DNA from: a virus
Length of the DNA stretch: 64,000 nucleotides
Reading direction: 5' to 3' (one strand)
IMG/VR virus record: IMGVR_UViG_3300037420_000928
Coordinates: 24,751-88,750 of that record
Positions 1 to 64,000 of the stretch are shown here, one piece after another (position 1 is the first letter of the stretch; every line of letters starts with the position of its first letter). Under the pieces are notes generated by a model that was given only the letters and a program-made list of their open reading frames with translations, had not been told where the DNA came from and did not search any database. A program made the position numbers and the translations under genes.

Positions 1-2
1 TG

Positions 3-233
3 GAGCGGAACACGCTGAAGAACAAGATCGACCACCCACAGAACGGAAGCAAGGACGTTTCCGATGCCATGGCTGGAGCAATCTACGGCTTGACAATGCG
101 GCGCGAGATTTGGACCGCTCACAACATACCGCTGAGCATGGTTCCGAGATCACTGCTAAACTTGAAGCAACCGACGCACAAGGGTTCCGTGGAGGACGTC
201 GAGCGCCGGAAAGCTGAGAGGAGCGCAGCATGA
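3..233 (+). CDS. terL: Terminase large subunit, C-terminal end (partial, runs off window start)
   Basis: Hand translation gives ...KNKIDHPQNGSKDVSDAMAGAIYG..., matching the KIDHPxxGSKDxxDA end of the TerL nuclease domain; stop TGA 231-233. Confidence 0.7.
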   Translation, partial: ERNTLKNKIDHPQNGSKDVSDAMAGAIYGLTMRREIWTAHNIPLSMVPRSLLNLKQPTHKGSVEDVERRKAERSAA

Positions 234-400
234 CCAAGTACATGTTCTTTTCCGACGTCAATCAGACGGTGTTTGTCGATTATCTGGAAGCGCGGGACAT
301 TGTCTATGAAGAAGTCGCTTGGAACGTCATCCTGGTTGCCTATGCCAACGACGACGTTCGTCACGAAGCCCTCAGCCTTGGAGCCGAAGAATGTCAGTAG
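230..400 (+). CDS. Hypothetical protein (56 aa)
   Basis: ATG overlaps the terL stop (ATGA); MTKYMFFSDVNQTVFVDYLEARDIVYEEVAW...; ends TAG, overlapping the next start. Confidence 0.55.
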   Translation: MTKYMFFSDVNQTVFVDYLEARDIVYEEVAWNVILVAYANDDVRHEALSLGAEECQ

Positions 401-876
401 CCCAACTCACCACCCCGAATGCCAGCGTCCTGACCGACAAAGTCGAGGAGGTATGCCGCGCATGGCTGCCGGCCTACATGATGTACGGCATCGGCCTCAA
501 GGCCAAGGAGCAGGGCCTGATCCTGCGGGAGGACTTCTTCCTACATCTGCAGCAGCACATGCGCAAGGTGGTCGAAGGACTGGACGACATTTCGATGGCG
601 CGGGCGTCGAAGCTCACCGAACAGCGGGCGCTTGACCTTTGCCGCGAGATCAGCACCGATAACGCGATCACTGTGCTGTTCGTGATCATGTACTCGGTTA
701 TGAAGGCGGTAGACGAGGGCATCATCACCGACGTGACCAGCCAGCCGGTACTCTACACCGTGCTGCTGATTGACGAGAGCGAAGACATGGGCTTCGAAAC
801 CACCTTCAATCGAAAGTGGGTCAAGCAGAAGGCGAGCGAGATGTTCTCGACCTGCTACTACAAGAAATGGTACTGA
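391..876 (+). CDS. Hypothetical helical protein
   Basis: Track ORF 319..876; likely start MSVAQ at 391, coupled to the upstream ORF; phage-like codon usage. Confidence 0.65.
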   Translation: MSVAQLTTPNASVLTDKVEEVCRAWLPAYMMYGIGLKAKEQGLILREDFFLHLQQHMRKVVEGLDDISMARASKLTEQRALDLCREISTDNAITVLFVIMYSVMKAVDEGIITDVTSQPVLYTVLLIDESEDMGFETTFNRKWVKQKASEMFSTCYYKKWY

Positions 877-900
877 GCCGTTTTCGAAATACAGTTTGAC

Positions 901-939
901 GGGGACCGAATTCTCTTGTTTTTCGGTCCCTTTCTTTTT
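901..939 (+). terminator. Rho-independent terminator
   Basis: GGGGACCGAA / TTCGGTCCCT stem followed by TTCTTTTT. Confidence 0.7.
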
Positions 940-971
940 ATCTTTAGACCACGACATAAATCACAATTTCC

Positions 972-3137
972 ATGGAGGGTTATGTGATGCAGATACACGA
1001 TTTCGGCCCCGGAATTCAAGGCGTCGTGACAGACAAGGAAGTGGTCGGAGGAAAAGGTTCCTCGCTCGCGATCATGACCAATATGGGGCTGAACGTCCCT
1101 CCAGGGTGCATCATCGATATCCCCCACTGCCAGCAATACTGGAAGCTGAGCAGCGCGATCGAGCGGGCCAATATGGTCGGTTCTTTGGCCAACGATATCG
1201 TCAACAAGCACATCACCCACATGCATAAGGCTTATGGTTTCGTGCCGCTCTTCTCGGTTCGATCCGGGGCTCCGGTGTCGATGCCGGGGATGATGGACAC
1301 CATCCTGAATGTCGGGCTGACCACGGTCAACCTGGATACGTGGATCAAGCGGATTGGCGCCAGGGCCACCTGGGATAGCTATCGCCGACTGATCCTAATG
1401 CTGTCGACCACGGCCTACGGGCTGCCGGAGACGGTCATGAACGCGCCGATGGATGCTCTCAAGGAAAAGCTGGGGATCGAGGCTGACACCGATCTGACGG
1501 CTGCGCATCTGAAAACCATCTGCATGGCGATGAAGATGTCGTTCGAATACCACATGAACATGACGTTCCCGGACAATCCAGTGCAACAAATTGCAGCGGC
1601 GATCGATGCTGTTTTCCGGTCGTGGAACTCGGAACGGGCGATCGTCTACCGGCAGATCAACAAGCTGGAGCATATCAGCGGCACGGCGGTCACCATCCAG
1701 GCGATGGCTTTCGGGAACCTGAACGATAATTCAGGCACCGGGGTGCTGTTCACCCGCAACCCGTCGACTGGGGACGACATGCTTCACGGGGAATTCCTAC
1801 AGAATGCCCAAGGCGAGGACGTGGTGGCCGGGATACGGACCCCGAGACCGCTGGAAGAGATGGCCAAAATCGACAAGTATTGGAATGGTGTGCTGACCGA
1901 GATAGCCACGGTGGCTTCCAAGCTGGAGGACTATTACAAGGATATGGTCGATATCGAGTTCACGGTTCAGGATCACAAGCTTTATGTGCTACAGAGCCGG
2001 GTAGGCAAGCGAACAGCCCGAGCGGCGATGAAGATCGCCACCGATCTGTACGACGCCGGGATCATCGATCAGGACATGCTGTTTTCCCGGATCACCAAGA
2101 GCCAGTACAAGATTTCCAAGCGGCCGCAGGTGGACCCGGCGTGGAAGAAGAAGCCGCTGATGGAGGGGATCAATGCTTCCCCGGGTGTGGCGCGTGGTGT
2201 GGCGGTGTTCACCTCAGCGCAGGCGGTTATGGCCAGGGAGGCGGGGCAGGACGTGATCCTGATCCGAACCGAGACGACGCCTGACGATATCGCCGGAATG
2301 AATGCTGCGGTTGGTATCCTGACGGCGACCGGGGGCTCCACTTCTCATGCGGCGGTGGTCGCCAGATCGATGGACAAGCCCTGTGTTTGCGGGGTTACTG
2401 GGCTGACGGTCGGTGATCATCATGCGATCTACAACGGCGTGCCGATCAATCAGGAAAAGGACGTCGTCACCATCTGCGGTCTGACCGGCCGGGTCTGGGT
2501 CGGGGATAATGTGCCGGTAACGGCCGGGGATACGGCGCCGATCAGGAAGACCCTGTTCGACCTGCTGTCGGGGGACGCCTATCAGGTGGTGGACCTGACG
2601 GAGATCGAGGAGAACGCCATTCCGAAGAATGTGGCTTTGAAGATCGAGCATTACGTGATGCAGGGCGTCGAGCCTGACGATCTGATCCCGTCGATCGCCG
2701 GGCTGCAGGTTCTCGGGCACAACATCATGCTCGACCTGTCCATGGACAACATCGACAATACCAGGGCGCTGCGGAACATCTTCACGCCGGACCCGCTGCC
2801 AAAGCAGTACATAGACATGGTCAATCGTATCCTGGCTATGCCGAAGAACGGGGAGATCGATCCCAGTCAGGTGATTATCACCAGGGCTAAGCCCCAGATC
2901 GTGGAGTACCTGCAGAAGGCCGGGTTCGCCATCAACAAGGCAGCCAAGTCGATGAAGGACCTGATCGACGGAGCGGCCGGAGTGGAGATCACGGACGATT
3001 TCATCCAGAACGTTTTCGGCTCGAAAGAGGCCATGGCCTACATCATGGAGCTACTGGCCAAGGACGGCAAGAAAATCTCGGCTGGTAGCCGGGACATCCA
3101 CCCAGAGAGACTGTTGTTTACCAGACTTGCTGACTGA
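972..3137 (+). CDS. PPDK-like phosphotransferase: ATP-grasp plus phospho-His swivel domain, with the pyruvate-binding barrel replaced by an unrelated ~185-aa domain
   Basis: PPDK motifs GGKG, SVRSGAPVSMPGMMDTILNVG, SGTGVLFTRNPSTG, NAQGEDVVAGIRTP, DIEFT, LQSR, ETTPDDIAGM, GGSTSHAAVVAR (His codon 2346-2348). Similarity ends near nt 2580. Start at 972 or 987. Confidence 0.85.
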   Translation: MEGYVMQIHDFGPGIQGVVTDKEVVGGKGSSLAIMTNMGLNVPPGCIIDIPHCQQYWKLSSAIERANMVGSLANDIVNKHITHMHKAYGFVPLFSVRSGAPVSMPGMMDTILNVGLTTVNLDTWIKRIGARATWDSYRRLILMLSTTAYGLPETVMNAPMDALKEKLGIEADTDLTAAHLKTICMAMKMSFEYHMNMTFPDNPVQQIAAAIDAVFRSWNSERAIVYRQINKLEHISGTAVTIQAMAFGNLNDNSGTGVLFTRNPSTGDDMLHGEFLQNAQGEDVVAGIRTPRPLEEMAKIDKYWNGVLTEIATVASKLEDYYKDMVDIEFTVQDHKLYVLQSRVGKRTARAAMKIATDLYDAGIIDQDMLFSRITKSQYKISKRPQVDPAWKKKPLMEGINASPGVARGVAVFTSAQAVMAREAGQDVILIRTETTPDDIAGMNAAVGILTATGGSTSHAAVVARSMDKPCVCGVTGLTVGDHHAIYNGVPINQEKDVVTICGLTGRVWVGDNVPVTAGDTAPIRKTLFDLLSGDAYQVVDLTEIEENAIPKNVALKIEHYVMQGVEPDDLIPSIAGLQVLGHNIMLDLSMDNIDNTRALRNIFTPDPLPKQYIDMVNRILAMPKNGEIDPSQVIITRAKPQIVEYLQKAGFAINKAAKSMKDLIDGAAGVEITDDFIQNVFGSKEAMAYIMELLAKDGKKISAGSRDIHPERLLFTRLAD
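1582..1595 (+). promoter_or_regulatory. Dispersed palindrome copy TGCAACAAATTGCA (inside PPDK-like CDS)
   Basis: Exact match to the repeated 14-mer. Confidence 0.7.
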
Positions 3138-3173
3138 CATAAGCATTTGGGCAGCAGGAAAGGAGTGTGCTAA

Positions 3174-3458
3174 ATGGCTCTTGTTTTAGGTATCGATCTC
3201 CACGGGGATTTCTATGTGGGGGATGAACGTTATGAGATTTCGGAGATCATTTTGCCCACGGACATGATCGTGACCAGGGCGCGGGACGGCAAGTCCTTCA
3301 GGATCACTGACACAGAGGCCAAGGAGATCGCCCCGGACGTGTTCATGTCATCGGGCAAGCCGATGGCTGGCAAGCGGGCCAGATGCTCTCTGGACGCCCC
3401 CAGCCACATCAAGATCATGCGGGGCGACAAGTATGCGGAGGCCCACAGTCATGTCTGA
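3174..3458 (+). CDS. Small beta-rich protein, possible CsrA/RsmA-like RNA-binding fold
   Basis: C-terminal RARCSLDAPSHIKIMRGDKY resembles CsrA [20 protein letters not shown]; N-terminal LVLGIDLHGDFYVGDE resembles LILTRRVGETLMIGDE. RBS AGGAG upstream. Confidence 0.45.
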   Translation: MALVLGIDLHGDFYVGDERYEISEIILPTDMIVTRARDGKSFRITDTEAKEIAPDVFMSSGKPMAGKRARCSLDAPSHIKIMRGDKYAEAHSHV

Positions 3459-3681
3459 CAATCGGCACGTCACGGTTCTACCGGATGCCATCGTCAAAGC
3501 CAAGCGGCTGGGGATCAGCGGCAATATCGAAGAGCGCTTGAAGCGCATGGCCTTGCGGGCTGCCATCATCACCCACCCGCAAGGAAACAGGAGGTTCGGT
3601 GATTACCTGCTGCGGATCAAGGAAGGTCGGTTGGAGATGATCATGCGATACGACCCGGAAACCAAGAGGGTTTGCGGATAA
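3451..3681 (+). CDS. Hypothetical protein
   Basis: MSDNRHVTVLPDAIVKAKRLG...; overlaps the previous stop. Confidence 0.6.
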   Translation: MSDNRHVTVLPDAIVKAKRLGISGNIEERLKRMALRAAIITHPQGNRRFGDYLLRIKEGRLEMIMRYDPETKRVCG

Positions 3682-3682
3682 T

Positions 3683-3696
3683 TGCAACAAATTGCA
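3683..3696 (+). promoter_or_regulatory. Dispersed palindrome copy TGCAACAAATTGCA (intergenic, upstream of phosphatase 1)
   Basis: Exact match. Confidence 0.75.
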
Positions 3697-3725
3697 CTAC
3701 TGCCAAAACAGCATGGAGGCTCATA

Positions 3726-4313
3726 ATGGCGCGATACACAGTTGAAATGAACGGCAATCTTTCCCTGCCCCTCGGAGAGGGCGGGCGTTACGGTTACATG
3801 CATATCCTCGGAGGGCCGTTCGACACGGGCCTGTTCACCGACGGCACCTACAACGTCAATCTCAAGGCGGAGGGGACGCGGAAGAAGTTCGACACGGAAT
3901 TGCCGATCGAAGACTACGGCGTCCCCCTGGACAAGTTCCTGCTGGTGGAAGTGATCGAGGACGTGATCGTCCAGGCGATGGCCGGCAAGCTGATAGTCAC
4001 CGGCTGCATGGGGGGCATGGGGCGCACAGGTCTCTTCATGGCAATCCTGGCCAAGGCCTGCGGCATCCAGAACCCGGTGCGGTTCGTGCGGGCCAAATAC
4101 TACCACCATGCGGTGGAGACGGAAAAGCAGGAAGAGTTCGTCGCCAATCTCGACGTCTCCTGGGTCCCTCGCGTGATCGAGGAAACCTACAAGCGGATGC
4201 ATCCCGGCGTCGAAGTGCGGGACAACTTCCTCGACCCGCTGCTGCCGGAACCGGCGATCCAGCCGCCCATTGCCGGTTTCTGGCAGAGGCTCTGGAATTA
4301 TATCCGCTACTGA
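3726..4313 (+). CDS. Cys-dependent (PTP/dual-specificity family) phosphatase 1
   Basis: P-loop TGCMGGMGRTG (CX5R, nt 4005-4025) and downstream AVETEKQEEFV; GGAGG RBS before ATG 3726. Confidence 0.8.
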   Translation: MARYTVEMNGNLSLPLGEGGRYGYMHILGGPFDTGLFTDGTYNVNLKAEGTRKKFDTELPIEDYGVPLDKFLLVEVIEDVIVQAMAGKLIVTGCMGGMGRTGLFMAILAKACGIQNPVRFVRAKYYHHAVETEKQEEFVANLDVSWVPRVIEETYKRMHPGVEVRDNFLDPLLPEPAIQPPIAGFWQRLWNYIRY

Positions 4314-4392
4314 CCATAAATACCTTGTATCGACGCTGGAAATCCTTAGACTGAAACTCTAAGGATTTTCTCTTCAATGGAGTGAAGGAAAA

Positions 4393-5622
4393 ATGGCACT
4401 GAGCGATATCACTTTGGGGCACCTGTTCCTGCATCCGGCCCGCCAGTTGAACGACATTTCCGAGACGTCAGCGGCGACGGTGGGGTCGGTGGTCAAGGCC
4501 TACATGGACAAGAACCTCAACACGAACAACGCCAAGCCGGATAACATGGCGGTGACGTTCTATGCGTTCTCCCAGATGATCGGCTATCTGACGTCGATCT
4601 ATGATCGCTCCGAGCCGATGGCCGAAGAGGATGCTGAAATCCTCAAACGCTATTTCACCTTCATGGACGCCGAAGGAACTCGGGCGGCGATCTACCTGCT
4701 GCTGATCTGCATCCGGGAATGCCGGCACACGCATTCCAATCCGGTTACGGACCTGAAGATCAGCAAGGAGGTCAGCAAGGCGGCGGTGGATTGGATACGG
4801 AAGTACAAGTCGGGGGAGAACTATACCTCGCTGTGGACTGATCCCCCGAAATGCACCTTTGGCCAACTGGTCACCGCCATTCGCCGGTTCTTCTATGAAC
4901 AGTCGTACAACAGCGGTTACGGCGGGCCGAAGTGGGGAGCCGTCACCGATTGCATCGAGAGCTTCATTTACGGCAAGACCTCGGCCGAAGTGATGATGGA
5001 TACCAACTGGACGCTGGCCCACAACAACGGCCCTATTTTCAATAAGGGCATGCTGTACCACGATTATGATCACAAGCTGCTGAACATCCTCGACGTCCAG
5101 AGAGCGGGGATGATCCTGCAGGGCATTATCGAGGATCATGTGGTTCTCAGCTATGCGACGACCTCGACGCTGCGGAACCTCTGCCACGCTTTCGTCAAGC
5201 GCCATCAGAAATCCATCGGGGCGGCTTACATCGACTGGTATCAGGTGGAGAACCTGGGGGCAGTAAATGACTGCGTTTACTATCAGTCCCTGCAGAAGAA
5301 GAAATACGGGCCTTCCCCTTATGCCAAGTGGGAGGGTCCTACAGCGGGGGTTGAACCCGAGACGTATTACGAGGTGGATACGAACACGCTGTTGAAGGTC
5401 GTACCCTCCAAACGTCCCCAGGTCGAGGAGAAATCAATTCCGGCCGCAGTGATACCGGAAGTGGAAGCCAAGCTGCTCGACTACCTGCTTGATGGAGGAT
5501 CAGCCAATCTAACGGCTTTCGCGAAGCATATCGGGATGACAAGCGACAAGGTGCTCAGCATCGAGCACTCCAAGGAACCACCCAAGAAGCTGAAAATTCT
5601 GCTTCCGAAAAAGGCGAGCTAA
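4393..5622 (+). CDS. Hypothetical protein with GYGGPKW and AHNNGPIFNKG motifs
   Basis: 409-aa ORF with a good RBS (AAGGA); no fold recognised. Confidence 0.75.
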   Translation: MALSDITLGHLFLHPARQLNDISETSAATVGSVVKAYMDKNLNTNNAKPDNMAVTFYAFSQMIGYLTSIYDRSEPMAEEDAEILKRYFTFMDAEGTRAAIYLLLICIRECRHTHSNPVTDLKISKEVSKAAVDWIRKYKSGENYTSLWTDPPKCTFGQLVTAIRRFFYEQSYNSGYGGPKWGAVTDCIESFIYGKTSAEVMMDTNWTLAHNNGPIFNKGMLYHDYDHKLLNILDVQRAGMILQGIIEDHVVLSYATTSTLRNLCHAFVKRHQKSIGAAYIDWYQVENLGAVNDCVYYQSLQKKKYGPSPYAKWEGPTAGVEPETYYEVDTNTLLKVVPSKRPQVEEKSIPAAVIPEVEAKLLDYLLDGGSANLTAFAKHIGMTSDKVLSIEHSKEPPKKLKILLPKKAS

Positions 5623-5640
5623 GCAAAGGAGTGCTGCTCA

Positions 5641-6390
5641 ATGGCAAGAAAAAGTCTCAATGACGTGCTGTCCAACGATCGTAGCGTGGCGCGTGTCGCC
5701 CAGGGGGGATCGTCTGTCGTCTCCTACCACAAGGATGACGAAGATTGGGTGGCCAAGATCGAGGCCAAGTACAACACGGCTCCCAAGCTGATCGATCATC
5801 AGAACGATTATGGTTCTTTCGAGAAGTGCTACAAGAAGCACCCCAAGCTGTCACTCGGCGGCGGAACCCTGATCGGTGGCTCCGGGGAATTCCCCGTGGC
5901 ACAGACGGCGTTTGCCTTCATCGGCTTCGACTACAAGGTGACCGTGCCGGCCTATGACTACGAAAAGCACGACCCTCCCCACTGCATCCACCACAAGATC
6001 GCGGACATGCATGCCCCGGACAACCCGGCCGAATTCATCAAGCTGGTCAAATGGACGGCCAGCAAGCTCAAGGAAGGCAAGACCATCCATTGCGGCTGCA
6101 TCGGGGGTCACGGCCGGACGGGGACCTTCATCTCGGCGGTGGTCAAGGAGATCACCGGGGAGGAAGATGCCATCGGCTGGACCCGCAAGCACTACTGCCA
6201 CAAGGCGGTGGAGAGCACGGAGCAGGTCGACTTCCTGGCCAAGCATTTCGGGATCACACCGCAGCAGGGGGCCAAGTCATCGGCCAAGTCGTCCGGCAAG
6301 ACCCAAGCTCAACCGAAGAGCAAGAGCGTGACCAAGGGGAACCACGTCTTCTCCCCGATAGGCCCACGCTTCGATATCTTCAAGCCGTGA
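5641..6390 (+). CDS. Cys-dependent (PTP/dual-specificity family) phosphatase 2
   Basis: HCGCIGGHGRTG (CX5R, nt 6097-6117) and AVESTEQVDFL; AAGGAG RBS. Confidence 0.8.
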   Translation: MARKSLNDVLSNDRSVARVAQGGSSVVSYHKDDEDWVAKIEAKYNTAPKLIDHQNDYGSFEKCYKKHPKLSLGGGTLIGGSGEFPVAQTAFAFIGFDYKVTVPAYDYEKHDPPHCIHHKIADMHAPDNPAEFIKLVKWTASKLKEGKTIHCGCIGGHGRTGTFISAVVKEITGEEDAIGWTRKHYCHKAVESTEQVDFLAKHFGITPQQGAKSSAKSSGKTQAQPKSKSVTKGNHVFSPIGPRFDIFKP

Positions 6391-6400
6391 GGGGGAAGAG

Positions 6401-7387
6401 ATGGCACAGCCGCATATAGAATTCTCCGTTGCCGGACCTGCCTGGGGCGCCTGGGAACCGATAACCAAGCTTATGAGCGCTGCGAACATTAAGTCCTCTG
6501 ACCTGGTGCTCGCGAACCTCAGTCTTGATTTGATCGCCATCCGGTTCAGCGATTTTGGCTGCGATATCAGATACGACATGGCTATCGTCGCGCAAAAGCC
6601 GATCAAAGGCGTTGTCCTGCAGGATAAGCAGGAGGCGATTGCCTTCTTCAATTCTCTCATAGAGACGGTCGTGACTGTGCTGAAAATATCTGACTTCGCC
6701 ATGAAGCTGACGACCATGACGGCGCCTGCGGCCGACGGCTTACTTGATCACACGAAGCCGAACGTCAACGAGAAGCATTTCAACTTCGCCAAGATGTATG
6801 GCGAATATGTCAAGTCACAGGGTAAACCAAATATCCAGCAGGTGCCGAAAACCCCTCCCTTTCCGGGTGGGGGTAAGATACAATACTCTAAGGACAAACC
6901 CATTTTTATGCAGTGGGACACGCTTGAAGATAAAGTCGACGTCAGCAAGGAGGCAGTCGTGACAAGTGCAGTAGGTAAACCTTTGAACAGCTATCTGGCG
7001 GGGGCGCTGAAACCGGCTTCTGCACTTCCACCTTTCAAGGAGGCGACCCAGCTTTACCAGATGGTGATGGGGACCACGAGCGAGTATTGCATCGTGGCCA
7101 TGGCCCCCAAGCTGAAGGTCGGGGCTCGGGTGTGGGGGCAGACCCTGTCGATCCGGTACGAGGGGGACGACCTGGACGTGGTCACGGGAGCCCTCAAGAC
7201 GGCAGGCTTCAAGGTGACCGCCACCTATGCCACTCTGCATGTCGAGATACCGACCACTTCCAACATCAGCCTCTGGCAGCGCGCCATGGCGTCGATGATC
7301 GCGGCGTCGATGTACGATTTCGACACGCCCCTCCCCTCCATCCTCAAGGTGCAGAAATGCTTCCCAAAGAACAACTTCGGACTATAA
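6401..7387 (+). CDS. Hypothetical protein
   Basis: 328-aa ORF in operon context; no recognisable motif. Confidence 0.7.
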   Translation: MAQPHIEFSVAGPAWGAWEPITKLMSAANIKSSDLVLANLSLDLIAIRFSDFGCDIRYDMAIVAQKPIKGVVLQDKQEAIAFFNSLIETVVTVLKISDFAMKLTTMTAPAADGLLDHTKPNVNEKHFNFAKMYGEYVKSQGKPNIQQVPKTPPFPGGGKIQYSKDKPIFMQWDTLEDKVDVSKEAVVTSAVGKPLNSYLAGALKPASALPPFKEATQLYQMVMGTTSEYCIVAMAPKLKVGARVWGQTLSIRYEGDDLDVVTGALKTAGFKVTATYATLHVEIPTTSNISLWQRAMASMIAASMYDFDTPLPSILKVQKCFPKNNFGL

Positions 7388-7446
7388 CGCCGGGGCAGGC
7401 ATTTGCCCCCAGCACCCCGCTGCTGCCCAAGGTCAGCCCCGAAAAA

Positions 7447-7587
7447 ATGAAATTTGTTGCAACGGAGAGCGAAGTCGGGCCGGACGGGTGCATCAAGTTG
7501 AAGTTCAAGAAAACCTACTTCGGCGTCAACATGGGAACGGTCGAGTGCATGGTCCCGGAACAAGGAGAAGTCCAATGGCGGCTGTGA
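7447..7587 (+). CDS. Possible small protein (46 aa)
   Basis: MKFVATESEVGPDGCIKLKFKKTYFGVNMG...; fills the gap between two genes but has a weak RBS. Confidence 0.35.
   Translation: MKFVATESEVGPDGCIKLKFKKTYFGVNMGTVECMVPEQGEVQWRL
7448..7461 (-). promoter_or_regulatory. Palindrome variant (reverse complement TGCAACAAATTTCA)
   Basis: One mismatch to the core 14-mer. Confidence 0.55.
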
Positions 7588-8096
7588 AGAAAGCAAAGGA
7601 GGCGATATTCCCCCCGGCGATCTCCGATCAGGACATGTATCATCTGGCCGATATTCTTGACGCCACGATCGTGCAATCCAACCACAAGCTCGATATTCAC
7701 CGCATTACCAGCAAGCGGCTGATAATATCGGGGATTGAGGTGAAGACCGGGCCGCTGTCTATTGACGGCGTAGTCGACAAGGACTATGCAGCATTGGACC
7801 TGTTCATGGGGGGCGACCTGCACATTTTGATTTTGCTTATGACGAGCAAAACCATTACTAACTTCACCACTCTATGGATATCAGAAACCCCCCCAGAGCC
7901 CCTACGGAGCGCTTTCAAGAGACATTCCGATCCCTTACCCCTTCGGAATTTTCTTGACTATCTGGAGGGAAACACAAAGCGGGGATTTTATACTGATGCT
8001 GGAAAAAGATGGCGAGAGCTTCCCGAGGCTGCTCATATGGACCTCTTCAAACGCGGCTACATTGACGCCAATTTTTCAGCCCTGCTTAAAGTCTAA
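7575..8096 (+). CDS. Hypothetical protein
   Basis: MAAVKKAKEAIFPP...; AAGGAG RBS upstream. Confidence 0.6.
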   Translation: MAAVKKAKEAIFPPAISDQDMYHLADILDATIVQSNHKLDIHRITSKRLIISGIEVKTGPLSIDGVVDKDYAALDLFMGGDLHILILLMTSKTITNFTTLWISETPPEPLRSAFKRHSDPLPLRNFLDYLEGNTKRGFYTDAGKRWRELPEAAHMDLFKRGYIDANFSALLKV

Positions 8097-10536
8097 GCCC
8101 TGGCTGACCCACCAGTTCCTGCCCTTCGACGCTTCTGAGCCTGTCCCGGTCCCCAAACCCGGACAGGTTCTTTTAGCGTGTGGCTCCAAGGCCATGGACC
8201 TCCTGAAGTCGGACAAGCTGGTCCACAAGGGGCTGGGGATAAACAAGCTGCGCGAGACGGCACACAAGGCCCCCAGCGGCGGCTTCATTTTTTTGACCTA
8301 TGACCCTGCGAGTTGTGCCAGCGATCCGGCCAACAAGGCGCTGATCCAGTGGGACGTGCAACTTATTTCACGGTTCATGCAGACGGGCTCGCTCAAGCCG
8401 GTATTCGGGGATTACACCTGGGTCCCGAACTTCACCAACCTAATCACGCGGGTGCTGCTGCGGTACAAGGAAACCGGCTTGCCGGTGGACGTCTCGCTCG
8501 ATACCGAAACCATGGGATTGGTCCCCTTCCACCCCGACAAGGATTTGGTCACCATCGGCTTCACCGATAGACCTGGTTACGGGGAATGCCTCTACATCAA
8601 CGGCGTCTGCGAAGAAGACCTGCCCATCATCCAGCCTCCTATTCAGCCGACGTTCTTCGCTGAAGTCGTTAAACTGTGGAATGAGGCTCACGGTAAAAGC
8701 GAACCGTTCCCCTGGACAGTTCTGGCGCAGATAGAGTGGCTATGCACCACGCCGATGATCAAGATGCGGGGCTCCAACCTCAAGTATGACAACATCTGGC
8801 TGTACGAGAAGCTGGGGTTCAGGTGCGATAATTTCAAATTCGACAACGCGATCGTCGGCTCGCTGCTGGACGAGAACAGGTCGAACTCCCTCAACGTTCA
8901 CACCAAGACCCTCGTACCCGATCTGGGGGGCTATGACGACGAGCTAAACTCCAAGTATGACAAAGGCCATATGGAGCTTATCCCTCAGGAAGACATGCTG
9001 CCCTATGCGGCTGGGGACTTGGATGCAGCTTATCGGGTGGCCGACGAACTCCGGGATCAGCTTCTTTCCCAACCCGATCTTGCCAAGTTCTATGTGACCA
9101 TCCTGCATCCGGCTGCCAAGGCGTTCGAAATGATCGAGCACCGAGGCATCTATGTCGACACCGCTAAGTACGACAAGCTGCACAAGGACCTCGACATCTA
9201 CATCGCCAAGAAGGAGCAGGAGTGCATCAACCTTCTCCCCGGCAAGCTGAAGTACAAGTACAAGGATAAGATCGAGGCTCAGCTTGCAGCCGGAAAGGAC
9301 CCGCTGCTACCGTCGATCCTCAAGGATTTCTATTTCTCTCCCCAGGGCCTGAACCTCAAACCGAAGATGTTCACCCCCAAGCCTGACAAGAACGGCGAGC
9401 CAGTGCCGTCCATGACCCAGGCGCACCTAAAGCAGTTTGCCACCGAGAACGAAGACGCGGCCAAGATGACCAAGGTCCTCGGGGAAATGGGCAGCGCCAG
9501 CAAGACCCGCTCCACCTTCGTGATCGGCTTCCTCAAGCACCTGACGCCGGACGGCAAGTTCCACCCGACCTACATGCTTTACAAGGGCGGGTACAACGAC
9601 GACGACAGCGACGAGAGCGGCACGGTCACCGGGCGACTGTCAGCCAAGGACCCGGCATTCCAGACCATACCCAAGAAGATCAAGGACAAGAAGGCCGACA
9701 AGTCGGAGCATTGGGCCAAGCGTATCCGGGAATGCTTCATCGCCCCGCCCGGCTATGTGATGTTCAACATCGACTTCAGCCAGGGTGAACTTCGGATCGT
9801 CGCGTGTGTGGCCAACGAAACCACCATGCTGCACGCTTACGAACAGAACCTCGACCTGCACGCGGTTACCGGCGCCAAATTGGCCGGGGTCGATTTCGAT
9901 GAATTCCTGACATGGAAGGATCACCACGACGCGGCCAAGGCGGCGATGTTCGAAGACCTACGCGGCAAGGCCAAGCCGGCAAACTTCGGCCTCCTCTACG
10001 GCATGGGATGGCAGGGCTTCCAGGCTTATGCTTGGGCACAATACGGCCTCATCCTCTCCGACACCGAGGCACAGGAGATGCGCAACGCCTTCTTCGAACT
10101 CTACCCAGGGCTGGTCCATTATCACGAAGAGTACAAGGAGTTCGCGCGTCACAACGAATATGTGGAGAGCCCGCTCGGCCGTATCCGGCATCTCCCGATG
10201 ATCAAGTCGTGGGACAAGGAGGTCAAGGCGCGTGCGGAACGGCAAGCGATCAACTCCCCGATCCAATCGACGCTTTCGGATATGATGCTCTGGTCAATCG
10301 CCCTGATTGAGGCTAACTTCAACCCGGACGATGTTCGCGCAATCGGAATGGTCCATGACGCCCTTGTCGGCTACATGAGGGAAGACAAGGTGCAGCAGCT
10401 TATGCCGCAGGTCATGGAGATCATGAGCAACCTGCCGTTCCACGAATTGGGATGGGAGCCGCAATTGAAATTCCCGGTCGACGCCGAATATGGTTACAAC
10501 ATGGCTGAGATGACCAAGTTCAAACTCGCGGCTTAA
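7954..10536 (+). CDS. polA: DNA polymerase, family A, with 3'-5' exonuclease and a probable degenerate UDG-like N-terminal domain
   Basis: ExoI LDTETMG; motif A DFSQGELR; motif B RGKAKPANFGLLYG; motif C VHDA; also GRLSAKDPAFQTIP and RQAINSPIQS. True start uncertain (7954, 7995 or later). Confidence 0.93.
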   Translation: MTIWRETQSGDFILMLEKDGESFPRLLIWTSSNAATLTPIFQPCLKSKPWLTHQFLPFDASEPVPVPKPGQVLLACGSKAMDLLKSDKLVHKGLGINKLRETAHKAPSGGFIFLTYDPASCASDPANKALIQWDVQLISRFMQTGSLKPVFGDYTWVPNFTNLITRVLLRYKETGLPVDVSLDTETMGLVPFHPDKDLVTIGFTDRPGYGECLYINGVCEEDLPIIQPPIQPTFFAEVVKLWNEAHGKSEPFPWTVLAQIEWLCTTPMIKMRGSNLKYDNIWLYEKLGFRCDNFKFDNAIVGSLLDENRSNSLNVHTKTLVPDLGGYDDELNSKYDKGHMELIPQEDMLPYAAGDLDAAYRVADELRDQLLSQPDLAKFYVTILHPAAKAFEMIEHRGIYVDTAKYDKLHKDLDIYIAKKEQECINLLPGKLKYKYKDKIEAQLAAGKDPLLPSILKDFYFSPQGLNLKPKMFTPKPDKNGEPVPSMTQAHLKQFATENEDAAKMTKVLGEMGSASKTRSTFVIGFLKHLTPDGKFHPTYMLYKGGYNDDDSDESGTVTGRLSAKDPAFQTIPKKIKDKKADKSEHWAKRIRECFIAPPGYVMFNIDFSQGELRIVACVANETTMLHAYEQNLDLHAVTGAKLAGVDFDEFLTWKDHHDAAKAAMFEDLRGKAKPANFGLLYGMGWQGFQAYAWAQYGLILSDTEAQEMRNAFFELYPGLVHYHEEYKEFARHNEYVESPLGRIRHLPMIKSWDKEVKARAERQAINSPIQSTLSDMMLWSIALIEANFNPDDVRAIGMVHDALVGYMREDKVQQLMPQVMEIMSNLPFHELGWEPQLKFPVDAEYGYNMAEMTKFKLAA
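8357..8370 (+). promoter_or_regulatory. Palindrome variant TGCAACTTATTTCA (in polymerase CDS)
   Basis: Fits TG(C/A)AA-N4-TT(G/T)CA. Confidence 0.4.
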
Positions 10537-10547
10537 AGGAAGGCATC

Positions 10548-12239
10548 ATGTCGAAGGTAAGTATCTCAAAGGCGAATAAGGGGGAGGTGTCTCCTCCGAC
10601 GCTGACCCATACGGAAAGCGTCAATGACGACGGCAGGAAGGGGCACACCGTCTCGATCGTCATGATGGACGATATGCTGTTGCGCAAGCTGGCAGGGATG
10701 GAAGCGTCCTCCAATGCCAAGGAAACCGAGGACCAGTTCAAGAACTACTATCTTGGCGGTTCGGCCGGCAACAGCTACGCGGTCATCAAGCCCCCTTATA
10801 ACCTGGATCAGTTGTGGCGCCTGACGACCCAGAACAATGCCCTCATGCCCTGTATCGACGCCTATGTGACCAACATCGACGGCACCGGCTTCAGGATCAC
10901 CGCCGACGACATCAAGCCGGAAGACGAGGACACCGATCCTGAAATCCAAGCTATCTGGGGCTTCTTCAACGAGGTATGGCCGGGGGAGAGCTTCATCTCC
11001 GTTCGCAAGAAGGTGAGGCGCGACAAGCATTCCATCGGCAACGGTTACATGGAAGTCGTTAAGAACCCCTACGACCAGATTTGCTTCATTCGCCATGTCG
11101 ACGGCAAGACGATGCGGTTGGTGCAGCTTGACGAGCCGACCCCGGTCCTGAAGGTGTACGAGCGTTGGGGAGAGCAGGTGGAGATCACCACCCACATCCG
11201 GGAACGGCGCTTTGCTCAGATCGTCAACCAGGGCGGTTCGATCATCTATTTCCGTGAATTCGGCGCGTCCCGCCATCTGAACAAATACACGGGCGCCTGG
11301 GAAGGCCCCAACAATCCGGTAGCGGTGAAAGATCGGGCCACGGAAATCCTCCATTTCCCCGACGTGCCGGACGCGACCAGCCCCTATGGCGTACCGCGCT
11401 GGATCACCCAGCTTCCGTCTGTGCTCGGGTCCCGCAAGGCCGAGGAATTCAACATGGAGTTCTTCGACAACGGCGGTATCCCCCCGGCGCTGGTTATTCT
11501 CCAGGGCGGCTCTCTTGCCGCGCACACCCGTCAGCAGATCGAGAACCTGTCCTTCGTCAGGGCCGCCAAGAAACAGCGGCTGATGGTCGTGGAAGCGGAG
11601 CCCACCGGGGGATCGCTCGATAGCCCCGGCACCGTCAAGGTCACCGTCGAGCGCTTCGGAACGGAGAGACAGAATGACAGCATGTTCGAAAAATATGACG
11701 ACAAGTGCGAGCAGCGCGTTCGTCGGGCATTTCGCCTTCCGCCCATCTTCGTCGGCGCCAGCAGCGACTATAATTTCGCGACCGCTTATGCTTCATATAC
11801 CGTTGCCGAAGCCCAAGTCTTCCGGCCGGAGCGTGAAGATTTCGATGAGGTCATATCGCTGAAGATCATGCCGTTCATCGGTAAGAGCGCTGCCACCAAG
11901 ACCGACACCAAGAAGCGCGTCTACCGGATGCGGTCGTTGCCGCTGCAAATCCAGGAAGCCACCACCAAGCTCGACGCTGTCAAGCAGGCGCAGTCGACGG
12001 GACATGTGTCCCCGCAGACATTGGTCACTACCATGAACGAGATCGCCGGCCTCAACATGAAGGTCGAGGATCATGCCGTCATGCCGGTGCAGGGCGAGCA
12101 GAAGGATACCGGTGGAGTGCCTGGGCAGCAAGGAAACCCGGGTGGCAAGAGCGGCGGCAAATCCCCGACCCACGATCTTAACCAGCAGACCGGTGCTCCG
12201 AACGGGGTCAAAACCCCCGCTGCCAAGGAAGCTGCCTGA
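10548..12239 (+). CDS. Portal protein (PBSX/HK97-like)
   Basis: Motifs IGNGYMEVVKN, YGVPRWI, FFDNGGIPPALVILQG, VRRAFRLPPIFVG; precedes protease, scaffold and capsid genes. Confidence 0.88.
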   Translation: MSKVSISKANKGEVSPPTLTHTESVNDDGRKGHTVSIVMMDDMLLRKLAGMEASSNAKETEDQFKNYYLGGSAGNSYAVIKPPYNLDQLWRLTTQNNALMPCIDAYVTNIDGTGFRITADDIKPEDEDTDPEIQAIWGFFNEVWPGESFISVRKKVRRDKHSIGNGYMEVVKNPYDQICFIRHVDGKTMRLVQLDEPTPVLKVYERWGEQVEITTHIRERRFAQIVNQGGSIIYFREFGASRHLNKYTGAWEGPNNPVAVKDRATEILHFPDVPDATSPYGVPRWITQLPSVLGSRKAEEFNMEFFDNGGIPPALVILQGGSLAAHTRQQIENLSFVRAAKKQRLMVVEAEPTGGSLDSPGTVKVTVERFGTERQNDSMFEKYDDKCEQRVRRAFRLPPIFVGASSDYNFATAYASYTVAEAQVFRPEREDFDEVISLKIMPFIGKSAATKTDTKKRVYRMRSLPLQIQEATTKLDAVKQAQSTGHVSPQTLVTTMNEIAGLNMKVEDHAVMPVQGEQKDTGGVPGQQGNPGGKSGGKSPTHDLNQQTGAPNGVKTPAAKEAA

Positions 12240-12311
12240 GAGACATTTAGCCGACATTTTAATGTCCCTGAACATGGGTCGGAAGATTAACCACTTCCGG
12301 CCCATTCTTAT

Positions 12312-12325
12312 TGCAACATATTGCA
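12312..12325 (+). promoter_or_regulatory. Palindrome copy TGCAACATATTGCA (intergenic, upstream of head protease)
   Basis: One mismatch to the core 14-mer, in the spacer. Confidence 0.7.
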
Positions 12326-12384
12326 CTGGCTCCACGCTTCCGTATTAATGACCTCAATTCTGATTTGGCTGGTCGAGGGAGTAA

Positions 12385-13023
12385 TTGGTGACCAAAAACG
12401 CCATCACTGCCGCGATCAAAAAGACAGATGACGACGAGCGTTTGGTGTTCGCGGAAGTTTACGCGCCGGACAAGCTGGATAGTCAAAACGACTTCATGTC
12501 GGCTGAGACGATCCGAAAGATGGCCTACGATTTCCTCGCGAATGCCCGGGTTCTGAATGTGGACACAAACCACAATCGGGAACCAAACGGATCGGTGGTC
12601 GTGGAGAGCTTCATAGCTCGTGCTGGGGACCCCGATTTCATTGTCGGCTCTTGGGTAATCGGGGTTTATGTCCCTGACGACACAATCTGGGCCATGGTGA
12701 AATCGGGGGAACTGAACGGTTTCTCTCTCGACGGCAGCGGCAAGCGCACCGAAGTCGAAGTCACTCTGATCCTGCCAGACATAATGAAGGGCCGCACGAT
12801 GAAGGCGGGCGAAGATGAGCACGATCACGAGTTCATCGTAGCCTACAACAAAGACGGCGACTTCATTGGGGGGTGGACGGATGTGGGGCCAGATGGTTTC
12901 CGTCACGAAATCCTCCGAGGCACAGTAACGGAAACCGCCAATGGCCACGCCCACCGGTTTTCGTATGTTGAAGGCGTGATACTGGTGAACACGGATGACG
13001 ACAATCTCCCTGAAGGCGAATGA
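12385..13023 (+). CDS. Prohead protease, XkdF-like
   Basis: ERLVFAEVYAPDKLDSQNDFMSAETIRKMAYDF, NHN, VVESFIAR, GSWVIGV, VKSGELNGFSLDG; GTG start. Confidence 0.8.
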   Translation: MVTKNAITAAIKKTDDDERLVFAEVYAPDKLDSQNDFMSAETIRKMAYDFLANARVLNVDTNHNREPNGSVVVESFIARAGDPDFIVGSWVIGVYVPDDTIWAMVKSGELNGFSLDGSGKRTEVEVTLILPDIMKGRTMKAGEDEHDHEFIVAYNKDGDFIGGWTDVGPDGFRHEILRGTVTETANGHAHRFSYVEGVILVNTDDDNLPEGE

Positions 13024-14107
13024 GCTTTCCGAAACCAACGTCCAAATCGTCTCCATGGTCAAGCGCGGGGCCAACCGCATTCCTTTCCGCATCGTCAAAG
13101 AGGACAACGAAGACATGCTCAATCTCGACAAAATCGCCGCAAAGGGCTTCGTGAAGTCCGAACAGAAGGGCGGTGTCCTGGCCGTCATCGTCAACAAGAC
13201 CGCAGACGTCGAAGCCGTTGCTGCGGCTCTGGCCAACACCGGCCTCAAGCTCGAAAAGGGCGAAGAGGGCGAAAACACCATCGTCTTCAAGCAGGAAGGC
13301 ATTTCCGAATTCGATGTCGGCATGATCAAGCTGGACGATGACGTGATCGTCGCCGTCTCCGGTCTGCAGAAGGGCTTCTCGGCTTACGACTGGCAGAACA
13401 CCGATTTCGCCACCGTCTTCGCCACCGAGGGCTTCTACCCGTCGCTGCGCACCGCCACCGACGCCATGGAGACGACCATCTCCAATATCCTCTACAAGTC
13501 GGAGAACAAGGCCGAGATCAGCACCAAGGTGACCAAGTGCCTTTCGGACTTCGGCTCCCTGGTCAACACGCTCGTCGCCAATATCCCCGAAGCCGCTGTC
13601 AAGGCCGACGAAGCCCTGAAGTCGGAAACCTATGTCGCTGCCAAGAAGACGGCCGGCACGGCTGCCTGCGATCCGGCGATGACGGAAGCCGACAAGAAGA
13701 AGATGAAGACGCCGGCCAAGAAGGAAGACGAGCCCAAGGTGGAAGACACCGCCAAGGGCGACGAAGCCAAGCCGGAAGCCAAAGACGGCGAAGCGGTCAA
13801 GGAAGCGCCCAAAGTCGAGAAGACCGAGGACAACGCCGACCTGCTCGCCAAGATTGGCGACCTGATTACCCAGGGTATCGAAAAGGCGCTGGCCCCGGTC
13901 ACCGCTTCGGTAGACGCCCTGAAGACGGATTTCGGCAAGGTGAACAGCCGTGTCGAAGAGGTGGCGGCCACCGCCAAGAAAGCCGATCAGGCCATCAAGG
14001 GGACTGTGACCATCAGCAGCGCCCCCGACCGGTCTGTGACCAAGAAGACGGATAGCGAGGGAACTGTTCCTCCGCCGCTCGATACCGCATTCATGAAGAA
14101 CGTCTGA
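12995..14107 (+). CDS. Probable capsid scaffold / head maturation protein
   Basis: N-terminal VSMVKRGANR protease-adjacent motif, K/E/A-rich linker and coiled-coil C-terminus; lies between protease and capsid genes. Confidence 0.6.
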   Translation: MTTISLKANELSETNVQIVSMVKRGANRIPFRIVKEDNEDMLNLDKIAAKGFVKSEQKGGVLAVIVNKTADVEAVAAALANTGLKLEKGEEGENTIVFKQEGISEFDVGMIKLDDDVIVAVSGLQKGFSAYDWQNTDFATVFATEGFYPSLRTATDAMETTISNILYKSENKAEISTKVTKCLSDFGSLVNTLVANIPEAAVKADEALKSETYVAAKKTAGTAACDPAMTEADKKKMKTPAKKEDEPKVEDTAKGDEAKPEAKDGEAVKEAPKVEKTEDNADLLAKIGDLITQGIEKALAPVTASVDALKTDFGKVNSRVEEVAATAKKADQAIKGTVTISSAPDRSVTKKTDSEGTVPPPLDTAFMKNV

Positions 14108-14162
14108 TCTTTCTGAATGCATCTTTAAGCCAATCTCGCTATCTCAAAAGGACCTATGAAAC

Positions 14163-15131
14163 ATGGACAACAAGACGCTTCTGCAAAAGGCCGACATCAC
14201 CATCGCTGACCTCCAGGCGAACGGCGGCGACCTGCTCCCGGAACAGGGTGCAACTTTCATCCGCAAGCTGATCAAGCAGTCGACCCTGCTCCCGCAGGTC
14301 CGCACCGTCGAGATGCTTGCCTCCCAGCGCAAGATCAACAAGATCAGCTTCGCCTCACGTATCCTGCGTGCTGCAGTTTCGGCAACGGCGCCGTCGAGTG
14401 GTCAGCGCTCCAAGCCCACGACCGAACAGATCGAACTGAACACCAAGGAAGTGATCGCGGTCGTCTACATCCCCTACGACGTGATGGAAGACAACATCGA
14501 ACGCGCTTCCACTGCCGACAACGGCGCGGCCAACGACGGCCCGGGCGCTTTCCGTCAGACGATCATCGAACTGATCGCGGAGCGGGCGGCTTCCGATCTG
14601 GAAGAAGGCCTGCTGCTGGGCGACAGCACCTATACCTCGGGTGACGCCGACGATCAGGCCTATATGCGCCTGTGGGAAGGCTACATGAAGCGCGGCTATA
14701 CGGGCGGCAATCTTGTCGACGTCAGCAACGCGACGATCGCCAAGGAAGTGTTCAAGTCGGGGATGAAGGCTCTTCCGGTCCAGTACCAGAAGAACATCCC
14801 GCAGATGAAGCACTTCGTCTCCATGAACCAGGAGATCGAGTACCGCGACACGCTCGCCAACCGTGGCACGTCCATGGGTGACAGCTACACGACCGGCGCC
14901 GCTGCTGCCTATGCCTACTCCTCCAAGGTCGAAGGCATCCAGTACATGCCGGAAGCCAAGGGCCTCTACACCAACCCGCTGAACCTGATCTTCGGCATTC
15001 AGCGCCGGGTGTCGATGGAGTTCGACAAGGACATCGAAGCTCGCGTTTACAAGATCGTGCTGACGGCTCGCGTCGACTGCCAGATCGAGGAAGACGACGC
15101 TCTCGTGGAATATGTGAACATCGCTTCGTAA
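14163..15131 (+). CDS. Major capsid protein (HK97 fold)
   Basis: GGDLLPEQGATFIRKLIKQSTLL...ELNTKEVIAVVYIPYDVMEDNIE...NPLNLIFGIQRRVSME; size and position fit. Confidence 0.88.
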   Translation: MDNKTLLQKADITIADLQANGGDLLPEQGATFIRKLIKQSTLLPQVRTVEMLASQRKINKISFASRILRAAVSATAPSSGQRSKPTTEQIELNTKEVIAVVYIPYDVMEDNIERASTADNGAANDGPGAFRQTIIELIAERAASDLEEGLLLGDSTYTSGDADDQAYMRLWEGYMKRGYTGGNLVDVSNATIAKEVFKSGMKALPVQYQKNIPQMKHFVSMNQEIEYRDTLANRGTSMGDSYTTGAAAAYAYSSKVEGIQYMPEAKGLYTNPLNLIFGIQRRVSMEFDKDIEARVYKIVLTARVDCQIEEDDALVEYVNIAS

Positions 15132-15157
15132 GGCTCTTGCGCGGCGCTGACCTGACC

Positions 15158-15193
15158 GGAGGGGGAGGGAGCTTCGGCTTGCCTCCCTCTTCT
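15158..15193 (+). terminator. GC-rich hairpin after capsid gene (cUUCGg loop), possible terminator or processing site
   Basis: GAGGGGGAGGGAGC-TTCG-GCTTGCCTCCCTCTTC; lacks a good U-tract. Confidence 0.4.
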
Positions 15194-15224
15194 GCATCAA
15201 CCCTAAATCAGAAGGACTGCTTTA

Positions 15225-15848
15225 ATGTCGACTGTCACCATCAAGATGGCTTCGTTCCACAAGGGCGACCTGCACCTCTTCCGGGGCGAGAATGAAGTTC
15301 CTGCCCACATCGCCGTGACCCTCATGGGCGACGAACGTTTCAATGTGAAATTCCACCCAGGCGAGGATGTGAACGCGGCTCTGTCCGGCGAGGCGCCGGC
15401 TGCCGAATTCGATGACAGCGGTGTGCCGGTCGACAAGGTCGTTCGCTACGGCATGATCGCCGGGGCCATCCTTTACGTCTCGCTCAACGACGAACTGTTC
15501 CCGAACGCGATCACCAAGAACGGCGCCGTCGATTGCCGCGTGCTCACCAAGCTGCTTGGCTGGCAGGTGACCACTGTCGACCGCGACGAGGCCATGAAGC
15601 GGGCGGAGAAGGGCACGATCGATCTGATCGACTATATCCCGACGAAGGAAACCACCCTTGAACCGATCGAGGACGAGCGTGGAGACGAAGGAGGGGAGCA
15701 GGGGACCCTTGACACCGGGACCCAACCCATCCCTCTCCAGAGCGCCCCCAAGGCCAAGACCAAGCCGGACCCCAAGGCCAAGACCAAGGGTGCCATCTCG
15801 ATTGCCTCCAAACCGAATGACGGCACGTCCAACGCCGTGAAGGTCTGA
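15225..15848 (+). CDS. Hypothetical head-region protein
   Basis: ORF after the capsid gene, with a low-complexity K/P-rich C-terminus. Confidence 0.65.
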   Translation: MSTVTIKMASFHKGDLHLFRGENEVPAHIAVTLMGDERFNVKFHPGEDVNAALSGEAPAAEFDDSGVPVDKVVRYGMIAGAILYVSLNDELFPNAITKNGAVDCRVLTKLLGWQVTTVDRDEAMKRAEKGTIDLIDYIPTKETTLEPIEDERGDEGGEQGTLDTGTQPIPLQSAPKAKTKPDPKAKTKGAISIASKPNDGTSNAVKV

Positions 15849-15853
15849 CCCCA

Positions 15854-16465
15854 ATGCGCCTGATAGACCCGACGGTCGTGCTCGACCACCTTGCCAAGGA
15901 AAACTCCACGGACAACCTCCTAGCTGCCACTTCGGCGGTGGAGCTTGCCACGGCGGCCTGCGAAGCGCGGCTGTCGACTTCCTTCAATGCTGGCACAGCC
16001 GTGGACGTCATGTACATCACATCGTCCATGCCGTTGGGTCTGACGGCTTTTCAAACAAGGCTCCTGGCCTCCAGGGGCTTTATCACTTCAGCCAGCCTGA
16101 CGACGGTCAAAGCCTTGGGCGTTGCCAAGTTCGGGACGGATGAAGAGACGGCGCTGACGAATGTCGTCATCAATTACGACAAGGGCATCGTCACTCTCGT
16201 GGACGACGACCTGACCGGTTATTACGTCAAGCTGTCCTACTCCTACGGCTTTGCCAACACAGGCGGCCTTTACACAGGCGCCCCGGAATGGCTGCAGGAA
16301 GCCTGCAAGCTCATGGCGCTGATGACGCTGATTTCCGGCCCCAACCCGACCATTACCGAAAAGAAGGACGTCGTTGAGAGCACCCCGAAGGCTCTGGCCA
16401 CCCAATTCGAAACGATCATGGCCCAGAACATTCGGTATGCTCCCGGCGCTGCTATGCCGCTCTGA
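15854..16465 (+). CDS. Probable head-tail adaptor
   Basis: Position, plus YSYGF...PEWLQEACKLMA pattern typical of gp6/gp15-like adaptors. Confidence 0.6.
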   Translation: MRLIDPTVVLDHLAKENSTDNLLAATSAVELATAACEARLSTSFNAGTAVDVMYITSSMPLGLTAFQTRLLASRGFITSASLTTVKALGVAKFGTDEETALTNVVINYDKGIVTLVDDDLTGYYVKLSYSYGFANTGGLYTGAPEWLQEACKLMALMTLISGPNPTITEKKDVVESTPKALATQFETIMAQNIRYAPGAAMPL

Positions 16466-17094
16466 TGAAGATTTCCCTTTCGCTCAAGGTACAGGGCCGC
16501 GAATACATGTCCCCCAGCCGGGGGATTTCTGCGTTTCGGGCTCAGCTTCAGAAATCGTTCGAAGAGGGCGTCGAGAAGGTCAAGCCTGATATGCGCGTCT
16601 ACCTGGACGAGGTCGTGGAGGCTCTGGTCGAGAAGCACTCCAAACCCTGGCCAGGAGGGACGACCCCCAACTCTCTGTCGAAGCGCAGCGGCGCGGGCGT
16701 GCAGTCGATCCGGGAAGGTGCCAAGATCACAGGCGGCCGACTGGACACGCTCAGAGCCCGGCTACAAATACCTACTCCGATGGCCTATCACGAGGCTGGC
16801 TATACCAAGTCTGCGGCTGGGAAACTGCTGACCATTCCGCTCCCGGCCGCGCTTGACGGCAGAGGCGTGCCATTGCGGCGGAGCCCGAGGGACTGGGAGA
16901 ACACATTCGTCACCACGTCGAAGAACGGCAACCTGATTATCTTCCAGCGCAAGGGTCGGCGCATCGTACCGCTCTACGTGCTGAAGGACAGCGTCAACGT
17001 CCCGCCACGGCTGGGAGCACGGGCCGCCTTCCAATCTGGAATTCCCCATTTCCAGGAGCGCATGGCTGACGACTTCGCCAAGGCATTCCAGTGA
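16465..17094 (+). CDS. Probable neck / tail-completion protein
   Basis: Basic; YHEAG and KLLTIPL...LYVLKDSVNVPPR motifs; position fits. Confidence 0.55.
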   Translation: MKISLSLKVQGREYMSPSRGISAFRAQLQKSFEEGVEKVKPDMRVYLDEVVEALVEKHSKPWPGGTTPNSLSKRSGAGVQSIREGAKITGGRLDTLRARLQIPTPMAYHEAGYTKSAAGKLLTIPLPAALDGRGVPLRRSPRDWENTFVTTSKNGNLIIFQRKGRRIVPLYVLKDSVNVPPRLGARAAFQSGIPHFQERMADDFAKAFQ

Positions 17095-17105
17095 AATAAA
17101 TTGCA
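17092..17105 (+). promoter_or_regulatory. Palindrome variant TGAAATAAATTGCA (gene junction)
   Basis: Identical to the copy at 57966. Confidence 0.55.
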
Positions 17106-17116
17106 ACGAGGATATC

Positions 17117-17605
17117 ATGTCGAACATCTCCAAGCGCAGCCAAATCCTCACCACCATTCGCGACCTGTACAAGGCGGTGGCGGCTGGCGCTCCTGTTGGT
17201 GATCCTTTCCCCTTTGCCTTCAGCCGGGCGGAACTGGGACCGATTGCCTATGGCGCCGACGCCAAGCAATACACGGTCGGTATCGTCGCCGGGGATGAGA
17301 CCAAGCGTGACCTGTTCCCCTTCAAGGAAGCCACCCTGCCGATCGCCATTGAATTTCAGCGCGTCAAGCAAAAGGGCGAAGCCTCGACGGCCGAGATGGC
17401 AGAAGAGATGCTGACGGTCGTGCAGCGGGTCGTCAACGAGGCTTCGACGGCGGGAACGACCAACACCCTCAATCTCGATTTCGTGGTCGATGTCCGGGAG
17501 ACCGGTAATCACGTCGATCTCGACAGTTTCGCTGACAAGGCCATTGCCGGCGTCCTCTATATCGAAGTGCAGTACCGTCACTCTCGATATGACACCAGAA
17601 CTTAA
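17117..17605 (+). CDS. Probable tail terminator protein
   Basis: Size and position before the tail tube gene; alternating beta pattern. Confidence 0.5.
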   Translation: MSNISKRSQILTTIRDLYKAVAAGAPVGDPFPFAFSRAELGPIAYGADAKQYTVGIVAGDETKRDLFPFKEATLPIAIEFQRVKQKGEASTAEMAEEMLTVVQRVVNEASTAGTTNTLNLDFVVDVRETGNHVDLDSFADKAIAGVLYIEVQYRHSRYDTRT

Positions 17606-17627
17606 CCCGGAGCAAGGAGAGTACCAG

Positions 17628-17816
17628 ATGGCTGTAAAAATCTCGACAAGCGGCAAGAATGAAGCGAAAAGCGAAAGCGAGACGCTGCCGAATGAGGAAG
17701 AGACTGCAGTGCCCGCAGGAGAAGAGGTCATCTACCCGGATGGCACCCTTCAGCTTCCCCGAGAAGGCGGCGTCTTCATTGCAAACGAAGATGGAACCAC
17801 GACCAAGCAAGACTGA
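17628..17816 (+). CDS. Small acidic hypothetical protein
   Basis: AAGGAG RBS then MAVKISTSGKNE... Confidence 0.55.
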   Translation: MAVKISTSGKNEAKSESETLPNEEETAVPAGEEVIYPDGTLQLPREGGVFIANEDGTTTKQD

Positions 17817-17842
17817 AGTCGTCCATCACAACTAGGTAAAGG

Positions 17843-18616
17843 ATGTCCCAAATGACTACCAAGGTTGGAGCCAAGACGTTCAGTGGCATGGGCCACATTA
17901 CCGATGGTACGCTCGCTGCTGCTGTCCGTGAGAACCTCGCTGCTCATGCACGCCGCATCGTCGCATCACTGGCGGATATTACGGATAACAGCGGCGGCAC
18001 CAACGATGCTGGTGGCCTTCGCAAGCCGACTGCATTCGCTGCTTTCCAGGCCGGTACGACCGACGCTGTTGCCAAGGCGGAATTCGAAGCCGCAGCCGGC
18101 AATGTGCGTGACGCCATCAAGGAACTCGTCGCCCAGGTCAACACCATTGCTGCCAAGGCGCCGGCTTTCTCTACGCTGACCGACAGCATGGGTGGCACCG
18201 CTGCCGACGGAACGATCGGTGCGATCGACGTGTCGATGACCGGCACGAGCGCGACCGGAGCGACGATGGTGGCCACGGCCGGGGCGAACACCGTGGTGTC
18301 CACCCTGAACGATCGCCTGGAACAATGCCGCTACTTCGTCAACCAATTGCGCATCGCTCTCGGCATGTCCCAGATCGCCACCGAATACTCGCGCCCGAGC
18401 GCGGCATTCAGCACCACGTTCGCTGCCGTTTCCACTTCGACCGGTACGGCGACGGGCGGCACCAATGCCACCACCGACGCAACGATCTCCAAGGTCGCGG
18501 CTGATGCAGCGCTGCTGAAGCTGGCAAACAACGTCAAGACGCTGTCGACGGCCCTCAATGCCATGACGGCTGACGCCAATGCCAACGCTGCTCTCGCGGT
18601 CGTGGCGGTAGCGTAA
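17843..18616 (+). CDS. Ala/Thr-rich probable virion protein with three internal repeats
   Basis: Repeated loop-plus-helix units (ITDNSGGT / LTDSMGGT / STSTGTATGGT, each followed by an amphipathic helix ending in VN or LN). Confidence 0.65.
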   Translation: MSQMTTKVGAKTFSGMGHITDGTLAAAVRENLAAHARRIVASLADITDNSGGTNDAGGLRKPTAFAAFQAGTTDAVAKAEFEAAAGNVRDAIKELVAQVNTIAAKAPAFSTLTDSMGGTAADGTIGAIDVSMTGTSATGATMVATAGANTVVSTLNDRLEQCRYFVNQLRIALGMSQIATEYSRPSAAFSTTFAAVSTSTGTATGGTNATTDATISKVAADAALLKLANNVKTLSTALNAMTADANANAALAVVAVA

Positions 18617-18646
18617 GGCGGCCACTGGCCATAGGAGAGAAACACA

Positions 18647-19885
18647 ATGTCTGTTCTTCTGAAGAATATCGCTACCGTCCAAGTGGTCATGGAGACCACC
18701 TATGGCACCCCGGTGGCTGCAGGCGTGAACGACGGTCTTCTGATCGAGGACCCGATGTACAGTGCTGACGTGCAGACCCTGGAGCGCCAGTTTGTCCACT
18801 CCGACCTGTCCCCGTTGGCCATCATCACCGGTCGTAAGATCGGCAAGATGACCTTCAGCCACGAACTGCGCGGCAATGGCAAACAGCAATCCGGTCTGTC
18901 GACCGACGCCCCGCTGATCACTCGCCTGTTCCGGGCCTGTGGTTTTGCGCTGACGTCTTCGGCGACCAAGTCTGTGCTGGTCAAGGCAATCGGGGACCAC
19001 ACCACTACGGTGGCTTGGGCAAGCTCGATCGCAGGCGCGACCAATACCGAAATCATCGTCTACTACGTCAAGTGCACGTTGGGCGGTGCTTCGGGTACGG
19101 CCAAGCTGACGATCACTTCGGATACCACGGGTGAAAGCACGGCGGAAGCGGTTGTCACTTCGGCCAGCCCGATCACCTTGGGCACCAAGGGCGCGACGAT
19201 CACCCCGACCTGGACGGGCAGTCTGACGCTGGGTGACCAGTGGGTGGTTTACCTGTTCCCCCCGGGCCAACTGCTGACGCCGATTTCCAGCACTTTTGAG
19301 AGCGTCACGCTCTACATGAACAAGGGTGGCGTCCAGCACCGCATGGCGGGCTCCTACGGGACCTTCGACATCGAAGCCGAGGCTGGGCAATTCGCCAAGG
19401 TCAACTTCGAATTCCAGGGCATCTACGAGAACCCGACCGACGTTGCCGTGCCTTCCAACCTCGTCTACGAAACGACGCTGCCGCCGATGGTCGAATTCGC
19501 CCGCTTGCGGATGGACGGCTTCAACGCCATCGTCGCCAAGTTCACGGCGGATATGAAGGTCGACATCCAGCCCCGGCCGGACGTCTCCTCGGATGACGGC
19601 TACATCGGTCTTCGGATCGTCGGCCGTGCACCGGAGGGCGGCATCGATCCCGAAAGCGATCTGGTCTCCAACTTCGACTTCTGGGGTAAGCTGTCCTCAT
19701 CGCTGCGCATGCCATTCAACATGCGTATCGGTACGACGGTCGGAAACACGGTTGCCATCCTGGCGCCGCAGACCCAGTACACCAACATGACCTACGCCGA
19801 CCGCAACAACATCCTCAACTACGATGCTGGTTTGCGATTTGCTCGGGTTGCCGGTGACGATGAAATCCTCTTCCATTTCGGATGA
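18647..19885 (+). CDS. Major tail tube protein with an inserted beta domain
   Basis: ETTYGTP...GRKIGKMTFSHELRG N-terminus and YADRNNILNYDAGLRF...DDEILFHF C-terminus typical of siphovirus tube proteins. Confidence 0.75.
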   Translation: MSVLLKNIATVQVVMETTYGTPVAAGVNDGLLIEDPMYSADVQTLERQFVHSDLSPLAIITGRKIGKMTFSHELRGNGKQQSGLSTDAPLITRLFRACGFALTSSATKSVLVKAIGDHTTTVAWASSIAGATNTEIIVYYVKCTLGGASGTAKLTITSDTTGESTAEAVVTSASPITLGTKGATITPTWTGSLTLGDQWVVYLFPPGQLLTPISSTFESVTLYMNKGGVQHRMAGSYGTFDIEAEAGQFAKVNFEFQGIYENPTDVAVPSNLVYETTLPPMVEFARLRMDGFNAIVAKFTADMKVDIQPRPDVSSDDGYIGLRIVGRAPEGGIDPESDLVSNFDFWGKLSSSLRMPFNMRIGTTVGNTVAILAPQTQYTNMTYADRNNILNYDAGLRFARVAGDDEILFHFG

Positions 19886-19910
19886 TCCTCCCAATGTCAG
19901 ACGGAAGGAC

Positions 19911-19942
19911 TGGTGGGGGCTAACAACCTCCACCATTTTTTT
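19911..19942 (+). terminator. Rho-independent terminator
   Basis: TGGTGGGGG-CTAACAA-CCTCCACCA-TTTTTTT. Confidence 0.75.
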
Positions 19943-19945
19943 AAG

Positions 19946-20140
19946 ATGCAAGTCAAAGTCTACGTTATTCAGCGCTACGACAAGAATGGTAACCCAGGCG
20001 AGGTTATCGACGTCAAACTGTCCTTTGCGGCAGCCCACGACATCGCCAAGAAATATGCCCCAGCCAAAGTGCTCTACGACCTAGCGGACAAGTCAGACGT
20101 CATCTCCAAGCCGGTTCCATTTGGTAGCCAGCCAAAATGA
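19946..20140 (+). CDS. Small hypothetical protein
   Basis: MQVKVYVIQRYDKNG...; no clear RBS, and it starts right after a terminator. Confidence 0.4.
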   Translation: MQVKVYVIQRYDKNGNPGEVIDVKLSFAAAHDIAKKYAPAKVLYDLADKSDVISKPVPFGSQPK

Positions 20141-20151
20141 AATATATTGCA
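20138..20151 (+). promoter_or_regulatory. Palindrome variant TGAAATATATTGCA (upstream of tail chaperone)
   Basis: Fits consensus; AT-rich intergenic context. Confidence 0.55.
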
Positions 20152-20211
20152 CTGGAGTAGAGCTTCGGTAATCGTGCCCCTAGTCACAAAGCAGACATAG
20201 GAGCAAGCACC

Positions 20212-20733
20212 GTGGCAGTTAAAGCACTTACTTTGGGCGTCGTTCTCACTCACGTCCTTTCCACAGACCCCAGCTATCATCCCGGCGTCCCCACTCTCAT
20301 CGATCCTGAAGACCCCAGCAAGGGCATCAAGATCGGGGAGCCGACGATTGACGACGACGCGACCGTGTTTTCCTACTCGCCGCTCGACGTCTTCATCTCC
20401 GCTCACATCTATGACCGCGCATCCTTCCTGTCCCAGTCCGGCGACGGCTCGACCGACATGAAGACCCGCATCAACGAGACCAATCTCGACGCGGTGCGCT
20501 TTGGCATCAACGGCATCAAGAACTTCATCCATCCGAAGACCGGCAACGAAGTCCAGGCCAAGTTCGTGGATCGCTTCATCAGCGGCCGGCTCTACAAGAC
20601 GCTGGACGACGAAACGATGTCCATGCTCGATACCTACTCGATTGCCGAGTTGGCGCAGAAGATCAAGGACGCCTCGACCATCAGCAAGGTGACGGAAAAA
20701 AACTCCGTCTCGGGGTCGCAGCCATCCGCTTAA
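20212..20733 (+). CDS. Tail assembly chaperone (gpG-like)
   Basis: Between tail tube and tape measure genes; ends in slippery GAA AAA AAC. GTG start with AGGAG. Confidence 0.75.
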   Translation: MAVKALTLGVVLTHVLSTDPSYHPGVPTLIDPEDPSKGIKIGEPTIDDDATVFSYSPLDVFISAHIYDRASFLSQSGDGSTDMKTRINETNLDAVRFGINGIKNFIHPKTGNEVQAKFVDRFISGRLYKTLDDETMSMLDTYSIAELAQKIKDASTISKVTEKNSVSGSQPSA

Positions 20734-21125
20734 TCCCCGAGCGGAAATGCGAACTGTGTACTCCGGCGAAAAAGAAGGAATGGGGCTGTAACGCCCGACT
20801 AGTGACGAACCTTGACGGAGAGGAAGTGTGGATCAACAAAGCCGCTTCTGCCGTCAAGGTACTGGATGAGGAATGGTGGGGCTGCCCGCGCCAGTCATTG
20901 CGGGAACAGCCTCAGGAGTGGTCTCGAATTCTGTTCTACTACGATCTGTTCCAGAAGGGGCATTTGCCAGACGACGGAGCGGTATCCAGGCAGTCGAATG
21001 CAATGATCGAAACGCTCCGCATCCTCCATAACGAGAATACCGATTGCGATAAGATAATCAGCGAAAAAGAAGCACGGAAAAACAGAGGGCGCCCGGCCGG
21101 ACAGGCACCCCCGCGACGAAGGTGA
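20697..21125 (+). CDS. gpT-like extension reached by a -1 ribosomal frameshift (gpGT fusion)
   Basis: A AAA AAC at 20697-20703; the -1 frame is open from 20700 through track ORF 20802..21125 (LRLGVAAIRLIPERKCELC...WGC...WWGCPR). Confidence 0.75.
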   Translation, partial: KKLRLGVAAIRLIPERKCELCTPAKKKEWGCNARLVTNLDGEEVWINKAASAVKVLDEEWWGCPRQSLREQPQEWSRILFYYDLFQKGHLPDDGAVSRQSNAMIETLRILHNENTDCDKIISEKEARKNRGRPAGQAPPRRR

Positions 21126-21131
21126 TTATCT

Positions 21132-24100
21132 ATGGCGACGTCTCAGGAACTTGAATTCATCCTTCGTATGCGGGACGAAGCATCTCGGGTCCTGTCGCAG
21201 TTTGGGGCGGGGGCAACACAGACCGGGGGGCAGCTTGACGGCTTGACCTCCCGGTTTGATGAACTGACCCGCGCTGCAAGAAATTTCACTGCGGTGATCG
21301 CCGGGGGTATGGCGGTCAAAGGCCTCACCACTCAGACGCTGGGAACTTTCCGAGAATACCAGAACCAGATGACCATGGTGGCGAAGACCACCGACCAGAA
21401 CAAGCAGCAGATGGGCGACTTCTCCAAGGCGCTGGATAAGACGGCTCTATCGCTCAAAGGCATCCAGGTCAGCGAACTACAGCAGTTTGCTCAGGTCGCC
21501 GGTCAGCTTGGCATCACCGGCTCCGACAACATCCTGAAATTCTCTGCGGCGATGGCCAAGCTGCAGCGCTCATCCAACGTCCAAGGCGCGGAAGGCGCGA
21601 CCCAGCTTGCCAGGACGATGGGGCTGACCAACACCCCGATCGATCAGGTCGAGAAGTTCTCCGGTGTGCTGGTCGAACTCGGCCGCACCATGAAGGCCAA
21701 TGAAGAAGAAATTCTCAACATGGGCATTCGCGTGGCGCAGACCACGGCCAATTTCAAGCTTGGCTATCAGAACGTTCTGGCGATCTCGGCCGAAGCATCC
21801 GACCTCGGCTTCAAGCCGGAACTATTCTCCTCGGTCATGGGCCGTGCCCTCGGGCAAATCCAGAGCGCTGCCGTCAACAACACCAAGGCGATGAGGCAGT
21901 TCTCCAAGGTCACAGGAATGACCTCGGACCAGATGTCTGCACTGATCAAGAACAATCCTTCGGAGGCGTTCCTGAAGTGGCTGGACGTCCTCAATCAGGT
22001 GGACGCGGCCGGGGGCTCGACCATCCAATTCCTACAGGACTGGAACCTGTATGCCCAGGAAAACGCCCAGGTCCTGGACGTGGCGGCCAAGCATGCGCAA
22101 GACTTCCGGGACACCATCGTCAAGGCATTCCGGGAAAGCGAGATCGCGGCTGACAAGAATGCCCTCAATCAGATGTATGCCAAGACGTTCGATAACCTCG
22201 ACACCGCCGTGCTCGATCTGAACGATGCCTGGACAATCTTCACCAAGAACATTGGTGCCGCCCTAGCCCCTGGCGCGATTGCCGGGCTCAATCTGCTGAC
22301 CGACGGCGTGCTTGGATTGACCCACGCTTTCGCAGCCATGCCCGAGACGGCTCAGCAAATTGTGGCCTGGGGAGCCCTGATCGGAACAGCCACGATCCCC
22401 GCCGTTGCCGGGTTCAGACTGTTGGGGACGGCTATCCGTTTTGTGCTCCCCGGGATCGATGCGCTGGCCGGGTCTTCCCTTGTTGGGGCCATTGCCAAAT
22501 TCTTGCGGATCAGCAATCTGACCTCGCTCTGGATGCGGGGGACGAATGCGCTCGGGATCGTTCTCGATAACTTCGGCGGCTATGTGACGGTTGCCTACCG
22601 AAGCCTCGCCACGTTCTCGGCTGGACTGACGGATGTCGAACTGGCAGCCAAGGCGCTATCTACAGCCGTTGAGGGAATTGGTGCTGCCGCTGAGGGCTCC
22701 TTGTATGCCCTGACGGCACTTGCCGTTTACAAGGGATTGGACGCTGTTCCCCATGCCGGTTATCAAAGTGCCCAGCAGAAGAACCCCAACCTCCTGATCG
22801 ACATGGCCAACCAGCGTAAGATGGAGAGCCAATACCCAGGCGGCGTCGAAGGCGGGTTCGGCCGGATCGGTGGCTACGGGGATTTGGCTCCTAAGCCTAA
22901 CGCCGGGCAGTCTCTCGATCTGATGCGGCAGCAAAACGAGCTTCTGAAGAAGAACACCGAGGCCCTGAACAAGAACGAAGATGCCAAGATGGCTATGCTT
23001 CTTCGTCAGATCAAGCCGTCGGCAAACTTTCCCAAGCAACTGGCGCCTGAATACGATAACGCGCTGCAGAAGCTTGACAAATTCCGTGACGCCCAGAACG
23101 AGGTCATCCAGCAGACCTATGCTCTGGAGGCCCTTACTAAGCTTTCCCACGATCCTACCAATAGCTCGGAACTCGGCGGCCCCAACAAGGCGACGGACGA
23201 GACCCTGGCCCGCTATGGCAAGCTGCTGGAAGTTGCCAAGCGGATGGCTGACCCGACCCAGCAGATGATCTATGACCTCGGTGTCGAGCAGAAGCAGGTC
23301 ACTGCGATCACAGTGGCGGATCAGAACCGACTGGAGATCGAGAACCAGCTTCGCAAGCTGCTGGAAGACAAGGGCATCGTTATCGAAAACGAGAAGAAGC
23401 GGATCACCGACATCCTGCAGGAGACCCAGCGCCTCAAGTCCGTCACGGAAGCGGCCAAGGAAGGCTACAGCCTCGATAAAGAACTTGAACAGGCTCGTGC
23501 CCGCAACAGCCTCAACCAGCAGGCCGTGACGATTGAGCAGAAGATCAACGATTTCATTCGTGATCGCGCCAATCTGAACCAAACCCAGATCGACCAGATG
23601 CGGCAGCAATTGACGCTGATAGCCAATACCCAAGCGTTGAATGCGATCCAGGATCGGGCCATGCCAGCGCTGGCCGGCCTGCGGCAATACCTGGATGACA
23701 TGGCGCGCTTGAAGCAGGCTTTGGCTTCCAATGTCATCACACAGCAGGAATACAATGCGGAGGTCGCTAACCTCCAGAAGATGAACCTGCAAACTCGTGA
23801 TCCTCTCGGGTCGCGGGTCCGTGACATGCAGCAGGAAGTCGACCTGCTTCAGTATCAGGGCCGGGAGCAGGAAATCCAGCGCCAGAAGATGCAGGAGATC
23901 AATGCGCTCCGGGATCAGGGCGTGCAGCTTGATGAGAAGGGCAAGCAGCTTATCGAGGATTATGTCCGTGCCCTGCAGACGGCCAAAGAAGCGCAATCGA
24001 CCGGCTTCCAGGCTTGGGCCAATCAGCTTGGCACCATGCAGCAGCAGATCGGCAACCTGCAGCAGAGCATTGCCAACAGCTTGAGCGACGGCATCACCGA

Positions 24101-25670
24101 CGGATTGATGTCCGGCGACTGGGGCTCGGCGCTGCAGAGCATTGCCTCCCAGATCGAGCGGGCAGTGATCCAATCGGTGGTCAACAGCTTCATGCAGAAG
24201 ATCATCCAAGGCATGAGCAATCCGGCGACCGATGCAGCCAAGAATGCCCAGACGGCTGTCAACGGATTGAACAACGTTGCCCAGGCCAGCCTGACGGCGG
24301 CGACGGCGGTGATCAATGCCCAGGTGGTAACGGTCAATGGCGCGGTCCCAGGCATCCCAGGGGCCAACACACCGGCAGGCGTGCCCGCGCTCAACAACGG
24401 TGTCACTCCGAACAACCTGCCGATGGGAACCAATCCTCGGGTGCCGAGCCTGTACAATAGCGCCAGCGCTCTGAACACAGCCGCTGCTCCGACTGGCTTG
24501 ACCGCAACGCAGCAGCAGGTTTGGAGCTATTGGGCAGACAAGGGCCTGACCCCGGTGCAGATTTCCGGCATCATGGGCAACATCAAAGCGGAGAGCAATT
24601 TCAATCCCGGTATCGCTGGAGATAACGGTAACGCGCTTGGGCTTGCTCAGTGGAACGACCGTGGGCCGGCCATGAAATCCTTTGTCGGGCCTGACTGGCG
24701 AACAAACACCCAAGGCCAGATGGACTTCATGAACCATGAATTCCAGACGACCGAGAGCGGGGCGTATCAGCGTCTGCTGGCGGCCAAGACCCCGGCAGAA
24801 GCGAATGCCGCGATGATCAGCTACGAGCGTCCGAACGGCTACACCCCTGGGGATGTCACCGGAGCGTCCCAGTATCAGAACCGGATGAACTATACCAATC
24901 AGTTCTACAATCAGTCGCAGAAGGCCGGCATAGACCCACAGACGACAAGCTCGATCAAATCATTGAACACTCAGCTTCAGGAGACGGCGACCAAGTCCCA
25001 GACCCTGACCAGCAAGCTGTCTTCACAGGCGACCCAGACCAACACTGCTGGCCAGAATATCCAGCAGTTGAATACCAAGATGCAAAGCACGACACCGGCT
25101 GTCAACAACTTCGGCCAGAACGTCGGGCAATTGCAGGCACCGTTGCAGACTGCCCAACAGGGGACAGTATCCTTCTCCCAGGGCTTGCAGAACATGTTCA
25201 ACGGCGTCGGTGGCACGGGCGGGATCGTCAGCCTATTCGCCGGGCTGTTCCATGAAGGCGGTATGGTCGGTGGCGGGGCTCCGGCCTCTGGCTTTGCTTT
25301 GATGGCTTCCTCCGGGTGGGCCAATGCTCCCAAGTTCCACAAGGGCGGCGGCCGGGGCTTGAACCAGGATGAGTATCGAGCCCTGCTCAAGCAGAACGAG
25401 CGGGTGCTGACGGAGGAGGACGACCGTCGGACGATGAACGTCCTGAAGGCCAAGGCAGGCGGTGGAGGCGGTGAAGAGACGAACATCTATTCGCCGGTCA
25501 CCCACATCAATATCAATGCCAATGGCAGCATGTCGAAGGACGAACAGGAGCAATTGGGGGCCACGGTCGACAAACATGTTCGGCAGGCGCTCGATAGCCA
25601 CGCGGCCGACTTCATCAGGAAGCAAAGCCGCAATGGTGGAATGATCAGGCAACAGGGTAGGTGGACATGA
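21132..25670 (+). CDS. Tape measure protein (TP901-like core) with a C-terminal phage-tail lysozyme domain
   Basis: 1512 aa, helical; AGQLGITG core; GLTPVQISGIMGNIKAESNFNP...GLAQWN...YERP at about 24540-24850; FHEGG and FHKGG C-terminal motifs. Confidence 0.9.
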   Translation: MATSQELEFILRMRDEASRVLSQFGAGATQTGGQLDGLTSRFDELTRAARNFTAVIAGGMAVKGLTTQTLGTFREYQNQMTMVAKTTDQNKQQMGDFSKALDKTALSLKGIQVSELQQFAQVAGQLGITGSDNILKFSAAMAKLQRSSNVQGAEGATQLARTMGLTNTPIDQVEKFSGVLVELGRTMKANEEEILNMGIRVAQTTANFKLGYQNVLAISAEASDLGFKPELFSSVMGRALGQIQSAAVNNTKAMRQFSKVTGMTSDQMSALIKNNPSEAFLKWLDVLNQVDAAGGSTIQFLQDWNLYAQENAQVLDVAAKHAQDFRDTIVKAFRESEIAADKNALNQMYAKTFDNLDTAVLDLNDAWTIFTKNIGAALAPGAIAGLNLLTDGVLGLTHAFAAMPETAQQIVAWGALIGTATIPAVAGFRLLGTAIRFVLPGIDALAGSSLVGAIAKFLRISNLTSLWMRGTNALGIVLDNFGGYVTVAYRSLATFSAGLTDVELAAKALSTAVEGIGAAAEGSLYALTALAVYKGLDAVPHAGYQSAQQKNPNLLIDMANQRKMESQYPGGVEGGFGRIGGYGDLAPKPNAGQSLDLMRQQNELLKKNTEALNKNEDAKMAMLLRQIKPSANFPKQLAPEYDNALQKLDKFRDAQNEVIQQTYALEALTKLSHDPTNSSELGGPNKATDETLARYGKLLEVAKRMADPTQQMIYDLGVEQKQVTAITVADQNRLEIENQLRKLLEDKGIVIENEKKRITDILQETQRLKSVTEAAKEGYSLDKELEQARARNSLNQQAVTIEQKINDFIRDRANLNQTQIDQMRQQLTLIANTQALNAIQDRAMPALAGLRQYLDDMARLKQALASNVITQQEYNAEVANLQKMNLQTRDPLGSRVRDMQQEVDLLQYQGREQEIQRQKMQEINALRDQGVQLDEKGKQLIEDYVRALQTAKEAQSTGFQAWANQLGTMQQQIGNLQQSIANSLSDGITDGLMSGDWGSALQSIASQIERAVIQSVVNSFMQKIIQGMSNPATDAAKNAQTAVNGLNNVAQASLTAATAVINAQVVTVNGAVPGIPGANTPAGVPALNNGVTPNNLPMGTNPRVPSLYNSASALNTAAAPTGLTATQQQVWSYWADKGLTPVQISGIMGNIKAESNFNPGIAGDNGNALGLAQWNDRGPAMKSFVGPDWRTNTQGQMDFMNHEFQTTESGAYQRLLAAKTPAEANAAMISYERPNGYTPGDVTGASQYQNRMNYTNQFYNQSQKAGIDPQTTSSIKSLNTQLQETATKSQTLTSKLSSQATQTNTAGQNIQQLNTKMQSTTPAVNNFGQNVGQLQAPLQTAQQGTVSFSQGLQNMFNGVGGTGGIVSLFAGLFHEGGMVGGGAPASGFALMASSGWANAPKFHKGGGRGLNQDEYRALLKQNERVLTEEDDRRTMNVLKAKAGGGGGEETNIYSPVTHININANGSMSKDEQEQLGATVDKHVRQALDSHAADFIRKQSRNGGMIRQQGRWT
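21275..21288 (+). promoter_or_regulatory. Palindrome variant TGCAAGAAATTTCA (in tape measure CDS)
   Basis: Identical to the copy at 44260. Confidence 0.45.
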
Positions 25671-26026
25671 CCACATTCTTAACCTTCGTCCCGCCAGGGG
25701 ACATCAATGCATCACCGGGTAGCGCCGTCACGGTCAAGCCCCGCATTCGGGCCGCCCAATTCGGGGACGGCTATGTGCAGCGGACGCCGGACGGGATCAA
25801 TTCGATGCTGGCCAGCTTCAGCCTGGAGATCACCAACATGACCCGCGCCGAAGCGCTGACGGTCTGTAACTTCTTCGCGCAGCAAGGAGGTTACATCCCC
25901 TTCTGGTTCAAGGCGCCGGGAGACAGCGCCAACAAGAAATGGATTTGTACGGAATGGACCCGCGCCGACCAAGGGGCAAGAGCCGCTGACGTCCGTGCTA
26001 CTCTAGTTGAGGTGGTTGACCCATGA
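25667..26026 (+). CDS. Distal tail protein, lambda gpM-like
   Basis: KPRIRAAQFGDGYVQRTPDGIN ... FFAQQGGYIPFWF. Confidence 0.85.
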   Translation: MTTFLTFVPPGDINASPGSAVTVKPRIRAAQFGDGYVQRTPDGINSMLASFSLEITNMTRAEALTVCNFFAQQGGYIPFWFKAPGDSANKKWICTEWTRADQGARAADVRATLVEVVDP

Positions 26027-26298
26027 AAACCGAAGAACGCTACCAGTATGAACAGAACGAAGCCCGCGTCTACAAGGACAAGGGCGACCTCAAATCGGCC
26101 GTTGCGATGGTGCATTTCGCTGCCATCGACTACGAGAAAGGCGGCGGCACGACATGGCCGGAATTCTGCACCGCTGTCAGGGACATGGAGGCTGCTCTTG
26201 CCATCTGGCACACCAAGCAGGAGAAATGGTTTGCCCAACTGGATGCCGAGACCAAGGCTCGTAATGCCGCGAGCATCAACGAGGTTGAAGGCAAATGA
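26023..26298 (+). CDS. Hypothetical protein inserted between M and L
   Basis: ATGA overlaps at both ends. Confidence 0.6.
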   Translation: MKTEERYQYEQNEARVYKDKGDLKSAVAMVHFAAIDYEKGGGTTWPEFCTAVRDMEAALAIWHTKQEKWFAQLDAETKARNAASINEVEGK

Positions 26299-27026
26299 CC
26301 AGCACCGACAAGGTCAAGAAAGAGAACCAGAAACTGACGCCGGATGCGTTGGTCGAACTGTTCCAGCTTGACCTCAACCCCATCGGGGAGCCGACGGTCT
26401 ACTACTTCACCAAGGAGCCCCTGAACTCGGCCGGCGACCCTATCGTGTTCGACGGGCAGGCTTACTATGCGGTGGACATGGAAAGCGAGGGCTGGGAATT
26501 CACCGGCACCGGACCCTTCCCCCAACCGACGATCAGGATTTCCAACGTCTTCGGTTTCCTCTCCGGGGCTCTGGCTGCGGCCAACGATCTGATCGGGGCG
26601 ACCCTGACCCGCACTAGGACTTATGCCAAGTTCCTGGATAGCGGCTCCGACCCAGACCCGGATGCGACTTTCCCGCTGGACGTCTACACGGTGTTCCAGA
26701 AGAAATCGCACAATCTGGTCTACATCGAATTCATCCTGGCGGCCTTGGTAGATCAGCAGGGCCTGACGCTGCCGAAGCGCAAAATCCTGCGTGACACCTG
26801 CACCCATACTTATCGCGTCTGGAACGGGACCTCGTTCGATTATTCCAAATGCACCTGCCCCTATACCGGCTCGGATATGTTTACCAAGAACGACGTGGCA
26901 ACCACGGATCAAAGCAAGGACGAATGCAGCCGGGAACTGACCGGCTGTAACCACCGCTTCCGCAGCATCGGGGACGGGGTTCTCCCAACCAGAGCTTTCC
27001 CCGGCGTAGTAAGGACGAAACTGTGA
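26295..27026 (+). CDS. Minor tail protein, lambda gpL-like
   Basis: LVELFQLDL, GPFPQPTIRISN, RTRTYAKFLD, and the Cys cluster CTHTYR..CTCPY..DECS..GC..RF. Confidence 0.88.
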   Translation: MTSTDKVKKENQKLTPDALVELFQLDLNPIGEPTVYYFTKEPLNSAGDPIVFDGQAYYAVDMESEGWEFTGTGPFPQPTIRISNVFGFLSGALAAANDLIGATLTRTRTYAKFLDSGSDPDPDATFPLDVYTVFQKKSHNLVYIEFILAALVDQQGLTLPKRKILRDTCTHTYRVWNGTSFDYSKCTCPYTGSDMFTKNDVATTDQSKDECSRELTGCNHRFRSIGDGVLPTRAFPGVVRTKL

Positions 27027-27751
27027 TGTTCGACAAAGCTGTCATCGAAGACTTCAAGCAACACGCCATGGCCTGCCACCCTGAAGAGGCGGTGGGATTG
27101 ATCATCGAGTGCAACAAATTGCACAGCTATATGCCGTGCAAGAACGTGGCCGACGATCCCAAGGCAGATGCGACCGTCTCCCGAGGAGACATGATCGACG
27201 CCAACGAGAAGGGCATCATCGCAGCGGTGATCCACAGCCACGTCAACAACAAGCTCTATCCGTCCGGCATGGACATGAAGGCGCAACTGGCCATGGGAAT
27301 TCCCTTTGGTCTGTCGACGGCCACCAAGGATAGCTGCTCCGATCCCATCTGGTGGGGCAAGGGAGCCCCGGTGGCGCCTTTGGTCGGACGACGGTTCGTC
27401 TCTGGCCTCTGGGACTGCTTCTCCTGTGCGAGGGACTTCCTGCGTCAGGAAGGCATTGTCGACCTGCCGGACTTCCCACACGATCACTATTGGTGGGATC
27501 AGGGCGAGAACCTGTACCTGGACAACTTCAAGAAGCTTGGCTTCGTGCAAGTCGACGTCAAGGGCCAGCCGCAGAAGGGGGACTGCTTCCTGATGCGGAT
27601 CAGGTCGAAGGTCCCCAACCACATTGGGGTCTATATCGGGGACGACCTGTGCCTACATCACCTGCAGACCGACCTGTCGAAGCGGGAGCCGATGAACAGG
27701 CTGATGGACCACATTGAAATGTGGCTGCGCTACAAGCCGGAGGCAGCGTGA
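27023..27751 (+). CDS. Tail assembly protein, lambda gpK-like (JAB/MPN plus NlpC/P60)
   Basis: PEEAVG, HSH..YPS..D, GLWDCFS, PNHIGVYIG..LHH. Confidence 0.88.
   Translation: MMFDKAVIEDFKQHAMACHPEEAVGLIIECNKLHSYMPCKNVADDPKADATVSRGDMIDANEKGIIAAVIHSHVNNKLYPSGMDMKAQLAMGIPFGLSTATKDSCSDPIWWGKGAPVAPLVGRRFVSGLWDCFSCARDFLRQEGIVDLPDFPHDHYWWDQGENLYLDNFKKLGFVQVDVKGQPQKGDCFLMRIRSKVPNHIGVYIGDDLCLHHLQTDLSKREPMNRLMDHIEMWLRYKPEAA
27110..27123 (+). promoter_or_regulatory. Dispersed palindrome copy TGCAACAAATTGCA (in gpK CDS)
   Basis: Exact match. Confidence 0.7.
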
Positions 27752-28437
27752 TGCGAACCATTCATCTCTATGGCCGTGCGGCCGAACTTTTCGGACCGGA
27801 GTTTACGCTAGATGTCCAAACTATACCGGAAGCGGTTCATGCTATTTGCAGCCAAATCCGTGGTTTCCGCCAATTTCTCGAAGCGCATGATTTCCACGTC
27901 ACTCGCGGAAAAACGTATGAGGACGGCAAGGAACTGGATGAAAAAACGGTCTACTTCCAGCTAAAGCATGACGTCCATATCATGCCGACGATCAGCCTGT
28001 CGGGCGGCAAGCTGAAGGGGATTGGCAAGATCATCGCTGGCGTGCTGCTGGCTGGCTTCGCTTTCTGGGCGGCCCCGGCGCTGCACATCGCCACGATCGC
28101 CGGGATGTCGGTCAACCAGATCGGCTTCATGGGTGTGGCCATGGCCCTCTCGGGGGTGTCAGCCCTGATGTCCCCTCAGGAGGACAGCAAGGAAAAGACG
28201 TCGAAGATTTTCAACGGCGTCCCGGAAATGGCGGAGCAGGGGCAGCCGGTTCCGCTGATCTACGGCAAGATCAGGGTTGACGATCCACCGGTCGTCTCCC
28301 TGGGGATCGAGACTGTCAACGTTGCGGAAGGCGGGGCAACCTTCTCCGACACCGACAACACGGACGGTGATGCCGTCGACAACCACAATACGGATAGCGT
28401 TGGCGATCCATATCCGACGTTCAACGAGCACAGTTAA
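27751..28437 (+). CDS. Tail assembly protein, lambda gpI-like
   Basis: MRTIHLYG..FG..., hydrophobic middle, QGQPVPLIYG. Confidence 0.85.
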   Translation: MRTIHLYGRAAELFGPEFTLDVQTIPEAVHAICSQIRGFRQFLEAHDFHVTRGKTYEDGKELDEKTVYFQLKHDVHIMPTISLSGGKLKGIGKIIAGVLLAGFAFWAAPALHIATIAGMSVNQIGFMGVAMALSGVSALMSPQEDSKEKTSKIFNGVPEMAEQGQPVPLIYGKIRVDDPPVVSLGIETVNVAEGGATFSDTDNTDGDAVDNHNTDSVGDPYPTFNEHS

Positions 28438-28457
28438 GGCAAGCAGAGGGGCAAGCC

Positions 28458-31400
28458 ATGGCACGTAGATTTGACGACGACCTGAACATGTCGGGCGGTA
28501 TGGGCAAAGGCCCGTCCGATGACGACAACACCCTGCGCTCGCAAGCCACGGCAAAGGTGCTCTATGTCCTCGGGGAAGGGGAAGTCGAGGGTATCGAGAA
28601 CGGCCTGAAGCAAATCCTGATGGATGACACCAGGGTGCAGGCGTCGGACGGCTCGTACAATATCGAGAACGTCAAAATCTATGAGCGCACTGGTACGTCC
28701 AACCAGAGCTACATCCATGCCTTCGACAAGGTGGAGACGCTGATCCCGGTCGGTGTAGGACCTATCGAGCATGCGGTGCCGGCTACCCAGGACCTCACGG
28801 ACGAAAGCTTCACATCGGCCCGAGTGACCGTGCAGTTCCCGTCGCTGTTCAACTCGACCGACGACGGCATGAAGAAGTTTTCCGTGCAATTCAAGATCGA
28901 GGTCAAGTATGCGGGGGGCTCGTGGACCAATCCATTCGTCTCCGATACCTCGGATGGCACGATCGAGGTCAACGGCAAGAACACCTCCCCCTATGAAGCG
29001 CAGTTCGAATTCAAGTTGCCCCGTGCCCCCTCTGGGAGCAGCAATCCCTGGAGCGTGCGGCTCACCCGCGTCTCGGAAGACACTTCAAGCGACAAGAAGC
29101 AGGACGACATCTATTTCGCCACGTTGGTCGGTATCATCGACCGCAAGCTGAATTACCCGGACACCGCGCTGCTGGGGCTGGAACTGCAAGCCCGTAACTT
29201 CGACGGCTCCATCCCCAGGCTGTCGGTGATCCTCAAGGGACGCAAGATCAGAATTCCGTCGAACTACAATCCGGTGACCCGCAATTACTCGGGCGTCTGG
29301 GACGGCACGTTCGTGCGGGCCTACACCAACAATCCGGCCTGGATTTACTACGACATCGCGGAGAACCGCCGCTTCGGCATGGGGTCCCTCATCGATCAGC
29401 ACATGATCGACAAATGGTCGCTGTACTCGATTGCCAAGGTCTGCGACGAAATGGTGCCCGACGGCTACGGCGGGACAGAGCCACGCTTCACCGTCAATGC
29501 CGTCATCACCGAAGCCAAGGAAGCCTACGACCTGATGCAACAAATTGCATCGGCTTTCCGGGGCATGTCCTACTGGTCTTCCGGCGCCCTGACGGCGACC
29601 CAAGACGTGCTGAGCGATCCGGTAGCGCTGCTCAATCGGTCCAACGTCATCAACGGCGAATTCGACTATAGCTCTTCATCCCTGAGTGCTCGCCACACCG
29701 TCGTCTATGTCAAGTACAAGGACGCGCTGGACGACTACAAGGATGCCATGGAGATTGTCACCGATCGCACCGGCCTCTTGCTCTATGGAGAGCGCGTCAA
29801 GGAAGTGACGGCATTCGGCTGCACGAGCCGTGGGGCGGCCCGCCGTCTTGGCCTGTGGATTTTGTACACCGAACTGCACGAGACCCAGACGGTCACCTTT
29901 AAGGCCGGTCTCGATCAGGCACACCGTCGGCCCGGCGAAATCATCTACATCATGGACAAGGAAGTGTCTGCCCTCGACTGGGGCGGCCGCGTCATGGCGG
30001 GGAGCACGACCAGCCGCATCTACCTTGACCGCAGCGTGCACATCTCTGCCGGTCCCACCTACACCATGAACGTCATCCTGCCCGATGGATCGGTTGCCTC
30101 CAAGACCGTTACCGACGGAGCCGGGGACTACACCGACCTGCATCTTGGTTCTGCTCTCGGCTCCGTGCCGATTGACGGAGCCTCCTGGATTTTGTCGTCC
30201 ACGGCGGTAGAGCCCAAGAAATGGCGTATCGTCTCCGTGCTGGAGACCGATCCCCACATCTACACGATCACGGCCCTGGAGGTCTATGAGCCCAAGTACA
30301 CCCTGATCGATGAGGAAGCGACGTTCACCGTCCCGAACTACCGGGCCGACACCAAGCCGGGAACGCCGACCAATCTGACGGCCGAGGAATATTACTACCA
30401 CAAGGACGGCGTGCCGAAGGCGGGTATTCTGTTCTCCTGGAGCCACCCGGCCGGTGAATTGACGCCGATGTATCGGGTTCGTATCGATGAGCCAGGGGAT
30501 GCTGGAGACGAGGCCAAGGACGAATGGATGACGCAGCGGGTCAGGGATTGCTCCTTCGATCTGAAGCGTGCCAGAGCGGGCGATTACAAGATCACCGTTC
30601 AGACCATGGGCTCCCGTCACCGCATCTCCGACAAGGCGACCCTGACCTTCACGGCCCAAGGGCGCAAGGGATTGCCGACCTTCACCGCCGACAATCTCGA
30701 AATCGTCGGGGAGACCGGCACCAACGTCTTCACCCAGAAGAACGTCACCATCAAGTGGGACCCGACGATTGACAAAGGCCCGGTGCATTCACTGAGCTAC
30801 AAGCAATCACGGATCAAGGTCTACGACAACACCAACACGTTGACCCCAGTCCTGCTGCGGACCCAGATCGTCAAGAAGGCGGAGCGCTTCAAGTACACGG
30901 CGGCCATGAACAAGGCCGACATGGCGGCTGCCGGTGGTTCCGGCAGGACCCGCTATCTCAAATTCGTTGTCGACATCGCGGACGAGTTCGACCGCTACGG
31001 GGCGACCTCCACGATCACGGCGACCAACAGCGCTCTCCCGGCACCGGTTGTCACGGCTGTGGGGGACATGCACACCATCTTCGTCAACTGGGACAACCTG
31101 GATGACAAGGACTATGTCGGCACCAACGTCTATATCGGAACCACCTCGGGCTTCACCCCCGGCCCCAGCAATCTGGCTTGGACAGGTCATCAATCCCAAG
31201 TGACGCTGAAGAAGCCGGCTGGAACCTATTATGTAAAGGTCGGCAACTTTGACAGCTTCTCGTCTGTACCGGATTTCTTCTCGACAGCGATTGCGGTCAC
31301 CGTCGGAGACATGGATGCAATCGACAGCACGGCGCCTGCGACCCCCACGGGTCTCACGGTTACGTCCGACACGATCGGTGCCGACGATGGCACCGTGTTC

Positions 31401-34400
31401 GGACGTCTGCTCGTCAACTGGACGGACAATACCGAAACCGACCTCGCCGGCTATGACGTGCAGGTCAAGGAAGGCGCTGGCAACTATTCTTCGGAATGGG
31501 TCACCAACAGCAAGTATGTGCTGCGGGTCACCCCCGGCCAGAGCTATACGGTCAAGGTCTGTGCTTTCGACCGGGCAGGGAACAAGTCTGCCTATGTGAC
31601 AGCATCAGCGCATACGGCGGCCAAGGATACTGTTGCCCCGGCCAACGTTGCCAACCTGACGGCGGTCAGCCAGTTCAAGAAGATCAAAATCAAGTACGAC
31701 CAGCCGACCGAGTTCGATTATGCTCACTCGGAAATCTGGCGGAACACGGTCAACAACTCCGGTACGGCCACCCGGATCGGGTTCAGCCGCAGCGACCACT
31801 ACATCGACAACGAAGCCTCGCTCGACCAGGATTATTACTACTGGGTCAAGCATGTCGATTTCACTGGGAACAAATCCAACTTCGGCACGGCAGCGGGGCC
31901 GGTGCAAGCTTCCCGCGTCCAAGATGCCGACACCGATCAGACGGCTCTCGCGGCACCCACGGGGCTCAGCCTCGGGCAGGACAACGTCGATGTTGACGAC
32001 GACGGCAAGGTGGATATCGCCCTGCTGGCAACCTGGACCGATCTCGGGCTGACCTGCAAGAGCTACGAAGCCGAACTGTCGATCTCCAGCACATCCGGGG
32101 GAACCTATACAGTCATCGACCACAAGAACGTGCGGACGGAAAAGGCGCGTTTCGAGGCCAAGTCCACCAAATGGTATAAGTTCCGGGTTCGTGGTTTCAA
32201 CGCTTTCGGAGCCCCGGGAACGTGGTCCGCGCTTTCCACGGCATTCCAGCCGGCCAAGAAGAGTGCCCTGCCGACAGACGCCACATGGCAGGCTTCCAAT
32301 GCGATTACGGCTCTACCGCTCGGGGTTCTCCTCCGGTGGGTGGGCATTTCCGACAAGGACTACAAGAAGACCCTGGTTTACCGCAATACGGTCAACGATA
32401 GCTCGACGGCTTCGGTGGTCGGGCATACCGACGGCAACCAGTATCGAGACGATGACGGCCTCGTTGCCGGCACCACCTATTATTACTGGCTGAAGCATGT
32501 CGACCGGACGGATAACGTCTCGTTCAACTTCTCGGCCGTCAAGTCCGTCACCTGGAGGTATGTGCAGGACGGTGATACCGATCAGACGGCTCTGAGTGCC
32601 ATTGGCACCGTCACCATCACGCAAGACAACATCGACGTGGATGGGGATGGCAAAGTCGACATTGGCGGTCTGGTCACCTGGACCGACCTCGGAGCTAGCT
32701 ATAAGCATTACGAAGTCGAACTGAGCCAGTCTGCGACCTCGGGCGGGGCCTACACCCTGATCGACAACAAAACCCTGAAGCAAACCACCGCTCGCTTCGG
32801 CATGAAGACGACCAAGTGGTATAAAGCGCGAGTGCGCGGGTTCAATGCCTTTGGCGCCCCCGGCACTTGGTCTGCCCTGTCAGCGGCCTTCAATCCTGCT
32901 GGCAAGACAGCCCTGCCGACGGTTCCCTCTGGGGTCACGCTGACGGCCAGGGCAAAGCACTTCCTGATCGAGTGGACCCAGCCCGTCGACGCCGATATTC
33001 GGCGGTACGAGCTTTACATCAACACGGCGAATAGCCAGACGGGCGGCACACTGGTCAAGGCTGGCAACGGCGACCATTTCCCCTATTCCAAAGACCTCGT
33101 TGTCGGTACTGCTTATTACGCCTTTATGCGGTCGATCGACACGACGGGTAATCCGTCTGCCTGGGTGGCGGCGTCCAATAACCCGCAGACATATCGTCAG
33201 GCGCAATCTGCCGACCTGGAAAATAATGCTGTAATCCCAAGCAAAGCCCTTTTAGGAGATACCGAAAACAAGGTTCGTGACAGTGACTGCGTCGATATTT
33301 CGCTTTGGTCTACACCATCGGGGGTGACGCTGTCGTCCAATGGCACATCCTTGGTGACTGAAAGCCGATACAAGATTGTCAGCACTCCACAGGTAGCCGC
33401 GATCGAGATCGACGGCGGCATTGATATCCAGGTCAAGGCCGGCAAGAAATACTACGTTGAGGCGCTGCTGTCGTCCTCCGATCTGGTTACCTCCATTACG
33501 GGTTACAGCCTCAGCATCAACTGGTATTCGATGAGCAATACCGGGGTGCCCACGCTATTGTCCAACAGTGTGGTGAATACTGGATCAGGGGTATCCACCA
33601 CACTGTCAGGGATAGTCACTGCCCCAACCAATGCCCGTCGCGCTCAGCTTGTTGCCAAAAAGACCAGCGCTGAAAATCTCGGATTGGGCCTTAGTGGTCC
33701 GATCTTCAAGAAAGCTATTGAAGACAACCTTACTGACCAAGCGGCTCTCGCCGCCCCAGGCACTGTTACGATTACCCAGGACAATGTTGATGTCGATGGT
33801 GACGGCAAGGTCGATATTGCCGGCCTCGTGTCATGGTCGGACGTCAGTGCTCTCTACAAGCAGTATGAGACAGAACTGTCTATTTCTTCCACGTCGGGGG
33901 GTACGTACACCGTCATCGACAACAAAAATTCGAAGCAGACGACTGCCCGCTTCGTGATGAAATCCACGAAATGGTACAAGGCCAGGGTCCGGGGCTTCAA
34001 TGCTTTTGGGGCTCCAGGTTCTTGGTCGGCTTTGTCTGCAGCCTTCCAGCCAGCGAAGAAGACGTCCTATACCGGGACCGCACCAGCCGGCCTGACCGCG
34101 TTGGCTAAACCAAAATGTGTTAAGCTCAAGTGGACGATGAATTCGGATGCTGATTACCGCGAGACCATCGTCCTCCGGGATGGCGTGGAAATCGACCGGG
34201 TTAGCGGGGCTGGGTACACCGATCAGACTGAATTGACGGTTGGGTCTACCTATTCCTACACGATCCAGCATGTTGATACCTGTGGCAATGTGAGCACGGC
34301 TTCGTCGGCTGCAACGGCAGTCTACCGTGGGGCACAGACAACTGATATCGGCCCCGACCAAGTGACGCCATCGCGCACAGCACCGCTCGACCGCTCCAAC

Positions 34401-37400
34401 ATGGTGCGCGGCGCCGACATGACCGAGTTGTCGCTCTACACCTCGACAGGCGGCACGCTGGCGACGGCGGCAAGCTCCAACGTCTCGGAGAGCACCAACG
34501 AACTCTCCGTTCCGGCCACGACCAGCGCCAGCACTATTTCGACCCTTGCCGACATCCCGGTAAAGGCCAACAAATGGTACTACGTCAACGGCCACGCCGG
34601 CACGACCAATGGCCAAAGCGCTGGCGTCTACCTGCAAGTGCTTTGGTTCTCAGATGCAGCAGGCACGGTCTTCATTACATCTGACACCCTGCCTGTCATT
34701 ACTGGAACGACGGTCACTGAATTCGAGAAGGTGCTCAAAGCTCCTGCCGGGGCTCGCCGCGCCATGCTTCGGGCTGGCAAACAGGCAAGTGGTACAGCGG
34801 CCGACTTGCTTTTCTATGGCCCGATCTTCCGCAAGGCCGCCAACACCGAAATGATCCCGGCCGGTGCCGTGCTTGACGCAAACACCGACCAGACGGCGCC
34901 CAACGCTCCAGGAACACCGGCGATCTCGGCTGTGACGGCTGACTTCGATGATGATGGTACGATAGAAGGCGGCCTTCACATCACCTTCACAGCGCCCGGC
35001 TCTGGCGTCAATGTAAAGCAGTATGAGGTGGAAATCTGGAGGGCGAATTCTGCCGGCACGGCGGGCTCCCTCACCGGCTACTCCTTCTGGAAGAAGATAC
35101 ACACTTATGGTCTGGCGGCAGATACGCAAGCCAATGCTCGCAAGTTCTACAAAGCTTGTGTCAGGGCAAAGAGTTTCAACGGCACAACTGGTGCAGACAG
35201 CGCTTTCACCTCGATCGGCATTCAACCCAGCACGTACACGACGGCCATTTCCACCCCAGCCGCTCCTACGGTAACGGCTAAGGTGGCTGGCAACGTCATC
35301 CGCTTCCCGAAGTGCACCGACAAGAACTACAAGGAGACCATCATCAACCGCACGGGCACGGGGGAAATCGCCCGGGTCACCGGCAATAGATATGTCGACC
35401 GTGACGACGCCTTGGTGCAGGGGACTGGTTATACCTATACCATTCAGCATGTTACCAACACGGACGTTGCCTCTTCCGCATCCCCGGCCTCAAGCTCGGT
35501 TGTCTACAAAAACGTGCAGACGGGGGACATAGAGGACGGTTCCGTTTCTGATGCCAAAGCGGATCAGACTGCCCCAGGCACGCCTTCGGCACCCAGCATC
35601 TCCACGATCACCGCTGATGTCGATGGCGATGGTACGGTTGATACCGGTCTGCGGGTGACGATGACCTTGCCTTCCGGCGTGCCGGTGAAGTTCTTCGAAA
35701 TCGAGTTGCAACGGTCTGCCACGCTCGGCGGAACCTATACAGCTTTTGGAGAGCGTAAACCTGTGCCGGCTGAAGCCAGCGGCAGCACAATCTTCGATTT
35801 CAAGGCAAACTCTGCCAAGTTCTACAAGGCACGTTACCGGGCCATTTCTTTCGCGGGTATCAAAGGCTCGTATTCGTCGTTGACGACCACTGGCGTGCAG
35901 CCGTTGCAATACCTCAGCAGCATCCCGACCCCGACGCTGACGGTCACACCTAAGCCGAAAGGAATGTTCCTGGAGTGGAGCAAGTGGCAGGACAACACCT
36001 ATCTCGAAAGCATCGTCTTCCGGGATGGCGTGGAACTCATGCGACTGAAAGGCAATTCCTACACTGACAACGACGAACTGAATTTCGGCCAGAGCTATTC
36101 GTACACCGTTCAGCACATGGACAGGCAAAACCGGGTCGGCACGGTATCGTCGGCTGCGGCTGCCACTTACCGGGGGCTGAAGTCCACGGATAGCAATACC
36201 AACGATCCTGCGGCCATGTGTGAGAATAACGATTTCTCCCTTGGTCCGAATATCGGCTGGAGCGGCCCAGGGGATATTGTCTCGGATGCTGTGAACGCCT
36301 TCCGTGGCACTTACGTCATGACAAAGGTTTATGCCGGTGTCACGATCAACTACACCAACCGCAACACGCTGCTGTTTCCGGTTCGCGCCGGGGAGCAGTA
36401 TTACATCGGTGGCATGCTGAAGACTGATGGCAGCTTCGCGGCGTCTACCGGCCTTGGCTATCGATTGTCCCTGTGTTCGGATGCGGCTGGCACCACGGAA
36501 ATCACTACCGTTCCGATCTATTTCCTGACCAGCCCGAACACGACATGGACTGAGTATGGCGGGGTGGTAACGATCCCGGCTACCTCCACTATTGCCTTCG
36601 CCCGCTTGGAGCCGACGGTCATCGGTATGACGGCTGGACAGGTATGGTGGTCTCACTGCTTCTGCCGACCGGAAGCTTCAAAGCTGGTCAAGGCAGGAGG
36701 CATCACCGATACAAAGACTGACCAGACAGCCCCAGGCGCCCCAGGCGTCCCGGTGCTGACAACGATCACAGCAGACCTGGATGGCGACGGCACCATTGAC
36801 ACTGGCCTGACAGCAACATGGACGGCGGCCACCTCTGGCAAGCACTACGAATTGGAAGTCTGGGAAGCTACTGCAGTCGGCACTTCCGGGTCCCTGACAG
36901 GCTATACATTGTGGAAGAAATTCCCGGTATTCGGCTTGACCACGAACTTCAAGGCCAAGGCCAATCGTTTCTATAAAGCCTGCGTGAGGACGAAGAGCTT
37001 CAACGGCACGACCGGTACGGACAGTGCATTTACCAGCGTTGGTGTGCAGCCGACCAGCTACTCCAACACCATGCCGACGGTGACTTGGCCTTCGACGGCG
37101 ATTTGGCTAAAGCCGAAGCATATCGCTTTGAAGTGGAACCAGATCGCCTCGACCTTCAAGCATGCCATCGAGATCGTCGTCTACCGTAACACCACCAATA
37201 ATTCTGCCACGGCGACGGAAATCGGTACGGCTCCGGCCAATGCTCAGCGTTACGTTGATAGCGACGGTGATCTTGTTGCCGGCACCACCTACTATTACTG
37301 GCTGAAAGTGAGAGATGCGGTGGGTAACGTCTCCGCTTCTTTCTCGGCCGTGCAGTCAATAACGTTTTATCTCATCGGCAGTGGCTCCCTGCGTGCCAAT

Positions 37401-39695
37401 GTCGACCCGGAAAATAAGATCGGCGATGGTGATTTTGACCAAGGTGAGTGGGATGACGTCTGGCCCTTTGTCAGTGGCGGCACCATCCCCACCAATTTCT
37501 GGCTTTGGACGGGAGACAGCCAGACTGGCGGCCAGTCGCTGATCCTCGACAATCTGGTAACTGGCGGGTCCGGCGGCGGCACCATTCCGTCGCTCTATGT
37601 AAGCTCGGATTACCTGCCGGTGAAGGCTGGCCAGAACCTTGCCTGGGAGATCACCCGCCGCACTAATGATGGCTCGTCAACGGTTGGCCTCTATTACCGC
37701 ATCCTCTGGTTCAAGCGCGACAAGACGGCATCGGCCACGACTTCGACCGACACGATCTCCAATGGCTCAATCCCGTCTGCCTGGACGACCAGCAGCGGCA
37801 TTGTCGCCGTCCCGTCCGACGCCTGCTACGCCGTGGTGCGCATTTTCCATCATTCCACCTCTACGACACGCTATCTCATCCTTGACCGTGTATCACTGCG
37901 GAAGGCTGAAGGGCATGCGCTGATCCCGAACGGTACGCTGGTGGAAGGGATGACCGATCAGACCACGCCAGCAACTGTCACATCTTTGGCGTTGAGTTCT
38001 CTCACCGCCGACATCGACGGTGACGGTTCGATTGATGCCGGTCTTTCGCTGGCGATCACGAACCCGAATACCGGGGTCAGCATCAAACGCTATATTGTTG
38101 AAGTACAGCGTGACAGTGCAGCCAGCCCCGGAACATATACCTTCTGGCAGCGGGATACTGTCGAGGCTGAAGACACAGCCGACAGTTTGACGACGACCTA
38201 CACCTTCAAAGCCAACAAGAACCGGTCCCACAAGTGCCGTGTGCGGCCTGTTTCCTTCAACGGCAAGAAAGGGGCGTGGTCGGCCCTGTCAGGCGCAGCC
38301 ACACCGACGACGGTCAGCGGGTACAATGGTAAGACGGGATCAACCCCGACGGCTGCTGCTATCGCTAACGCGGTCAAGGTGACGTGGGCGCTAACGGATA
38401 ATGCCGCAGCGGCCCTCGATCTGACGATCTACAAGAAGACGGAAATCCTGGTCGGCGGCGTCTCGGTTGGCTTTGCCCACGGAACGTTCTGGACGGACAC
38501 CACACCCCGCACCCCGGGCACGAGCTACACCTATACCGTCAAGCACTACGATGTGCATGGCAACGTGACGACGGTTTCGGCTGGCTCTGCGGTGACATGG
38601 CGTAATGCCTCGGCTGTGCCCGCCACCGGGGACTTTGATACCACGGCTCTGGCAGTCCCAGGCAGCTTCACTTACGCCCAGGATACCAGCTATGACATCA
38701 ATGGTGATGGCACCATCGATATGATCATGAAAGTGGGTTGGGCCGCTGTCACCAACGCTGTCGGCTATGAGATCGAGATTTCCCGCTCGACTACGCTTGG
38801 GGGTACCTACACTGTTGTTGGTTTAGGCGGGATCGTCAACACTCTTGAACACCGCCATATCTGCAACGTGAATTACTTCTATAAGGCCCGTGTTAGAGCA
38901 AGAAACGCCTATGGGCAGCCTGGGTCATGGACGGCACTATCCTCTGGTGTGCAGCCGGCTAAAAAATCTGCAACAACGCTGACGGCTCCTGCGAGTATCG
39001 GCGCAACGATGGATTGGCAGGGTCGTGGTTTTTATTGGACCGACCCAACAACCCAGCCTGACTACCTGCACTCCGAGGTGCAGATTTCCTTCTTCGTTTC
39101 TGGTGCGTGGGGGGCATGGCTGAATTCAAAAGGTACAAGCGGTGGCGTAGACATCGTTGTCGGTAATTACTATTTCTATCCGTGGGCCAACTATACAGAC
39201 CCACTGCGAATTCAAGTTCGCCACGTAGACAGGTCGCTTAATGCAACGTCCTGGACGGTTTATGACACATCGACATTACCACCCAACTTTGGCACCAGCT
39301 TCAAGATTGGGAACACTAGTATTGCCGATAATGCCATAAACGAGCGCTACCTATCTTCGACCAACACCAGCCAATCTTGCGGTGCTGCTACAAAGACGCT
39401 TGTCGAGAGCGTAGCAATTGTTCACGGCACTGGCGCTAATTTGGTTGAGTTCCACGCCACGTTTCGAAACGTCTCCGGTGGTAGCCGAACCATGGACGTT
39501 CAATTTGAAGATGGGTCTGGTAACGTCTATCAGACCTACACCGGCATCGTGCTGGCCGATAACGCCATGGTCACCCTCCTGGGCTGTAACGCTCTACCGG
39601 GAGGGAGCACTACCACCTACCGGCTCTATGTCACCATGACCACTGCCGGTTCGGTCAACAACACAAAAGTCATGGGATTTGCTAGGAGGCGTTAA
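28458..39695 (+). CDS. Giant central tail fibre / host-specificity protein, lambda gpJ-like, with FN3-like and carbohydrate-binding-like repeats
   Basis: gpJ core (GEGEVEG, YPDTALLG, YTNNPAWIYYD, DKWSLYSIAKVCDEMVPDGYGGTEPRF, GCTSRGAARRLG) followed by about 2700 aa of repeated beta modules. Confidence 0.9.
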   Translation: MARRFDDDLNMSGGMGKGPSDDDNTLRSQATAKVLYVLGEGEVEGIENGLKQILMDDTRVQASDGSYNIENVKIYERTGTSNQSYIHAFDKVETLIPVGVGPIEHAVPATQDLTDESFTSARVTVQFPSLFNSTDDGMKKFSVQFKIEVKYAGGSWTNPFVSDTSDGTIEVNGKNTSPYEAQFEFKLPRAPSGSSNPWSVRLTRVSEDTSSDKKQDDIYFATLVGIIDRKLNYPDTALLGLELQARNFDGSIPRLSVILKGRKIRIPSNYNPVTRNYSGVWDGTFVRAYTNNPAWIYYDIAENRRFGMGSLIDQHMIDKWSLYSIAKVCDEMVPDGYGGTEPRFTVNAVITEAKEAYDLMQQIASAFRGMSYWSSGALTATQDVLSDPVALLNRSNVINGEFDYSSSSLSARHTVVYVKYKDALDDYKDAMEIVTDRTGLLLYGERVKEVTAFGCTSRGAARRLGLWILYTELHETQTVTFKAGLDQAHRRPGEIIYIMDKEVSALDWGGRVMAGSTTSRIYLDRSVHISAGPTYTMNVILPDGSVASKTVTDGAGDYTDLHLGSALGSVPIDGASWILSSTAVEPKKWRIVSVLETDPHIYTITALEVYEPKYTLIDEEATFTVPNYRADTKPGTPTNLTAEEYYYHKDGVPKAGILFSWSHPAGELTPMYRVRIDEPGDAGDEAKDEWMTQRVRDCSFDLKRARAGDYKITVQTMGSRHRISDKATLTFTAQGRKGLPTFTADNLEIVGETGTNVFTQKNVTIKWDPTIDKGPVHSLSYKQSRIKVYDNTNTLTPVLLRTQIVKKAERFKYTAAMNKADMAAAGGSGRTRYLKFVVDIADEFDRYGATSTITATNSALPAPVVTAVGDMHTIFVNWDNLDDKDYVGTNVYIGTTSGFTPGPSNLAWTGHQSQVTLKKPAGTYYVKVGNFDSFSSVPDFFSTAIAVTVGDMDAIDSTAPATPTGLTVTSDTIGADDGTVFGRLLVNWTDNTETDLAGYDVQVKEGAGNYSSEWVTNSKYVLRVTPGQSYTVKVCAFDRAGNKSAYVTASAHTAAKDTVAPANVANLTAVSQFKKIKIKYDQPTEFDYAHSEIWRNTVNNSGTATRIGFSRSDHYIDNEASLDQDYYYWVKHVDFTGNKSNFGTAAGPVQASRVQDADTDQTALAAPTGLSLGQDNVDVDDDGKVDIALLATWTDLGLTCKSYEAELSISSTSGGTYTVIDHKNVRTEKARFEAKSTKWYKFRVRGFNAFGAPGTWSALSTAFQPAKKSALPTDATWQASNAITALPLGVLLRWVGISDKDYKKTLVYRNTVNDSSTASVVGHTDGNQYRDDDGLVAGTTYYYWLKHVDRTDNVSFNFSAVKSVTWRYVQDGDTDQTALSAIGTVTITQDNIDVDGDGKVDIGGLVTWTDLGASYKHYEVELSQSATSGGAYTLIDNKTLKQTTARFGMKTTKWYKARVRGFNAFGAPGTWSALSAAFNPAGKTALPTVPSGVTLTARAKHFLIEWTQPVDADIRRYELYINTANSQTGGTLVKAGNGDHFPYSKDLVVGTAYYAFMRSIDTTGNPSAWVAASNNPQTYRQAQSADLENNAVIPSKALLGDTENKVRDSDCVDISLWSTPSGVTLSSNGTSLVTESRYKIVSTPQVAAIEIDGGIDIQVKAGKKYYVEALLSSSDLVTSITGYSLSINWYSMSNTGVPTLLSNSVVNTGSGVSTTLSGIVTAPTNARRAQLVAKKTSAENLGLGLSGPIFKKAIEDNLTDQAALAAPGTVTITQDNVDVDGDGKVDIAGLVSWSDVSALYKQYETELSISSTSGGTYTVIDNKNSKQTTARFVMKSTKWYKARVRGFNAFGAPGSWSALSAAFQPAKKTSYTGTAPAGLTALAKPKCVKLKWTMNSDADYRETIVLRDGVEIDRVSGAGYTDQTELTVGSTYSYTIQHVDTCGNVSTASSAATAVYRGAQTTDIGPDQVTPSRTAPLDRSNMVRGADMTELSLYTSTGGTLATAASSNVSESTNELSVPATTSASTISTLADIPVKANKWYYVNGHAGTTNGQSAGVYLQVLWFSDAAGTVFITSDTLPVITGTTVTEFEKVLKAPAGARRAMLRAGKQASGTAADLLFYGPIFRKAANTEMIPAGAVLDANTDQTAPNAPGTPAISAVTADFDDDGTIEGGLHITFTAPGSGVNVKQYEVEIWRANSAGTAGSLTGYSFWKKIHTYGLAADTQANARKFYKACVRAKSFNGTTGADSAFTSIGIQPSTYTTAISTPAAPTVTAKVAGNVIRFPKCTDKNYKETIINRTGTGEIARVTGNRYVDRDDALVQGTGYTYTIQHVTNTDVASSASPASSSVVYKNVQTGDIEDGSVSDAKADQTAPGTPSAPSISTITADVDGDGTVDTGLRVTMTLPSGVPVKFFEIELQRSATLGGTYTAFGERKPVPAEASGSTIFDFKANSAKFYKARYRAISFAGIKGSYSSLTTTGVQPLQYLSSIPTPTLTVTPKPKGMFLEWSKWQDNTYLESIVFRDGVELMRLKGNSYTDNDELNFGQSYSYTVQHMDRQNRVGTVSSAAAATYRGLKSTDSNTNDPAAMCENNDFSLGPNIGWSGPGDIVSDAVNAFRGTYVMTKVYAGVTINYTNRNTLLFPVRAGEQYYIGGMLKTDGSFAASTGLGYRLSLCSDAAGTTEITTVPIYFLTSPNTTWTEYGGVVTIPATSTIAFARLEPTVIGMTAGQVWWSHCFCRPEASKLVKAGGITDTKTDQTAPGAPGVPVLTTITADLDGDGTIDTGLTATWTAATSGKHYELEVWEATAVGTSGSLTGYTLWKKFPVFGLTTNFKAKANRFYKACVRTKSFNGTTGTDSAFTSVGVQPTSYSNTMPTVTWPSTAIWLKPKHIALKWNQIASTFKHAIEIVVYRNTTNNSATATEIGTAPANAQRYVDSDGDLVAGTTYYYWLKVRDAVGNVSASFSAVQSITFYLIGSGSLRANVDPENKIGDGDFDQGEWDDVWPFVSGGTIPTNFWLWTGDSQTGGQSLILDNLVTGGSGGGTIPSLYVSSDYLPVKAGQNLAWEITRRTNDGSSTVGLYYRILWFKRDKTASATTSTDTISNGSIPSAWTTSSGIVAVPSDACYAVVRIFHHSTSTTRYLILDRVSLRKAEGHALIPNGTLVEGMTDQTTPATVTSLALSSLTADIDGDGSIDAGLSLAITNPNTGVSIKRYIVEVQRDSAASPGTYTFWQRDTVEAEDTADSLTTTYTFKANKNRSHKCRVRPVSFNGKKGAWSALSGAATPTTVSGYNGKTGSTPTAAAIANAVKVTWALTDNAAAALDLTIYKKTEILVGGVSVGFAHGTFWTDTTPRTPGTSYTYTVKHYDVHGNVTTVSAGSAVTWRNASAVPATGDFDTTALAVPGSFTYAQDTSYDINGDGTIDMIMKVGWAAVTNAVGYEIEISRSTTLGGTYTVVGLGGIVNTLEHRHICNVNYFYKARVRARNAYGQPGSWTALSSGVQPAKKSATTLTAPASIGATMDWQGRGFYWTDPTTQPDYLHSEVQISFFVSGAWGAWLNSKGTSGGVDIVVGNYYFYPWANYTDPLRIQVRHVDRSLNATSWTVYDTSTLPPNFGTSFKIGNTSIADNAINERYLSSTNTSQSCGAATKTLVESVAIVHGTGANLVEFHATFRNVSGGSRTMDVQFEDGSGNVYQTYTGIVLADNAMVTLLGCNALPGGSTTTYRLYVTMTTAGSVNNTKVMGFARRR
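29536..29549 (+). promoter_or_regulatory. Dispersed palindrome copy TGCAACAAATTGCA (in gpJ core)
   Basis: Exact match. Confidence 0.7.
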
Positions 39696-40228
39696 TGTTT
39701 TTCGGACTTTACAACCCGGCGTCGGGCGTCATCAGAAAAGGCCTATCAGGGCCGTCTGCGGAATGGGCGGCTCTCAATGCCATTGAGGGCGAACTGGTAA
39801 TCGAAAGCGACACCGAGATCGACAACAGCAGACAGGCCGTCGATATCTCAGCCAGCCCGCATGCCCTGATTTATAAGACCCCCGACAAGACACAGATAGA
39901 GCTTGCAGTCGACGTCAACCGGGAACGAAGCCGACGGATTGAAGCCGGCACCGTGATCGACGGCGTCCGGGTCACCGGCCGAGACGAGGATACCCGCAAT
40001 CTCACCAACCTCGCTTTGGCGGCTCAGTTGCGGATTACCATGGGGGATACCACACCGACCATATTCAGGGATGGTGACAACGTCGATCACGAGTTGAGCC
40101 CGACCCAGGTGCTGAGCCTCTGGAAGAACTCCTCTGCTTACGTTTCGGCAGTGTATGCCGCCAGTTGGGCCTTGAAAGGAATGGCGGAAATCCCGCAAGA
40201 CTACTCAAGCGATCATTACTGGCCGTGA
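39695..40228 (+). CDS. Tail-fibre-associated protein, DUF4376-like C-terminus
   Basis: VNRERSRRIEAG...FRDGDNVDHELSPTQVLSL pattern, directly after the fibre gene. Confidence 0.6.
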   Translation: MFFGLYNPASGVIRKGLSGPSAEWAALNAIEGELVIESDTEIDNSRQAVDISASPHALIYKTPDKTQIELAVDVNRERSRRIEAGTVIDGVRVTGRDEDTRNLTNLALAAQLRITMGDTTPTIFRDGDNVDHELSPTQVLSLWKNSSAYVSAVYAASWALKGMAEIPQDYSSDHYWP

Positions 40229-40304
40229 GCACCCTGGCCACTGGGAAGAGCCACGCTACCGTACAGAGCATTGACTTGTCATGATCAGGCGATAACGATT
40301 TCAG

Positions 40305-40318
40305 TGCAACAAATTGCA
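40305..40318 (+). promoter_or_regulatory. Dispersed palindrome copy TGCAACAAATTGCA (upstream of lysis cassette)
   Basis: Exact match, intergenic. Confidence 0.75.
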
Positions 40319-40341
40319 CTAGAACAAGGGCACCCCCGATC

Positions 40342-40620
40342 ATGAAGCAGCTTCTCGTCTCGAAGCCTGGGAAGGTCATCAAGCATTCGGCCAACCTTCG
40401 TTTTATTGAAATCAGCACATTGGTGATCGTCCTGGAAGGACTGGCCACCGCTGCTCCCTACTGGGGGCTTCTCTCCACCGAGACCAGCCAGTATGCCCAG
40501 ATGGCGGGGCCGGTCCTAGCCACCATCCTCAACTCAGCGGCATGGGTTGCCCGGTTGATCGCCCAGAAATCGCTTTCCAATCAGCAGGAGCAAGACGATG
40601 ACGACTTTCGCGGGGTCTAA
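40342..40620 (+). CDS. Small membrane protein, holin/antiholin candidate
   Basis: Two hydrophobic segments and a charged C-terminus; overlaps the endolysin start. Confidence 0.55.
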   Translation: MKQLLVSKPGKVIKHSANLRFIEISTLVIVLEGLATAAPYWGLLSTETSQYAQMAGPVLATILNSAAWVARLIAQKSLSNQQEQDDDDFRGV

Positions 40621-41182
40621 GCGAGGCAAGGCGGCGATTGCTGCCGTATTGGCAGGGGCCGTCCTGATCGGACACACCTATTTCACCAAGGGCACCGACG
40701 GGCAGCAGCACCCAGCCGCTGTTGTGCTCGCCACCAAGCAGATCGAAAACTGGGAAGGCTTTGCCTCGGTTGCCTACCTGGATCGGATTGCCAATCCCCC
40801 GAAATGGACCTGCGGCTTCGGGGACCTGAAGAATTGCAAGCCGGGGATGACGACCACCCGCGCCCAAGCGGAAGCCGTGCTCCTCGTCCGGGTCGAGAAG
40901 GACTTCTACTCTCCGATGAAGCAGTGCATCAAAGGCTTCGATGAAATGCCGGTCGGCGTGCAGGCCTCTGCGATCATGGGGGCCTACAATTACGGTGTGG
41001 CCCGGTGGTGTCATTCCACTTCTTCCAGGCTGTTCGCCAAGAAGCAATACAAGGACGGCTGCGCGGCGGCGACAGCTTTCAACAAGGCCGGGGGAAAGAT
41101 CGTCAACGGACTGGTTAAGCGACGGGAGATGGGAGACGCCCAGCGTATTGGCGAAGCGGAGCTTTGTCTCTCTGGATTGTAG
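40598..41182 (+). CDS. Endolysin, GH24 lysozyme with N-terminal SAR domain
   Basis: KRGK followed by Ala/Gly-rich AAIAAVLAGAVLIG; catalytic EGFASVAYLD...WTCGFG; C-terminal KAGGKIVNGLVKRR. Confidence 0.85.
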   Translation: MTTFAGSKRGKAAIAAVLAGAVLIGHTYFTKGTDGQQHPAAVVLATKQIENWEGFASVAYLDRIANPPKWTCGFGDLKNCKPGMTTTRAQAEAVLLVRVEKDFYSPMKQCIKGFDEMPVGVQASAIMGAYNYGVARWCHSTSSRLFAKKQYKDGCAAATAFNKAGGKIVNGLVKRREMGDAQRIGEAELCLSGL

Positions 41183-41190
41183 GTATTACG

Positions 41191-41364
41191 ATGACCATCA
41201 ACGACATGTTTAAGCTAACTCCACTCAGCGAACGGCAACTCGACAAGCAGCAGCAAGCCACCATCATTCACGAGAAACGGATGACGGAGGCGGTGAAGAT
41301 TTCCGAACTTCGGCGGATCATCAAGCAATACAATATCAAGCGGATCGGGCGCCGTGATGGGTAG
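41191..41364 (+). CDS. Small hypothetical protein
   Basis: MTINDMFKLTPLSERQ...; in lysis cassette context. Confidence 0.45.
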   Translation: MTINDMFKLTPLSERQLDKQQQATIIHEKRMTEAVKISELRRIIKQYNIKRIGRRDG

Positions 41365-41722
41365 GCTATCCTCTGTTCTCAGAAGCATTGAAGGAAATCG
41401 TGTCGGGTTCTGGTGCCCAGGCTGCGATGAGATGCACATGGTCACGGTGAGGACCGACGGGCAGCATGTCAGCGGGTCAGCCTGGGGCTATAACCTCAAC
41501 CCCGAGAAGCCAACCTTTACTCCCTCGATCCTTTGCCGCTGGGAAACGCCGAGCGACGTTCCCGAAGAATTCGATGACGACAGCAAGAACATCAAGCACG
41601 TCTGCCACTCCTTTGTGAGAGACGGCATGATCGAGTTTCTCCCGGACTGCACCCATCACCTTGCTGGGTTCACGGTGCCGATCCCGGAATGGCCTAAGCC
41701 GGAGGGCTGGGAAGACCCGTGA
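41354..41722 (+). CDS. Cys/His-rich protein, DUF6527-like
   Basis: FWCPGC..H, KPTFTPSIL, VCHSFVRDGMIEFLPDCTHHLAG. Confidence 0.65.
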   Translation: MMGRLSSVLRSIEGNRVGFWCPGCDEMHMVTVRTDGQHVSGSAWGYNLNPEKPTFTPSILCRWETPSDVPEEFDDDSKNIKHVCHSFVRDGMIEFLPDCTHHLAGFTVPIPEWPKPEGWEDP

Positions 41723-42138
41723 CCCTCTTGCTGCCTATTCTCAGCGTTCTGTGGAAGATCGCCAAGTTCTCGATCCCGATCCCCCTCGGGATCATTTTTG
41801 CTTTAGGGCTTGCTTACCAATTCCTGCTGCCCCTGAAGATCAGAGCGGCGGTTCAGGCGCGGGTGACAGAAATGGTCACCCAGGCAGAGCACGAGGCCCT
41901 ACAGGAGAAATTGAAGGCATCTCAAGCCAGAGAGGCCAAGACCCAGGAGTTGCTGCATGAGGCCCAACGTCGATCGAATATCCTATCCGAGGCCAATGCT
42001 CGCCTCCAGCAGCAAGCAGCCGTCGACGCTGCCTACCAAGCCGAAGAGGAAAAGAAACAGGGAGATATTGCCAAAACTCCTCTTGGCGATTGCATTGCTC
42101 GGGGGGCTGTTCGGCAGCGGCTGCGCAACAATCGGTGA
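41719..42138 (+). CDS. Inner-membrane spanin (Rz-like)
   Basis: N-terminal transmembrane segment plus periplasmic coiled coil; its 3' end overlaps a lipoprotein gene. Confidence 0.75.
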   Translation: MTLLLPILSVLWKIAKFSIPIPLGIIFALGLAYQFLLPLKIRAAVQARVTEMVTQAEHEALQEKLKASQAREAKTQELLHEAQRRSNILSEANARLQQQAAVDAAYQAEEEKKQGDIAKTPLGDCIARGAVRQRLRNNR

Positions 42139-42442
42139 CCGTTTCACCAAGGCCAAGGTCGAAACCACCAAGGCCCAGGAGGCGCAAAAGGACTTGGCGC
42201 TCGTGGACCAAGCAGTGCAACTTCTTGCACAACAGCCCCCTTTCCCCGACGACTGCAAGAGTACGGTATCGTACCATGTTGTGGATAACGATCGACTGGA
42301 CGTAGCCCTCGACAAGGTGGACCTCGCGCTTTCCATGGCCAACAGGAAAATCCTACGCTGTGCTGAATGGGGCACGTCTGTCGAAAAAGGGATTAATTCC
42401 TTGAAAAAAGCTAGCAATTCGCAAAGTTTTGCACTACAATAA
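42068..42442 (+). CDS. Outer-membrane spanin lipoprotein (Rz1-like)
   Basis: Probable TTG start 42068 after AGGGAG; PKLLLAIALLGGLFGSG-C lipobox; PPFPDDC and RC motifs. Confidence 0.7.
   Translation: MPKLLLAIALLGGLFGSGCATIGDRFTKAKVETTKAQEAQKDLALVDQAVQLLAQQPPFPDDCKSTVSYHVVDNDRLDVALDKVDLALSMANRKILRCAEWGTSVEKGINSLKKASNSQSFALQ
42216..42229 (+). promoter_or_regulatory. Palindrome variant TGCAACTTCTTGCA (in o-spanin CDS)
   Basis: Perfect arms, different spacer. Confidence 0.45.
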
Positions 42443-42608
42443 GTTTAGTGCGGTCGAGTTCCGTCGTCGGCCATGCAGAACAGCGCGGGCACCGTCATAT
42501 ACCGACGCTCCTTTTATGATCAGATTTTAATGTGATTTTTAAGCCAAACCGTTTATCAACGGTCGGGTAGAGCACATCTAGTCGGCCATAAAAAGATGGA
42601 AAAACAAC

Positions 42609-42938
42609 GTGATCCCTTTCACAGATACGCTTCAGCTTATCATAGCTGGCGCTGCGGGTGGATTGCTGCGGTCCCTCTACTACCGGGTTGACTGGAGAGG
42701 GTTCGCGGTGAACATCCTGGCGGGAGCGCTGGTAGCGCGTTACATGGGGCCGGAAGGCCCGGAAATGCTACATTGGCTCATGGGCGACATCGTTAACCCC
42801 GAAGCTCTGAAGGGCCGGCTGGAACTCTGTGGGTTCCTGCTCGGCGCAGGTGGCGTAGCCGTCGTCGGATGGTTCTACGACATCGTCGGCAACAGGCTGA
42901 AGAAGGTGACGGACGATGGGTCTAAGAATGTCAATTAG
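42609..42938 (+). CDS. Holin candidate (about 3 transmembrane segments)
   Basis: IIAGAAGGLLRSL, VNILAGALVARYMG, CGFLLGAGGVAVVGW, with a basic/acidic C-tail. Confidence 0.6.
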   Translation: MIPFTDTLQLIIAGAAGGLLRSLYYRVDWRGFAVNILAGALVARYMGPEGPEMLHWLMGDIVNPEALKGRLELCGFLLGAGGVAVVGWFYDIVGNRLKKVTDDGSKNVN

Positions 42939-43473
42939 GATGGCGACCACACGGTTGCTGGAATTCACGGGCCTGACCCTCATGATCGCCATGGTCCTGG
43001 CGGTCGGGCCATCTTTAGGACGGATGCTGGCGTTGAACGTCGGTGCCGAACTACAAGAAGCGTTCTTTCCGGTTCTTGCCCCGATGCGGGCGGTGGTCGA
43101 TGATCCGATTGGCAAACGATCCATCGTCAAGCTGCTACCGTCATTCCAGATAACGTCTCAGCACTGGCAGGGGACAGACCTCCTGCTGGTCGAGGGGACG
43201 CTATGCAAGGCCCAGGATTATGAATTCGTAGATGCCAAGGTGGCCTACGGTGACCCACAGGAGGTGTTTCAGCCGGCACAGATTGAATTCTTGACGAAGG
43301 CGGGTTCCCGAGTTCCGGGTTGTCAGACCTGGAGAAACTGGTTGCTTGTAGGAGCAAAAATGACATCGACAAACAAATGGTTCATGGTTCTCACCCATCG
43401 CCCGAAGCATGGATTGTGGGAGGTGCGACAACGAATTGGCCCTTTTGACTTTCCCGCCCGAAGTAGCGGGTAG
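42916..43473 (+). CDS. Single-pass membrane protein with a probable periplasmic domain
   Basis: N-terminal hydrophobic segment and two Cys in the soluble domain; follows the holin candidate. Confidence 0.6.
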   Translation: MGLRMSIRMATTRLLEFTGLTLMIAMVLAVGPSLGRMLALNVGAELQEAFFPVLAPMRAVVDDPIGKRSIVKLLPSFQITSQHWQGTDLLLVEGTLCKAQDYEFVDAKVAYGDPQEVFQPAQIEFLTKAGSRVPGCQTWRNWLLVGAKMTSTNKWFMVLTHRPKHGLWEVRQRIGPFDFPARSSG

Positions 43474-43510
43474 GCGGGTCTGACCCGTCAGGCAAAACGA
43501 CTGCAGAGTG

Positions 43511-43545
43511 AGGTCTGGGACTTGTTCCCAGGCCTTTTCTTTTCT
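43511..43545 (+). terminator. Rho-independent terminator ending the late operon
   Basis: AGGTCTGGGA-CTTGT-TCCCAGGCCT-TTTCTTTTC. Confidence 0.7.
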
Positions 43546-43582
43546 ACTATAGGGAACCATTCGAGATTGAAGGAGTAATCCA

Positions 43583-44836
43583 GTGGCTTATAAAATCCAA
43601 ACCGCCATCAAGGCGCGTGTTCCGATCGTAACCTGTACCACCCGAGACGTCGCCAATCTGGTCGCGGTCCTCCAGCATATGTTCCCCAATAACATCGTCC
43701 AGCAATTCGTCAACCCTGACATGGCGATGAAGGAAGGCACGATCGCTTATGCGGTCAATGCGGCGGTGACCAACAGCACCGACGGGGCGATGCTGCGTCA
43801 GAAATTCCAGAAGGCCAAAAGCACGCTGCTGCTGGTCAACCCGGCACCGAACCACGACGACAACATCAGCATGTCGACCGGCCTGCTCCCGGTGCCCAGA
43901 GAACTGCTGGCAAAAATGCTGCAGATCACCAATCCCGAGACCCTTAAGCATGCGATGGCGGCGCTCGGTGGTCTGACAATCCGGGAAGCCTACGAGACGG
44001 CAACCTTCTCGATGGCGGAGACCGGCGCCCTGACCCCAGCGGGGCTCGCCAAAGCGAGATCGGAACTGTTCAAGCCACAGAAGGGCCTTTACCCGGTGGA
44101 CACGCTCCAGGACTTCTACAAGCCTTCCCCGGAGATCGAGGAGTGGGTGGAAGACGAACGCGATTTCTTCCTGACGGCGACGGACAAGCGGCTGATCCCG
44201 AGGGGGCTGATGCTCGACGGCCGGCCGGGGACAGGTAAGACCGAAGCAGCCAAGTATATTGCAAGAAATTTCAATGTGCCGCTCTACCGCCTCGATCTGG
44301 CCACCACCCAGGACAAGTATGTGGGCAATTCGGCCAAGTTCCTGCAAGCCAATCTCGACACCATCGACCAGCAGGAACCCTGCGTGGTGCTGATTGACGA
44401 GGTGGAAAAGGTGGTCAACGTCAAACTGACCTACACCACCGAACTGCTCTCCATGCTGCTCTATTGGATGCAGACCCACACGTCCAAGGTCCTGGTCATC
44501 TGCACGACGAACGATCTGGACAGCGTCCCGGCTGAATTCTACCGACCGGGCCGCATCGATCAGGTGTTCAACATCGAAGGCGTGAAGCAGGAACATCTGG
44601 CTGACTTCGTGACCTCGGTGCTGCAGGCTTATGGCCATGCGGACGACGAATTCCTGCACACCAAGATCATGTCCTTGCTGAAGACCAAGCACGGCGGCAA
44701 CCTGATCGCCCCAGCCGAGATCGAAAACGAGACCCGTAAGCTTATCAAGAAGCTGGCCAAGACCAAAACCACGAAGGCAGATGTGGCCCCGGGAAAAAAG
44801 GTCGTACAGTTCCTGAAACCCCTTGTGAAGAAGTAG
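43583..44836 (+). CDS. AAA+ ATPase (Ycf46-like architecture)
   Basis: Walker A GRPGTGKT, KYVGNS, Walker B VLIDEVEK, sensor TTN, RPGRID. Confidence 0.85.
   Translation: MAYKIQTAIKARVPIVTCTTRDVANLVAVLQHMFPNNIVQQFVNPDMAMKEGTIAYAVNAAVTNSTDGAMLRQKFQKAKSTLLLVNPAPNHDDNISMSTGLLPVPRELLAKMLQITNPETLKHAMAALGGLTIREAYETATFSMAETGALTPAGLAKARSELFKPQKGLYPVDTLQDFYKPSPEIEEWVEDERDFFLTATDKRLIPRGLMLDGRPGTGKTEAAKYIARNFNVPLYRLDLATTQDKYVGNSAKFLQANLDTIDQQEPCVVLIDEVEKVVNVKLTYTTELLSMLLYWMQTHTSKVLVICTTNDLDSVPAEFYRPGRIDQVFNIEGVKQEHLADFVTSVLQAYGHADDEFLHTKIMSLLKTKHGGNLIAPAEIENETRKLIKKLAKTKTTKADVAPGKKVVQFLKPLVKK
44260..44273 (+). promoter_or_regulatory. Palindrome variant TGCAAGAAATTTCA (in AAA CDS)
   Basis: Fits consensus. 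Confidence 0.45.
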
Positions 44837-44888
44837 GAAACCTCTACACTGATAATCGGATATCAACGGAGAAAAGGAGTTCTCACCA

Positions 44889-45632
44889 ATGTCCAAACTA
44901 CCCTTCCTCATTCGCGGCACCGGATCGATGTTCGATTACATCGCCCTGGCCGTTCACGGTAATTGCGTCCTCGGCGTCAAGGTCGTCCAGCAGTCCCTCG
45001 CCACTTATGACAAGGCGATCAGCGTCACCTTTCGGATACGGTCGGCCATCAACACCGACGAGTTCATCGAACGGATTACCGGCAACAAGCCGACGGAGCA
45101 TTTTGCTCCCCAGGAAGCGTTCAAGGGCCAGTGGGTCAAATACGACAACGTGCGGGCGTCCTTCATGCACACCGCCAAGAAGAGCGTCTCTTTCGATCTG
45201 GCCGACGATGGCTCGTTCCCGGTCTACGACGAACTCGGGGAAAACCTGCTGCGGATGATCGGCTCGATCTTCGACTATGTCGAAATGCCGGAGGGCCATA
45301 TCGTCATCACGCCGGCCGCCGATCTGGCGGAGCATATCGCCAAGCTGCTCTACCCGTCGTTCCTGGAGGCCTACGGGACGGCCTGCCACGCCAAGTACAA
45401 GGACGAACCACCGGCCCACGAGCTTGCCTATGCTGGCGACGACCATTACACCACCAGCGAAGCGTCCATGGATACGCTTGAAGGCGCCGACGAACCGGGC
45501 AAGGAAGACAAACAGACCGGCGACGAAGGCAGTGCCGAACTGCTGCCGGAAACGGCCGACGAAACCAACACGTCGTCATGGGGCGCCGGGGATGCCGCCG
45601 ACTATAACGACGACAAGAAGTCGGAAGACTGA
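44889..45632 (+). CDS. Hypothetical protein with a long acidic C-terminal tail
   Basis: AAGGAG RBS; last ~60 aa are D/E-rich. Confidence 0.7.
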   Translation: MSKLPFLIRGTGSMFDYIALAVHGNCVLGVKVVQQSLATYDKAISVTFRIRSAINTDEFIERITGNKPTEHFAPQEAFKGQWVKYDNVRASFMHTAKKSVSFDLADDGSFPVYDELGENLLRMIGSIFDYVEMPEGHIVITPAADLAEHIAKLLYPSFLEAYGTACHAKYKDEPPAHELAYAGDDHYTTSEASMDTLEGADEPGKEDKQTGDEGSAELLPETADETNTSSWGAGDAADYNDDKKSED

Positions 45633-45671
45633 CGTACTCGGGTGAATGTGGAAAACCCCTTCAGGGTATTG

Positions 45672-45705
45672 CCCCCTATACCGAAATGGTGTAGGGGGTA
45701 TTTTT
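45672..45705 (+). terminator. Rho-independent terminator
   Basis: CCCCCTATACC-GAAAT-GGTGTAGGGGG-TATTTTT. Confidence 0.65.
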
Positions 45706-45729
45706 ATCCGGGGAATTGAGGGCACATTC

Positions 45730-46686
45730 ATGAAAAACATCGTTCGTTGCGCGGTGAAGAACACGAGCAATCTGGCGGCTGCGGTCTTGCTGCAGAGGAT
45801 CATCCACTGGTCGAAATACATGCGGATTTGGCAGGGCGGCAAACTTTGGATCGTCAAATCGGCCAAAGAATGGTGCGCTGATACCGGCCTGTCGTTCAAA
45901 CAATATAACACGGCAATCGCCAGTCTGCGGGACGACGGACTAGTGATTACCGAGAGCCATTTGTTCAACAATAAAAGCTGCACGCACACTCGGATAACCC
46001 CCAAGCTTATCACCATATTGGGGGCGCCAGACGACCCCGGGGCGGATGGGGTGGACGATCCCATATCGGACAAACTTATATATACACTAGAGACAACACT
46101 TAAGAGTACACAAGAATTAGCATCTCCTCCGAAGATGCAAAAAGAGCCCTCCGGGAAAAAGGAATTTTCGGGGGAAGAAGAAAGCGAAAATCTCATGCAC
46201 GCATACCAGCACATACCCGTGAGCGCGTACACACACGAGGAACCCGAAATGGCTCATAAAGTCTCAGACGTCATCCAGGGCAAGTTAGCCCCAAAACCAG
46301 GATCACAGGTCAAGCCCGTTGTTCAGCACTGCATTTACGAGTGGCGTGAGCGGTGTGGAGAGGTGACTGGAAAATTCCAGACCGGGTTCACTGCCAAGCA
46401 GGCAGGACAGATGAAGATGTTCGTCAATGGGGCACCTCCCGGAGTGGACCCGAAGGAATTGATCCGCAATGTGGTAAAAGACTGGTTCAGCTTCATGGAC
46501 GAGGTCAAGGAGGCGAAAGGTTTCAAGTCGGTCCCCGCCGAACCAGCCTTTGATTTTTTCTTCGTGCACCGGCAAATCGCCTATAACTTCAAGCCGCATA
46601 CTGGTAAGATGGTGCCGCTCGTGAAGGGGGAACAGGAAGCCCCGGTGATCCCGTCGGGTATCAAGATGTTTAAGCCAAAGGTGTGA
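45730..46686 (+). CDS. Replication initiator-like protein (N-terminal winged HTH)
   Basis: AAVLLQRIIHW...WIVKSAKEWCADTGLSFKQYNTAIASLRDDGLV; precedes loader and helicase genes. Confidence 0.65.
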   Translation: MKNIVRCAVKNTSNLAAAVLLQRIIHWSKYMRIWQGGKLWIVKSAKEWCADTGLSFKQYNTAIASLRDDGLVITESHLFNNKSCTHTRITPKLITILGAPDDPGADGVDDPISDKLIYTLETTLKSTQELASPPKMQKEPSGKKEFSGEEESENLMHAYQHIPVSAYTHEEPEMAHKVSDVIQGKLAPKPGSQVKPVVQHCIYEWRERCGEVTGKFQTGFTAKQAGQMKMFVNGAPPGVDPKELIRNVVKDWFSFMDEVKEAKGFKSVPAEPAFDFFFVHRQIAYNFKPHTGKMVPLVKGEQEAPVIPSGIKMFKPKV

Positions 46687-47237
46687 AGCCCATGCAGTCC
46701 ATCCTTGACCCTCAGAGGCATGAGCGGTTGATCAAGAATATCCACTCCTTCTCCGAGGATGCGGGTATTCCGATTTCGCTGATACAGAATTCCAGTGCAA
46801 CATATTGCACTGAGGATGAAATTACCTGGCTCCGGCAGTACAAGCACCATGCCCAGGAACACGACGGGCTCATGCTGCTGGGGCTAGGTGATCCGTCCAT
46901 GGAAATGATGGCGATGGCGGGGGCATTGGTGCGCAATTTCATCCGTGCCCGGTTCATCACCATGACAACGTTCCTTGACAACGATGCCGACCCGGACATG
47001 GTGGAGATCAGTTGCCTGTTCGTGGCGAACTTCTTCAACCACGAGGCCAAGTCCGAGACGATCTCGCAGTGGAAGCTGCCCATGGTCTACGACTTGCTCA
47101 TTCGCAGGGCAGCCAAGGGCAAACAGACCGTGGTGCATGTGACCGACTACAACAAGATGCGGGTGGCTTACGGCGCGGCTATCGCTAACCACCTGCTGGC
47201 GCGTTACCCGGCAGTGCAGGTGAAGGGCAACATTTAA
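46683..47237 (+). CDS. DnaC/IstB-like helicase loader (degenerate Walker A)
   Basis: GLMLLG, FIRARFITM, LFVANF, YDLLIRRAAKGKQTVV pattern; lies between initiator and DnaB. Confidence 0.5.
   Translation: MKPMQSILDPQRHERLIKNIHSFSEDAGIPISLIQNSSATYCTEDEITWLRQYKHHAQEHDGLMLLGLGDPSMEMMAMAGALVRNFIRARFITMTTFLDNDADPDMVEISCLFVANFFNHEAKSETISQWKLPMVYDLLIRRAAKGKQTVVHVTDYNKMRVAYGAAIANHLLARYPAVQVKGNI
46796..46809 (+). promoter_or_regulatory. Palindrome copy TGCAACATATTGCA (in loader CDS)
   Basis: Identical to the copy at 12312. Confidence 0.65.
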
Positions 47238-47239
47238 TC

Positions 47240-48520
47240 ATGGCATTGGGGATAGATTTTCTAGCTGCTTGTTTGATCGAGCAGAACACCTACAATTTTC
47301 TCAATCATGGAGACATGGAGCATCTGTTCCGCGTCAACGAGAAGCCGGTCTACGATTACGTCAAAGGCTATGTGAAGACCTATGGCAAGATGCCGTCGAC
47401 GGAGACGGTCGAGCTTCACACCAAGGAGGAACTGCCTCTCGTCAAGGACGCGCCGGGGTATTTCTACGACCAGCTTGTCAACCGCTACACCGCTACCGAA
47501 CTCAAGTTGATCATGCAGGAGGCCAACAAATCGCTGTCACCTCTGGCGATGGACCCGACCAAGGCGCTGAAGACCATGACCGACGGCGTCATGAAGCTGG
47601 TCACCCGGCGCTTCGACCGGAAGATTGTCGACTTCCGTGACGCCATCGACATCGTTTACACCGAGTACATCAAAACGATGCAGGGGGACGACGATCGCCG
47701 GTTCTTTACCGGCTGGCCCTATATAGACGATATGTCTGGGGGCCTGAACAAAGGCGACCTGCTGTCTTTCGTCGGCCGGCCTGCGATGGGCAAGACTTGG
47801 CAAATGCTGTTTACGGCGCTGTTCGGCTGGCAGGACAAGTTTGACGAGGAGCACAAGGTGATCGCCACCGGGCAATCCCGGATGTTCATCTCTATGGAAA
47901 TGAAGCCGCTGCCAATCCTCCAGCGCCTGACCTCGATCCAACTGTCGATGCCTTACTCCGAAATCGACAAGGCGATGCTGTCCAATCATGCGAAGAAGAA
48001 GCTGAAGGACGGACTGACCGAAGTGAAGGGATTTGGGGCGCCGTTCTGGGTCGTGGACGGTAATCTTGCGGCAACTGTCGAGGACGTCTATCTGCTGGCC
48101 AGACAGCTACAGCCGGATGCCATCATCATCGACGGCGGCTATCTGCTGAAGCACCCAACGGTCACGGATCGATATCAGCGGGTGGCTGAGAATGCCGACC
48201 TGATCAAGTCGGAACTGTGTGAGCTTGCCCCGACGGCGGTATCCTGGCAGTTCGCTCGATCCAAGAACAAGAGCAAGAAGGGCGAGGCCGAGAAGAAAGA
48301 CCTTGAAGACATCGGGTACACCGACGCCATCGGCCAGATATCGTCCCTCGTCCTCGGTCTGATGCAGAAGGAAAGCATCGAGACGGTGGTGCAGCGGATC
48401 ATCGACGTGCTCAAGGGGCGCAAGGGCGAGACTGGTCAATTCGTCACCAATTGGGACTTTCTGAAAATGGATTTCACAGAATTTCATGAACCAGATGTTT
48501 CAGACTTACAATTCGTATAG
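47240..48520 (+). CDS. dnaB: Replicative DNA helicase, DnaB-like (SF4)
   Basis: GGLNKGDLLSFVGRPAMGKT, ISMEM, IIIDGGYLL, IGYTDAIGQ, VLKGRKGE. Confidence 0.85.
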   Translation: MALGIDFLAACLIEQNTYNFLNHGDMEHLFRVNEKPVYDYVKGYVKTYGKMPSTETVELHTKEELPLVKDAPGYFYDQLVNRYTATELKLIMQEANKSLSPLAMDPTKALKTMTDGVMKLVTRRFDRKIVDFRDAIDIVYTEYIKTMQGDDDRRFFTGWPYIDDMSGGLNKGDLLSFVGRPAMGKTWQMLFTALFGWQDKFDEEHKVIATGQSRMFISMEMKPLPILQRLTSIQLSMPYSEIDKAMLSNHAKKKLKDGLTEVKGFGAPFWVVDGNLAATVEDVYLLARQLQPDAIIIDGGYLLKHPTVTDRYQRVAENADLIKSELCELAPTAVSWQFARSKNKSKKGEAEKKDLEDIGYTDAIGQISSLVLGLMQKESIETVVQRIIDVLKGRKGETGQFVTNWDFLKMDFTEFHEPDVSDLQFV

Positions 48521-48580
48521 ACCTTGAACTACGAAAGCTCCCGCGATACACTCAAATCACCATCATGAAAGGAATTCGTT

Positions 48581-49087
48581 ATGGCATTTCTGCTGAAAAT
48601 ACCTGCCAAGAAAATCGAGCATGTCGAGGAACCCAAGGCGCTGACGTCCAAGGCGCCGACCCGGGCCAAACTCAACAAGGCCATTGACGCCTATGTCGCG
48701 GCGGCGGAGAACAACGCTGCCCTCAAGAAACAGATCAAGGCGCTGCAGGGCGACCTGATTGATGAAGACCCGCTGCTGGGTAAAGTGTTCGAAGAGGCCA
48801 AGCCGTTCTATGCTGCCGAGTTCGAAGACCCTGCCAAGGAATTCTTTATCGAGAGCGCGGTGCATAAGCTCAAGGTTGGCAAGATGGGCTTCAAGCGCAT
48901 CATCACCAATATGGGCTATATCTTCGACAAGATGAAGAAGAAGGCCTTCCTCGAAAGCTGCAGCTTCCCTCTCGGGGCGCTCGACGCTTACCTGACCCCC
49001 GAGGAGCAGGCTGAATGCGTCAGCAACGAACCGACCAAGCGCAACGTCACCCCGGCCGGCAAGGCTGAGAAAGCCAAGGTGGAGTGA
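48581..49087 (+). CDS. Hypothetical protein
   Basis: AAGGA RBS; coiled-coil N-terminal half. Confidence 0.7.
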   Translation: MAFLLKIPAKKIEHVEEPKALTSKAPTRAKLNKAIDAYVAAAENNAALKKQIKALQGDLIDEDPLLGKVFEEAKPFYAAEFEDPAKEFFIESAVHKLKVGKMGFKRIITNMGYIFDKMKKKAFLESCSFPLGALDAYLTPEEQAECVSNEPTKRNVTPAGKAEKAKVE

Positions 49088-49437
49088 TGGCTGAAGTGCC
49101 CTCCGAGTTTGCGGCCGCTGTAATTCGATCACTGGCTAAGGTCTACCCCTACGTCAGAATGATCGAGATGATCAGCCCCGAACGCCGCATCAACAAGATA
49201 CGGCATAAAGGCGAGATCGTGCTGCGCACAGCCGTAGCTTTAGCGCAGGTTACCGACAACACGCCGAAGGCTTTAGCCAAAGCCATTGCGGAACACCTCA
49301 ACAAGCAGGGACTTGATGATATCATCAGGATGAACTCCAGCGGCTACCCACTGGATGTTATCGTCGGCATCGAGCGTAAAATGGAACTGACGGGTAACAC
49401 GTTGTCGTTCTACACTTGCATTGCTGAAGAAACCTGA
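49087..49437 (+). CDS. Hypothetical protein
   Basis: Coupled start (TGATG). Confidence 0.6.
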   Translation: MAEVPSEFAAAVIRSLAKVYPYVRMIEMISPERRINKIRHKGEIVLRTAVALAQVTDNTPKALAKAIAEHLNKQGLDDIIRMNSSGYPLDVIVGIERKMELTGNTLSFYTCIAEET

Positions 49438-49441
49438 ATTT

Positions 49442-49567
49442 GACTGAGTGCGGGAGTGGTCTAACCGTGATCTCGAAGAAGCTAAGAGTATAACCGACTA
49501 GACTACGTGGGTGGCGTCGGACAGCCAATACCTACGCAGCCGGGGGTTCAAATCCCTTCCTCAGTCA
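49442..49567 (+). ncRNA. tRNA-like element with non-canonical central region
   Basis: Acceptor GACTGAG/CTCAGTC; Ser/Leu-type D-arm CGG-GAGTGGTCTAA-CCG; T-arm GGGGG-TTCAAAT-CCCTT; no pairable anticodon stem; extra ~12-bp hairpin at 49503-49539. Confidence 0.55.
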
Positions 49568-49581
49568 TCAAAGGAAGCAGC

Positions 49582-50223
49582 ATGATACGCATTTACTGTG
49601 ACGGGGCGGTCACAAAGGAAGGATCAGGAGGGTGGGCTTATATCGTCACGGAAGACGACAAAGTGATCCTGATGCGATCCGGTCAAGCCGACGGCGCGAC
49701 CAACAACACGATGGAACTGATGGGGCCGATGCAGGCCCTTTACGATATCGAGAGCGTTAACGAGCCGTTTACGATCGTTAGCGACAGCCAGTATGTCATT
49801 CAGGGGATAACTGAGTGGATTTACGGATGGAAAGCCAATGGCTGGATTTCGTCAAACGGCTCACCTGTGAAGAACAAAGAGCTTTGGAAAGAGCTATACG
49901 CGCTATCTTCGCGTTTCAACGACATGGGGGCGCCGATCACCTGGGAGTGGGTCAAGGGGCACGCGGGAAACCAATTCAACGAGATGGCCGACAAGCTAGC
50001 TCAATCGATGTCCCGTGGATCAGACGTCGAGTTTAAGTGGACCCACAAGCACATCAAGACCGGTGGGCTCTACAAAATGATCCGGGACACCAATGTCCGC
50101 TGGGAGCCTACCTGGGAAGAATGCGCATTGTATGAGGCGGAGGACGGCACCTGGGTAGTCCGCAACAAGAACGAATTTTATGACGGGCGCTTCGAAAAGA
50201 AGCCAAGAAAGGCAAAGCAATGA
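49582..50223 (+). CDS. rnhA: Ribonuclease HI fused to a C-terminal DUF1653-like domain
   Basis: IYCDGA, TNNTMELMG, SDSQYVIQGITEWIYGWKANGW, WVKGHAGNQFNEMADKLA; then HKHIKTGGLY...ALYEAEDGTWVVRNKNEFYDGRF. Confidence 0.88.
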   Translation: MIRIYCDGAVTKEGSGGWAYIVTEDDKVILMRSGQADGATNNTMELMGPMQALYDIESVNEPFTIVSDSQYVIQGITEWIYGWKANGWISSNGSPVKNKELWKELYALSSRFNDMGAPITWEWVKGHAGNQFNEMADKLAQSMSRGSDVEFKWTHKHIKTGGLYKMIRDTNVRWEPTWEECALYEAEDGTWVVRNKNEFYDGRFEKKPRKAKQ

Positions 50224-50408
50224 GAATATTCATAGGCAGTTTGGCCCTCAGTCTGATGGCTATCCTCATCTTCGTGATCATGTGGTCGATGATCGGAACC
50301 CTGCACAGCATTTGGGCACTGGCCTTTCTGGCATTCGGCGCCTCGCTGGTCACATCCGGCATCTCCTGGCTTCTCGGAAAATGGGCCGAACGGTTGGCTG
50401 TTAAATGA
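50220..50408 (+). CDS. Small two-pass membrane protein
   Basis: Two hydrophobic segments; ATGA coupling. Confidence 0.55.
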   Translation: MRIFIGSLALSLMAILIFVIMWSMIGTLHSIWALAFLAFGASLVTSGISWLLGKWAERLAVK

Positions 50409-51379
50409 AGAAGGATGACGTTTTCGAATTCTTGGACTGCGTCGGGGCGGTCCCCTCAAAGAAGCAAGCCAGAGCCAAATGGGTGACGAGTTCCTGCCCG
50501 ATGGTCTGGAACCACAAGGATGGTAAATCCTCTGCTGATGTGTTCGGCGTCAAGCTGGAACAAGGCGATCCCCTCTGTCATTGCTTTGCCTGTGGTTGGG
50601 GGGACAGCGCCCTCGGAACCACGCTGGAGATTAAGCGCCAGACGTCGGAGGAGTACCAGAGCAACCTCAACATCAAGCGGGCGATGGAAATCTGCGTCCA
50701 GGCCAGCGACGACATCGAGCTTGAATTCGAGGACGTCGATTACGAGGAGGCTTTGAAGAAGGACGAGGTCACCGTTTTCGATGATTGGTGGATCGAGACA
50801 TTCCCGTCAGTGCAACAAAGTGCACTCGGGATGCACTACCTCAACACCAGACTTGGGGGGCCGATCGACCCGGATGTGATAAAGTTCCTAGACCTGCGGT
50901 TTGACCCGAACCAGAAGCGGGTTTGTGCTCCGGTGAAGAACAAGAAAAACCAGTTCGTGGGGCTCCACGGCCGGGCGATCTACGATGATATCGACCCACG
51001 CTACCGGATGTACACCTACAAGGGCAAGAATAATCCCCAATACTGGCTGGGGGAAAACTGGGTCGACCTGGAACAGCCGTTGGTGGTGGTCGAAGGCTAC
51101 TTCGATATGGCTCGCGTCCTGCCAGTCTGGCCGAACGTCGCCACCCCCTTATTCGCCAATCCGAGCATCGAAAAAATGAAGCGCATGGCCGGGGCTTCGG
51201 AGATCATCACCTTCTTCGATTGGGGGGCTGGCGGTGACTTCGGGCGTGAGAGGTTCCAGAAGCAATTCGGGTCCACCCACCTCATCAGCCACTGCAAACC
51301 ACCGGCTGGGGTCAAGGACCCGGGCGCCTGTACCCACGGGCAAATATTCAGTGCGTTGGGGCCATTTTTACCGATCTGA
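50405..51379 (+). CDS. DNA primase (Zn finger plus TOPRIM)
   Basis: CP..NH...CHCFACG; VGLHGR; LVVVEGYFD; FFDWGAGG; KDPG. Confidence 0.82.
   Translation: MKKDDVFEFLDCVGAVPSKKQARAKWVTSSCPMVWNHKDGKSSADVFGVKLEQGDPLCHCFACGWGDSALGTTLEIKRQTSEEYQSNLNIKRAMEICVQASDDIELEFEDVDYEEALKKDEVTVFDDWWIETFPSVQQSALGMHYLNTRLGGPIDPDVIKFLDLRFDPNQKRVCAPVKNKKNQFVGLHGRAIYDDIDPRYRMYTYKGKNNPQYWLGENWVDLEQPLVVVEGYFDMARVLPVWPNVATPLFANPSIEKMKRMAGASEIITFFDWGAGGDFGRERFQKQFGSTHLISHCKPPAGVKDPGACTHGQIFSALGPFLPI
50811..50824 (+). promoter_or_regulatory. Palindrome variant TGCAACAAAGTGCA (in primase CDS)
   Basis: One mismatch to the core 14-mer. Confidence 0.55.
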
Positions 51380-51463
51380 CCCCTTGCCAGAAAGTTCCTT
51401 TTGAGCCATCTTCTCCCGGCTTGATCTCAGTATCAGCTTGGCAAAAAATGGCAAACATGGAGA

Positions 51464-52411
51464 ATGAAAATGGCTGGAATGAATTTCCTGAAGAAAGCCG
51501 CAGTAGACGCGGGCAAAGTCACCCTCAAGGAACCCGAGCCCGAGAAGAAGACTTTTAGTTTGAAGTCGGGGGTGTCCTCCCTCTCTTCCTCCACCAGCCA
51601 ACCAGAAGCTCCAAAGAGCCTCGCCAAGACCTCTCTGTTTGGCACCAAGCCGAAGGATGACGGTCAAAGCCAGCAGCCGGGTCACAAGAACTTCCTCAAG
51701 AAGGGAGCCGCAGCCAAAGCCCAGATGGAACAGGCCCAGGCGATGGCCGATGCCGCCAAGGAAAAGGCCGGCACGATGTTCGAATTCCGCATGAAGGGCG
51801 GAGAAGATCGCAAGATCACCTTCCTTGATGGCGACCTCGACGCGGATGGGTGCCTCGACATCACGACCTATTACGAGCACACCATCAAAATCGGCAACAG
51901 CATCGATACCTACGTCTGCACCTCGGAAGAGGACCCGTCGCAGCCGTGCCCGCTTTGCGCGGCCGGTGAGAAGCGTTACCTCGCCGGGCTGATGACGGTA
52001 ATCGACCACACCCCCTACACGATCAAGACCGGTCCGAAGGCGGGGCAGGTGGTGGAGCATCAGCGCAAGCTCTACAAATGCAAGCATGCCACGATCAAGG
52101 TGCTGACCAAGTATGCCAGCAAGAACGGCGGCTTGACCGGCTGGACCTATGACGTCTCCCGCTCCGGTGGCGACAAGAGCCCGGCTGTCGGGGACACCTT
52201 CATGCCCGACTTCAAATGGGAGAGCCCGAAGCAATTCGCGCAATTGATCGGCGTTCCGGTTGAAGAAGTGATGCCGGCCGATTACAACAAGGAAGTCATC
52301 TACAAGTCCCCGGAGCAACTTGCTGAACTCGGTATCGGCAAGAGCTTCACGGGGGTTGGCACCAAGAAGGGCGGCACGGTCGACACCGGCTCCCTGAAGA
52401 GCCAACTCTGA
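51464..52411 (+). CDS. Single-stranded DNA-binding protein (T4 gp32-like)
   Basis: KITFLD...YYEH...YVC...PCPLC Zn-type motif; DVSRSGGDKSP; position in the replication module. Confidence 0.6.
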   Translation: MKMAGMNFLKKAAVDAGKVTLKEPEPEKKTFSLKSGVSSLSSSTSQPEAPKSLAKTSLFGTKPKDDGQSQQPGHKNFLKKGAAAKAQMEQAQAMADAAKEKAGTMFEFRMKGGEDRKITFLDGDLDADGCLDITTYYEHTIKIGNSIDTYVCTSEEDPSQPCPLCAAGEKRYLAGLMTVIDHTPYTIKTGPKAGQVVEHQRKLYKCKHATIKVLTKYASKNGGLTGWTYDVSRSGGDKSPAVGDTFMPDFKWESPKQFAQLIGVPVEEVMPADYNKEVIYKSPEQLAELGIGKSFTGVGTKKGGTVDTGSLKSQL

Positions 52412-52412
52412 T

Positions 52413-52610
52413 CGCAGCAGCGACTGCTAGTGCCCGTGCACAAGGCCGGGTAGCTGCTGTGCCAGGGGGAGCAGCCTAAGTCGCTCCCCCGTCCTTTCCC
52501 TCGAAAGAGGGGAATTGCTGCCCCAGGGAAGGGGTCTAAGGTGCACGATATCACCGCGCGGTCATGGACGGCGGGCACTCGTGACCCCGCTTTGATCTCC
52601 CTGGGGCGGC
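52413..52610 (+). ncRNA. Highly structured intergenic element (candidate ncRNA or ssDNA origin)
   Basis: Helices 52413-21/52453-61, 52465-72/52483-90, GAAA-capped 52495-52514, 13-bp 52517-29/52598-610; receptor-like TCTAAG...CATGG. Confidence 0.55.
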
Positions 52611-52636
52611 ACGCGCCCCTATAAAGGACCCTCGTC

Positions 52637-52867
52637 ATGAAAGATGTAGCCGTAGAACGTCGGCTGACAGGTAAGACTGTCACTGTCGCATGGCCGAACG
52701 ACCTTGTCACCCAGCACCCGGAAGAAGAGTTCACGCCAGGAACACTTTTCGACAACGGTTCGATCAGCACCATGGATGTGATCATGCATCGCCCTGTTCC
52801 GGTTGAGGGTTACGAGTTGGACCCAGACTTGCAACACGGGTGTTATCGGGCAAGGGTGAGCGGATGA
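52637..52867 (+). CDS. Hypothetical protein
   Basis: AAGGA RBS; 76 aa. Confidence 0.55.
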   Translation: MKDVAVERRLTGKTVTVAWPNDLVTQHPEEEFTPGTLFDNGSISTMDVIMHRPVPVEGYELDPDLQHGCYRARVSG

Positions 52868-54261
52868 CTAACATCGCTCGATACATGATGACGGAGCCTC
52901 CATTGGTGACCGGCAGCATGGCCGTCTATCCCTACAGTTATGCACTGGAGAGGAAGTTTCGGTTCACCACGCGCTTCGATGACCCAATCGAGCTATTCAG
53001 GCGGGAGGGTGATTACATCCATCTGCCTCGGGCGGTCTGCCCCATCGGGGAGGTCGACAATCGGATACAGGGTGAAAAGGTTCTCTTCCCTAAGTGCCCT
53101 ACCCCTCGGCCGAACCAAGTCAAGATGTTCAAGGACGTCAAGGAATTCATCAGCCAGGAACTATCCGGCGTGGCGGTGGCACAGACAGGCTTCGGCAAGA
53201 CGATCCTCGGCTATCTCGCGGCTTATACGCTGCAGGTAAAGACGCTGGTCATCACGACCAAGGAGGACATTTTCGAGCAATGGATCGACGGTGCCTGTGG
53301 ACGCAAGAGCCAAGCCAACCCCGGGGGTATGAACTTCCTCGGGCTGGAATGGGAAGAGGTCGGGGAGATCAGAGGCGACAAATGCCAAGTCGTCGGAACC
53401 AAGTTCTGTGTGGCGCTCGTGCAATCGCTTTGCAAGGAAGGGCGTTACCCGGACTGGATCGGGGATGATTTCGGGCTGGTCATCTTTGACGAATGCCACC
53501 GGATGCCCGCCGACTATTTCAAGACGGTGCTGGAGAAATTCGGCGCCAAGGTCAGGATGGGATTGTCAGCGACACCCGACCGCAAGGACGGTAAGGAAAT
53601 CTTGCTTTACACTCATGTGGGGCCGATCAGGGCGCAGGATGAAACCGAGAGCCTGACCCCGAAAGTCTTGCGCTACATGACCGGCTGGGAGTGCCCAAAA
53701 CGGTACATGATCGATGAAGACACTGGACATAAGACTTGGCGTAAGATACCACATACGGCGGGCAAAACGACCCACATTGAGAAGATGTTGGCAGAAGACC
53801 CCGCAAGGAATGCGATGCTTCTGAATGCCATTGTCGAGTGCCGCGAAGCAGGGAGATCAACTGTCGTTTTTTCCACGCTGATCGAGCATCTTCAGTTGCT
53901 GGAGCAAGCGTGCAACAAATTGCACAAAATCCCTTTCAAGGACATGGGGCTTTACAAGTCTGAGGGGACGAAGGAGGGCAAGGCAGAAAGAGAGCGCGTT
54001 AAGACACGACCAATCATTTTCACCACCTATGCCATGATGTCGGAAGGGACCAACATTCCATGGCTGGACACGGCGATCCTGGCAATCCCGCGATCGGATG
54101 TCCGGCAGGCGGTGGGGAGAATTAGACGAGAGTACGAAGAGAAGAAGTTTCCCGTAGTCCTCGATTTCATGGACCTGGACAGTCCGGTTTTTTATGGCTA
54201 CGCGAATAAACGCCGCGACTGGTACAAATCCATCGGGGCGGAAGTAGTGGAAATGAGTTGA
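52864..54261 (+). CDS. Superfamily 2 helicase (UvsW / T5 D10-like)
   Basis: PRPNQ, AQTGFGKT, VIFDECH, GLSATPDRKDG, SEGTNIP, QAVGRIRR. Confidence 0.88.
   Translation: MTNIARYMMTEPPLVTGSMAVYPYSYALERKFRFTTRFDDPIELFRREGDYIHLPRAVCPIGEVDNRIQGEKVLFPKCPTPRPNQVKMFKDVKEFISQELSGVAVAQTGFGKTILGYLAAYTLQVKTLVITTKEDIFEQWIDGACGRKSQANPGGMNFLGLEWEEVGEIRGDKCQVVGTKFCVALVQSLCKEGRYPDWIGDDFGLVIFDECHRMPADYFKTVLEKFGAKVRMGLSATPDRKDGKEILLYTHVGPIRAQDETESLTPKVLRYMTGWECPKRYMIDEDTGHKTWRKIPHTAGKTTHIEKMLAEDPARNAMLLNAIVECREAGRSTVVFSTLIEHLQLLEQACNKLHKIPFKDMGLYKSEGTKEGKAERERVKTRPIIFTTYAMMSEGTNIPWLDTAILAIPRSDVRQAVGRIRREYEEKKFPVVLDFMDLDSPVFYGYANKRRDWYKSIGAEVVEMS
53911..53924 (+). promoter_or_regulatory. Dispersed palindrome copy TGCAACAAATTGCA (in helicase CDS)
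   Basis: Exact match. Confidence 0.7.
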
Positions 54262-54284
54262 ACCCCAACTAAGGAGAACCCATT

Positions 54285-54728
54285 ATGGGTATCGTTTTTA
54301 CTAAGAAGGCCGAGCCCACCAAGGCAACGCCCGAAACCAAGGCGGTGACGAAGGCCGCCCCGGAAGCCAAGCCGGAAGCCGTTTCGAAGAAGAAGCTTAG
54401 CGGCGTCACCACCTCCCCGAAGACGGCGCAGGCCTCCGTCAACGTCGAGAAAAAGAACAACAAGACCAAGGAAGTCGAAACCCTGGTCAACGAGGTCGAG
54501 GACACGGGCATTCCCATGGCTATCGGCGCCATCTCCCAGAAGCCGGTCATCGGCTATAACTTCGGCTTCACCATGAACGCGGGCGAGTTCCAGTCCTACC
54601 GCGCCCAGGTGCACCTGTCGATGCCGGTGGACGAAGGCGAGGACATCAACGAAGTGTTCTCAACCATGAAGGACTGGGTCGACGCCAAGGTTCAGGCGAT
54701 CGGAACTTCCCTCCAGGAAGCGGAGTAA
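54285..54728 (+). CDS. Hypothetical protein with a K/A/P-rich N-terminus
   Basis: AAGGAG RBS; C-terminal alpha/beta domain. Confidence 0.7.
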   Translation: MGIVFTKKAEPTKATPETKAVTKAAPEAKPEAVSKKKLSGVTTSPKTAQASVNVEKKNNKTKEVETLVNEVEDTGIPMAIGAISQKPVIGYNFGFTMNAGEFQSYRAQVHLSMPVDEGEDINEVFSTMKDWVDAKVQAIGTSLQEAE

Positions 54729-54733
54729 CAGAC

Positions 54734-54994
54734 ATGAGCGATCTCCTGAAGCGACCCGGCCGTGTCTACGTCTCCCGCTCTCTGATCGAAGAGAATGCCG
54801 AAACCATCCAGGGCATTCTTGGCGCCCTGCTGATCGTGGAGGCCCGCCCACGGTTCGTCACCAATGACGTCGAATACATCGGCTACTCGGAGCAGTTCGA
54901 AGAGCAGGACGACGGCAACGTCATCCCGGAATACACGATCAATGTCACCCAGGAAGGTGACGACATCTCCGTGGAATTCGTGAAGGAAGACTGA
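54734..54994 (+). CDS. Hypothetical protein
   Basis: 86-aa acidic ORF in operon context. Confidence 0.65.
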   Translation: MSDLLKRPGRVYVSRSLIEENAETIQGILGALLIVEARPRFVTNDVEYIGYSEQFEEQDDGNVIPEYTINVTQEGDDISVEFVKED

Positions 54995-56163
54995 TGGCCA
55001 AGACGCTCCTCTTCAAGAAACTGGCTGAGGCAGCCCCGAAGGTTACTGTGAAACCTGAACCGGCTGCCAAGGCACCCAAGCCAGAGAAAGTTGAAGTGCC
55101 AGCTTCTGCGATCCTGACGGGGGCGACCGCCGCTCTGGCCAAGTCGTTCGCCAAGGAATATGGCAAGGAGATCGGTTCTTGGGGAGGGCGTCTTGTCAAC
55201 ACCGACCGCATTCCCACCGGGATATTCGAGTTTGACCTGACCACTGGGGGAGGTTTCCCCCGGGGTCGCTGCTCGATCATCTACGGACCTGAAAGCTCCT
55301 GCAAAACCAATCTGGCCTATCTTGCCATTGCGTGGCACCAAAGACTTTGGCCTGATCTCGTATGTTCCTTTGTTGATATTGAACACTCATTCGATCCCAT
55401 TTTCGCCGCTAAGTTCGGCGTCCAAATCGACAAGCTCTATGTGGCTGAACCCCTCCTGGCCGAACAAGCGGTCAATGTGGTGGAAGCGCTCCTGTCTGCA
55501 GAAGATTGCGGCCTCGTGGTGGTCGACAGCCTCGCGGCCCTGGTCACCACCGGGGAATTCAAGAGCGATGCGGAAAAAGCCAATGTCGGTGGCTCCTCCA
55601 ATCCGATTGGCAAGATGTACCGCAAGACCTCTCTTGCCATGGGATCAGCCTCGGCTGCCGGCCGGAGCCCCACCCTGATCTACATCAACCAGACCCGCTT
55701 CAAGATCGGCGTCATGTTCGGGGACCCGGAGACCATGCCGGGCGGCAATGCTCCCCGCTTCCAGGCCTCGCTCTGGGTTCGCGTTTACGGCAAGAACATT
55801 GTCGACCCAAAGGTCAATCAGGACCTGCCGGTGCGCAAGAACGTCAAGATGATCATCAAGAAGTGGAAGGTGCCGATCTACGCCTTGAACTGCGAATTCG
55901 ATATGGCGATGATCTCTCATAACGGCTTCCGGGTCGGAGAGAGTGACAGCTACGATCTGGTCAAGACCCTGCTGGAGCAGAAGGGGCAATTCGCCAAAGT
56001 CGCGAAAGGCTACGACATCCTAGGGCAATCGTGGGAGACGGAGAAATCCTTCAAGGAGTTCTGGCGAACCAACACCGATTTCGCTATGAACATCAAGACC
56101 CAACTGATACAGGAAGCCGTGCTGGCCACACTGGTAGAAGCGGAGGGCGATCTTGGGCTCTAA
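54994..56163 (+). CDS. recA: RecA/UvsX-like recombinase
   Basis: IPTGIFEFDLTTGGGFPRGR, IYGPESSCKT, FVDIEH, VVVDSLAAL, INQTRFKIGVMFGDPETMPGGNA. Confidence 0.9.
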   Translation: MAKTLLFKKLAEAAPKVTVKPEPAAKAPKPEKVEVPASAILTGATAALAKSFAKEYGKEIGSWGGRLVNTDRIPTGIFEFDLTTGGGFPRGRCSIIYGPESSCKTNLAYLAIAWHQRLWPDLVCSFVDIEHSFDPIFAAKFGVQIDKLYVAEPLLAEQAVNVVEALLSAEDCGLVVVDSLAALVTTGEFKSDAEKANVGGSSNPIGKMYRKTSLAMGSASAAGRSPTLIYINQTRFKIGVMFGDPETMPGGNAPRFQASLWVRVYGKNIVDPKVNQDLPVRKNVKMIIKKWKVPIYALNCEFDMAMISHNGFRVGESDSYDLVKTLLEQKGQFAKVAKGYDILGQSWETEKSFKEFWRTNTDFAMNIKTQLIQEAVLATLVEAEGDLGL

Positions 56164-56512
56164 TCCATTCGATGACCGCCGTCAGAAACACGCCATAGGA
56201 CGATCGGGGCGTCTATCCGAAACCAGATTGGGGAAAACCTTCGGAGCGCGTCAGACCGCCGCCTCCGGGGCAATGGACGGCTTCAAGGGGGACATCACCC
56301 TGAACAAATTCCTGCTGGAAGCGAAATCGACCACCAATGATAGCATGGGGCTGAAATTCGAATGGCTGGTCAAGATCGCCAAGGAAGCGCAGCAGATTGG
56401 TAAACACCCAGCCCTATCCGTCAGTTTCGTCAAAGGCTCCGGGGAAGCGTTGCCGCGAGGGGATTGGGTCATGATCCCGGCGACCCTGTTCAGGGAGCTT
56501 ACTGGGGAATGA
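56153..56512 (+). CDS. PD-(D/E)XK nuclease, Holliday-junction-resolvase-like
   Basis: SGA...KGDI...LLEAKST motif. Confidence 0.7.
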   Translation: MGSNPFDDRRQKHAIGRSGRLSETRLGKTFGARQTAASGAMDGFKGDITLNKFLLEAKSTTNDSMGLKFEWLVKIAKEAQQIGKHPALSVSFVKGSGEALPRGDWVMIPATLFRELTGE

Positions 56513-57423
56513 GCAAGCATCTGAAGAAGTTCTCGGACACGCTGCCGAAGACGACGCTAAAGTTTCAGCTTCATAAATATTTGTCGACGTTCGACCCGCA
56601 CCGGGGGACGGATACCATCCACGCTTCTGAATTGACCAAGGAAGGGGGCCTGTGCCCCCGTTTCTATGCGATCAATTCCCAACTGGAAGGCGCCCTGCCG
56701 GAACGTTCGACCTCGACGTCAGAGAATGCCACCTGGGACATCGGACGGCTCTGGCAGGATCGGCTGGTCAACCATCTGTCCGACATCGGGATCGGGATCA
56801 GTAATTGGGTTTGTGCCAATCACAATTGCGGGCTGATGTATTATCACGGCCGACGGCCTCAGGAATGCGTCCAGTGCGGCTGCACGGCCTTCGAGCCTCG
56901 GGAGCCCAGGTTCACGTCCGCGAAGACTGGAGCCTCTTGTGGCACCGACACGCTGGTTCTTTTCCCGTCTGAGGACCTGTGGGAGATCGTGGAGATCAAG
57001 ACCATCGACGGAGAGGTGTTCAAGAAGCTGGCGGCACCATTGGCTGAACACCGGCTGCGGACCAATTTCTATCTGCGGATCGTGGCGGAGAGTGCCGACC
57101 CCGTGGCCAAGAACATCAACACCAAGAAGGCTCGCATCCTCTACACGAGCAAAGGCGGGTTCGGGGTCAAGGACGATGAAGTCAAGGGCTGGGGGCTCGG
57201 GGAGTTCTTTTCCCCCTTCAAGGAATTCGAGGTGACGAGGGATGACAAGGCAACCAACGACATGGCCAGACGGTCGAGGATCGCGCTGGAGTACAGCCAC
57301 GGCAAAATTGGCATGCCTTATGGTGTATGCGCTACTATGTTTGATGATCGCGCCAAGGCCTGCCCCCTCGCCAAAACCTGTTTCTCCGGTCAATTCCCTC
57401 CTAGCCATGAGTGGCAACCATGA
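56509..57423 (+). CDS. PD-(D/E)XK exonuclease, Cas4/RecB-like
   Basis: IHASEL...CPR, CGTD, IVEIKT, Q-motif equivalent, C-terminal C..CP...C cluster. Confidence 0.7.
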   Translation: MSKHLKKFSDTLPKTTLKFQLHKYLSTFDPHRGTDTIHASELTKEGGLCPRFYAINSQLEGALPERSTSTSENATWDIGRLWQDRLVNHLSDIGIGISNWVCANHNCGLMYYHGRRPQECVQCGCTAFEPREPRFTSAKTGASCGTDTLVLFPSEDLWEIVEIKTIDGEVFKKLAAPLAEHRLRTNFYLRIVAESADPVAKNINTKKARILYTSKGGFGVKDDEVKGWGLGEFFSPFKEFEVTRDDKATNDMARRSRIALEYSHGKIGMPYGVCATMFDDRAKACPLAKTCFSGQFPPSHEWQP

Positions 57424-57959
57424 GCATTAAACGCTGCATCGGGATCGACCAGTCTACCAAGGCGACCGGCGTGGTAATCTCTGAAGGGGACGTGCCCTCC
57501 CCACCTGAAGTCATCCACGACGTTCTGCTGAAGCCAAAGACCACCTTGGACCTGTACGACCGACAGACGTTCATGTGGGACAACATCATGCAGTTGATCG
57601 AGGACTATGCTCCCGAGATCGTCTGTATCGAAGGCTATGGATTGAACTTGCGGAAGCCGTCAGCCCTCATTCCCCTGGTAGGATTGGGAGAAGTTTTGCG
57701 GTTCCAAATGCGGGAAGCCAAGATACCGTTTATCTGCCCGACCCCGGCCGAGAACAAGATTTTTGCCACAGGCAACGGTAACACTGACAAGCCAGGGATG
57801 ATAAAAGCTGCGGCTGTCCACGGCTATGTCACCAAGGACGACAACATGGCCGATGCCTTCTTTCTCAGCAGGTTGGGGCTATGTTTCAAGCATTCTCTGC
57901 ATCGCCCGACAACTCAGCAAGTGGAGGTAATCGAAAATTTAAAGCAGATTGGAGGATAA
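57411..57959 (+). CDS. ruvC: RuvC-like Holliday junction resolvase
   Basis: IGIDQS, VCIEGY, KIFATGNGNTDK, DNMADAF. Start at 57411 or 57420. Confidence 0.78.
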   Translation: MATMSIKRCIGIDQSTKATGVVISEGDVPSPPEVIHDVLLKPKTTLDLYDRQTFMWDNIMQLIEDYAPEIVCIEGYGLNLRKPSALIPLVGLGEVLRFQMREAKIPFICPTPAENKIFATGNGNTDKPGMIKAAAVHGYVTKDDNMADAFFLSRLGLCFKHSLHRPTTQQVEVIENLKQIGG

Positions 57960-57964
57960 TCCCG

Positions 57965-57993
57965 TTGAAATAAATTGCACCAGCGCCTATGAT
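57965..57993 (+). promoter_or_regulatory. Sigma70-type promoter overlapped by a palindrome copy (57966-57979, TGAAATAAATTGCA)
   Basis: TTGAAA-N17-TATGAT. Confidence 0.7.
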
Positions 57994-58047
57994 CTTTCCC
58001 GACCCGACAAAACGATCCGGTCCCCACCATAGAAGGTATCCCACACA

Positions 58048-59247
58048 ATGGCATCAGCACTTAGCGCACTGAAGAAGGCGACCGGCGACAAGAAGACGCT
58101 GGCCGAAGAATTGAAGGCCGAAGCTCCGGCCCAGGAACCCGAAAGCGTCCAGTCTACCGAGACGACCGAAGCGCCCGAACAGGAAGCGGTCGAGATCGAC
58201 ATCGAAAAGATGACCGCCAAGGAAATCGACAAGCTGATTACTGACAACGGCTTTGACAAGATGGAAGGCTTTCCGGCCGACTGGAAGAAGTGGAAGAAGG
58301 ATCAGAAGGTTGCCTGGATGCAGGAGAACCTTGCCGCCTCCGACGATCAGCCGGCTGCCGAAGAAGCTGCGGCCGAAGCGCCGGTCATTGCCGAACCCAC
58401 ACCGGTTGAACCGGAACCCACCAAGCCGGCCAAGAAGACCGTCACCAAGAGCAAGAGCACGGCTATCGCCACTTCGTCGGTCAAGCATGGCGACGTCATC
58501 TCCCCCGATGACTTCTCGAATGCCGTTTCCGAGATCGAGAACCTGAAGGCCAAGGACGCCCTGGCGCTGGTCAAGCAACTGGCCGACGCTGGCGACGTGG
58601 CGATGTTCAAGCTCGGCGGCGTGCTGGAGCGCATTCGCACCGATGGCTGGTTCAAGGAACTTGGTTTCGAAACCTTCCGCCAGTATGTCGAAAACACCCA
58701 GGACGTCGGCTACCGCACGGCCCTGTACTGGACTGGCATCTACCGCAATCTGGTCAATTCCGGCATCGACTTCCATCAAGTGGCCTCGGTCAAATGGTCG
58801 AAGCTGAAGGAGATCGCGGAGGTCGTTACCAAGGAAAACGTCGAGTTCTGGGTGGAGAAGGCCAATAGCAATTCGATCGAGACCCTGAAGCTACAGGTGT
58901 TGAACTACAAGAAGTCCGGCTCCAAGCAGATCACCGACCAGCTTTCCGAGGCGCCGGAGAACATCATCACCACCATGCAGTTCAAGCTGCATTCCGACCA
59001 GAAGGAAAACGTCGACGCGGCCCTTGAAAAGGCCAAGGCGGAAGCCTCGACCGACGTCAATTCAGTGGCACTGGAATTCATCTGCCTCGCCTACAATTCG
59101 AACGCCGTCGCCTCCAAGCCGGTGCCGCAGAAGAGCATCATCGACATGATGAAGGAAGCCGGCATCGAAGAAGCGGCCCAAGCCCTGATCGACGCTTTCC
59201 CTGAATATCAATTCGAGGAAATCAAGGCGACCCCGGTTGAGGGTTGA
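58048..59247 (+). CDS. Hypothetical protein with an acidic/disordered N-terminus and a possible HTH-like DNA-binding core
   Basis: GFETFRQYVENTQDVGYRTALYWTGIY helix-turn-helix-like segment. Confidence 0.7.
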   Translation: MASALSALKKATGDKKTLAEELKAEAPAQEPESVQSTETTEAPEQEAVEIDIEKMTAKEIDKLITDNGFDKMEGFPADWKKWKKDQKVAWMQENLAASDDQPAAEEAAAEAPVIAEPTPVEPEPTKPAKKTVTKSKSTAIATSSVKHGDVISPDDFSNAVSEIENLKAKDALALVKQLADAGDVAMFKLGGVLERIRTDGWFKELGFETFRQYVENTQDVGYRTALYWTGIYRNLVNSGIDFHQVASVKWSKLKEIAEVVTKENVEFWVEKANSNSIETLKLQVLNYKKSGSKQITDQLSEAPENIITTMQFKLHSDQKENVDAALEKAKAEASTDVNSVALEFICLAYNSNAVASKPVPQKSIIDMMKEAGIEEAAQALIDAFPEYQFEEIKATPVEG

Positions 59248-59301
59248 CGAACGGATCGGTTACTGATAGACGAGAGATCGTTCTTTCAGGAGATCGCCTC
59301 A

Positions 59302-59315
59302 CGAAATTTGTTGCA
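59302..59315 (-). promoter_or_regulatory. Palindrome variant (reverse complement TGCAACAAATTTCG)
   Basis: Two mismatches to the core 14-mer; intergenic. Confidence 0.45.
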
Positions 59316-59333
59316 ACTTAGATCGTGAGCCAC

Positions 59334-59376
59334 ACGCCCTTGGAGCCAAACCCTGCGGTTCCAGGGGCGTTTTTTA
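59334..59376 (+). terminator. Rho-independent terminator
   Basis: ACGCCCTTGGAGCC / GGTTCCAGGGGCGT followed by TTTTT. Confidence 0.75.
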
Positions 59377-59377
59377 T

Positions 59378-59406
59378 TTGACACCGAGTGGCTATTTTCC
59401 TACTCT
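59378..59406 (+). promoter_or_regulatory. Sigma70-type promoter
   Basis: TTGACA-N17-TACTCT immediately after the terminator. Confidence 0.7.
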
Positions 59407-59474
59407 TTTCTCATAACCGAACCATCTCAAGGAGTGACGATGGGGGACGTTATGATCCAGAAAAGGATTGAAGA

Positions 59475-59789
59475 ATGTCAGCTTCACACGATTACTCGCG
59501 TATGGTGCTCAAGAGCCTCTGCGACAAGGCGGCGATGGAACTCTGCAGGCGCCTGCAGGCCGAGGATATGGGCTACAACACGCAGGACGACCTGCTGCGC
59601 CGCTATCAATCGCTTCGTGCATCCATCCATGCCATCGACACCGCCCCCGAGATCGAGCAGGACGGCCCGCCCCAGATCAAGGCGCCGGCCCAGGCTTCTG
59701 CATCGACGGCGATCTCCTCCACCGAGGAACCGGAAGCACCGCTGATGCAGCAGATGGAGCAGGAACTGACGCAAACTCTGTCCGAGTAA
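59475..59789 (+). CDS. Hypothetical protein
   Basis: Downstream of the 59378 promoter; the plausible frame among several overlapping ORFs. Confidence 0.55.
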   Translation: MSASHDYSRMVLKSLCDKAAMELCRRLQAEDMGYNTQDDLLRRYQSLRASIHAIDTAPEIEQDGPPQIKAPAQASASTAISSTEEPEAPLMQQMEQELTQTLSE

Positions 59790-59796
59790 CACGACG

Positions 59797-60234
59797 ATGG
59801 ATCAGCGGGTCGAGACACAAAGACGCGGGCGGAATAGGAACCGCACTCTTGAACGTTCCAAGCAGGAGCGGGGTCTGGAGAAAGCGCTTCGTCTTGGCCC
59901 GCTGGTTCGCAAAGAACGGAGCTACTGGTCTCCCTATCTGAAGAAGTTCTTCCATGCGGCGACGGTCGAGCGCTACAAGGCCGACCTGAACTGCCGAGAG
60001 GGAATATACGAGGCCATGGGGAAGACGCTGGTCGTGCTGCATCTAGCGGCCGAGACACCGACCAGAGCCCAACTGCTGCATCTATACACCGACGTCAACG
60101 CCCAGCTTTACCGGCTGCGACTAATCCGATATGTGCCGGTCCCCCTCCATCTGATCCGAGAGATCGAGAAGCTTGGACCGGTCAATGACGTAATTATCAA
60201 GCACCTCAGCCAGCTTGTGGGGATTACCGAGTGA
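59797..60234 (+). CDS. Hypothetical basic protein
   Basis: 145-aa ORF in operon context. Confidence 0.6.
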   Translation: MDQRVETQRRGRNRNRTLERSKQERGLEKALRLGPLVRKERSYWSPYLKKFFHAATVERYKADLNCREGIYEAMGKTLVVLHLAAETPTRAQLLHLYTDVNAQLYRLRLIRYVPVPLHLIREIEKLGPVNDVIIKHLSQLVGITE

Positions 60235-60818
60235 AGACGTTTTCCAAGGGAGAGAAGGCGGTCGCTACGGTCTGGGAGGACCGACGCCGGTATGTCATCA
60301 ACCAATTGTACAACATGCACACGAAAGGACTTAGCCCGTATTTAAATCTCTCTTATCTGGAGGAAATTAAGGGCTTGTCGCCCAGTTATTCAGAGATGCT
60401 TACTCCATTAACCACAACCACCAAGCCTTACAAGCTAAGCTTCCATATGAGCCTGAAACACGGGTACTACGAGTTTTATTGCGACTACCCGTGGATCATG
60501 GTTGAGCGCATTCAAGCAGGCTTGATACAGTACGTACTGGAAGAGCAGCCAGGGTATGTGCCCTCTCACTTTGGCATGCACGAGGGCTGTAAGGATGAAA
60601 TACGTGAGCATTTCACACACATTAGAAGCGAAGCGCTAACGAGCATCAATACCTACGGGCTGTTTTTCTGCCACATTTACCTGACCGGCTTCTTTCTCAC
60701 TTTACGCTATTTCAGGCGGTACACCCTGAAAGACGAGGACTTCCCTAAATATGCGATCCTCGCCACGCCCGCGAATTTTAGCTGGACGCAGTACGTGGTT
60801 GAAATTGGCAATTTATAA
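60231..60818 (+). CDS. Hypothetical protein, visibly AT-richer than its neighbours
   Basis: GTGA overlap with the previous stop; Tyr-rich. Confidence 0.55.
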   Translation: MKTFSKGEKAVATVWEDRRRYVINQLYNMHTKGLSPYLNLSYLEEIKGLSPSYSEMLTPLTTTTKPYKLSFHMSLKHGYYEFYCDYPWIMVERIQAGLIQYVLEEQPGYVPSHFGMHEGCKDEIREHFTHIRSEALTSINTYGLFFCHIYLTGFFLTLRYFRRYTLKDEDFPKYAILATPANFSWTQYVVEIGNL

Positions 60819-60967
60819 AAACTGTCTTGACTTCTATTGAAATTTTGTGGCTTAGATGATTTCATCATCAGGAGATGGACCAAATGGAATTGATCATCGA
60901 CGGTGGGAACAAAATCTGAGCCTAGCGGTTTCAAGGTTGCCCGCCACTATACTAAGAGGTAACCAAC

Positions 60968-61147
60968 ATGCTGAACTCGGAAATCAAAGCCCTTCAGGCC
61001 ACGGTCGATAAGCTGACCCTCGAAAAGAGGCAGCACCTTCCTTCCAGCCGGGAGGCAATCCGGCTATCCGACAAAATCAGGGCCTACGAAGCTGTCATGA
61101 ACCTGCCGGGTTTCATCGTGTATGCTACCCAGCAGAAAGCCGCCTGA
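60968..61147 (+). CDS. Small hypothetical protein (59 aa)
   Basis: Hand translated MLNSEIKALQATVDKLTLEK...QKAA; GAGGT RBS. Confidence 0.55.
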   Translation: MLNSEIKALQATVDKLTLEKRQHLPSSREAIRLSDKIRAYEAVMNLPGFIVYATQQKAA

Positions 61148-61175
61148 CTGACATTCAACTTGGGGAGGGACACCC

Positions 61176-61382
61176 ATGGCTGAAGCACCGCTCGATGCCG
61201 CCGAAATCAACAGGGAAGCTGCTATCGCCGCGCAGGTCTTCGTGACCGCGCTGGCGGAGCACATGCTGAGGGTCAACATCACTTACGAGTGCCCACGGAT
61301 GCGGGGCGCCGTCCACCGGGCGATCAGGGAACGGATACCCCAGACGCTCGATCTTGTCTTGCTGCCTCCAGAGCTTGCCTAA
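61176..61382 (+). CDS. Small hypothetical protein
   Basis: GGAGG RBS. Confidence 0.6.
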   Translation: MAEAPLDAAEINREAAIAAQVFVTALAEHMLRVNITYECPRMRGAVHRAIRERIPQTLDLVLLPPELA

Positions 61383-61396
61383 TGCAATTTGTTGCA
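61383..61396 (-). promoter_or_regulatory. Dispersed palindrome copy (exact core 14-mer on the minus strand)
   Basis: TGCAATTTGTTGCA, intergenic. Confidence 0.75.
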
Positions 61397-61428
61397 CTGG
61401 GAGCGGCGCTCTAAACGCGCCACCGCTC

Positions 61429-61456
61429 TTGCAAAAACGAGACCCCTGGCTATAGT
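61429..61456 (+). promoter_or_regulatory. Possible sigma70-type promoter
   Basis: TTGCAA-N16-TATAGT (GCTATAGT). Confidence 0.45.
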
Positions 61457-61495
61457 TTCGCACCACACGCGAAGCAACGTAGACAGGGGTTTTTC

Positions 61496-61819
61496 ATGTC
61501 CAATTTCATCGCATCCATCGCTGTCAATGCGGCCACCTGGGTATCGCTGGCAAACGGTGTTTCCAACGCCACGATCGTCAACGGCAGCACTTATCCTATC
61601 GCAATCGGTGTTGCGGACGCCTCGGGGAACATCGCTGCGACCGAAACCCTTGCCCCCGGCGACAGCTTCCCGCTGACCAATATCCCATCCGGCGCCCAGG
61701 TTTGGGGCAAGATCGCCTACACCCTGAAAACCTCCACGGCCGGGGCAACCGGCAAGGATGCCAGAACCAACACCCTGGCCGTGCTGACCGCCAACGTCTC
61801 CGTCTACAAGCCATCGTGA
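61496..61819 (+). CDS. Small beta-rich, virion-like protein
   Basis: A/T/S/N/G-rich composition typical of structural proteins. Confidence 0.6.
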   Translation: MSNFIASIAVNAATWVSLANGVSNATIVNGSTYPIAIGVADASGNIAATETLAPGDSFPLTNIPSGAQVWGKIAYTLKTSTAGATGKDARTNTLAVLTANVSVYKPS

Positions 61820-61827
61820 GGTGAGCC

Positions 61828-62031
61828 ATGCATGGCAGGGTTATTGGGGAACTCCCCGGCAATAGACTGGCCACGGGCTACGGAGCCCTTGTCGGTATGA
61901 GCGTCGTGTCCGGCCCTTCTGTAAGCAGCGGGGCCGCATTGTTGACGTGGACGGACGACAGCGGCAACGACGTCCCGATCACTTGGGACGATGCGAACGG
62001 CAATCCACAAAATCTGGAATGGGATGTTTGA
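61828..62031 (+). CDS. Small hypothetical protein
   Basis: GAGGTG RBS; LTWTDDSGNDVPITWDDANG repeat-like segment. Confidence 0.5.
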   Translation: MHGRVIGELPGNRLATGYGALVGMSVVSGPSVSSGAALLTWTDDSGNDVPITWDDANGNPQNLEWDV

Positions 62032-62032
62032 C

Positions 62033-63511
62033 ATGACGCAGAATGTAAAGACCGGAACCATCAAGCCTTTGCACACCGTTATCGGCGTCGGAGCAGCCAA
62101 GAAAGGCGGTAGAGGCATTGAAGCCTTGAAAGCCAAGCTTCGCCGTCTTGCCCGCGCCGCCAAGATTTCCAACCCGTTGATCCTGGCTCCATGGACGATC
62201 CCGTCTGCTTGGGCGATTTCGACGGTGGTCTACCAAGGGGAAGTGCGATCCAACGGCGGTAGCTGGTACGTCTGCATCGTCGCGGGCACCACGGCTTCCT
62301 CCGGTGGCGGGCCGAGCGTCACGACCAACGGCGACCGTATTGCCGACGGCACGGCCTACTGGACCTATCTCGGGCCGGCAGAGATCACGGCCAACGATAG
62401 CCGGGCTCCGTCCTTGACAATCACGACCACCAACCCCGTGGGAACTCTGGGGCTCAAATTCGCGCCTGTGGACTATCCAGGTGTCTACCGTGCCTATGGA
62501 GGCACTCCCGTTACCCGCAGCGGTACAGGATGGCAGCTAAACACCTTCAACAAGGCAGCAGCGACCGTCCAATCGAATTCTGCCAAGGTCGCCTTCCGGT
62601 GCGACGGCAATCAGGTGGCTATCCAAATCCTGGCCAATATGGGGATCGTCCGGTTCCTTATTGACGGCCGGTACTACAATCCGACGAGCTACACGCCCGG
62701 TGCCAGCGATACATGGTTCATCTTCGACTTCACCAATAACGGCGGGCGCCGGATGCGAGACTTCGTCATCGAAGGCAGCGTCTCGGCTTTGTGGTTTGCG
62801 GCGGTGCGGTGTGCGACGATCGACAATGTCATGCCGCCGACCACGGCCGATGACGTCAGGGCGATCTTCATTTCCGACAGCATCTGGGCCGGATCGACCC
62901 CAGGTCCTTATCTGGCGGGCGGAAGCGCCCCGAGCCGGATTGCCAAATGGCTGGGATGGAGTGACCCGTGGAACATGTCCACCCCGGGTAGCGGTTACCT
63001 CAACACGGTTTCCAACACGGTCTATACGTTCGGGCAGAGAATAGCCGACAGCGGCAACGCCGCCATCATCGCCACCGCCGACATCATCCTGCTCAAGGGC
63101 TCGACCAACGATATCGGTTATGGCGGGGGTAACAGCGATGCCGCAGTGACCGCTGCAGTGACTGCGGCCCTGACCGCCCTGAGAGCCCTGAATGATCATG
63201 CCCCGATCATCGTCTTCGGCCTCAAACCGACCAGCAATGCCGGGGTGCCGGGGACAGAAACTGCAGTGCATGCCGGCGTGACCGCGTTCAGCGACCCAAT
63301 CGGGCAGACGGTATTCATCCCGCTTTATGGGAACAGCCCGCTGCCCCAGATCACCGGTTCCTGGAACAACTCTGCCAACACGTCGAGTGCCAACAATGTC
63401 ATGTACATTGCTGCCTATGACGGCGTTCACGGGGCTGACATCGGGACAGCCTATGAAGCGCAGTGGGAAGCGGACGCGATCAGGACACAATTCCTGGGTC
63501 TTGATAGCTGA
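62033..63511 (+). CDS. SGNH/GDSL esterase with an N-terminal carbohydrate-binding-like module (tailspike / deacetylase-like)
   Basis: Block I FISDSI, block III KGSTND, block V DGVH; N-terminal WAISTVVYQGEVRSNGGSWYVC...DGTAYWTY. Confidence 0.75.
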   Translation: MTQNVKTGTIKPLHTVIGVGAAKKGGRGIEALKAKLRRLARAAKISNPLILAPWTIPSAWAISTVVYQGEVRSNGGSWYVCIVAGTTASSGGGPSVTTNGDRIADGTAYWTYLGPAEITANDSRAPSLTITTTNPVGTLGLKFAPVDYPGVYRAYGGTPVTRSGTGWQLNTFNKAAATVQSNSAKVAFRCDGNQVAIQILANMGIVRFLIDGRYYNPTSYTPGASDTWFIFDFTNNGGRRMRDFVIEGSVSALWFAAVRCATIDNVMPPTTADDVRAIFISDSIWAGSTPGPYLAGGSAPSRIAKWLGWSDPWNMSTPGSGYLNTVSNTVYTFGQRIADSGNAAIIATADIILLKGSTNDIGYGGGNSDAAVTAAVTAALTALRALNDHAPIIVFGLKPTSNAGVPGTETAVHAGVTAFSDPIGQTVFIPLYGNSPLPQITGSWNNSANTSSANNVMYIAAYDGVHGADIGTAYEAQWEADAIRTQFLGLDS

Positions 63512-63516
63512 TTGAC

Positions 63517-63545
63517 TTGAAACGGGCGGGTAAATCTGATCTAGT
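63517..63545 (+). promoter_or_regulatory. Possible promoter, TTGAAA-N9-AAATCTGA-TCTAGT
   Basis: Same geometry and 12-bp block as 63835-63863. Confidence 0.45.
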
Positions 63546-63594
63546 GCACCCGCCTAACGGCCTTTCAACTTATCCCCAACAAAGGACATCTATC

Positions 63595-63798
63595 ATGGCG
63601 GATCAACAAGCCGAAGCCAAGCCGATCATCGTCCAGAACTTCAACCTCGATCTCCTCAACGGCGCTGTCAATTTCCAGATCGCCTACGGCAGTTCCAACA
63701 TCTACGGCACCGTCCGGGAGGACGATATGCCGGGCGTCAGGTCCGACCCCAAGAAGGCTGTCACCGCCTTCTGCACCAAGATGACGTCGGCCCTCTGA
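63595..63798 (+). CDS. Small hypothetical protein
   Basis: AAGGA RBS before ATG 63595. Confidence 0.6.
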   Translation: MADQQAEAKPIIVQNFNLDLLNGAVNFQIAYGSSNIYGTVREDDMPGVRSDPKKAVTAFCTKMTSAL

Positions 63799-63834
63799 AC
63801 CCAGGTTGATAAGCGAGGGGGCGTAACAACCCCC

Positions 63835-63863
63835 TTGTACCCTTATCGCAAATCTGATCTATT
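63835..63863 (+). promoter_or_regulatory. Possible promoter, TTGTAC-N9-AAATCTGA-TCTATT
   Basis: Same geometry and 12-bp block as 63517-63545. Confidence 0.45.
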
Positions 63864-63900
63864 CTATTAAGACAATTCACCCAGACGGAGTTGGGGATCA

Positions 63901-64000
63901 ATGATTGTGATCAAGGTCGAGCTTTGGAGCGCGGTAACCAACAAGATCACCACGCTCGGGGTGATGAAGATCGCCAACACTGCCCAATACGACAATGGCA
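63901..64000 (+). CDS. Hypothetical protein, partial (runs off window end)
   Basis: MIVIKVELWSAVTNKITTLGVMKIAN...; GGGGA RBS. Confidence 0.55.
   Translation, partial: MIVIKVELWSAVTNKITTLGVMKIANTAQYDNG

Follow-up and report, generated by a model that had tools for sequence, protein, structure and literature searches.

The gene block analysed here, which comes from a soil phage and adjoins its DNA polymerase gene, is a real, single conserved module and not a set of morons. All its parts co-occur in fixed order in each related contig of sufficient length, and about 90 related phage or prophage sequences carry it. One of its products, KIN, is on sequence grounds a derivative of pyruvate phosphate dikinase (PPDK) that carries phosphate at the expense of ATP, and not the metabolic 'PPDK' of the literature. 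We tentatively read the whole block as one phosphoryl-transfer system within the phage's replication gene set. Its features in the window, meaning the whole 64,000-nucleotide stretch of DNA that was analysed, are as follows.

901..939, plus strand: terminator-like hairpin and U tract; 10-bp stem, dG -18.6 kcal/mol; closes the upstream unit
972..3137, plus strand: KIN, 721 aa; ATP-grasp domain, phospho-His swivel domain and vestigial C-terminal domain (515-721), as predicted
3174..3458, plus strand: s94, 94 aa; CsrA-like small protein with a ~38-aa insertion
3433..3681, plus strand: s82, 82 aa; small conserved protein whose gene overlaps those of s94 and PTP1 (translational coupling)
3672..4313, plus strand: PTP1, 213 aa; minimal Cys-based phosphatase, CX5R at C112..R118
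4393..5622, plus strand: X409, 409 aa; helical orphan, enzyme-like; domain at 1-310 followed by a tail of low conservation
5641..6390, plus strand: PTP2, 249 aa; PTP1 paralogue, extended by a further region at the N-terminus; CX5R at C153..R159
6401..7387, plus strand: Y328, 328 aa; N-terminal domain, variable or disordered middle, conserved C-terminal alpha+beta domain (~205-320)
7488..8096, plus strand: z202, small protein encoded after Y328 and ahead of the polymerase; kept in some of the loci only
7954..10536, plus strand: DNA polymerase A; DNA_pol_A 1.3e-61, 3'-5' exonuclease 9.6e-8

A conserved module beside DNA polymerase A

Every gene of the block lies on the plus strand at the coordinates originally predicted. 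The order KIN, s94, s82, PTP1, X409, PTP2, Y328, DNA polymerase A, portal was found again in some 70 IMG/VR contigs, eight isolate phages and ten bacterial or MAG contigs, and in the seven isolate phages with annotation the flanks are the large terminase on one side and the portal on the other. The original prediction had named independent occurrence without conserved linkage as the result that would tell against it; the parts instead keep together, in the same order, wherever a related contig is long enough. X409, Y328, s94 and s82 are near-universal partners within the module. The prediction had overlooked the universal membership of Y328 and both small proteins, as well as the constant company of DNA polymerase A, which lies downstream of the module in every long-enough contig (the start of its ORF is probably over-extended here). 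Its view that the system is undescribed holds for the searchable literature, where the kinase appears only under the mistaken label of a glycolytic PPDK.

The terminator placed upstream at 901-939 is borne out by folding. Hairpin (901-935) and U tract together have a folding energy of -18.6 kcal/mol (z -4.8), which none of 200 shuffles matches. A consensus scanner missed it because its loop is 11 nt.

The dikinase and its partner proteins

KIN, whose true start is probably the ATG at 987 with GGAGGG ahead of it at 975-980, appears from its sequence to keep the ATP-grasp and phospho-His swivel domains of PPDK intact, as had been claimed. Residues 9-514 align end to end with residues 5-512 of PPDK (EC 2.7.9.1; PDB 5jvj, 1kbl) at E 1e-117, the GGSTSH phospho-His motif (conserved as GGxTSH) included, and the ATP/Pi-site motifs GGKG, SVRSG..PGMMDT and D.EFT..LQ.R are kept, with the His motif, across 58 homologues. 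Pfam matches are to PPDK_N (1.5e-40) and PEP-utilizers (8.6e-22), and the protein also matches the phrog_18609 'kinase' at 1.5e-160. The similarity to PPDK ends at about residue 543-599, and the C-terminal profile matches PPDK in the linker only. Of the predicted loss of the pyruvate barrel, the absence of the barrel itself stands, but the region is not empty: the ~360-aa PEP/pyruvate TIM barrel of PPDK is replaced by an alpha/beta remnant of ~200 aa with weak TIM-like structural matches (TM <= 0.5). No position in this remnant (residues 515-721) is conserved across the 58 homologues, so that KIN's own acceptor domain is predicted to be a vestige and the phosphate acceptor must sit elsewhere.

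These features bear directly on the view that KIN is a genuine auxiliary metabolic PPDK interconverting pyruvate and PEP. Several phage genome papers annotate it so, and a docking study agrees (PMC12038007); the first 514 residues are indeed highly identical to PPDK. Yet the barrel is missing, the remnant is without a conserved residue, the TIGR01828 score is 542 bits against a cut-off of 843, and KIN is always embedded in a block with the phosphatases and the orphan proteins X409 and Y328. We find a metabolic role scarcely credible.

PTP1 and PTP2 are, by profile and motif, paralogous CX5R phosphatases that keep all catalytic residues (hhalign of the two profiles: probability 99.7, E 2.6e-26). 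The two motifs of the original prediction are both present, their Cys and Arg invariant and accompanied by the general-acid Asp. Among 56 PTP1 homologues D81, C112, R118, T119, E149 and Q153 are invariant; among 52 of PTP2 the invariant residues are C63, H67, P126, C153, R159, T160, C186, E191 and Q195, with D122 nearly so. The PTP1 profile matches DUSP23, Tk-PTP and SsoPTP at E 1e-12 to 1e-13, its single sequence reaching 24.8 bits with Pfam PTP-SAK, under the cut-off of 27, and the PTP2 profile matches Tk-PTP and ShufPTP at E 5e-12. Among solved structures, both lie closest to minimal protein-Tyr phosphatases that are active.

Of the partners, X409 alone appears to have invariant polar residues of the kind expected in an enzyme. 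About 14 positions, mostly polar or aromatic, are invariant (Y57, Y101, E109, R111, G177, G178, W181, D203, L208, H210, N211, K218, L233 and Q236), and their make-up (E, R, H, D, H, N, K, Q and a Gly-rich loop) has the look of an active site, not of a mere substrate. Pfam searches with 52 members gave no match, and the AF2 model (pLDDT 86.4) has no fold match among PDB structures; the protein does match the AFDB cluster 'DUF5636' at E 2e-22, and its family comprises 2,769 cluster representatives at E <= 1e-3. The suggestion that the acceptor comes in trans, perhaps from the 409-aa protein, gains indirect support from these residues and the confident model, together with the unconserved C-terminal domain of KIN.

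Y328 is a fast-evolving but universal member, with homologues in 73 related loci by jackhmmer, at the same position in all whose coordinates were checked. Only Y229 is invariant. The AF2 model is confident for residues 205-320 only, the best fold matches (Z <= 4.9) are T3SS-chaperone-like or to phage P7, and in four homologues a ribosomal L7/L12 C-terminal domain sits in the middle of the protein; Y328 looks like an adaptor. The CsrA-like character predicted for s94 is evident in its family profile, all 11 of whose PDB matches are CsrA, RsmE, RsmF or RsmN (best E 1.1e-4), but not in the single sequence, which has no Pfam match. Homologues of s94 occur in 69 module loci. Those of s82 occur in 57 loci, with no match of note in Pfam or the PDB, and those of z202 in 24, its family search giving no match.

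Candidate targets of the phosphoryl transfer

The reading that we put forward, as possible but tentative, is that KIN acts with X409 as an ATP-driven His~P donor in trans, that the two phosphatases reverse the transfer and that the whole works for the replication of phage DNA or the supply of nucleotides. KIN would spend ATP, probably with Pi as in PPDK, to load phosphate on the swivel His and would pass it to a substrate bound by X409. PTP1 and PTP2 would remove phosphate from two different positions or products, Y328 might serve as an adaptor and s94 could tune translation of the unit.

A replication-linked target (a nucleotide, a replisome component or the end of a nucleic acid) is most likely, given the constant pairing of block and polymerase and the lack of other nucleotide-metabolism genes in these phages. 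Among 22 relatives ThyA co-occurs with the module in two and DegT in three; with the phage's own genome added, MazG is found in 3/23 and dUTPase in 6/23. The own genome has only DegT of these four, and across these sets no such gene tracks the module. The polymerase linkage is positional evidence only, no nucleic-acid-binding or nucleotide-binding domain was recognised in X409 or Y328, and the apparent kinship of PTP1 and PTP2 with protein-Tyr phosphatases is no less compatible with a protein target. A host central metabolite is an unlikely target. For the host-defence signal and the PTS-Ntr/ppGpp relay originally suggested no evidence was found, and PADLOC gave no match.

That phosphatase kinship, to SsoPTP, Tk-PTP and DUSP23, would suit a protein phospho-switch or PTS-like relay, in which KIN~His phosphorylates a protein and the PTPs reset it. 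The acceptor could be X409 or Y328 (on a Tyr or His), the PTP-fold proteins (on their active-site Cys), or a host factor of translation or replication. Since PPDK chemistry is reversible, such a switch could respond to ATP/AMP and Pi/PPi in controlling replication, pseudolysogeny or translation in the host. Y328 has a Tyr as its sole invariant residue, and two of the invariant residues of X409 are Tyr; PTS enzyme I, among KIN's PDB matches, moves phosphate from the same swivel His domain to protein; and a CsrA-like translational regulator is universal in the module. The L7/L12 C-terminal domain inserted in four Y328 homologues is a docking site for translational GTPases. Persistence of phage DLP5 as a phagemid (PMC5834331) would also be in keeping. 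On the other hand, the invariant residues of X409 resemble an active site, a switch gives no reason for the fixed polymerase linkage, and none of the PPDK-type dikinases is known to act on Tyr. We regard the switch as doubtful.

Position beside the polymerase also recalls base-replacement clusters, and the module might phosphorylate and further modify bases or backbone of the phage DNA, before or after replication, as a new modification pathway against host nucleases. In support, none of 15 enzymes reportedly cut DLP3 DNA (PMC7326821) and 32 of 36 did not cut that of DLP5 (PMC5834331). SmaI and ClaI sites are present in these genomes (57 and 21 in a DLP5-sized record, 11 and 2 in a 16.5-kb DLP3 piece), DLP3 still being reported as resistant, and there is no Pfam match to an N6/N4 or C5 methyltransferase to account for this. 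Some members carry a conflict-type GT4 glycosyltransferase and sugar genes. However, 11 of the 15 enzymes tried on DLP3 have no site in the DLP5-sized genome, from which 26 of the 64 palindromic hexamers are absent. The observed/expected ratio for these hexamers is below 0.8 in 51 of 57 module loci, with a median of 0.54 against 0.99 for shuffled sequence. Most of the 'restriction resistance' published for DLP3 and DLP5 is accounted for by this strong avoidance of 6-bp palindromes, itself a sign of DNA exposed to type II enzymes; work by Sharp in 1986 and Rocha in 2001 is reported to show that hypermodified phages such as T4 do not avoid sites. The genome is also without a ThyA or TET homologue, ThyA and sugar genes each occur in only 2-3 of 22 relatives, none of ThyA, TET, MazG, dUTPase or the sugar genes tracks the module, and X409 is unlike solved DNA-modifying enzymes, of the aGPT-pyrophosphorylase type or other. 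DNA modification emerges weakened, and we consider it improbable.

Comparison with known phosphoryl-transfer systems

The same enzyme logic is found in plant starch metabolism, where glucan water dikinase or phosphoglucan water dikinase (GWD/PWD) and SEX4/LSF2 likewise pair a His-swivel dikinase with two related Cys-phosphatases as writer and erasers. SEX4 and LSF2 undo the work of the glucan dikinases at two positions. By analogy, the module might reversibly phosphorylate glucan to mobilise host glycogen, with the CsrA-like protein reprogramming carbon storage, CsrA being the carbon-storage regulator family. But no member has a carbohydrate-binding module, no amylase or phosphorylase genes were found, the domain order of KIN is that of PPDK and not GWD, the phosphatases group with the minimal archaeal/VHZ-like enzymes and not with SEX4 or laforin, and the context is phage replication, the fixed place beside PolA being left unexplained. 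The idea is at best a long shot.

PTP1 and PTP2 share with SsoPTP (2i6i), Tk-PTP (5z59) and human DUSP23/VHZ (4erc) the CX5R(S/T) P-loop, general-acid Asp, size and fold, at profile E-values of about 1e-12 to 1e-13. They differ in a family-specific AVE[ST]xxQ motif and, in PTP2, in the added N-terminal region with conserved Cys and His. Like CsrA and RsmE, s94 has the N-terminal strand motif and the C-terminal APxxIxIxRxE.Y motif, and only CsrA-family chains are matched in the PDB; unlike them, its fold is interrupted by the insertion of ~38 residues, basic residues near the N-terminus are lost and the Pfam CsrA model does not match.

The PTS (enzyme I to HPr to EIIA to EIIB) uses the same mobile His domain to give phosphate to proteins, and the final acceptor in its relay is a Cys within a fold resembling that of phosphatases. 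In the module, by contrast, the donor is predicted to be ATP and not PEP, no HPr-like protein was recognised, and the Cys proteins keep the Asp and Thr typical of hydrolytic PTPs. HpeHI, a small-molecule dikinase working as separate components, and with it CreHI, phenylphosphate synthase and rifampin phosphotransferase offer a precedent: in them a dikinase engine can have its parts on separate proteins and can act on hydroxyls of diverse acceptors (PMC12167813). There the swivel and the acceptor-binding domain form one chain, apart from the ATP-grasp, whereas KIN joins ATP-grasp to swivel and acceptor binding would fall to a second protein, X409, of an unrelated helical fold.

Layout and conservation of the module

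The window corresponds to positions 24751-88750 of a virus record of 99,670 bp from a soil metagenome and, in a search of sequencing runs, the stretch was present in that source metagenome only. All genes lie on the + strand, with those of the module tightly packed or overlapping, downstream of a terminator-like hairpin.

Features of the module and its downstream neighbours (window coordinates)
901-935, terminator-like hairpin (dG -18.6 kcal/mol, z -4.8)
972-3137, + strand, KIN, PPDK-derived kinase (probable start ATG 987)
3174-3458, + strand, s94, CsrA-like protein of 94 aa
3433-3681, + strand, s82, protein of 82 aa
3672-4313, + strand, PTP1, CX5R phosphatase
4393-5622, + strand, X409, orphan protein of 409 aa
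5641-6390, + strand, PTP2, CX5R phosphatase
6401-7387, + strand, Y328, orphan protein of 328 aa
7488-8096, + strand, z202, protein of 202 aa
ending at 10536, + strand, PolA, DNA polymerase A
10548-12239, + strand, portal gene, identified through BLAST matches to portals annotated in relatives

A Shine-Dalgarno-like motif, GGAGGG (975-980), is overlapped by the annotated ATG of the kinase at 972, and the ATG at 987 is the more likely start. On its 5' side the module is preceded in its own genome by a ParB_N protein and a 676-aa ORF which occupies the position of the large terminase in relatives and has no match in Pfam.

The conservation of the module was assessed with a profile of X409, which retrieved 70 IMG/VR loci whose ORFs were then compared with the window proteins by BLAST and jackhmmer. 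The gene order KIN, s94, s82, PTP1, X409, PTP2, Y328, PolA, portal is identical in every sufficiently long contig, and homologues of Y328, s94 and s82 were found at 73, 69 and 57 loci, respectively; the universal membership of these three proteins in the module is reported here for the first time. The same order is seen in eight isolate phages and in ten bacterial or MAG contigs of phage-like or prophage-like appearance. Annotated regions were inspected for seven of the isolates (Rhizobium phages RHph_Y1_11 and TM16, Rhodobacter phage RcZahn, Stenotrophomonas phage DLP3 and Vibrio phages SIO-2, KarBoss and 1.215.A), the eighth, DLP5, being represented by a related locus, L043. PTP2 is absent from some Vibrio phages and PTP1 from two loci, with at least one phosphatase always kept. 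Where the flanks are annotated, the block lies between terminase and portal.

The original prediction proposed that these genes form a cluster, and named their independent occurrence as the outcome that would speak against it. Instead, the order is fixed throughout the sufficiently long contigs, and the block is one system, inherited together with PolA. It is the hallmark of a large and widespread lineage of tailed phages of 80-117 kb, siphoviruses where characterised, whose isolates infect Rhizobium, Rhodobacter, Stenotrophomonas and Vibrio, with prophage-like copies in several further bacterial groups.

Some features at or near these loci may be recorded separately. A high-GC viral contig (L079:6609-9808) encodes a 623-aa protein with a weak X409-like motif (E 3e-5) beside a PTP-like ORF, with no PPDK-like kinase detected within the 16 kb examined. 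The PolA ORF, of about 790 aa elsewhere, reaches 1,370-1,680 aa in several relatives (L026:11748-16610, L031:11260-16065, L062:11254-16308, L055:11552-15658 and L072:10316-14623), which suggests inteins or large insertions. Two RNase H-domain proteins are encoded in the genome, one in the replication module (window 49507-50223, 1.1e-36) and a weaker one 5' of the window (G000:C1 13866-14522 in genome coordinates, 8.2e-6). Also 5' of the window, immediately before ParB and the ORF in the terminase position, there is a sugar-modification set (G000:C1 14976-21091), whose target may be DNA, the virion or the host envelope. It encodes a GNAT acetyltransferase, a protein with a RapZ C-terminal domain, a 385-aa ORF, an aminotransferase (DegT) and, as a weak match, a 'GT4-conflict' glycosyltransferase. 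Since DegT is found in just three of 22 relatives, we regard this set as accessory to the module.

The kinase and the two phosphatases

Residues 9-514 of KIN (721 aa), which contain the phospho-His motif GGSTSH, align with residues 5-512 of plant and bacterial PPDK (E 1e-117), and Pfam identifies both an ATP-grasp domain (PPDK_N, 1.5e-40) and a swivel domain (PEP-utilizers, 8.6e-22). Across an alignment of 58 family members, conservation reaches 90% or more in the motifs of the ATP-grasp and His domains, GGSTSH, whose last residue is 459, being retained family-wide. The remaining 200 or so residues (515-721) contain not a single conserved position in the same alignment, a total absence of conservation that is a new observation. 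A profile of this tail matches only the linker of PPDK (486-543, E 8e-5), extending very weakly up to about residue 599, while PEP-utilizers_C is not matched in Pfam and the PPDK alignment ends at 514. In the Atlas model the tail resembles partial TIM-like folds, PEP-utilizers_C among them, all with TM of 0.5 or less. The description of KIN as a PPDK derivative without its barrel thus holds as regards the intact ATP-grasp and phospho-His domains, with the qualification that a vestigial tail stands where the barrel would be. We read KIN as an intact engine for making phosphohistidine, and would place the acceptor chemistry either in trans or, within KIN itself, at its N-terminal phosphate site.

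Kinases of this type have been published as 'PPDK, glycolytic auxiliary gene' (PMC12038007, PMC10141217, PMC9229204). A metabolic PPDK is not tenable, given the missing TIM barrel, the unconserved tail and a score of 542.3 bits against the TIGR01828 PPDK equivalog, under its cut-off of 843.45; scores against RPH and HpeH-type models also fall far under their cut-offs. The wrong label has become routine in phage-therapy and marine-virus papers and is spreading through databases.

PTP1 and PTP2 prove to be paralogues (hhalign probability 99.7, E 2.6e-26), a relationship not described before. Their P-loops read GCMGGMGRTG and GCIGGHGRTG, respectively, and the C, R and T of the CX5R(T) loop are invariant in 56 PTP1 and 52 PTP2 homologues. 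The general-acid Asp is invariant in PTP1 (D81) and nearly so in PTP2 (D122), and the two proteins have an AVE[ST]xxQ motif in common. Although the single sequences fall slightly under the Pfam cut-offs (24.8 and 22.7 against 27 bits), their profiles match solved PTPs at E 4e-13 and 5e-12, the hits being to the minimal enzymes Tk-PTP, SsoPTP and DUSP23 (E 1e-12 to 1e-13). The assignment of both as Cys-phosphatases is therefore borne out by the retained CX5R loop and general acid and by the matches to solved PTPs, and judged by their residues both appear catalytically intact. PHROG and GenBank call these phosphatases 'thymidylate synthase', a name for which Pfam gives no support.

The orphan proteins and the CsrA-like protein

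X409 is confidently modelled as an all-helical protein (pLDDT 86.4). Among 52 homologues 14 residues are invariant, including E109, R111, a GG..W loop, D203, H210, N211, K218 and Q236, a pattern which suggests an active site. No known family or solved fold was matched when 52 members were searched against Pfam and the profile against the PDB, by Foldseek against the PDB, in the wide VIA-align search or by features and shape in the ESM Atlas. The only matches are to one AFDB 'DUF5636' cluster and three unnamed proteins. The family is large: about 2,800 cluster representatives were counted when a library of 1.84 billion proteins was searched.

Y328 is fast-evolving, with a conserved C-terminal alpha+beta domain which AF2 models at pLDDT 96-98 (residues 210-320). 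Across three fold libraries this domain shows a weak likeness to T3SS-chaperone-like folds and to phage P7 (Z no higher than 4.9). Neither a Pfam search with 60 members nor a profile search of the PDB assigns Y328 to a known family, and its profile has at least three matches in a large protein database. Our reading is that Y328 is an adaptor. The variable middle of four homologues (L014:9901-11070, L018:9751-10857, L042:7519-8613 and L047:9846-10889), lying between the N- and C-terminal domains, contains a ribosomal L7/L12 C-terminal domain, in two of them above the 25.9-bit Pfam cut-off (34 and 29.9). This insertion had not been noted previously, and some 'viral bL12' genes may be Y328-type adaptors.

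The CsrA-like character of s94 can be seen only at the level of profiles, where its family profile A6 retrieves 11 PDB chains, all of them CsrA/Rsm, through two short segments parted by an insertion of about 38 aa (best E 1.1e-4); there is no Pfam match at E ≤ 1. NCBIfam, PHROGs and PADLOC provide no informative names for the module proteins, and two of its non-kinase parts are without a recognisable fold.

The DNA-modification reading, a possible mechanism and known systems

Since the module adjoins PolA, and restriction resistance has been reported for the DNA of DLP3 and DLP5 (PMC7326821, PMC5834331), a pathway of DNA modification must be considered. In favour of this minor rival, DLP3 DNA is reported to be uncut despite the existence of SmaI and ClaI sites, and no methyltransferase that would account for this was found by PF01555 or PF00145. 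Against it, the 99.7-kb genome containing the module encodes no homologue of ThyA (PF00303), TET/JBP (PF12851), MazG or dUTPase, and in 22 near-complete relatives ThyA was seen in two, DegT in three, MazG in three and dUTPase in six.

A further argument against bulk hypermodification, new to this work, is that module genomes strongly avoid palindromic hexamers. Avoidance was noted in the window and its genome, in G011 (L093-L097), a relative's record of 96,542 bp serving as stand-in for DLP5, and in loci L003 and L007-L078. The median ratio of observed to expected counts across 57 module loci is 0.54, compared with 0.99 in shuffled controls. In the window's own genome the ratio is 0.74 and 11 of the 64 palindromes are absent, among them the XbaI, BamHI, SacI and XhoI sites; 26 of the 64 are absent from G011, and of the 15 enzymes with which DLP3 was tested, 11 have no site in that record. 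Sites of SmaI, ClaI and PvuII (CAGCTG) are abundant in G011. Because sites for most of the enzymes tested on DLP3 are lacking there, the 'resistance' of DLP3 and DLP5 mostly equates to missing sites, and the claim that their DNA is heavily modified needs revision. Site avoidance indicates that the phage DNA is visible to restriction enzymes. The set of absent 6-bp palindromes differs from phage to phage, a sign of type II restriction pressure specific to each host. Overall, we consider a DNA-modification pathway improbable.

As predicted, the module appears to be undescribed as a system: no functional study of it came up in the searchable literature. New enzymology is likely: KIN keeps an intact engine but a degenerate domain for the acceptor, and two residue-intact phosphatases have been retained. 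The module almost certainly performs an undescribed reversible phosphorylation, and this is probably needed for phage DNA replication.

We tentatively favour, as a possibility well short of an even chance, a scheme in which ATP-driven phosphate from KIN would reach, in trans, a substrate that X409 holds, with PTP1 and PTP2 undoing the transfer, Y328 acting as adaptor and s94 as translational regulator, the whole serving replication or nucleotide supply. The main rival is the idea of a protein phospho-switch or a relay of the PTS type, which is rather unlikely. Quite a long shot is that the module is a new ATP-driven phosphorelay, in which the PPDK engine, having lost its own acceptor site, would charge X409 as its partner, either directly or, in the manner of the PTS, by way of the Cys in the PTP-fold proteins, and so phosphorylate a replication-linked substrate. 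In its most striking version, sequential or pyrophosphoryl transfer would turn dNMPs from host DNA into dNTPs that feed the neighbouring polymerase; to our knowledge, neither viruses nor cells are known to salvage nucleotides by such chemistry.

In-trans transfer assisted by X409, the reading we prefer, may be set against known systems. Phage hypermodification based on hmU/hmC or TET employs a thymidylate-synthase-like hydroxymethylase or a TET/JBP dioxygenase, neither of which is present in the module's own genome, and DNA so protected would be indifferent to restriction sites, whereas module genomes avoid palindromes. Starch-type glucan phosphorylation (GWD/PWD with SEX4/LSF2) shares with the module the pairing of a His-swivel dikinase and Cys-phosphatases, but its carbohydrate-binding modules have no equivalent, no CBM family being found in any module protein. 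PPDK itself has in common with KIN the N-terminal ATP-grasp and the central GGxTSH swivel domain but not the C-terminal PEP/pyruvate TIM barrel. Finally, in two-component RPH-like dikinases of the HpeHI type the ATP-grasp subunit is separate from a swivel-plus-acceptor subunit, while KIN carries ATP-grasp and swivel on one chain.

Follow-up and report, generated by a model that had tools for sequence, protein, structure and literature searches.

The stoperators of the L5/Bxb1 (Cluster A) phages are asymmetric 13-mers oriented with transcription, which together with the repressor gp71 form an immunity system. In the plasmid prophage N15 (SopB system, with SopA as the partner), four palindromic centromere sites are dispersed in the genome, and an effect on late gene expression has been reported. 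Cluster O mycobacteriophages carry more than 30 copies of a 17-bp dyad repeat, TGTTCGG-N3-CCGAACA, described by its authors as distributed like stoperators but symmetric (PMC4351075). In the IncP plasmid RK2, the OB operators of KorB are short palindromes dispersed every few kb, some at promoters and some far from promoters; KorB reads them via a ParB-family helix-turn-helix domain, and is a global regulator reaching promoters from distal sites (PMC11790492).

In the phage genome of ~100 kb analyzed here, a palindrome with the consensus TGCAA-N4-TTGCA recurred approximately every 3 kb. The window, i.e. the whole stretch of DNA analyzed, comprised 64,000 nucleotides of the virus record (99,670 bp), and its sites are listed in Table 1. 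This phage DNA was found only in the source soil metagenome, and no publication describing the array was found in the literature.

Sequence and conservation of the palindromes

All coordinates and the seven exact copies of TGCAACAAATTGCA given by a previous sequence-only reading were confirmed, with 0.00 copies in shuffled sequences. The degenerate form TGMAA-N4-TTKCA was found 17 times in the window (0.33 expected; at most 2 in any of 100 shuffles) and 31 times in the whole genome (0.7 expected), and sites 50811 and 59302 each differed from the motif by one mismatch; both TGCAAGAAATTTCA copies look weak or due to chance. The proposed 14-bp palindrome was real, but the true motif was longer: (cA)G-TGCAA-YWWR-TTGCA-C(tG), a palindrome of 16-20 bp. 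The logo was symmetric including the YWWR center, with symmetric degeneracy, and a conserved asymmetric flank was absent. Since known stoperators are asymmetric and oriented with transcription, these palindromes did not fit strict L5/Bxb1 stoperators, one of the functions originally suggested.

Codon-preserving shuffles, proposed earlier as a check, yielded 0.50 in-gene copies versus 14 observed in the genome, and the in-gene copies in four genomes were 14, 11, 10, and 13 versus 0.1-0.5. The palindromes are selected at the DNA level, at synonymous positions. Their spacing was more even than chance in 9/9 genomes (CV of 0.48-0.68 versus 0.95 for random placement), and a null model respecting gene structure was also rejected for spacing in 8/8 genomes; the longest gap in the array (10.8 kb) followed site 29536.

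Table 1. Palindromic sites and related genes (window positions unless marked as genome positions)
Position	Feature	Location	Conservation and remarks
1582..1595	Exact TGCAACAAATTGCA, +	Inside PPDK-like gene	Lineage-specific; TM16 and G001 lack it
3683..3696	Exact, +	Gene junction: stop codon +1 bp; phosphatase-like gene (3726) 29 bp on	Kept 13/14 in RHph_Y1_11 and TM16; flank identity 68-75%
7448..7461	Variant, left half TGAAA	Within 76-aa ORF	
8357..8370	Right half TTTCA	Inside DNA polymerase I gene	13-14/14 kept in three relatives; flank identity 66-77%
12312..12325	TGCAACATATTGCA	62 bp 5' of prohead protease gene	Promoter-like: right half TTGCAC, TATTAA 16 bp on; gene has upstream site in 11/13 genomes
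17092..17105	Junction copy	Over stop codon of upstream head gene; next start codon 11 bp on	Position also occupied in Y1_11, TM16, G001
20138..20151	Junction copy	60 bp 5' of 173-aa tail-region gene (20212)	Upstream site in 5/6 genomes having the gene
21275..21288	Weak variant TGCAAG...TTTCA (TGCAAGAAATTTCA)	Tape measure gene interior	Possibly chance; G at position 6 off logo
27110..27123	Exact, +	Within 241-aa tail gene	
29536..29549	Exact, +	Within 3745-aa gpJ-like gene	Not kept in Y1_11
40305..40318	Exact, +	23 bp 5' of 92-aa gene (40342)	Directly 3' of promoter-like TTGACT-N16-TAACGA; same arrangement in Y1_11
42216..42229	Copy	570-bp gap, 3' of lysis region	14/14 in Y1_11; flank identity 67%
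44260..44273	Weak variant (TGCAAGAAATTTCA)	AAA ATPase gene interior	Probably non-functional; not kept in four relatives compared
46796..46809	TGCAACATATTGCA	68 nt into 169-aa gene after O-like initiator gene	Kept 12-14/14 in Y1_11 and TM16; flank identity 68-69%
50811..50824	One-mismatch copy TGCAACAAAGTGCA	Primase gene interior	
53911..53924	Exact, +	Helicase gene interior	13-14/14 kept in three relatives; flanks just 64-72% identical
57966..57979	Variant	68 bp 5' of candidate binder gene	Overlaps -35 and spacer of TTGAAA-N17-TATGAT
58048..59247	Candidate binder, 399 aa, +		
59302..59315	Degenerate one-mismatch copy CGAAATTTGTTGCA	54 bp 3' of candidate binder gene	Prophage homologue also has copy ~99 bp 3'
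61383..61396	Exact, -	Directly after stop codon; gene at 61496 99 bp on	
Genome 15409-15702	Xre-type repressor, 97 aa, HTH_3	Outside window	
Genome 21573-22466	ParB_N-fold protein, PF02195	Gene adjoining terminase gene	

The array was present in every related 80-110 kb siphovirus examined, confirming the expected conservation across the clade: the half-site TGCA(A) was fixed, while the center was lineage-specific (13 genomes). The hosts of these relatives were Rhizobium, Rhodobacter, Stenotrophomonas, Pseudomonas, and Vibrio. Some in-gene sites were kept at 13-14/14 positions while flank identity was 64-81%. RcZahn and G005 used the dialect TGCAG...CTGCA, SM1 used TGCAA-RCGY-TTGCA, RHph_I4 had N1-N2 centers, and the array of SIO-2 was weaker. 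In the Hyphomicrobium chromosome (4.6 Mb), 26 of the 27 exact copies were located within one integrated clade prophage of 97 kb, bounded by an integrase on one side and a tRNA-Pro gene on the other, which argues against a host regulon; the prophage keeps ~50 sites. The sites are phage-specific, not host-specific.

It is very improbable that a conserved host protein recruited by the phage, IHF or a LacI/CytR-type regulator, reads these sites. The IHF resemblance noted at the outset concerned CAA-N4-TTG, the IHF core; however, this was unsupported because the TGCAG...CTGCA dialects break that core and the host chromosome carrying the clade prophage has hardly any exact sites of its own (1 copy outside versus 26 inside), and the invariant outer TG/CA bases are absent from the IHF consensus. 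The architecture TGNAA-N4-TTNCA is that of LacI-family operators, the SM1 dialect even having a central CG, the RHph_I4 dialect resembles CytR inverted octamers, and the half-site is constant though the hosts span two proteobacterial classes. Against any such regulator, two Rhizobium phages differ in their centers (YWWR and C-NN-G, respectively), and a sugar repressor offers no reason for 30-50 evenly spaced operator copies.

A role as an RNA or single-stranded DNA hairpin (a processing site, terminator, translational operator, or priming signal) is extremely unlikely. Although a perfect copy can fold together with its flanks (-7.7 kcal/mol, z -3.6, for the 40305 copy), many copies immediately precede ribosome-binding sites, and one strand carries all genes, the one-sided half-site variants (n = 67), which would give A-G or C-U mismatches, showed no covariation or compensatory changes and, thus, argue against a hairpin. 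Furthermore, conserved variant sites fold as RNA at just -0.3 to -3.2 kcal/mol (-0.3 for site 17092), the loop positions are palindromic themselves, the N1-N2 centers leave no loop, no T-run follows the sites, and the clade conserves the half-site sequence, not pairing. The symmetric half-sites, one-sided variants without covariation, synonymous-site selection, and clade conservation all point to double-stranded binding sites for a dimeric protein, and this part of the initial proposal is well supported.

Placement relative to genes and promoters

As claimed from the sequence alone, approximately half of the sites were intergenic: 8-9 of the 17-19 in the window, in a genome that is 89% coding. 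When 13 genomes were pooled, 174/340 sites were found in non-coding DNA, which accounts for 10.8% of the DNA; the sites are ~5-fold enriched there. The distance to the next start codon was bimodal (10-29 and 60-79 bp). One subset occupied a fixed place, with its center at ~-51 of sigma70-like promoters: a sigma70-like -35 hexamer started 22-23 bp past the palindrome start at 18 sites (~0.7 expected), and RHph_I4 contained 11 composite promoters with the palindrome at a fixed offset from -35. Other sites were located over the -35/spacer, over the transcription start, or in the gap separating a stop codon from the ribosome-binding site that follows; site 40305, being directly after a promoter-like element, covers the expected transcription start. 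Offsets in which the half-site itself would be the -35 hexamer were estimated to be at about chance level.

The suggestion of pure late-gene activator sites did not fit: although one subset had the fixed -51 geometry, half of the copies were in genes and promoter geometry varied. A sigma factor or RNA polymerase encoded by the phage is also very unlikely to read the sites directly as promoters. Head, tail, and other genes do show an excess of upstream sites, and sigma factors appeared among the weak Foldseek matches of the 58048 protein; however, these matches were non-significant (TM ~0.14 in Foldseek; VIA Z <=3.8), the sites are symmetric without a conserved downstream element, half are in genes, and their position relative to start codons and -10-like elements varies. 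No RNA polymerase gene was found among the proteins scanned, nor did the annotations of two relatives list one.

Candidate binding proteins

Of the binders originally nominated, the 58048 protein is the best candidate found; the 45730 protein, which matched O-like/DnaD-like replication initiators weakly in PHROG, was missing from several motif-bearing genomes. The candidate binder has an acidic, disordered N-terminus followed by a 250-aa helical domain (AF2 model, pLDDT 86). Residues 27-155 structure-aligned with ParB-parS (Z 8.4), Spo0J (7.4), the KorB DNA-binding domain (6.4 and 5.7), SopB (4.4), and VirB (4.3), and the predicted fold resembles the DNA-binding domains of ParB/Spo0J/KorB. These matches are modest for an all-helical protein (Z <=8.4; a Rubisco chaperone gets 8.7); Foldseek against the PDB returned nothing significant, and no sequence match was found in Pfam or the PDB. 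Structure neighbors in the Atlas were DUF3102 families, often fused to ParB_N. A family HMM had a hit in each of the 10 motif-bearing genomes that are complete or nearly so, which is weak evidence because co-occurrence with the motif is common to every clade core gene. A site was located 60-84 bp upstream of the gene in 7/9 genomes and in the Hyphomicrobium prophage (8 lineages), while the best-conserved upstream site was that of the protease gene. We tentatively regard this protein, with its predicted ParB/KorB-like helix-turn-helix domain, as the most likely binder, at somewhat less than even confidence.

That the sites are operators or "stoperators" of the small Xre-type (HTH_3) repressor, silencing the genome in the manner of L5 gp71, is quite improbable. 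This protein showed 65-70% identity in close relatives, was also found in RcZahn and G003, and belongs to an operon closely preceded by a site in G000, TM16, G001, and G003; the clade includes at least one integrated prophage. However, jackhmmer detected no homologue in DLP_5, RHph_I4, SM1, SIO-2, or G002 (14-53 sites each), the sites are neither asymmetric nor oriented, and no integrase was found among ~70 of the 143 predicted proteins of the genome scanned.

The ParB_N-fold protein matched PF02195 (E 3e-5) at 24.3 bits, slightly below the Pfam cut-off of 26.3, and contained only the ParB/Srx N-terminal fold (Z of 13.1 with PadC and 12.5 with the KorB N-terminal domain). Its family is very conserved (at least 50% identity), and the 3' end of the gene contains a deeply conserved site in the G000 group, G002, DLP_5, and the prophage, as parS is often in or near parB. 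These features, the even spacing, which suits an organizing role, and the reported persistence of DLP5 as a phagemid would agree with a dispersed parS-like centromere array bound by this protein for plasmid-prophage partition, or for DNA packaging or condensation, instead of transcription. This alternative is unlikely: residues 120-297 had no detectable helix-turn-helix or ParB DNA-binding domain, no ParA-type partner was found among the proteins scanned, SIO-2 has the weaker array yet no detected ParB_N-fold protein, an integrated prophage needs no partition but still holds its sites, and the fixed -51 geometry points to transcription. Homology between the ParB_N-fold protein and the candidate binder was not detectable; the former (CTPase fold) is a possible partner of the latter.

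Proposed function and comparison with known systems

Among the functions proposed at the beginning, a parS/KorB-like genome-wide role appears to fit best. With slightly better than even confidence, we consider the palindromes to be docking sites of a phage DNA-binding protein, probably ParB/KorB-like, one that both controls promoters and covers the entire chromosome. A dimeric, phage-encoded protein would dock on double-stranded DNA at the sites, which form a genome-wide array conserved among related siphoviruses of 80-110 kb that infect Proteobacteria. The bound protein may act on host RNA polymerase at palindrome-associated promoters, and more probably represses or times transcription than activates it, since these promoters are near consensus and orthologous ones differ in geometry. 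In-gene copies would leave no part of the chromosome more than 2-4 kb from a site. Such coverage may be expected of a protein spreading or sliding from loading sites (KorB, ParB) or of a chromosome organizer; because the candidate binder is without a ParB CTPase domain, sliding or spreading is speculation. The 58048 protein may cooperate with the separate ParB_N protein beside the terminase.

L5/Bxb1 stoperators similarly comprise tens of sites genome-wide, in short intergenic gaps and gene interiors, to which a single phage protein binds, with a presumed effect on transcription throughout the genome, as proposed here; they differ in that the present sites are palindromes and the sole small HTH candidate is missing from much of the clade. 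The N15 sites are also palindromic and scattered, not clustered, with a ParB-family reader, as perhaps here, whereas the present array has at least 30 sites and persists in an integrated prophage, and no ParA was detected among the proteins scanned. The similarity to KorB/OB lies in short palindromes dispersed on a mobile genome, partly at promoters and partly distant, and in the predicted domain of the candidate binder, which can be aligned with the DNA-binding domains of KorB and ParB. KorB, however, combines CTPase N-terminal, DNA-binding, and dimerization domains in one chain, while the phage has a DNA-binding-like fold (58048) and a ParB N-terminal fold as separate proteins; no KorA-like partner was identified in the phage, its site sequence is unrelated, and it has 30-50 sites, many in genes. 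The Cluster O repeats are likewise exact palindromes occurring more than 30 times through a phage genome, about a third to half in coding regions, and differ in sequence, phage lineage, and hosts. They are limited to one cluster of closely similar phages, whereas the array described here occurs in phages infecting at least five host genera, with the half-site conserved and the centers diverging.

Extent and conservation of the palindrome array

All seven exact copies of TGCAACAAATTGCA located by the sequence-only reading were recovered (0.00 expected from dinucleotide-preserving shuffles), and the pattern TGMAA-N4-TTKCA was found at 17 sites in the window, against 0.33 expected; two of the variants that it had listed were copies with one mismatch (Table). 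In the whole genome, a virus record of 99,670 bp from a soil metagenome, of which the window covers bases 24751-88750 and whose approximately 143 genes all lie on a single strand, 31 palindromes were dispersed, versus 0.7 expected, about half of them within genes. Alignment of the sites gave the longer motif (cA)G-TGCAA-YWWR-TTGCA-C(tG), in which the symmetry extended into the centre, while no conserved flanking element was found within 40 bp on either side; a shared -10 element downstream of all sites was also looked for, and none was found. Both orientations of the centre were present, despite the genes being on one strand. An apparent bias of orientation (CAAA on the + strand, 9 versus 2) was set aside because the cases were few and matched the coding-strand excess of A over T.

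The nearest cultured relative was Rhizobium phage RHph_Y1_11 (approximately 76% nucleotide identity). Searching IMG/VR for exact occurrences of the 14-mer yielded single chance matches only, so relatives were sought via the portal protein, and TGCAA-N4-TTGCA or TGCA-N6-TGCA was by far the most over-represented palindrome in every one of them. The same array was present in all relatives found by this route, bearing out conservation among relatives. The half-site was constant, and the centre differed by lineage (referred to here as dialects; Table). Positionally conserved sites within genes were found in the ParB-like, PolA and helicase genes and in a gene for a 169-aa protein, with 13-14 of 14 positions identical versus 64-81% identity in the flanks; turnover was seen at other sites. 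A large, widespread clade shares the array, with hosts in Rhizobium, Rhodobacter, Stenotrophomonas, Pseudomonas and Vibrio; several of its array-bearing members are cultured and some are under consideration for therapy. No published description of this TGCAA array was found in the literature.

Palindrome arrays by genome and coordinates of features (window positions unless marked otherwise; G001-G005, TM16 and the named phages are relatives)
Genome	Feature	Position	Detail
This genome	Array		Centre YWWR
RHph_Y1_11	Array		30 sites; G-TGCAA-YWWR-TTGCA-C
TM16	Array		24 sites
G001 (IMG/VR)	Array		28 sites
G002	Array		22 sites in 70 kb; centre T-CA/TG-A
G003	Array		15 sites in 33 kb; centre TTAA
G004	Array		8 sites in 27 kb; centre TTAA
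G005	Array		At least 4 sites; TGCAG-YTAR-CTGCA
RcZahn	Array		28 sites
DLP_5	Array		38 sites; centre T-CA/TG-A
RHph_I4	Array		45-53 sites; centre C-NN-G
Pseudomonas SM1	Array		30 sites; centre RCGY
Vibrio SIO-2	Array		9-14 sites; weaker
This genome	Copies with one mismatch	50811, 59302
This genome	169-aa gene	46728
This genome	Longest array gap	29536-40305	10.8 kb
This genome	Region of ATTCTGATTGG	12340-12387
This genome	Conserved gene order	54994-59247
This genome	Candidate binder gene	58048-59247 (+)	399 aa
This genome	O-like initiator gene	45730
This genome	Second HTH protein	genome 12081-12476
This genome	Xre protein	genome 15409-15702	97 aa
This genome	Xre operon (record piece L159)	genome 14976-16118	Outside the window
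This genome	ParB_N gene	genome 21573-22466	Beside the terminase gene
RHph_I4	Composite promoters (examples)	79993, 81515, 95443, 99680, 105044	Palindrome, 8-9 bp, TTGACAAAGGATCG, spacer, TAGnTT
Hyphomicrobium sp.	Prophage (record pieces L194, L195, L196)	about 2,428,500-2,530,600	~97-100 kb
Hyphomicrobium sp.	Tyrosine integrase, one boundary	L195:10478-11617	- strand
Hyphomicrobium sp.	tRNA-Pro gene, opposite boundary	L196:4478-4555

In each of 9 genomes the sites were spaced more regularly than under random placement (CV 0.48-0.68 versus 0.95), and this held against a null in which sites were drawn at random from intergenic gaps and from coding positions. When 13 genomes were pooled, 174 of 340 sites lay in the 10.8% of non-coding DNA; many began 0-9 bp past a stop codon, and the following start codon tended to lie at one of two distances (10-29 and 60-79 bp). 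The longest gap of the array coincided with an expanded gene for a 3745-aa gpJ-like protein, and the shorter gpJ genes of relatives have a mid-gene copy, suggesting a recent expansion in which sites have yet to accumulate.

Selection on the DNA and position relative to promoters

Shuffling of synonymous codons, with the encoded proteins and the codon usage left unchanged, gave 0.50 in-gene sites versus 14 observed in this genome, and 0.10-0.23 versus 10-13 in three relatives. In the pooled set, 102 of 166 in-gene copies were in the frame xTG-CAA-CAA-ATT-GCA, and the remaining two frames require a Cys codon. The array, which few other non-coding signals of these genomes match in strength, is retained by selection even within essential genes, through synonymous codon choice. 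A hairpin as the conserved feature was ruled out: half-site variants were one-sided (C3 to A, n=37; G12 to T, n=30), double variants were not more frequent than expected from independence, and RNA folding of conserved variant sites was weak (-0.3 to -3.2 kcal/mol). The pattern of variation is instead that of a putative symmetric protein-binding site on double-stranded DNA.

The placement of sigma70-like promoters (TTGACA-N16-18-TAnnnT) with respect to the palindrome varied, and the only arrangement clearly above chance had the -35 hexamer beginning 22-23 bp after the palindrome start (18 versus ~0.7 expected), which places the palindrome centre near -51 with predicted 5' leaders of 20-40 nt; in this class the predicted transcription start is about 44-45 bp past the palindrome. 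This geometry was present in TM16, G001, G003, G004, RcZahn, DLP_5, SIO-2 and RHph_I4, in the last as an 11-fold composite promoter with predicted leaders of 21-45 nt, the conserved spacer of which suggests a putative second recognition element. At the promoter of the candidate binder gene in this genome the palindrome overlapped the -35 and the spacer, the copy at 40305 spanned the expected transcription start, and geometry differed among lineages at orthologous promoters. Because the palindrome-associated promoters were close to consensus and their geometries varied between lineages, we infer that the bound factor more likely represses or times transcription than activates it in the classical manner. 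The half-sites TTGCAC and TTGAAA were also considered as -35 hexamers, and their counts were near chance after allowing for the built-in match.

Two further elements were observed near promoters or start codons. The element ATTCTGATTGG, approximately 25-30 nt upstream of the start codon of the prohead protease gene, was kept in this genome (G000), RHph_Y1_11, TM16 and G001, and may be a leader or translational signal. The operon for a GNAT acetyltransferase, the Xre HTH protein and a RapZ C-terminal domain protein had a promoter with a conserved TTGACT and a palindrome ~15 bp past the expected start.

Origin of the reader and candidate proteins

A 4.6-Mb Hyphomicrobium chromosome, reached through a relative of the ParB-like protein, carried a syntenic prophage of the clade between a tyrosine integrase gene and a tRNA-Pro gene (Table); GcrA-like and ThyX-like genes were also found in it. 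This integration shows that members of the clade, mostly virulent-looking as known, are able to lysogenise. Within the prophage lay 26 of the 27 exact copies of TGCAATTAATTGCA in the chromosome, as did all of the one-mismatch copies among those listed, from which it follows that the host makes no use of the site. Host IHF, which the sequence-only reading had considered, was not supported: only CAA-N4-TTG fits the asymmetric consensus WATCAANNNNTTR, the TGCAG/CTGCA dialects break even that, and the host chromosome is nearly without the site beyond the prophage (1 of 27 exact copies). Since the site is restricted to the prophage, two Rhizobium phages have different centres, and dialects break the IHF core, the reader is much the most likely encoded by the phage. 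An operator of the LacI family (TGNAANCGNTTNCA) was rejected, as the centre is YWWR in this genome and a central CG occurs only in the SM1 dialect; the phage proteins that were scanned included no member of the LacI family.

As a separate observation on the host, GANTC (the CcrM/HinfI-type site) was absent from this genome (~370 expected) and from RHph_Y1_11, TM16, G001 and RHph_I4, and occurred once in RcZahn; it was near expectation in DLP_5, SM1 and SIO-2, which have gammaproteobacterial hosts, and partly depleted in G002-G005. Its absence points to a host among the Alphaproteobacteria and to methylation or restriction directed at GANTC being strongly avoided.

Family scans of approximately 70 proteins gave few DNA-binding candidates. 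The O-like initiator, previously proposed as a binder, was absent from several motif-bearing genomes, as were the Xre protein and a second HTH protein. The 58048 protein (the candidate binder), which the sequence-only reading had also named as a candidate, falls in phrog_17202, a large family lacking annotation, with 1,596 cluster representatives at E <=0.001; distant members of the family were on short contigs. With a family HMM, members were detected in each of the ten motif-bearing genomes that are complete or nearly so, RHph_I4 and SM1 among them; homologues in cultured phages are the DLP5 ORF 47701-48561, RcZahn gp66, RHph_Y1_11 EVC30_035 and RHph_TM16 EVB27_031. In 7 of 9 genomes, as in the prophage, the gene was preceded by a palindrome at 60-84 bp; palindromes were also found downstream of it in this genome and in the prophage.

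The protein has an acidic, disordered N-terminus and a conserved 250-aa domain with a confident model (pLDDT 86), in which R84, W111 and K113 (domain numbering) are invariant across the family. No ParB_N domain was present, no Pfam or PDB match was detected at the sequence level, and Foldseek with the domain model gave nothing significant. With an exhaustive aligner, residues 27-155 of the model aligned to the DNA-binding domain of Caulobacter ParB with parS (Z 8.4), and other DNA-binding domains followed (Spo0J, 7.4; KorB, 6.4 and 5.7; SopB, 4.4; VirB, 4.3), scores that are modest for a helical protein and equalled by a Rubisco chaperone. Structure neighbours in the Atlas were DUF3102 families, frequently fused to ParB_N. 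Taken together, the 58048 protein is a tentative candidate for the reader of the palindrome, plausible but somewhat short of probable. Its consideration as a sigma factor was dropped, the support being limited to non-significant Foldseek rows. The gene also closes a conserved order (RecA/UvsX-like, Holliday-junction resolvase, exonuclease, RuvC, candidate binder) that is kept on unrelated metagenomic contigs as well, from which a role in recombination or replication, not transcription, could be suggested.

The terminase-adjacent protein is highly conserved and has the ParB/Srx N-terminal fold only (Z 13.1 and 12.5), the domain that in ParB is a CTPase conferring clamp closure and sliding. Its gene carries a deeply conserved palindrome within its own 3' end. 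The 58048 family showed no homology to the C-terminal half of this ParB_N protein, and a two-protein split ParB-like system is possible. The DNA-binding-domain-only protein (~1,600 cluster representatives in metagenomes) would dock on 30-50 evenly spaced palindromes, the separate protein with the ParB CTPase fold alone would act as its partner, and joint spreading or sliding complexes would act on the entire genome by silencing, timing or organising it, and the recognition code (TGCA half-site fixed, centre drifting) would co-evolve by lineage. That such a split ParB/KorB-type system runs the entire phage chromosome is, in our judgement, unlikely.

Proposed role and comparison with known systems

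The array is real, strongly selected and clade-wide, and its palindromes are putative docking sites for a protein. Most likely, a ParB/KorB-like DNA binder of the phage uses them to control transcription across the genome, and possibly to organise the chromosome as well. Identification of the binder would explain the timing or silencing of ~100 kb of one-directional genes and assign functions to a large family of uncharacterised proteins and perhaps to the common phage ParB-like 'nuclease' beside terminases; once it is identified, the dialects would supply natural orthogonal protein-operator pairs, one per dialect.

The L5/Bxb1-type stoperators proposed by the sequence-only reading resemble the array in their many dispersed copies, both intergenic and intragenic, but they are asymmetric and oriented with transcription, whereas the sites here are palindromic, with a logo symmetric including the centre and both orientations occurring; strict stoperators do not fit. 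As to an immunity repressor, the only conserved small HTH protein (Xre) is missing from much of the clade, one member of which is an integrated prophage. Compared with ParABS, the sites are not clustered at the parB gene or origin but are even over the whole genome, one conserved site lies within the ParB_N gene, and no ParA-type ATPase was seen among the ~70 scanned proteins or in the annotation of two relatives. The nearest mechanistic model is KorB with its OB operators on RK2, where a clamp of the ParB family is loaded at scattered palindromes and silences promoters at distances of up to 1.5 kb (PMC11790492). Both systems have a short palindrome dispersed over the replicon, near promoters and far from them; however, KorB has the CTPase N-terminal domain in the same chain, whereas here the ParB_N fold is in a separate protein. 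The nearest descriptive parallel is the 17-bp dyad repeat of Cluster O mycobacteriophages, with >30 copies, about a third in genes, and an unknown binder (PMC4351075), which shares with the array an exact palindrome at 30 or more copies per genome, intergenic and coding locations, and retention among related phages.
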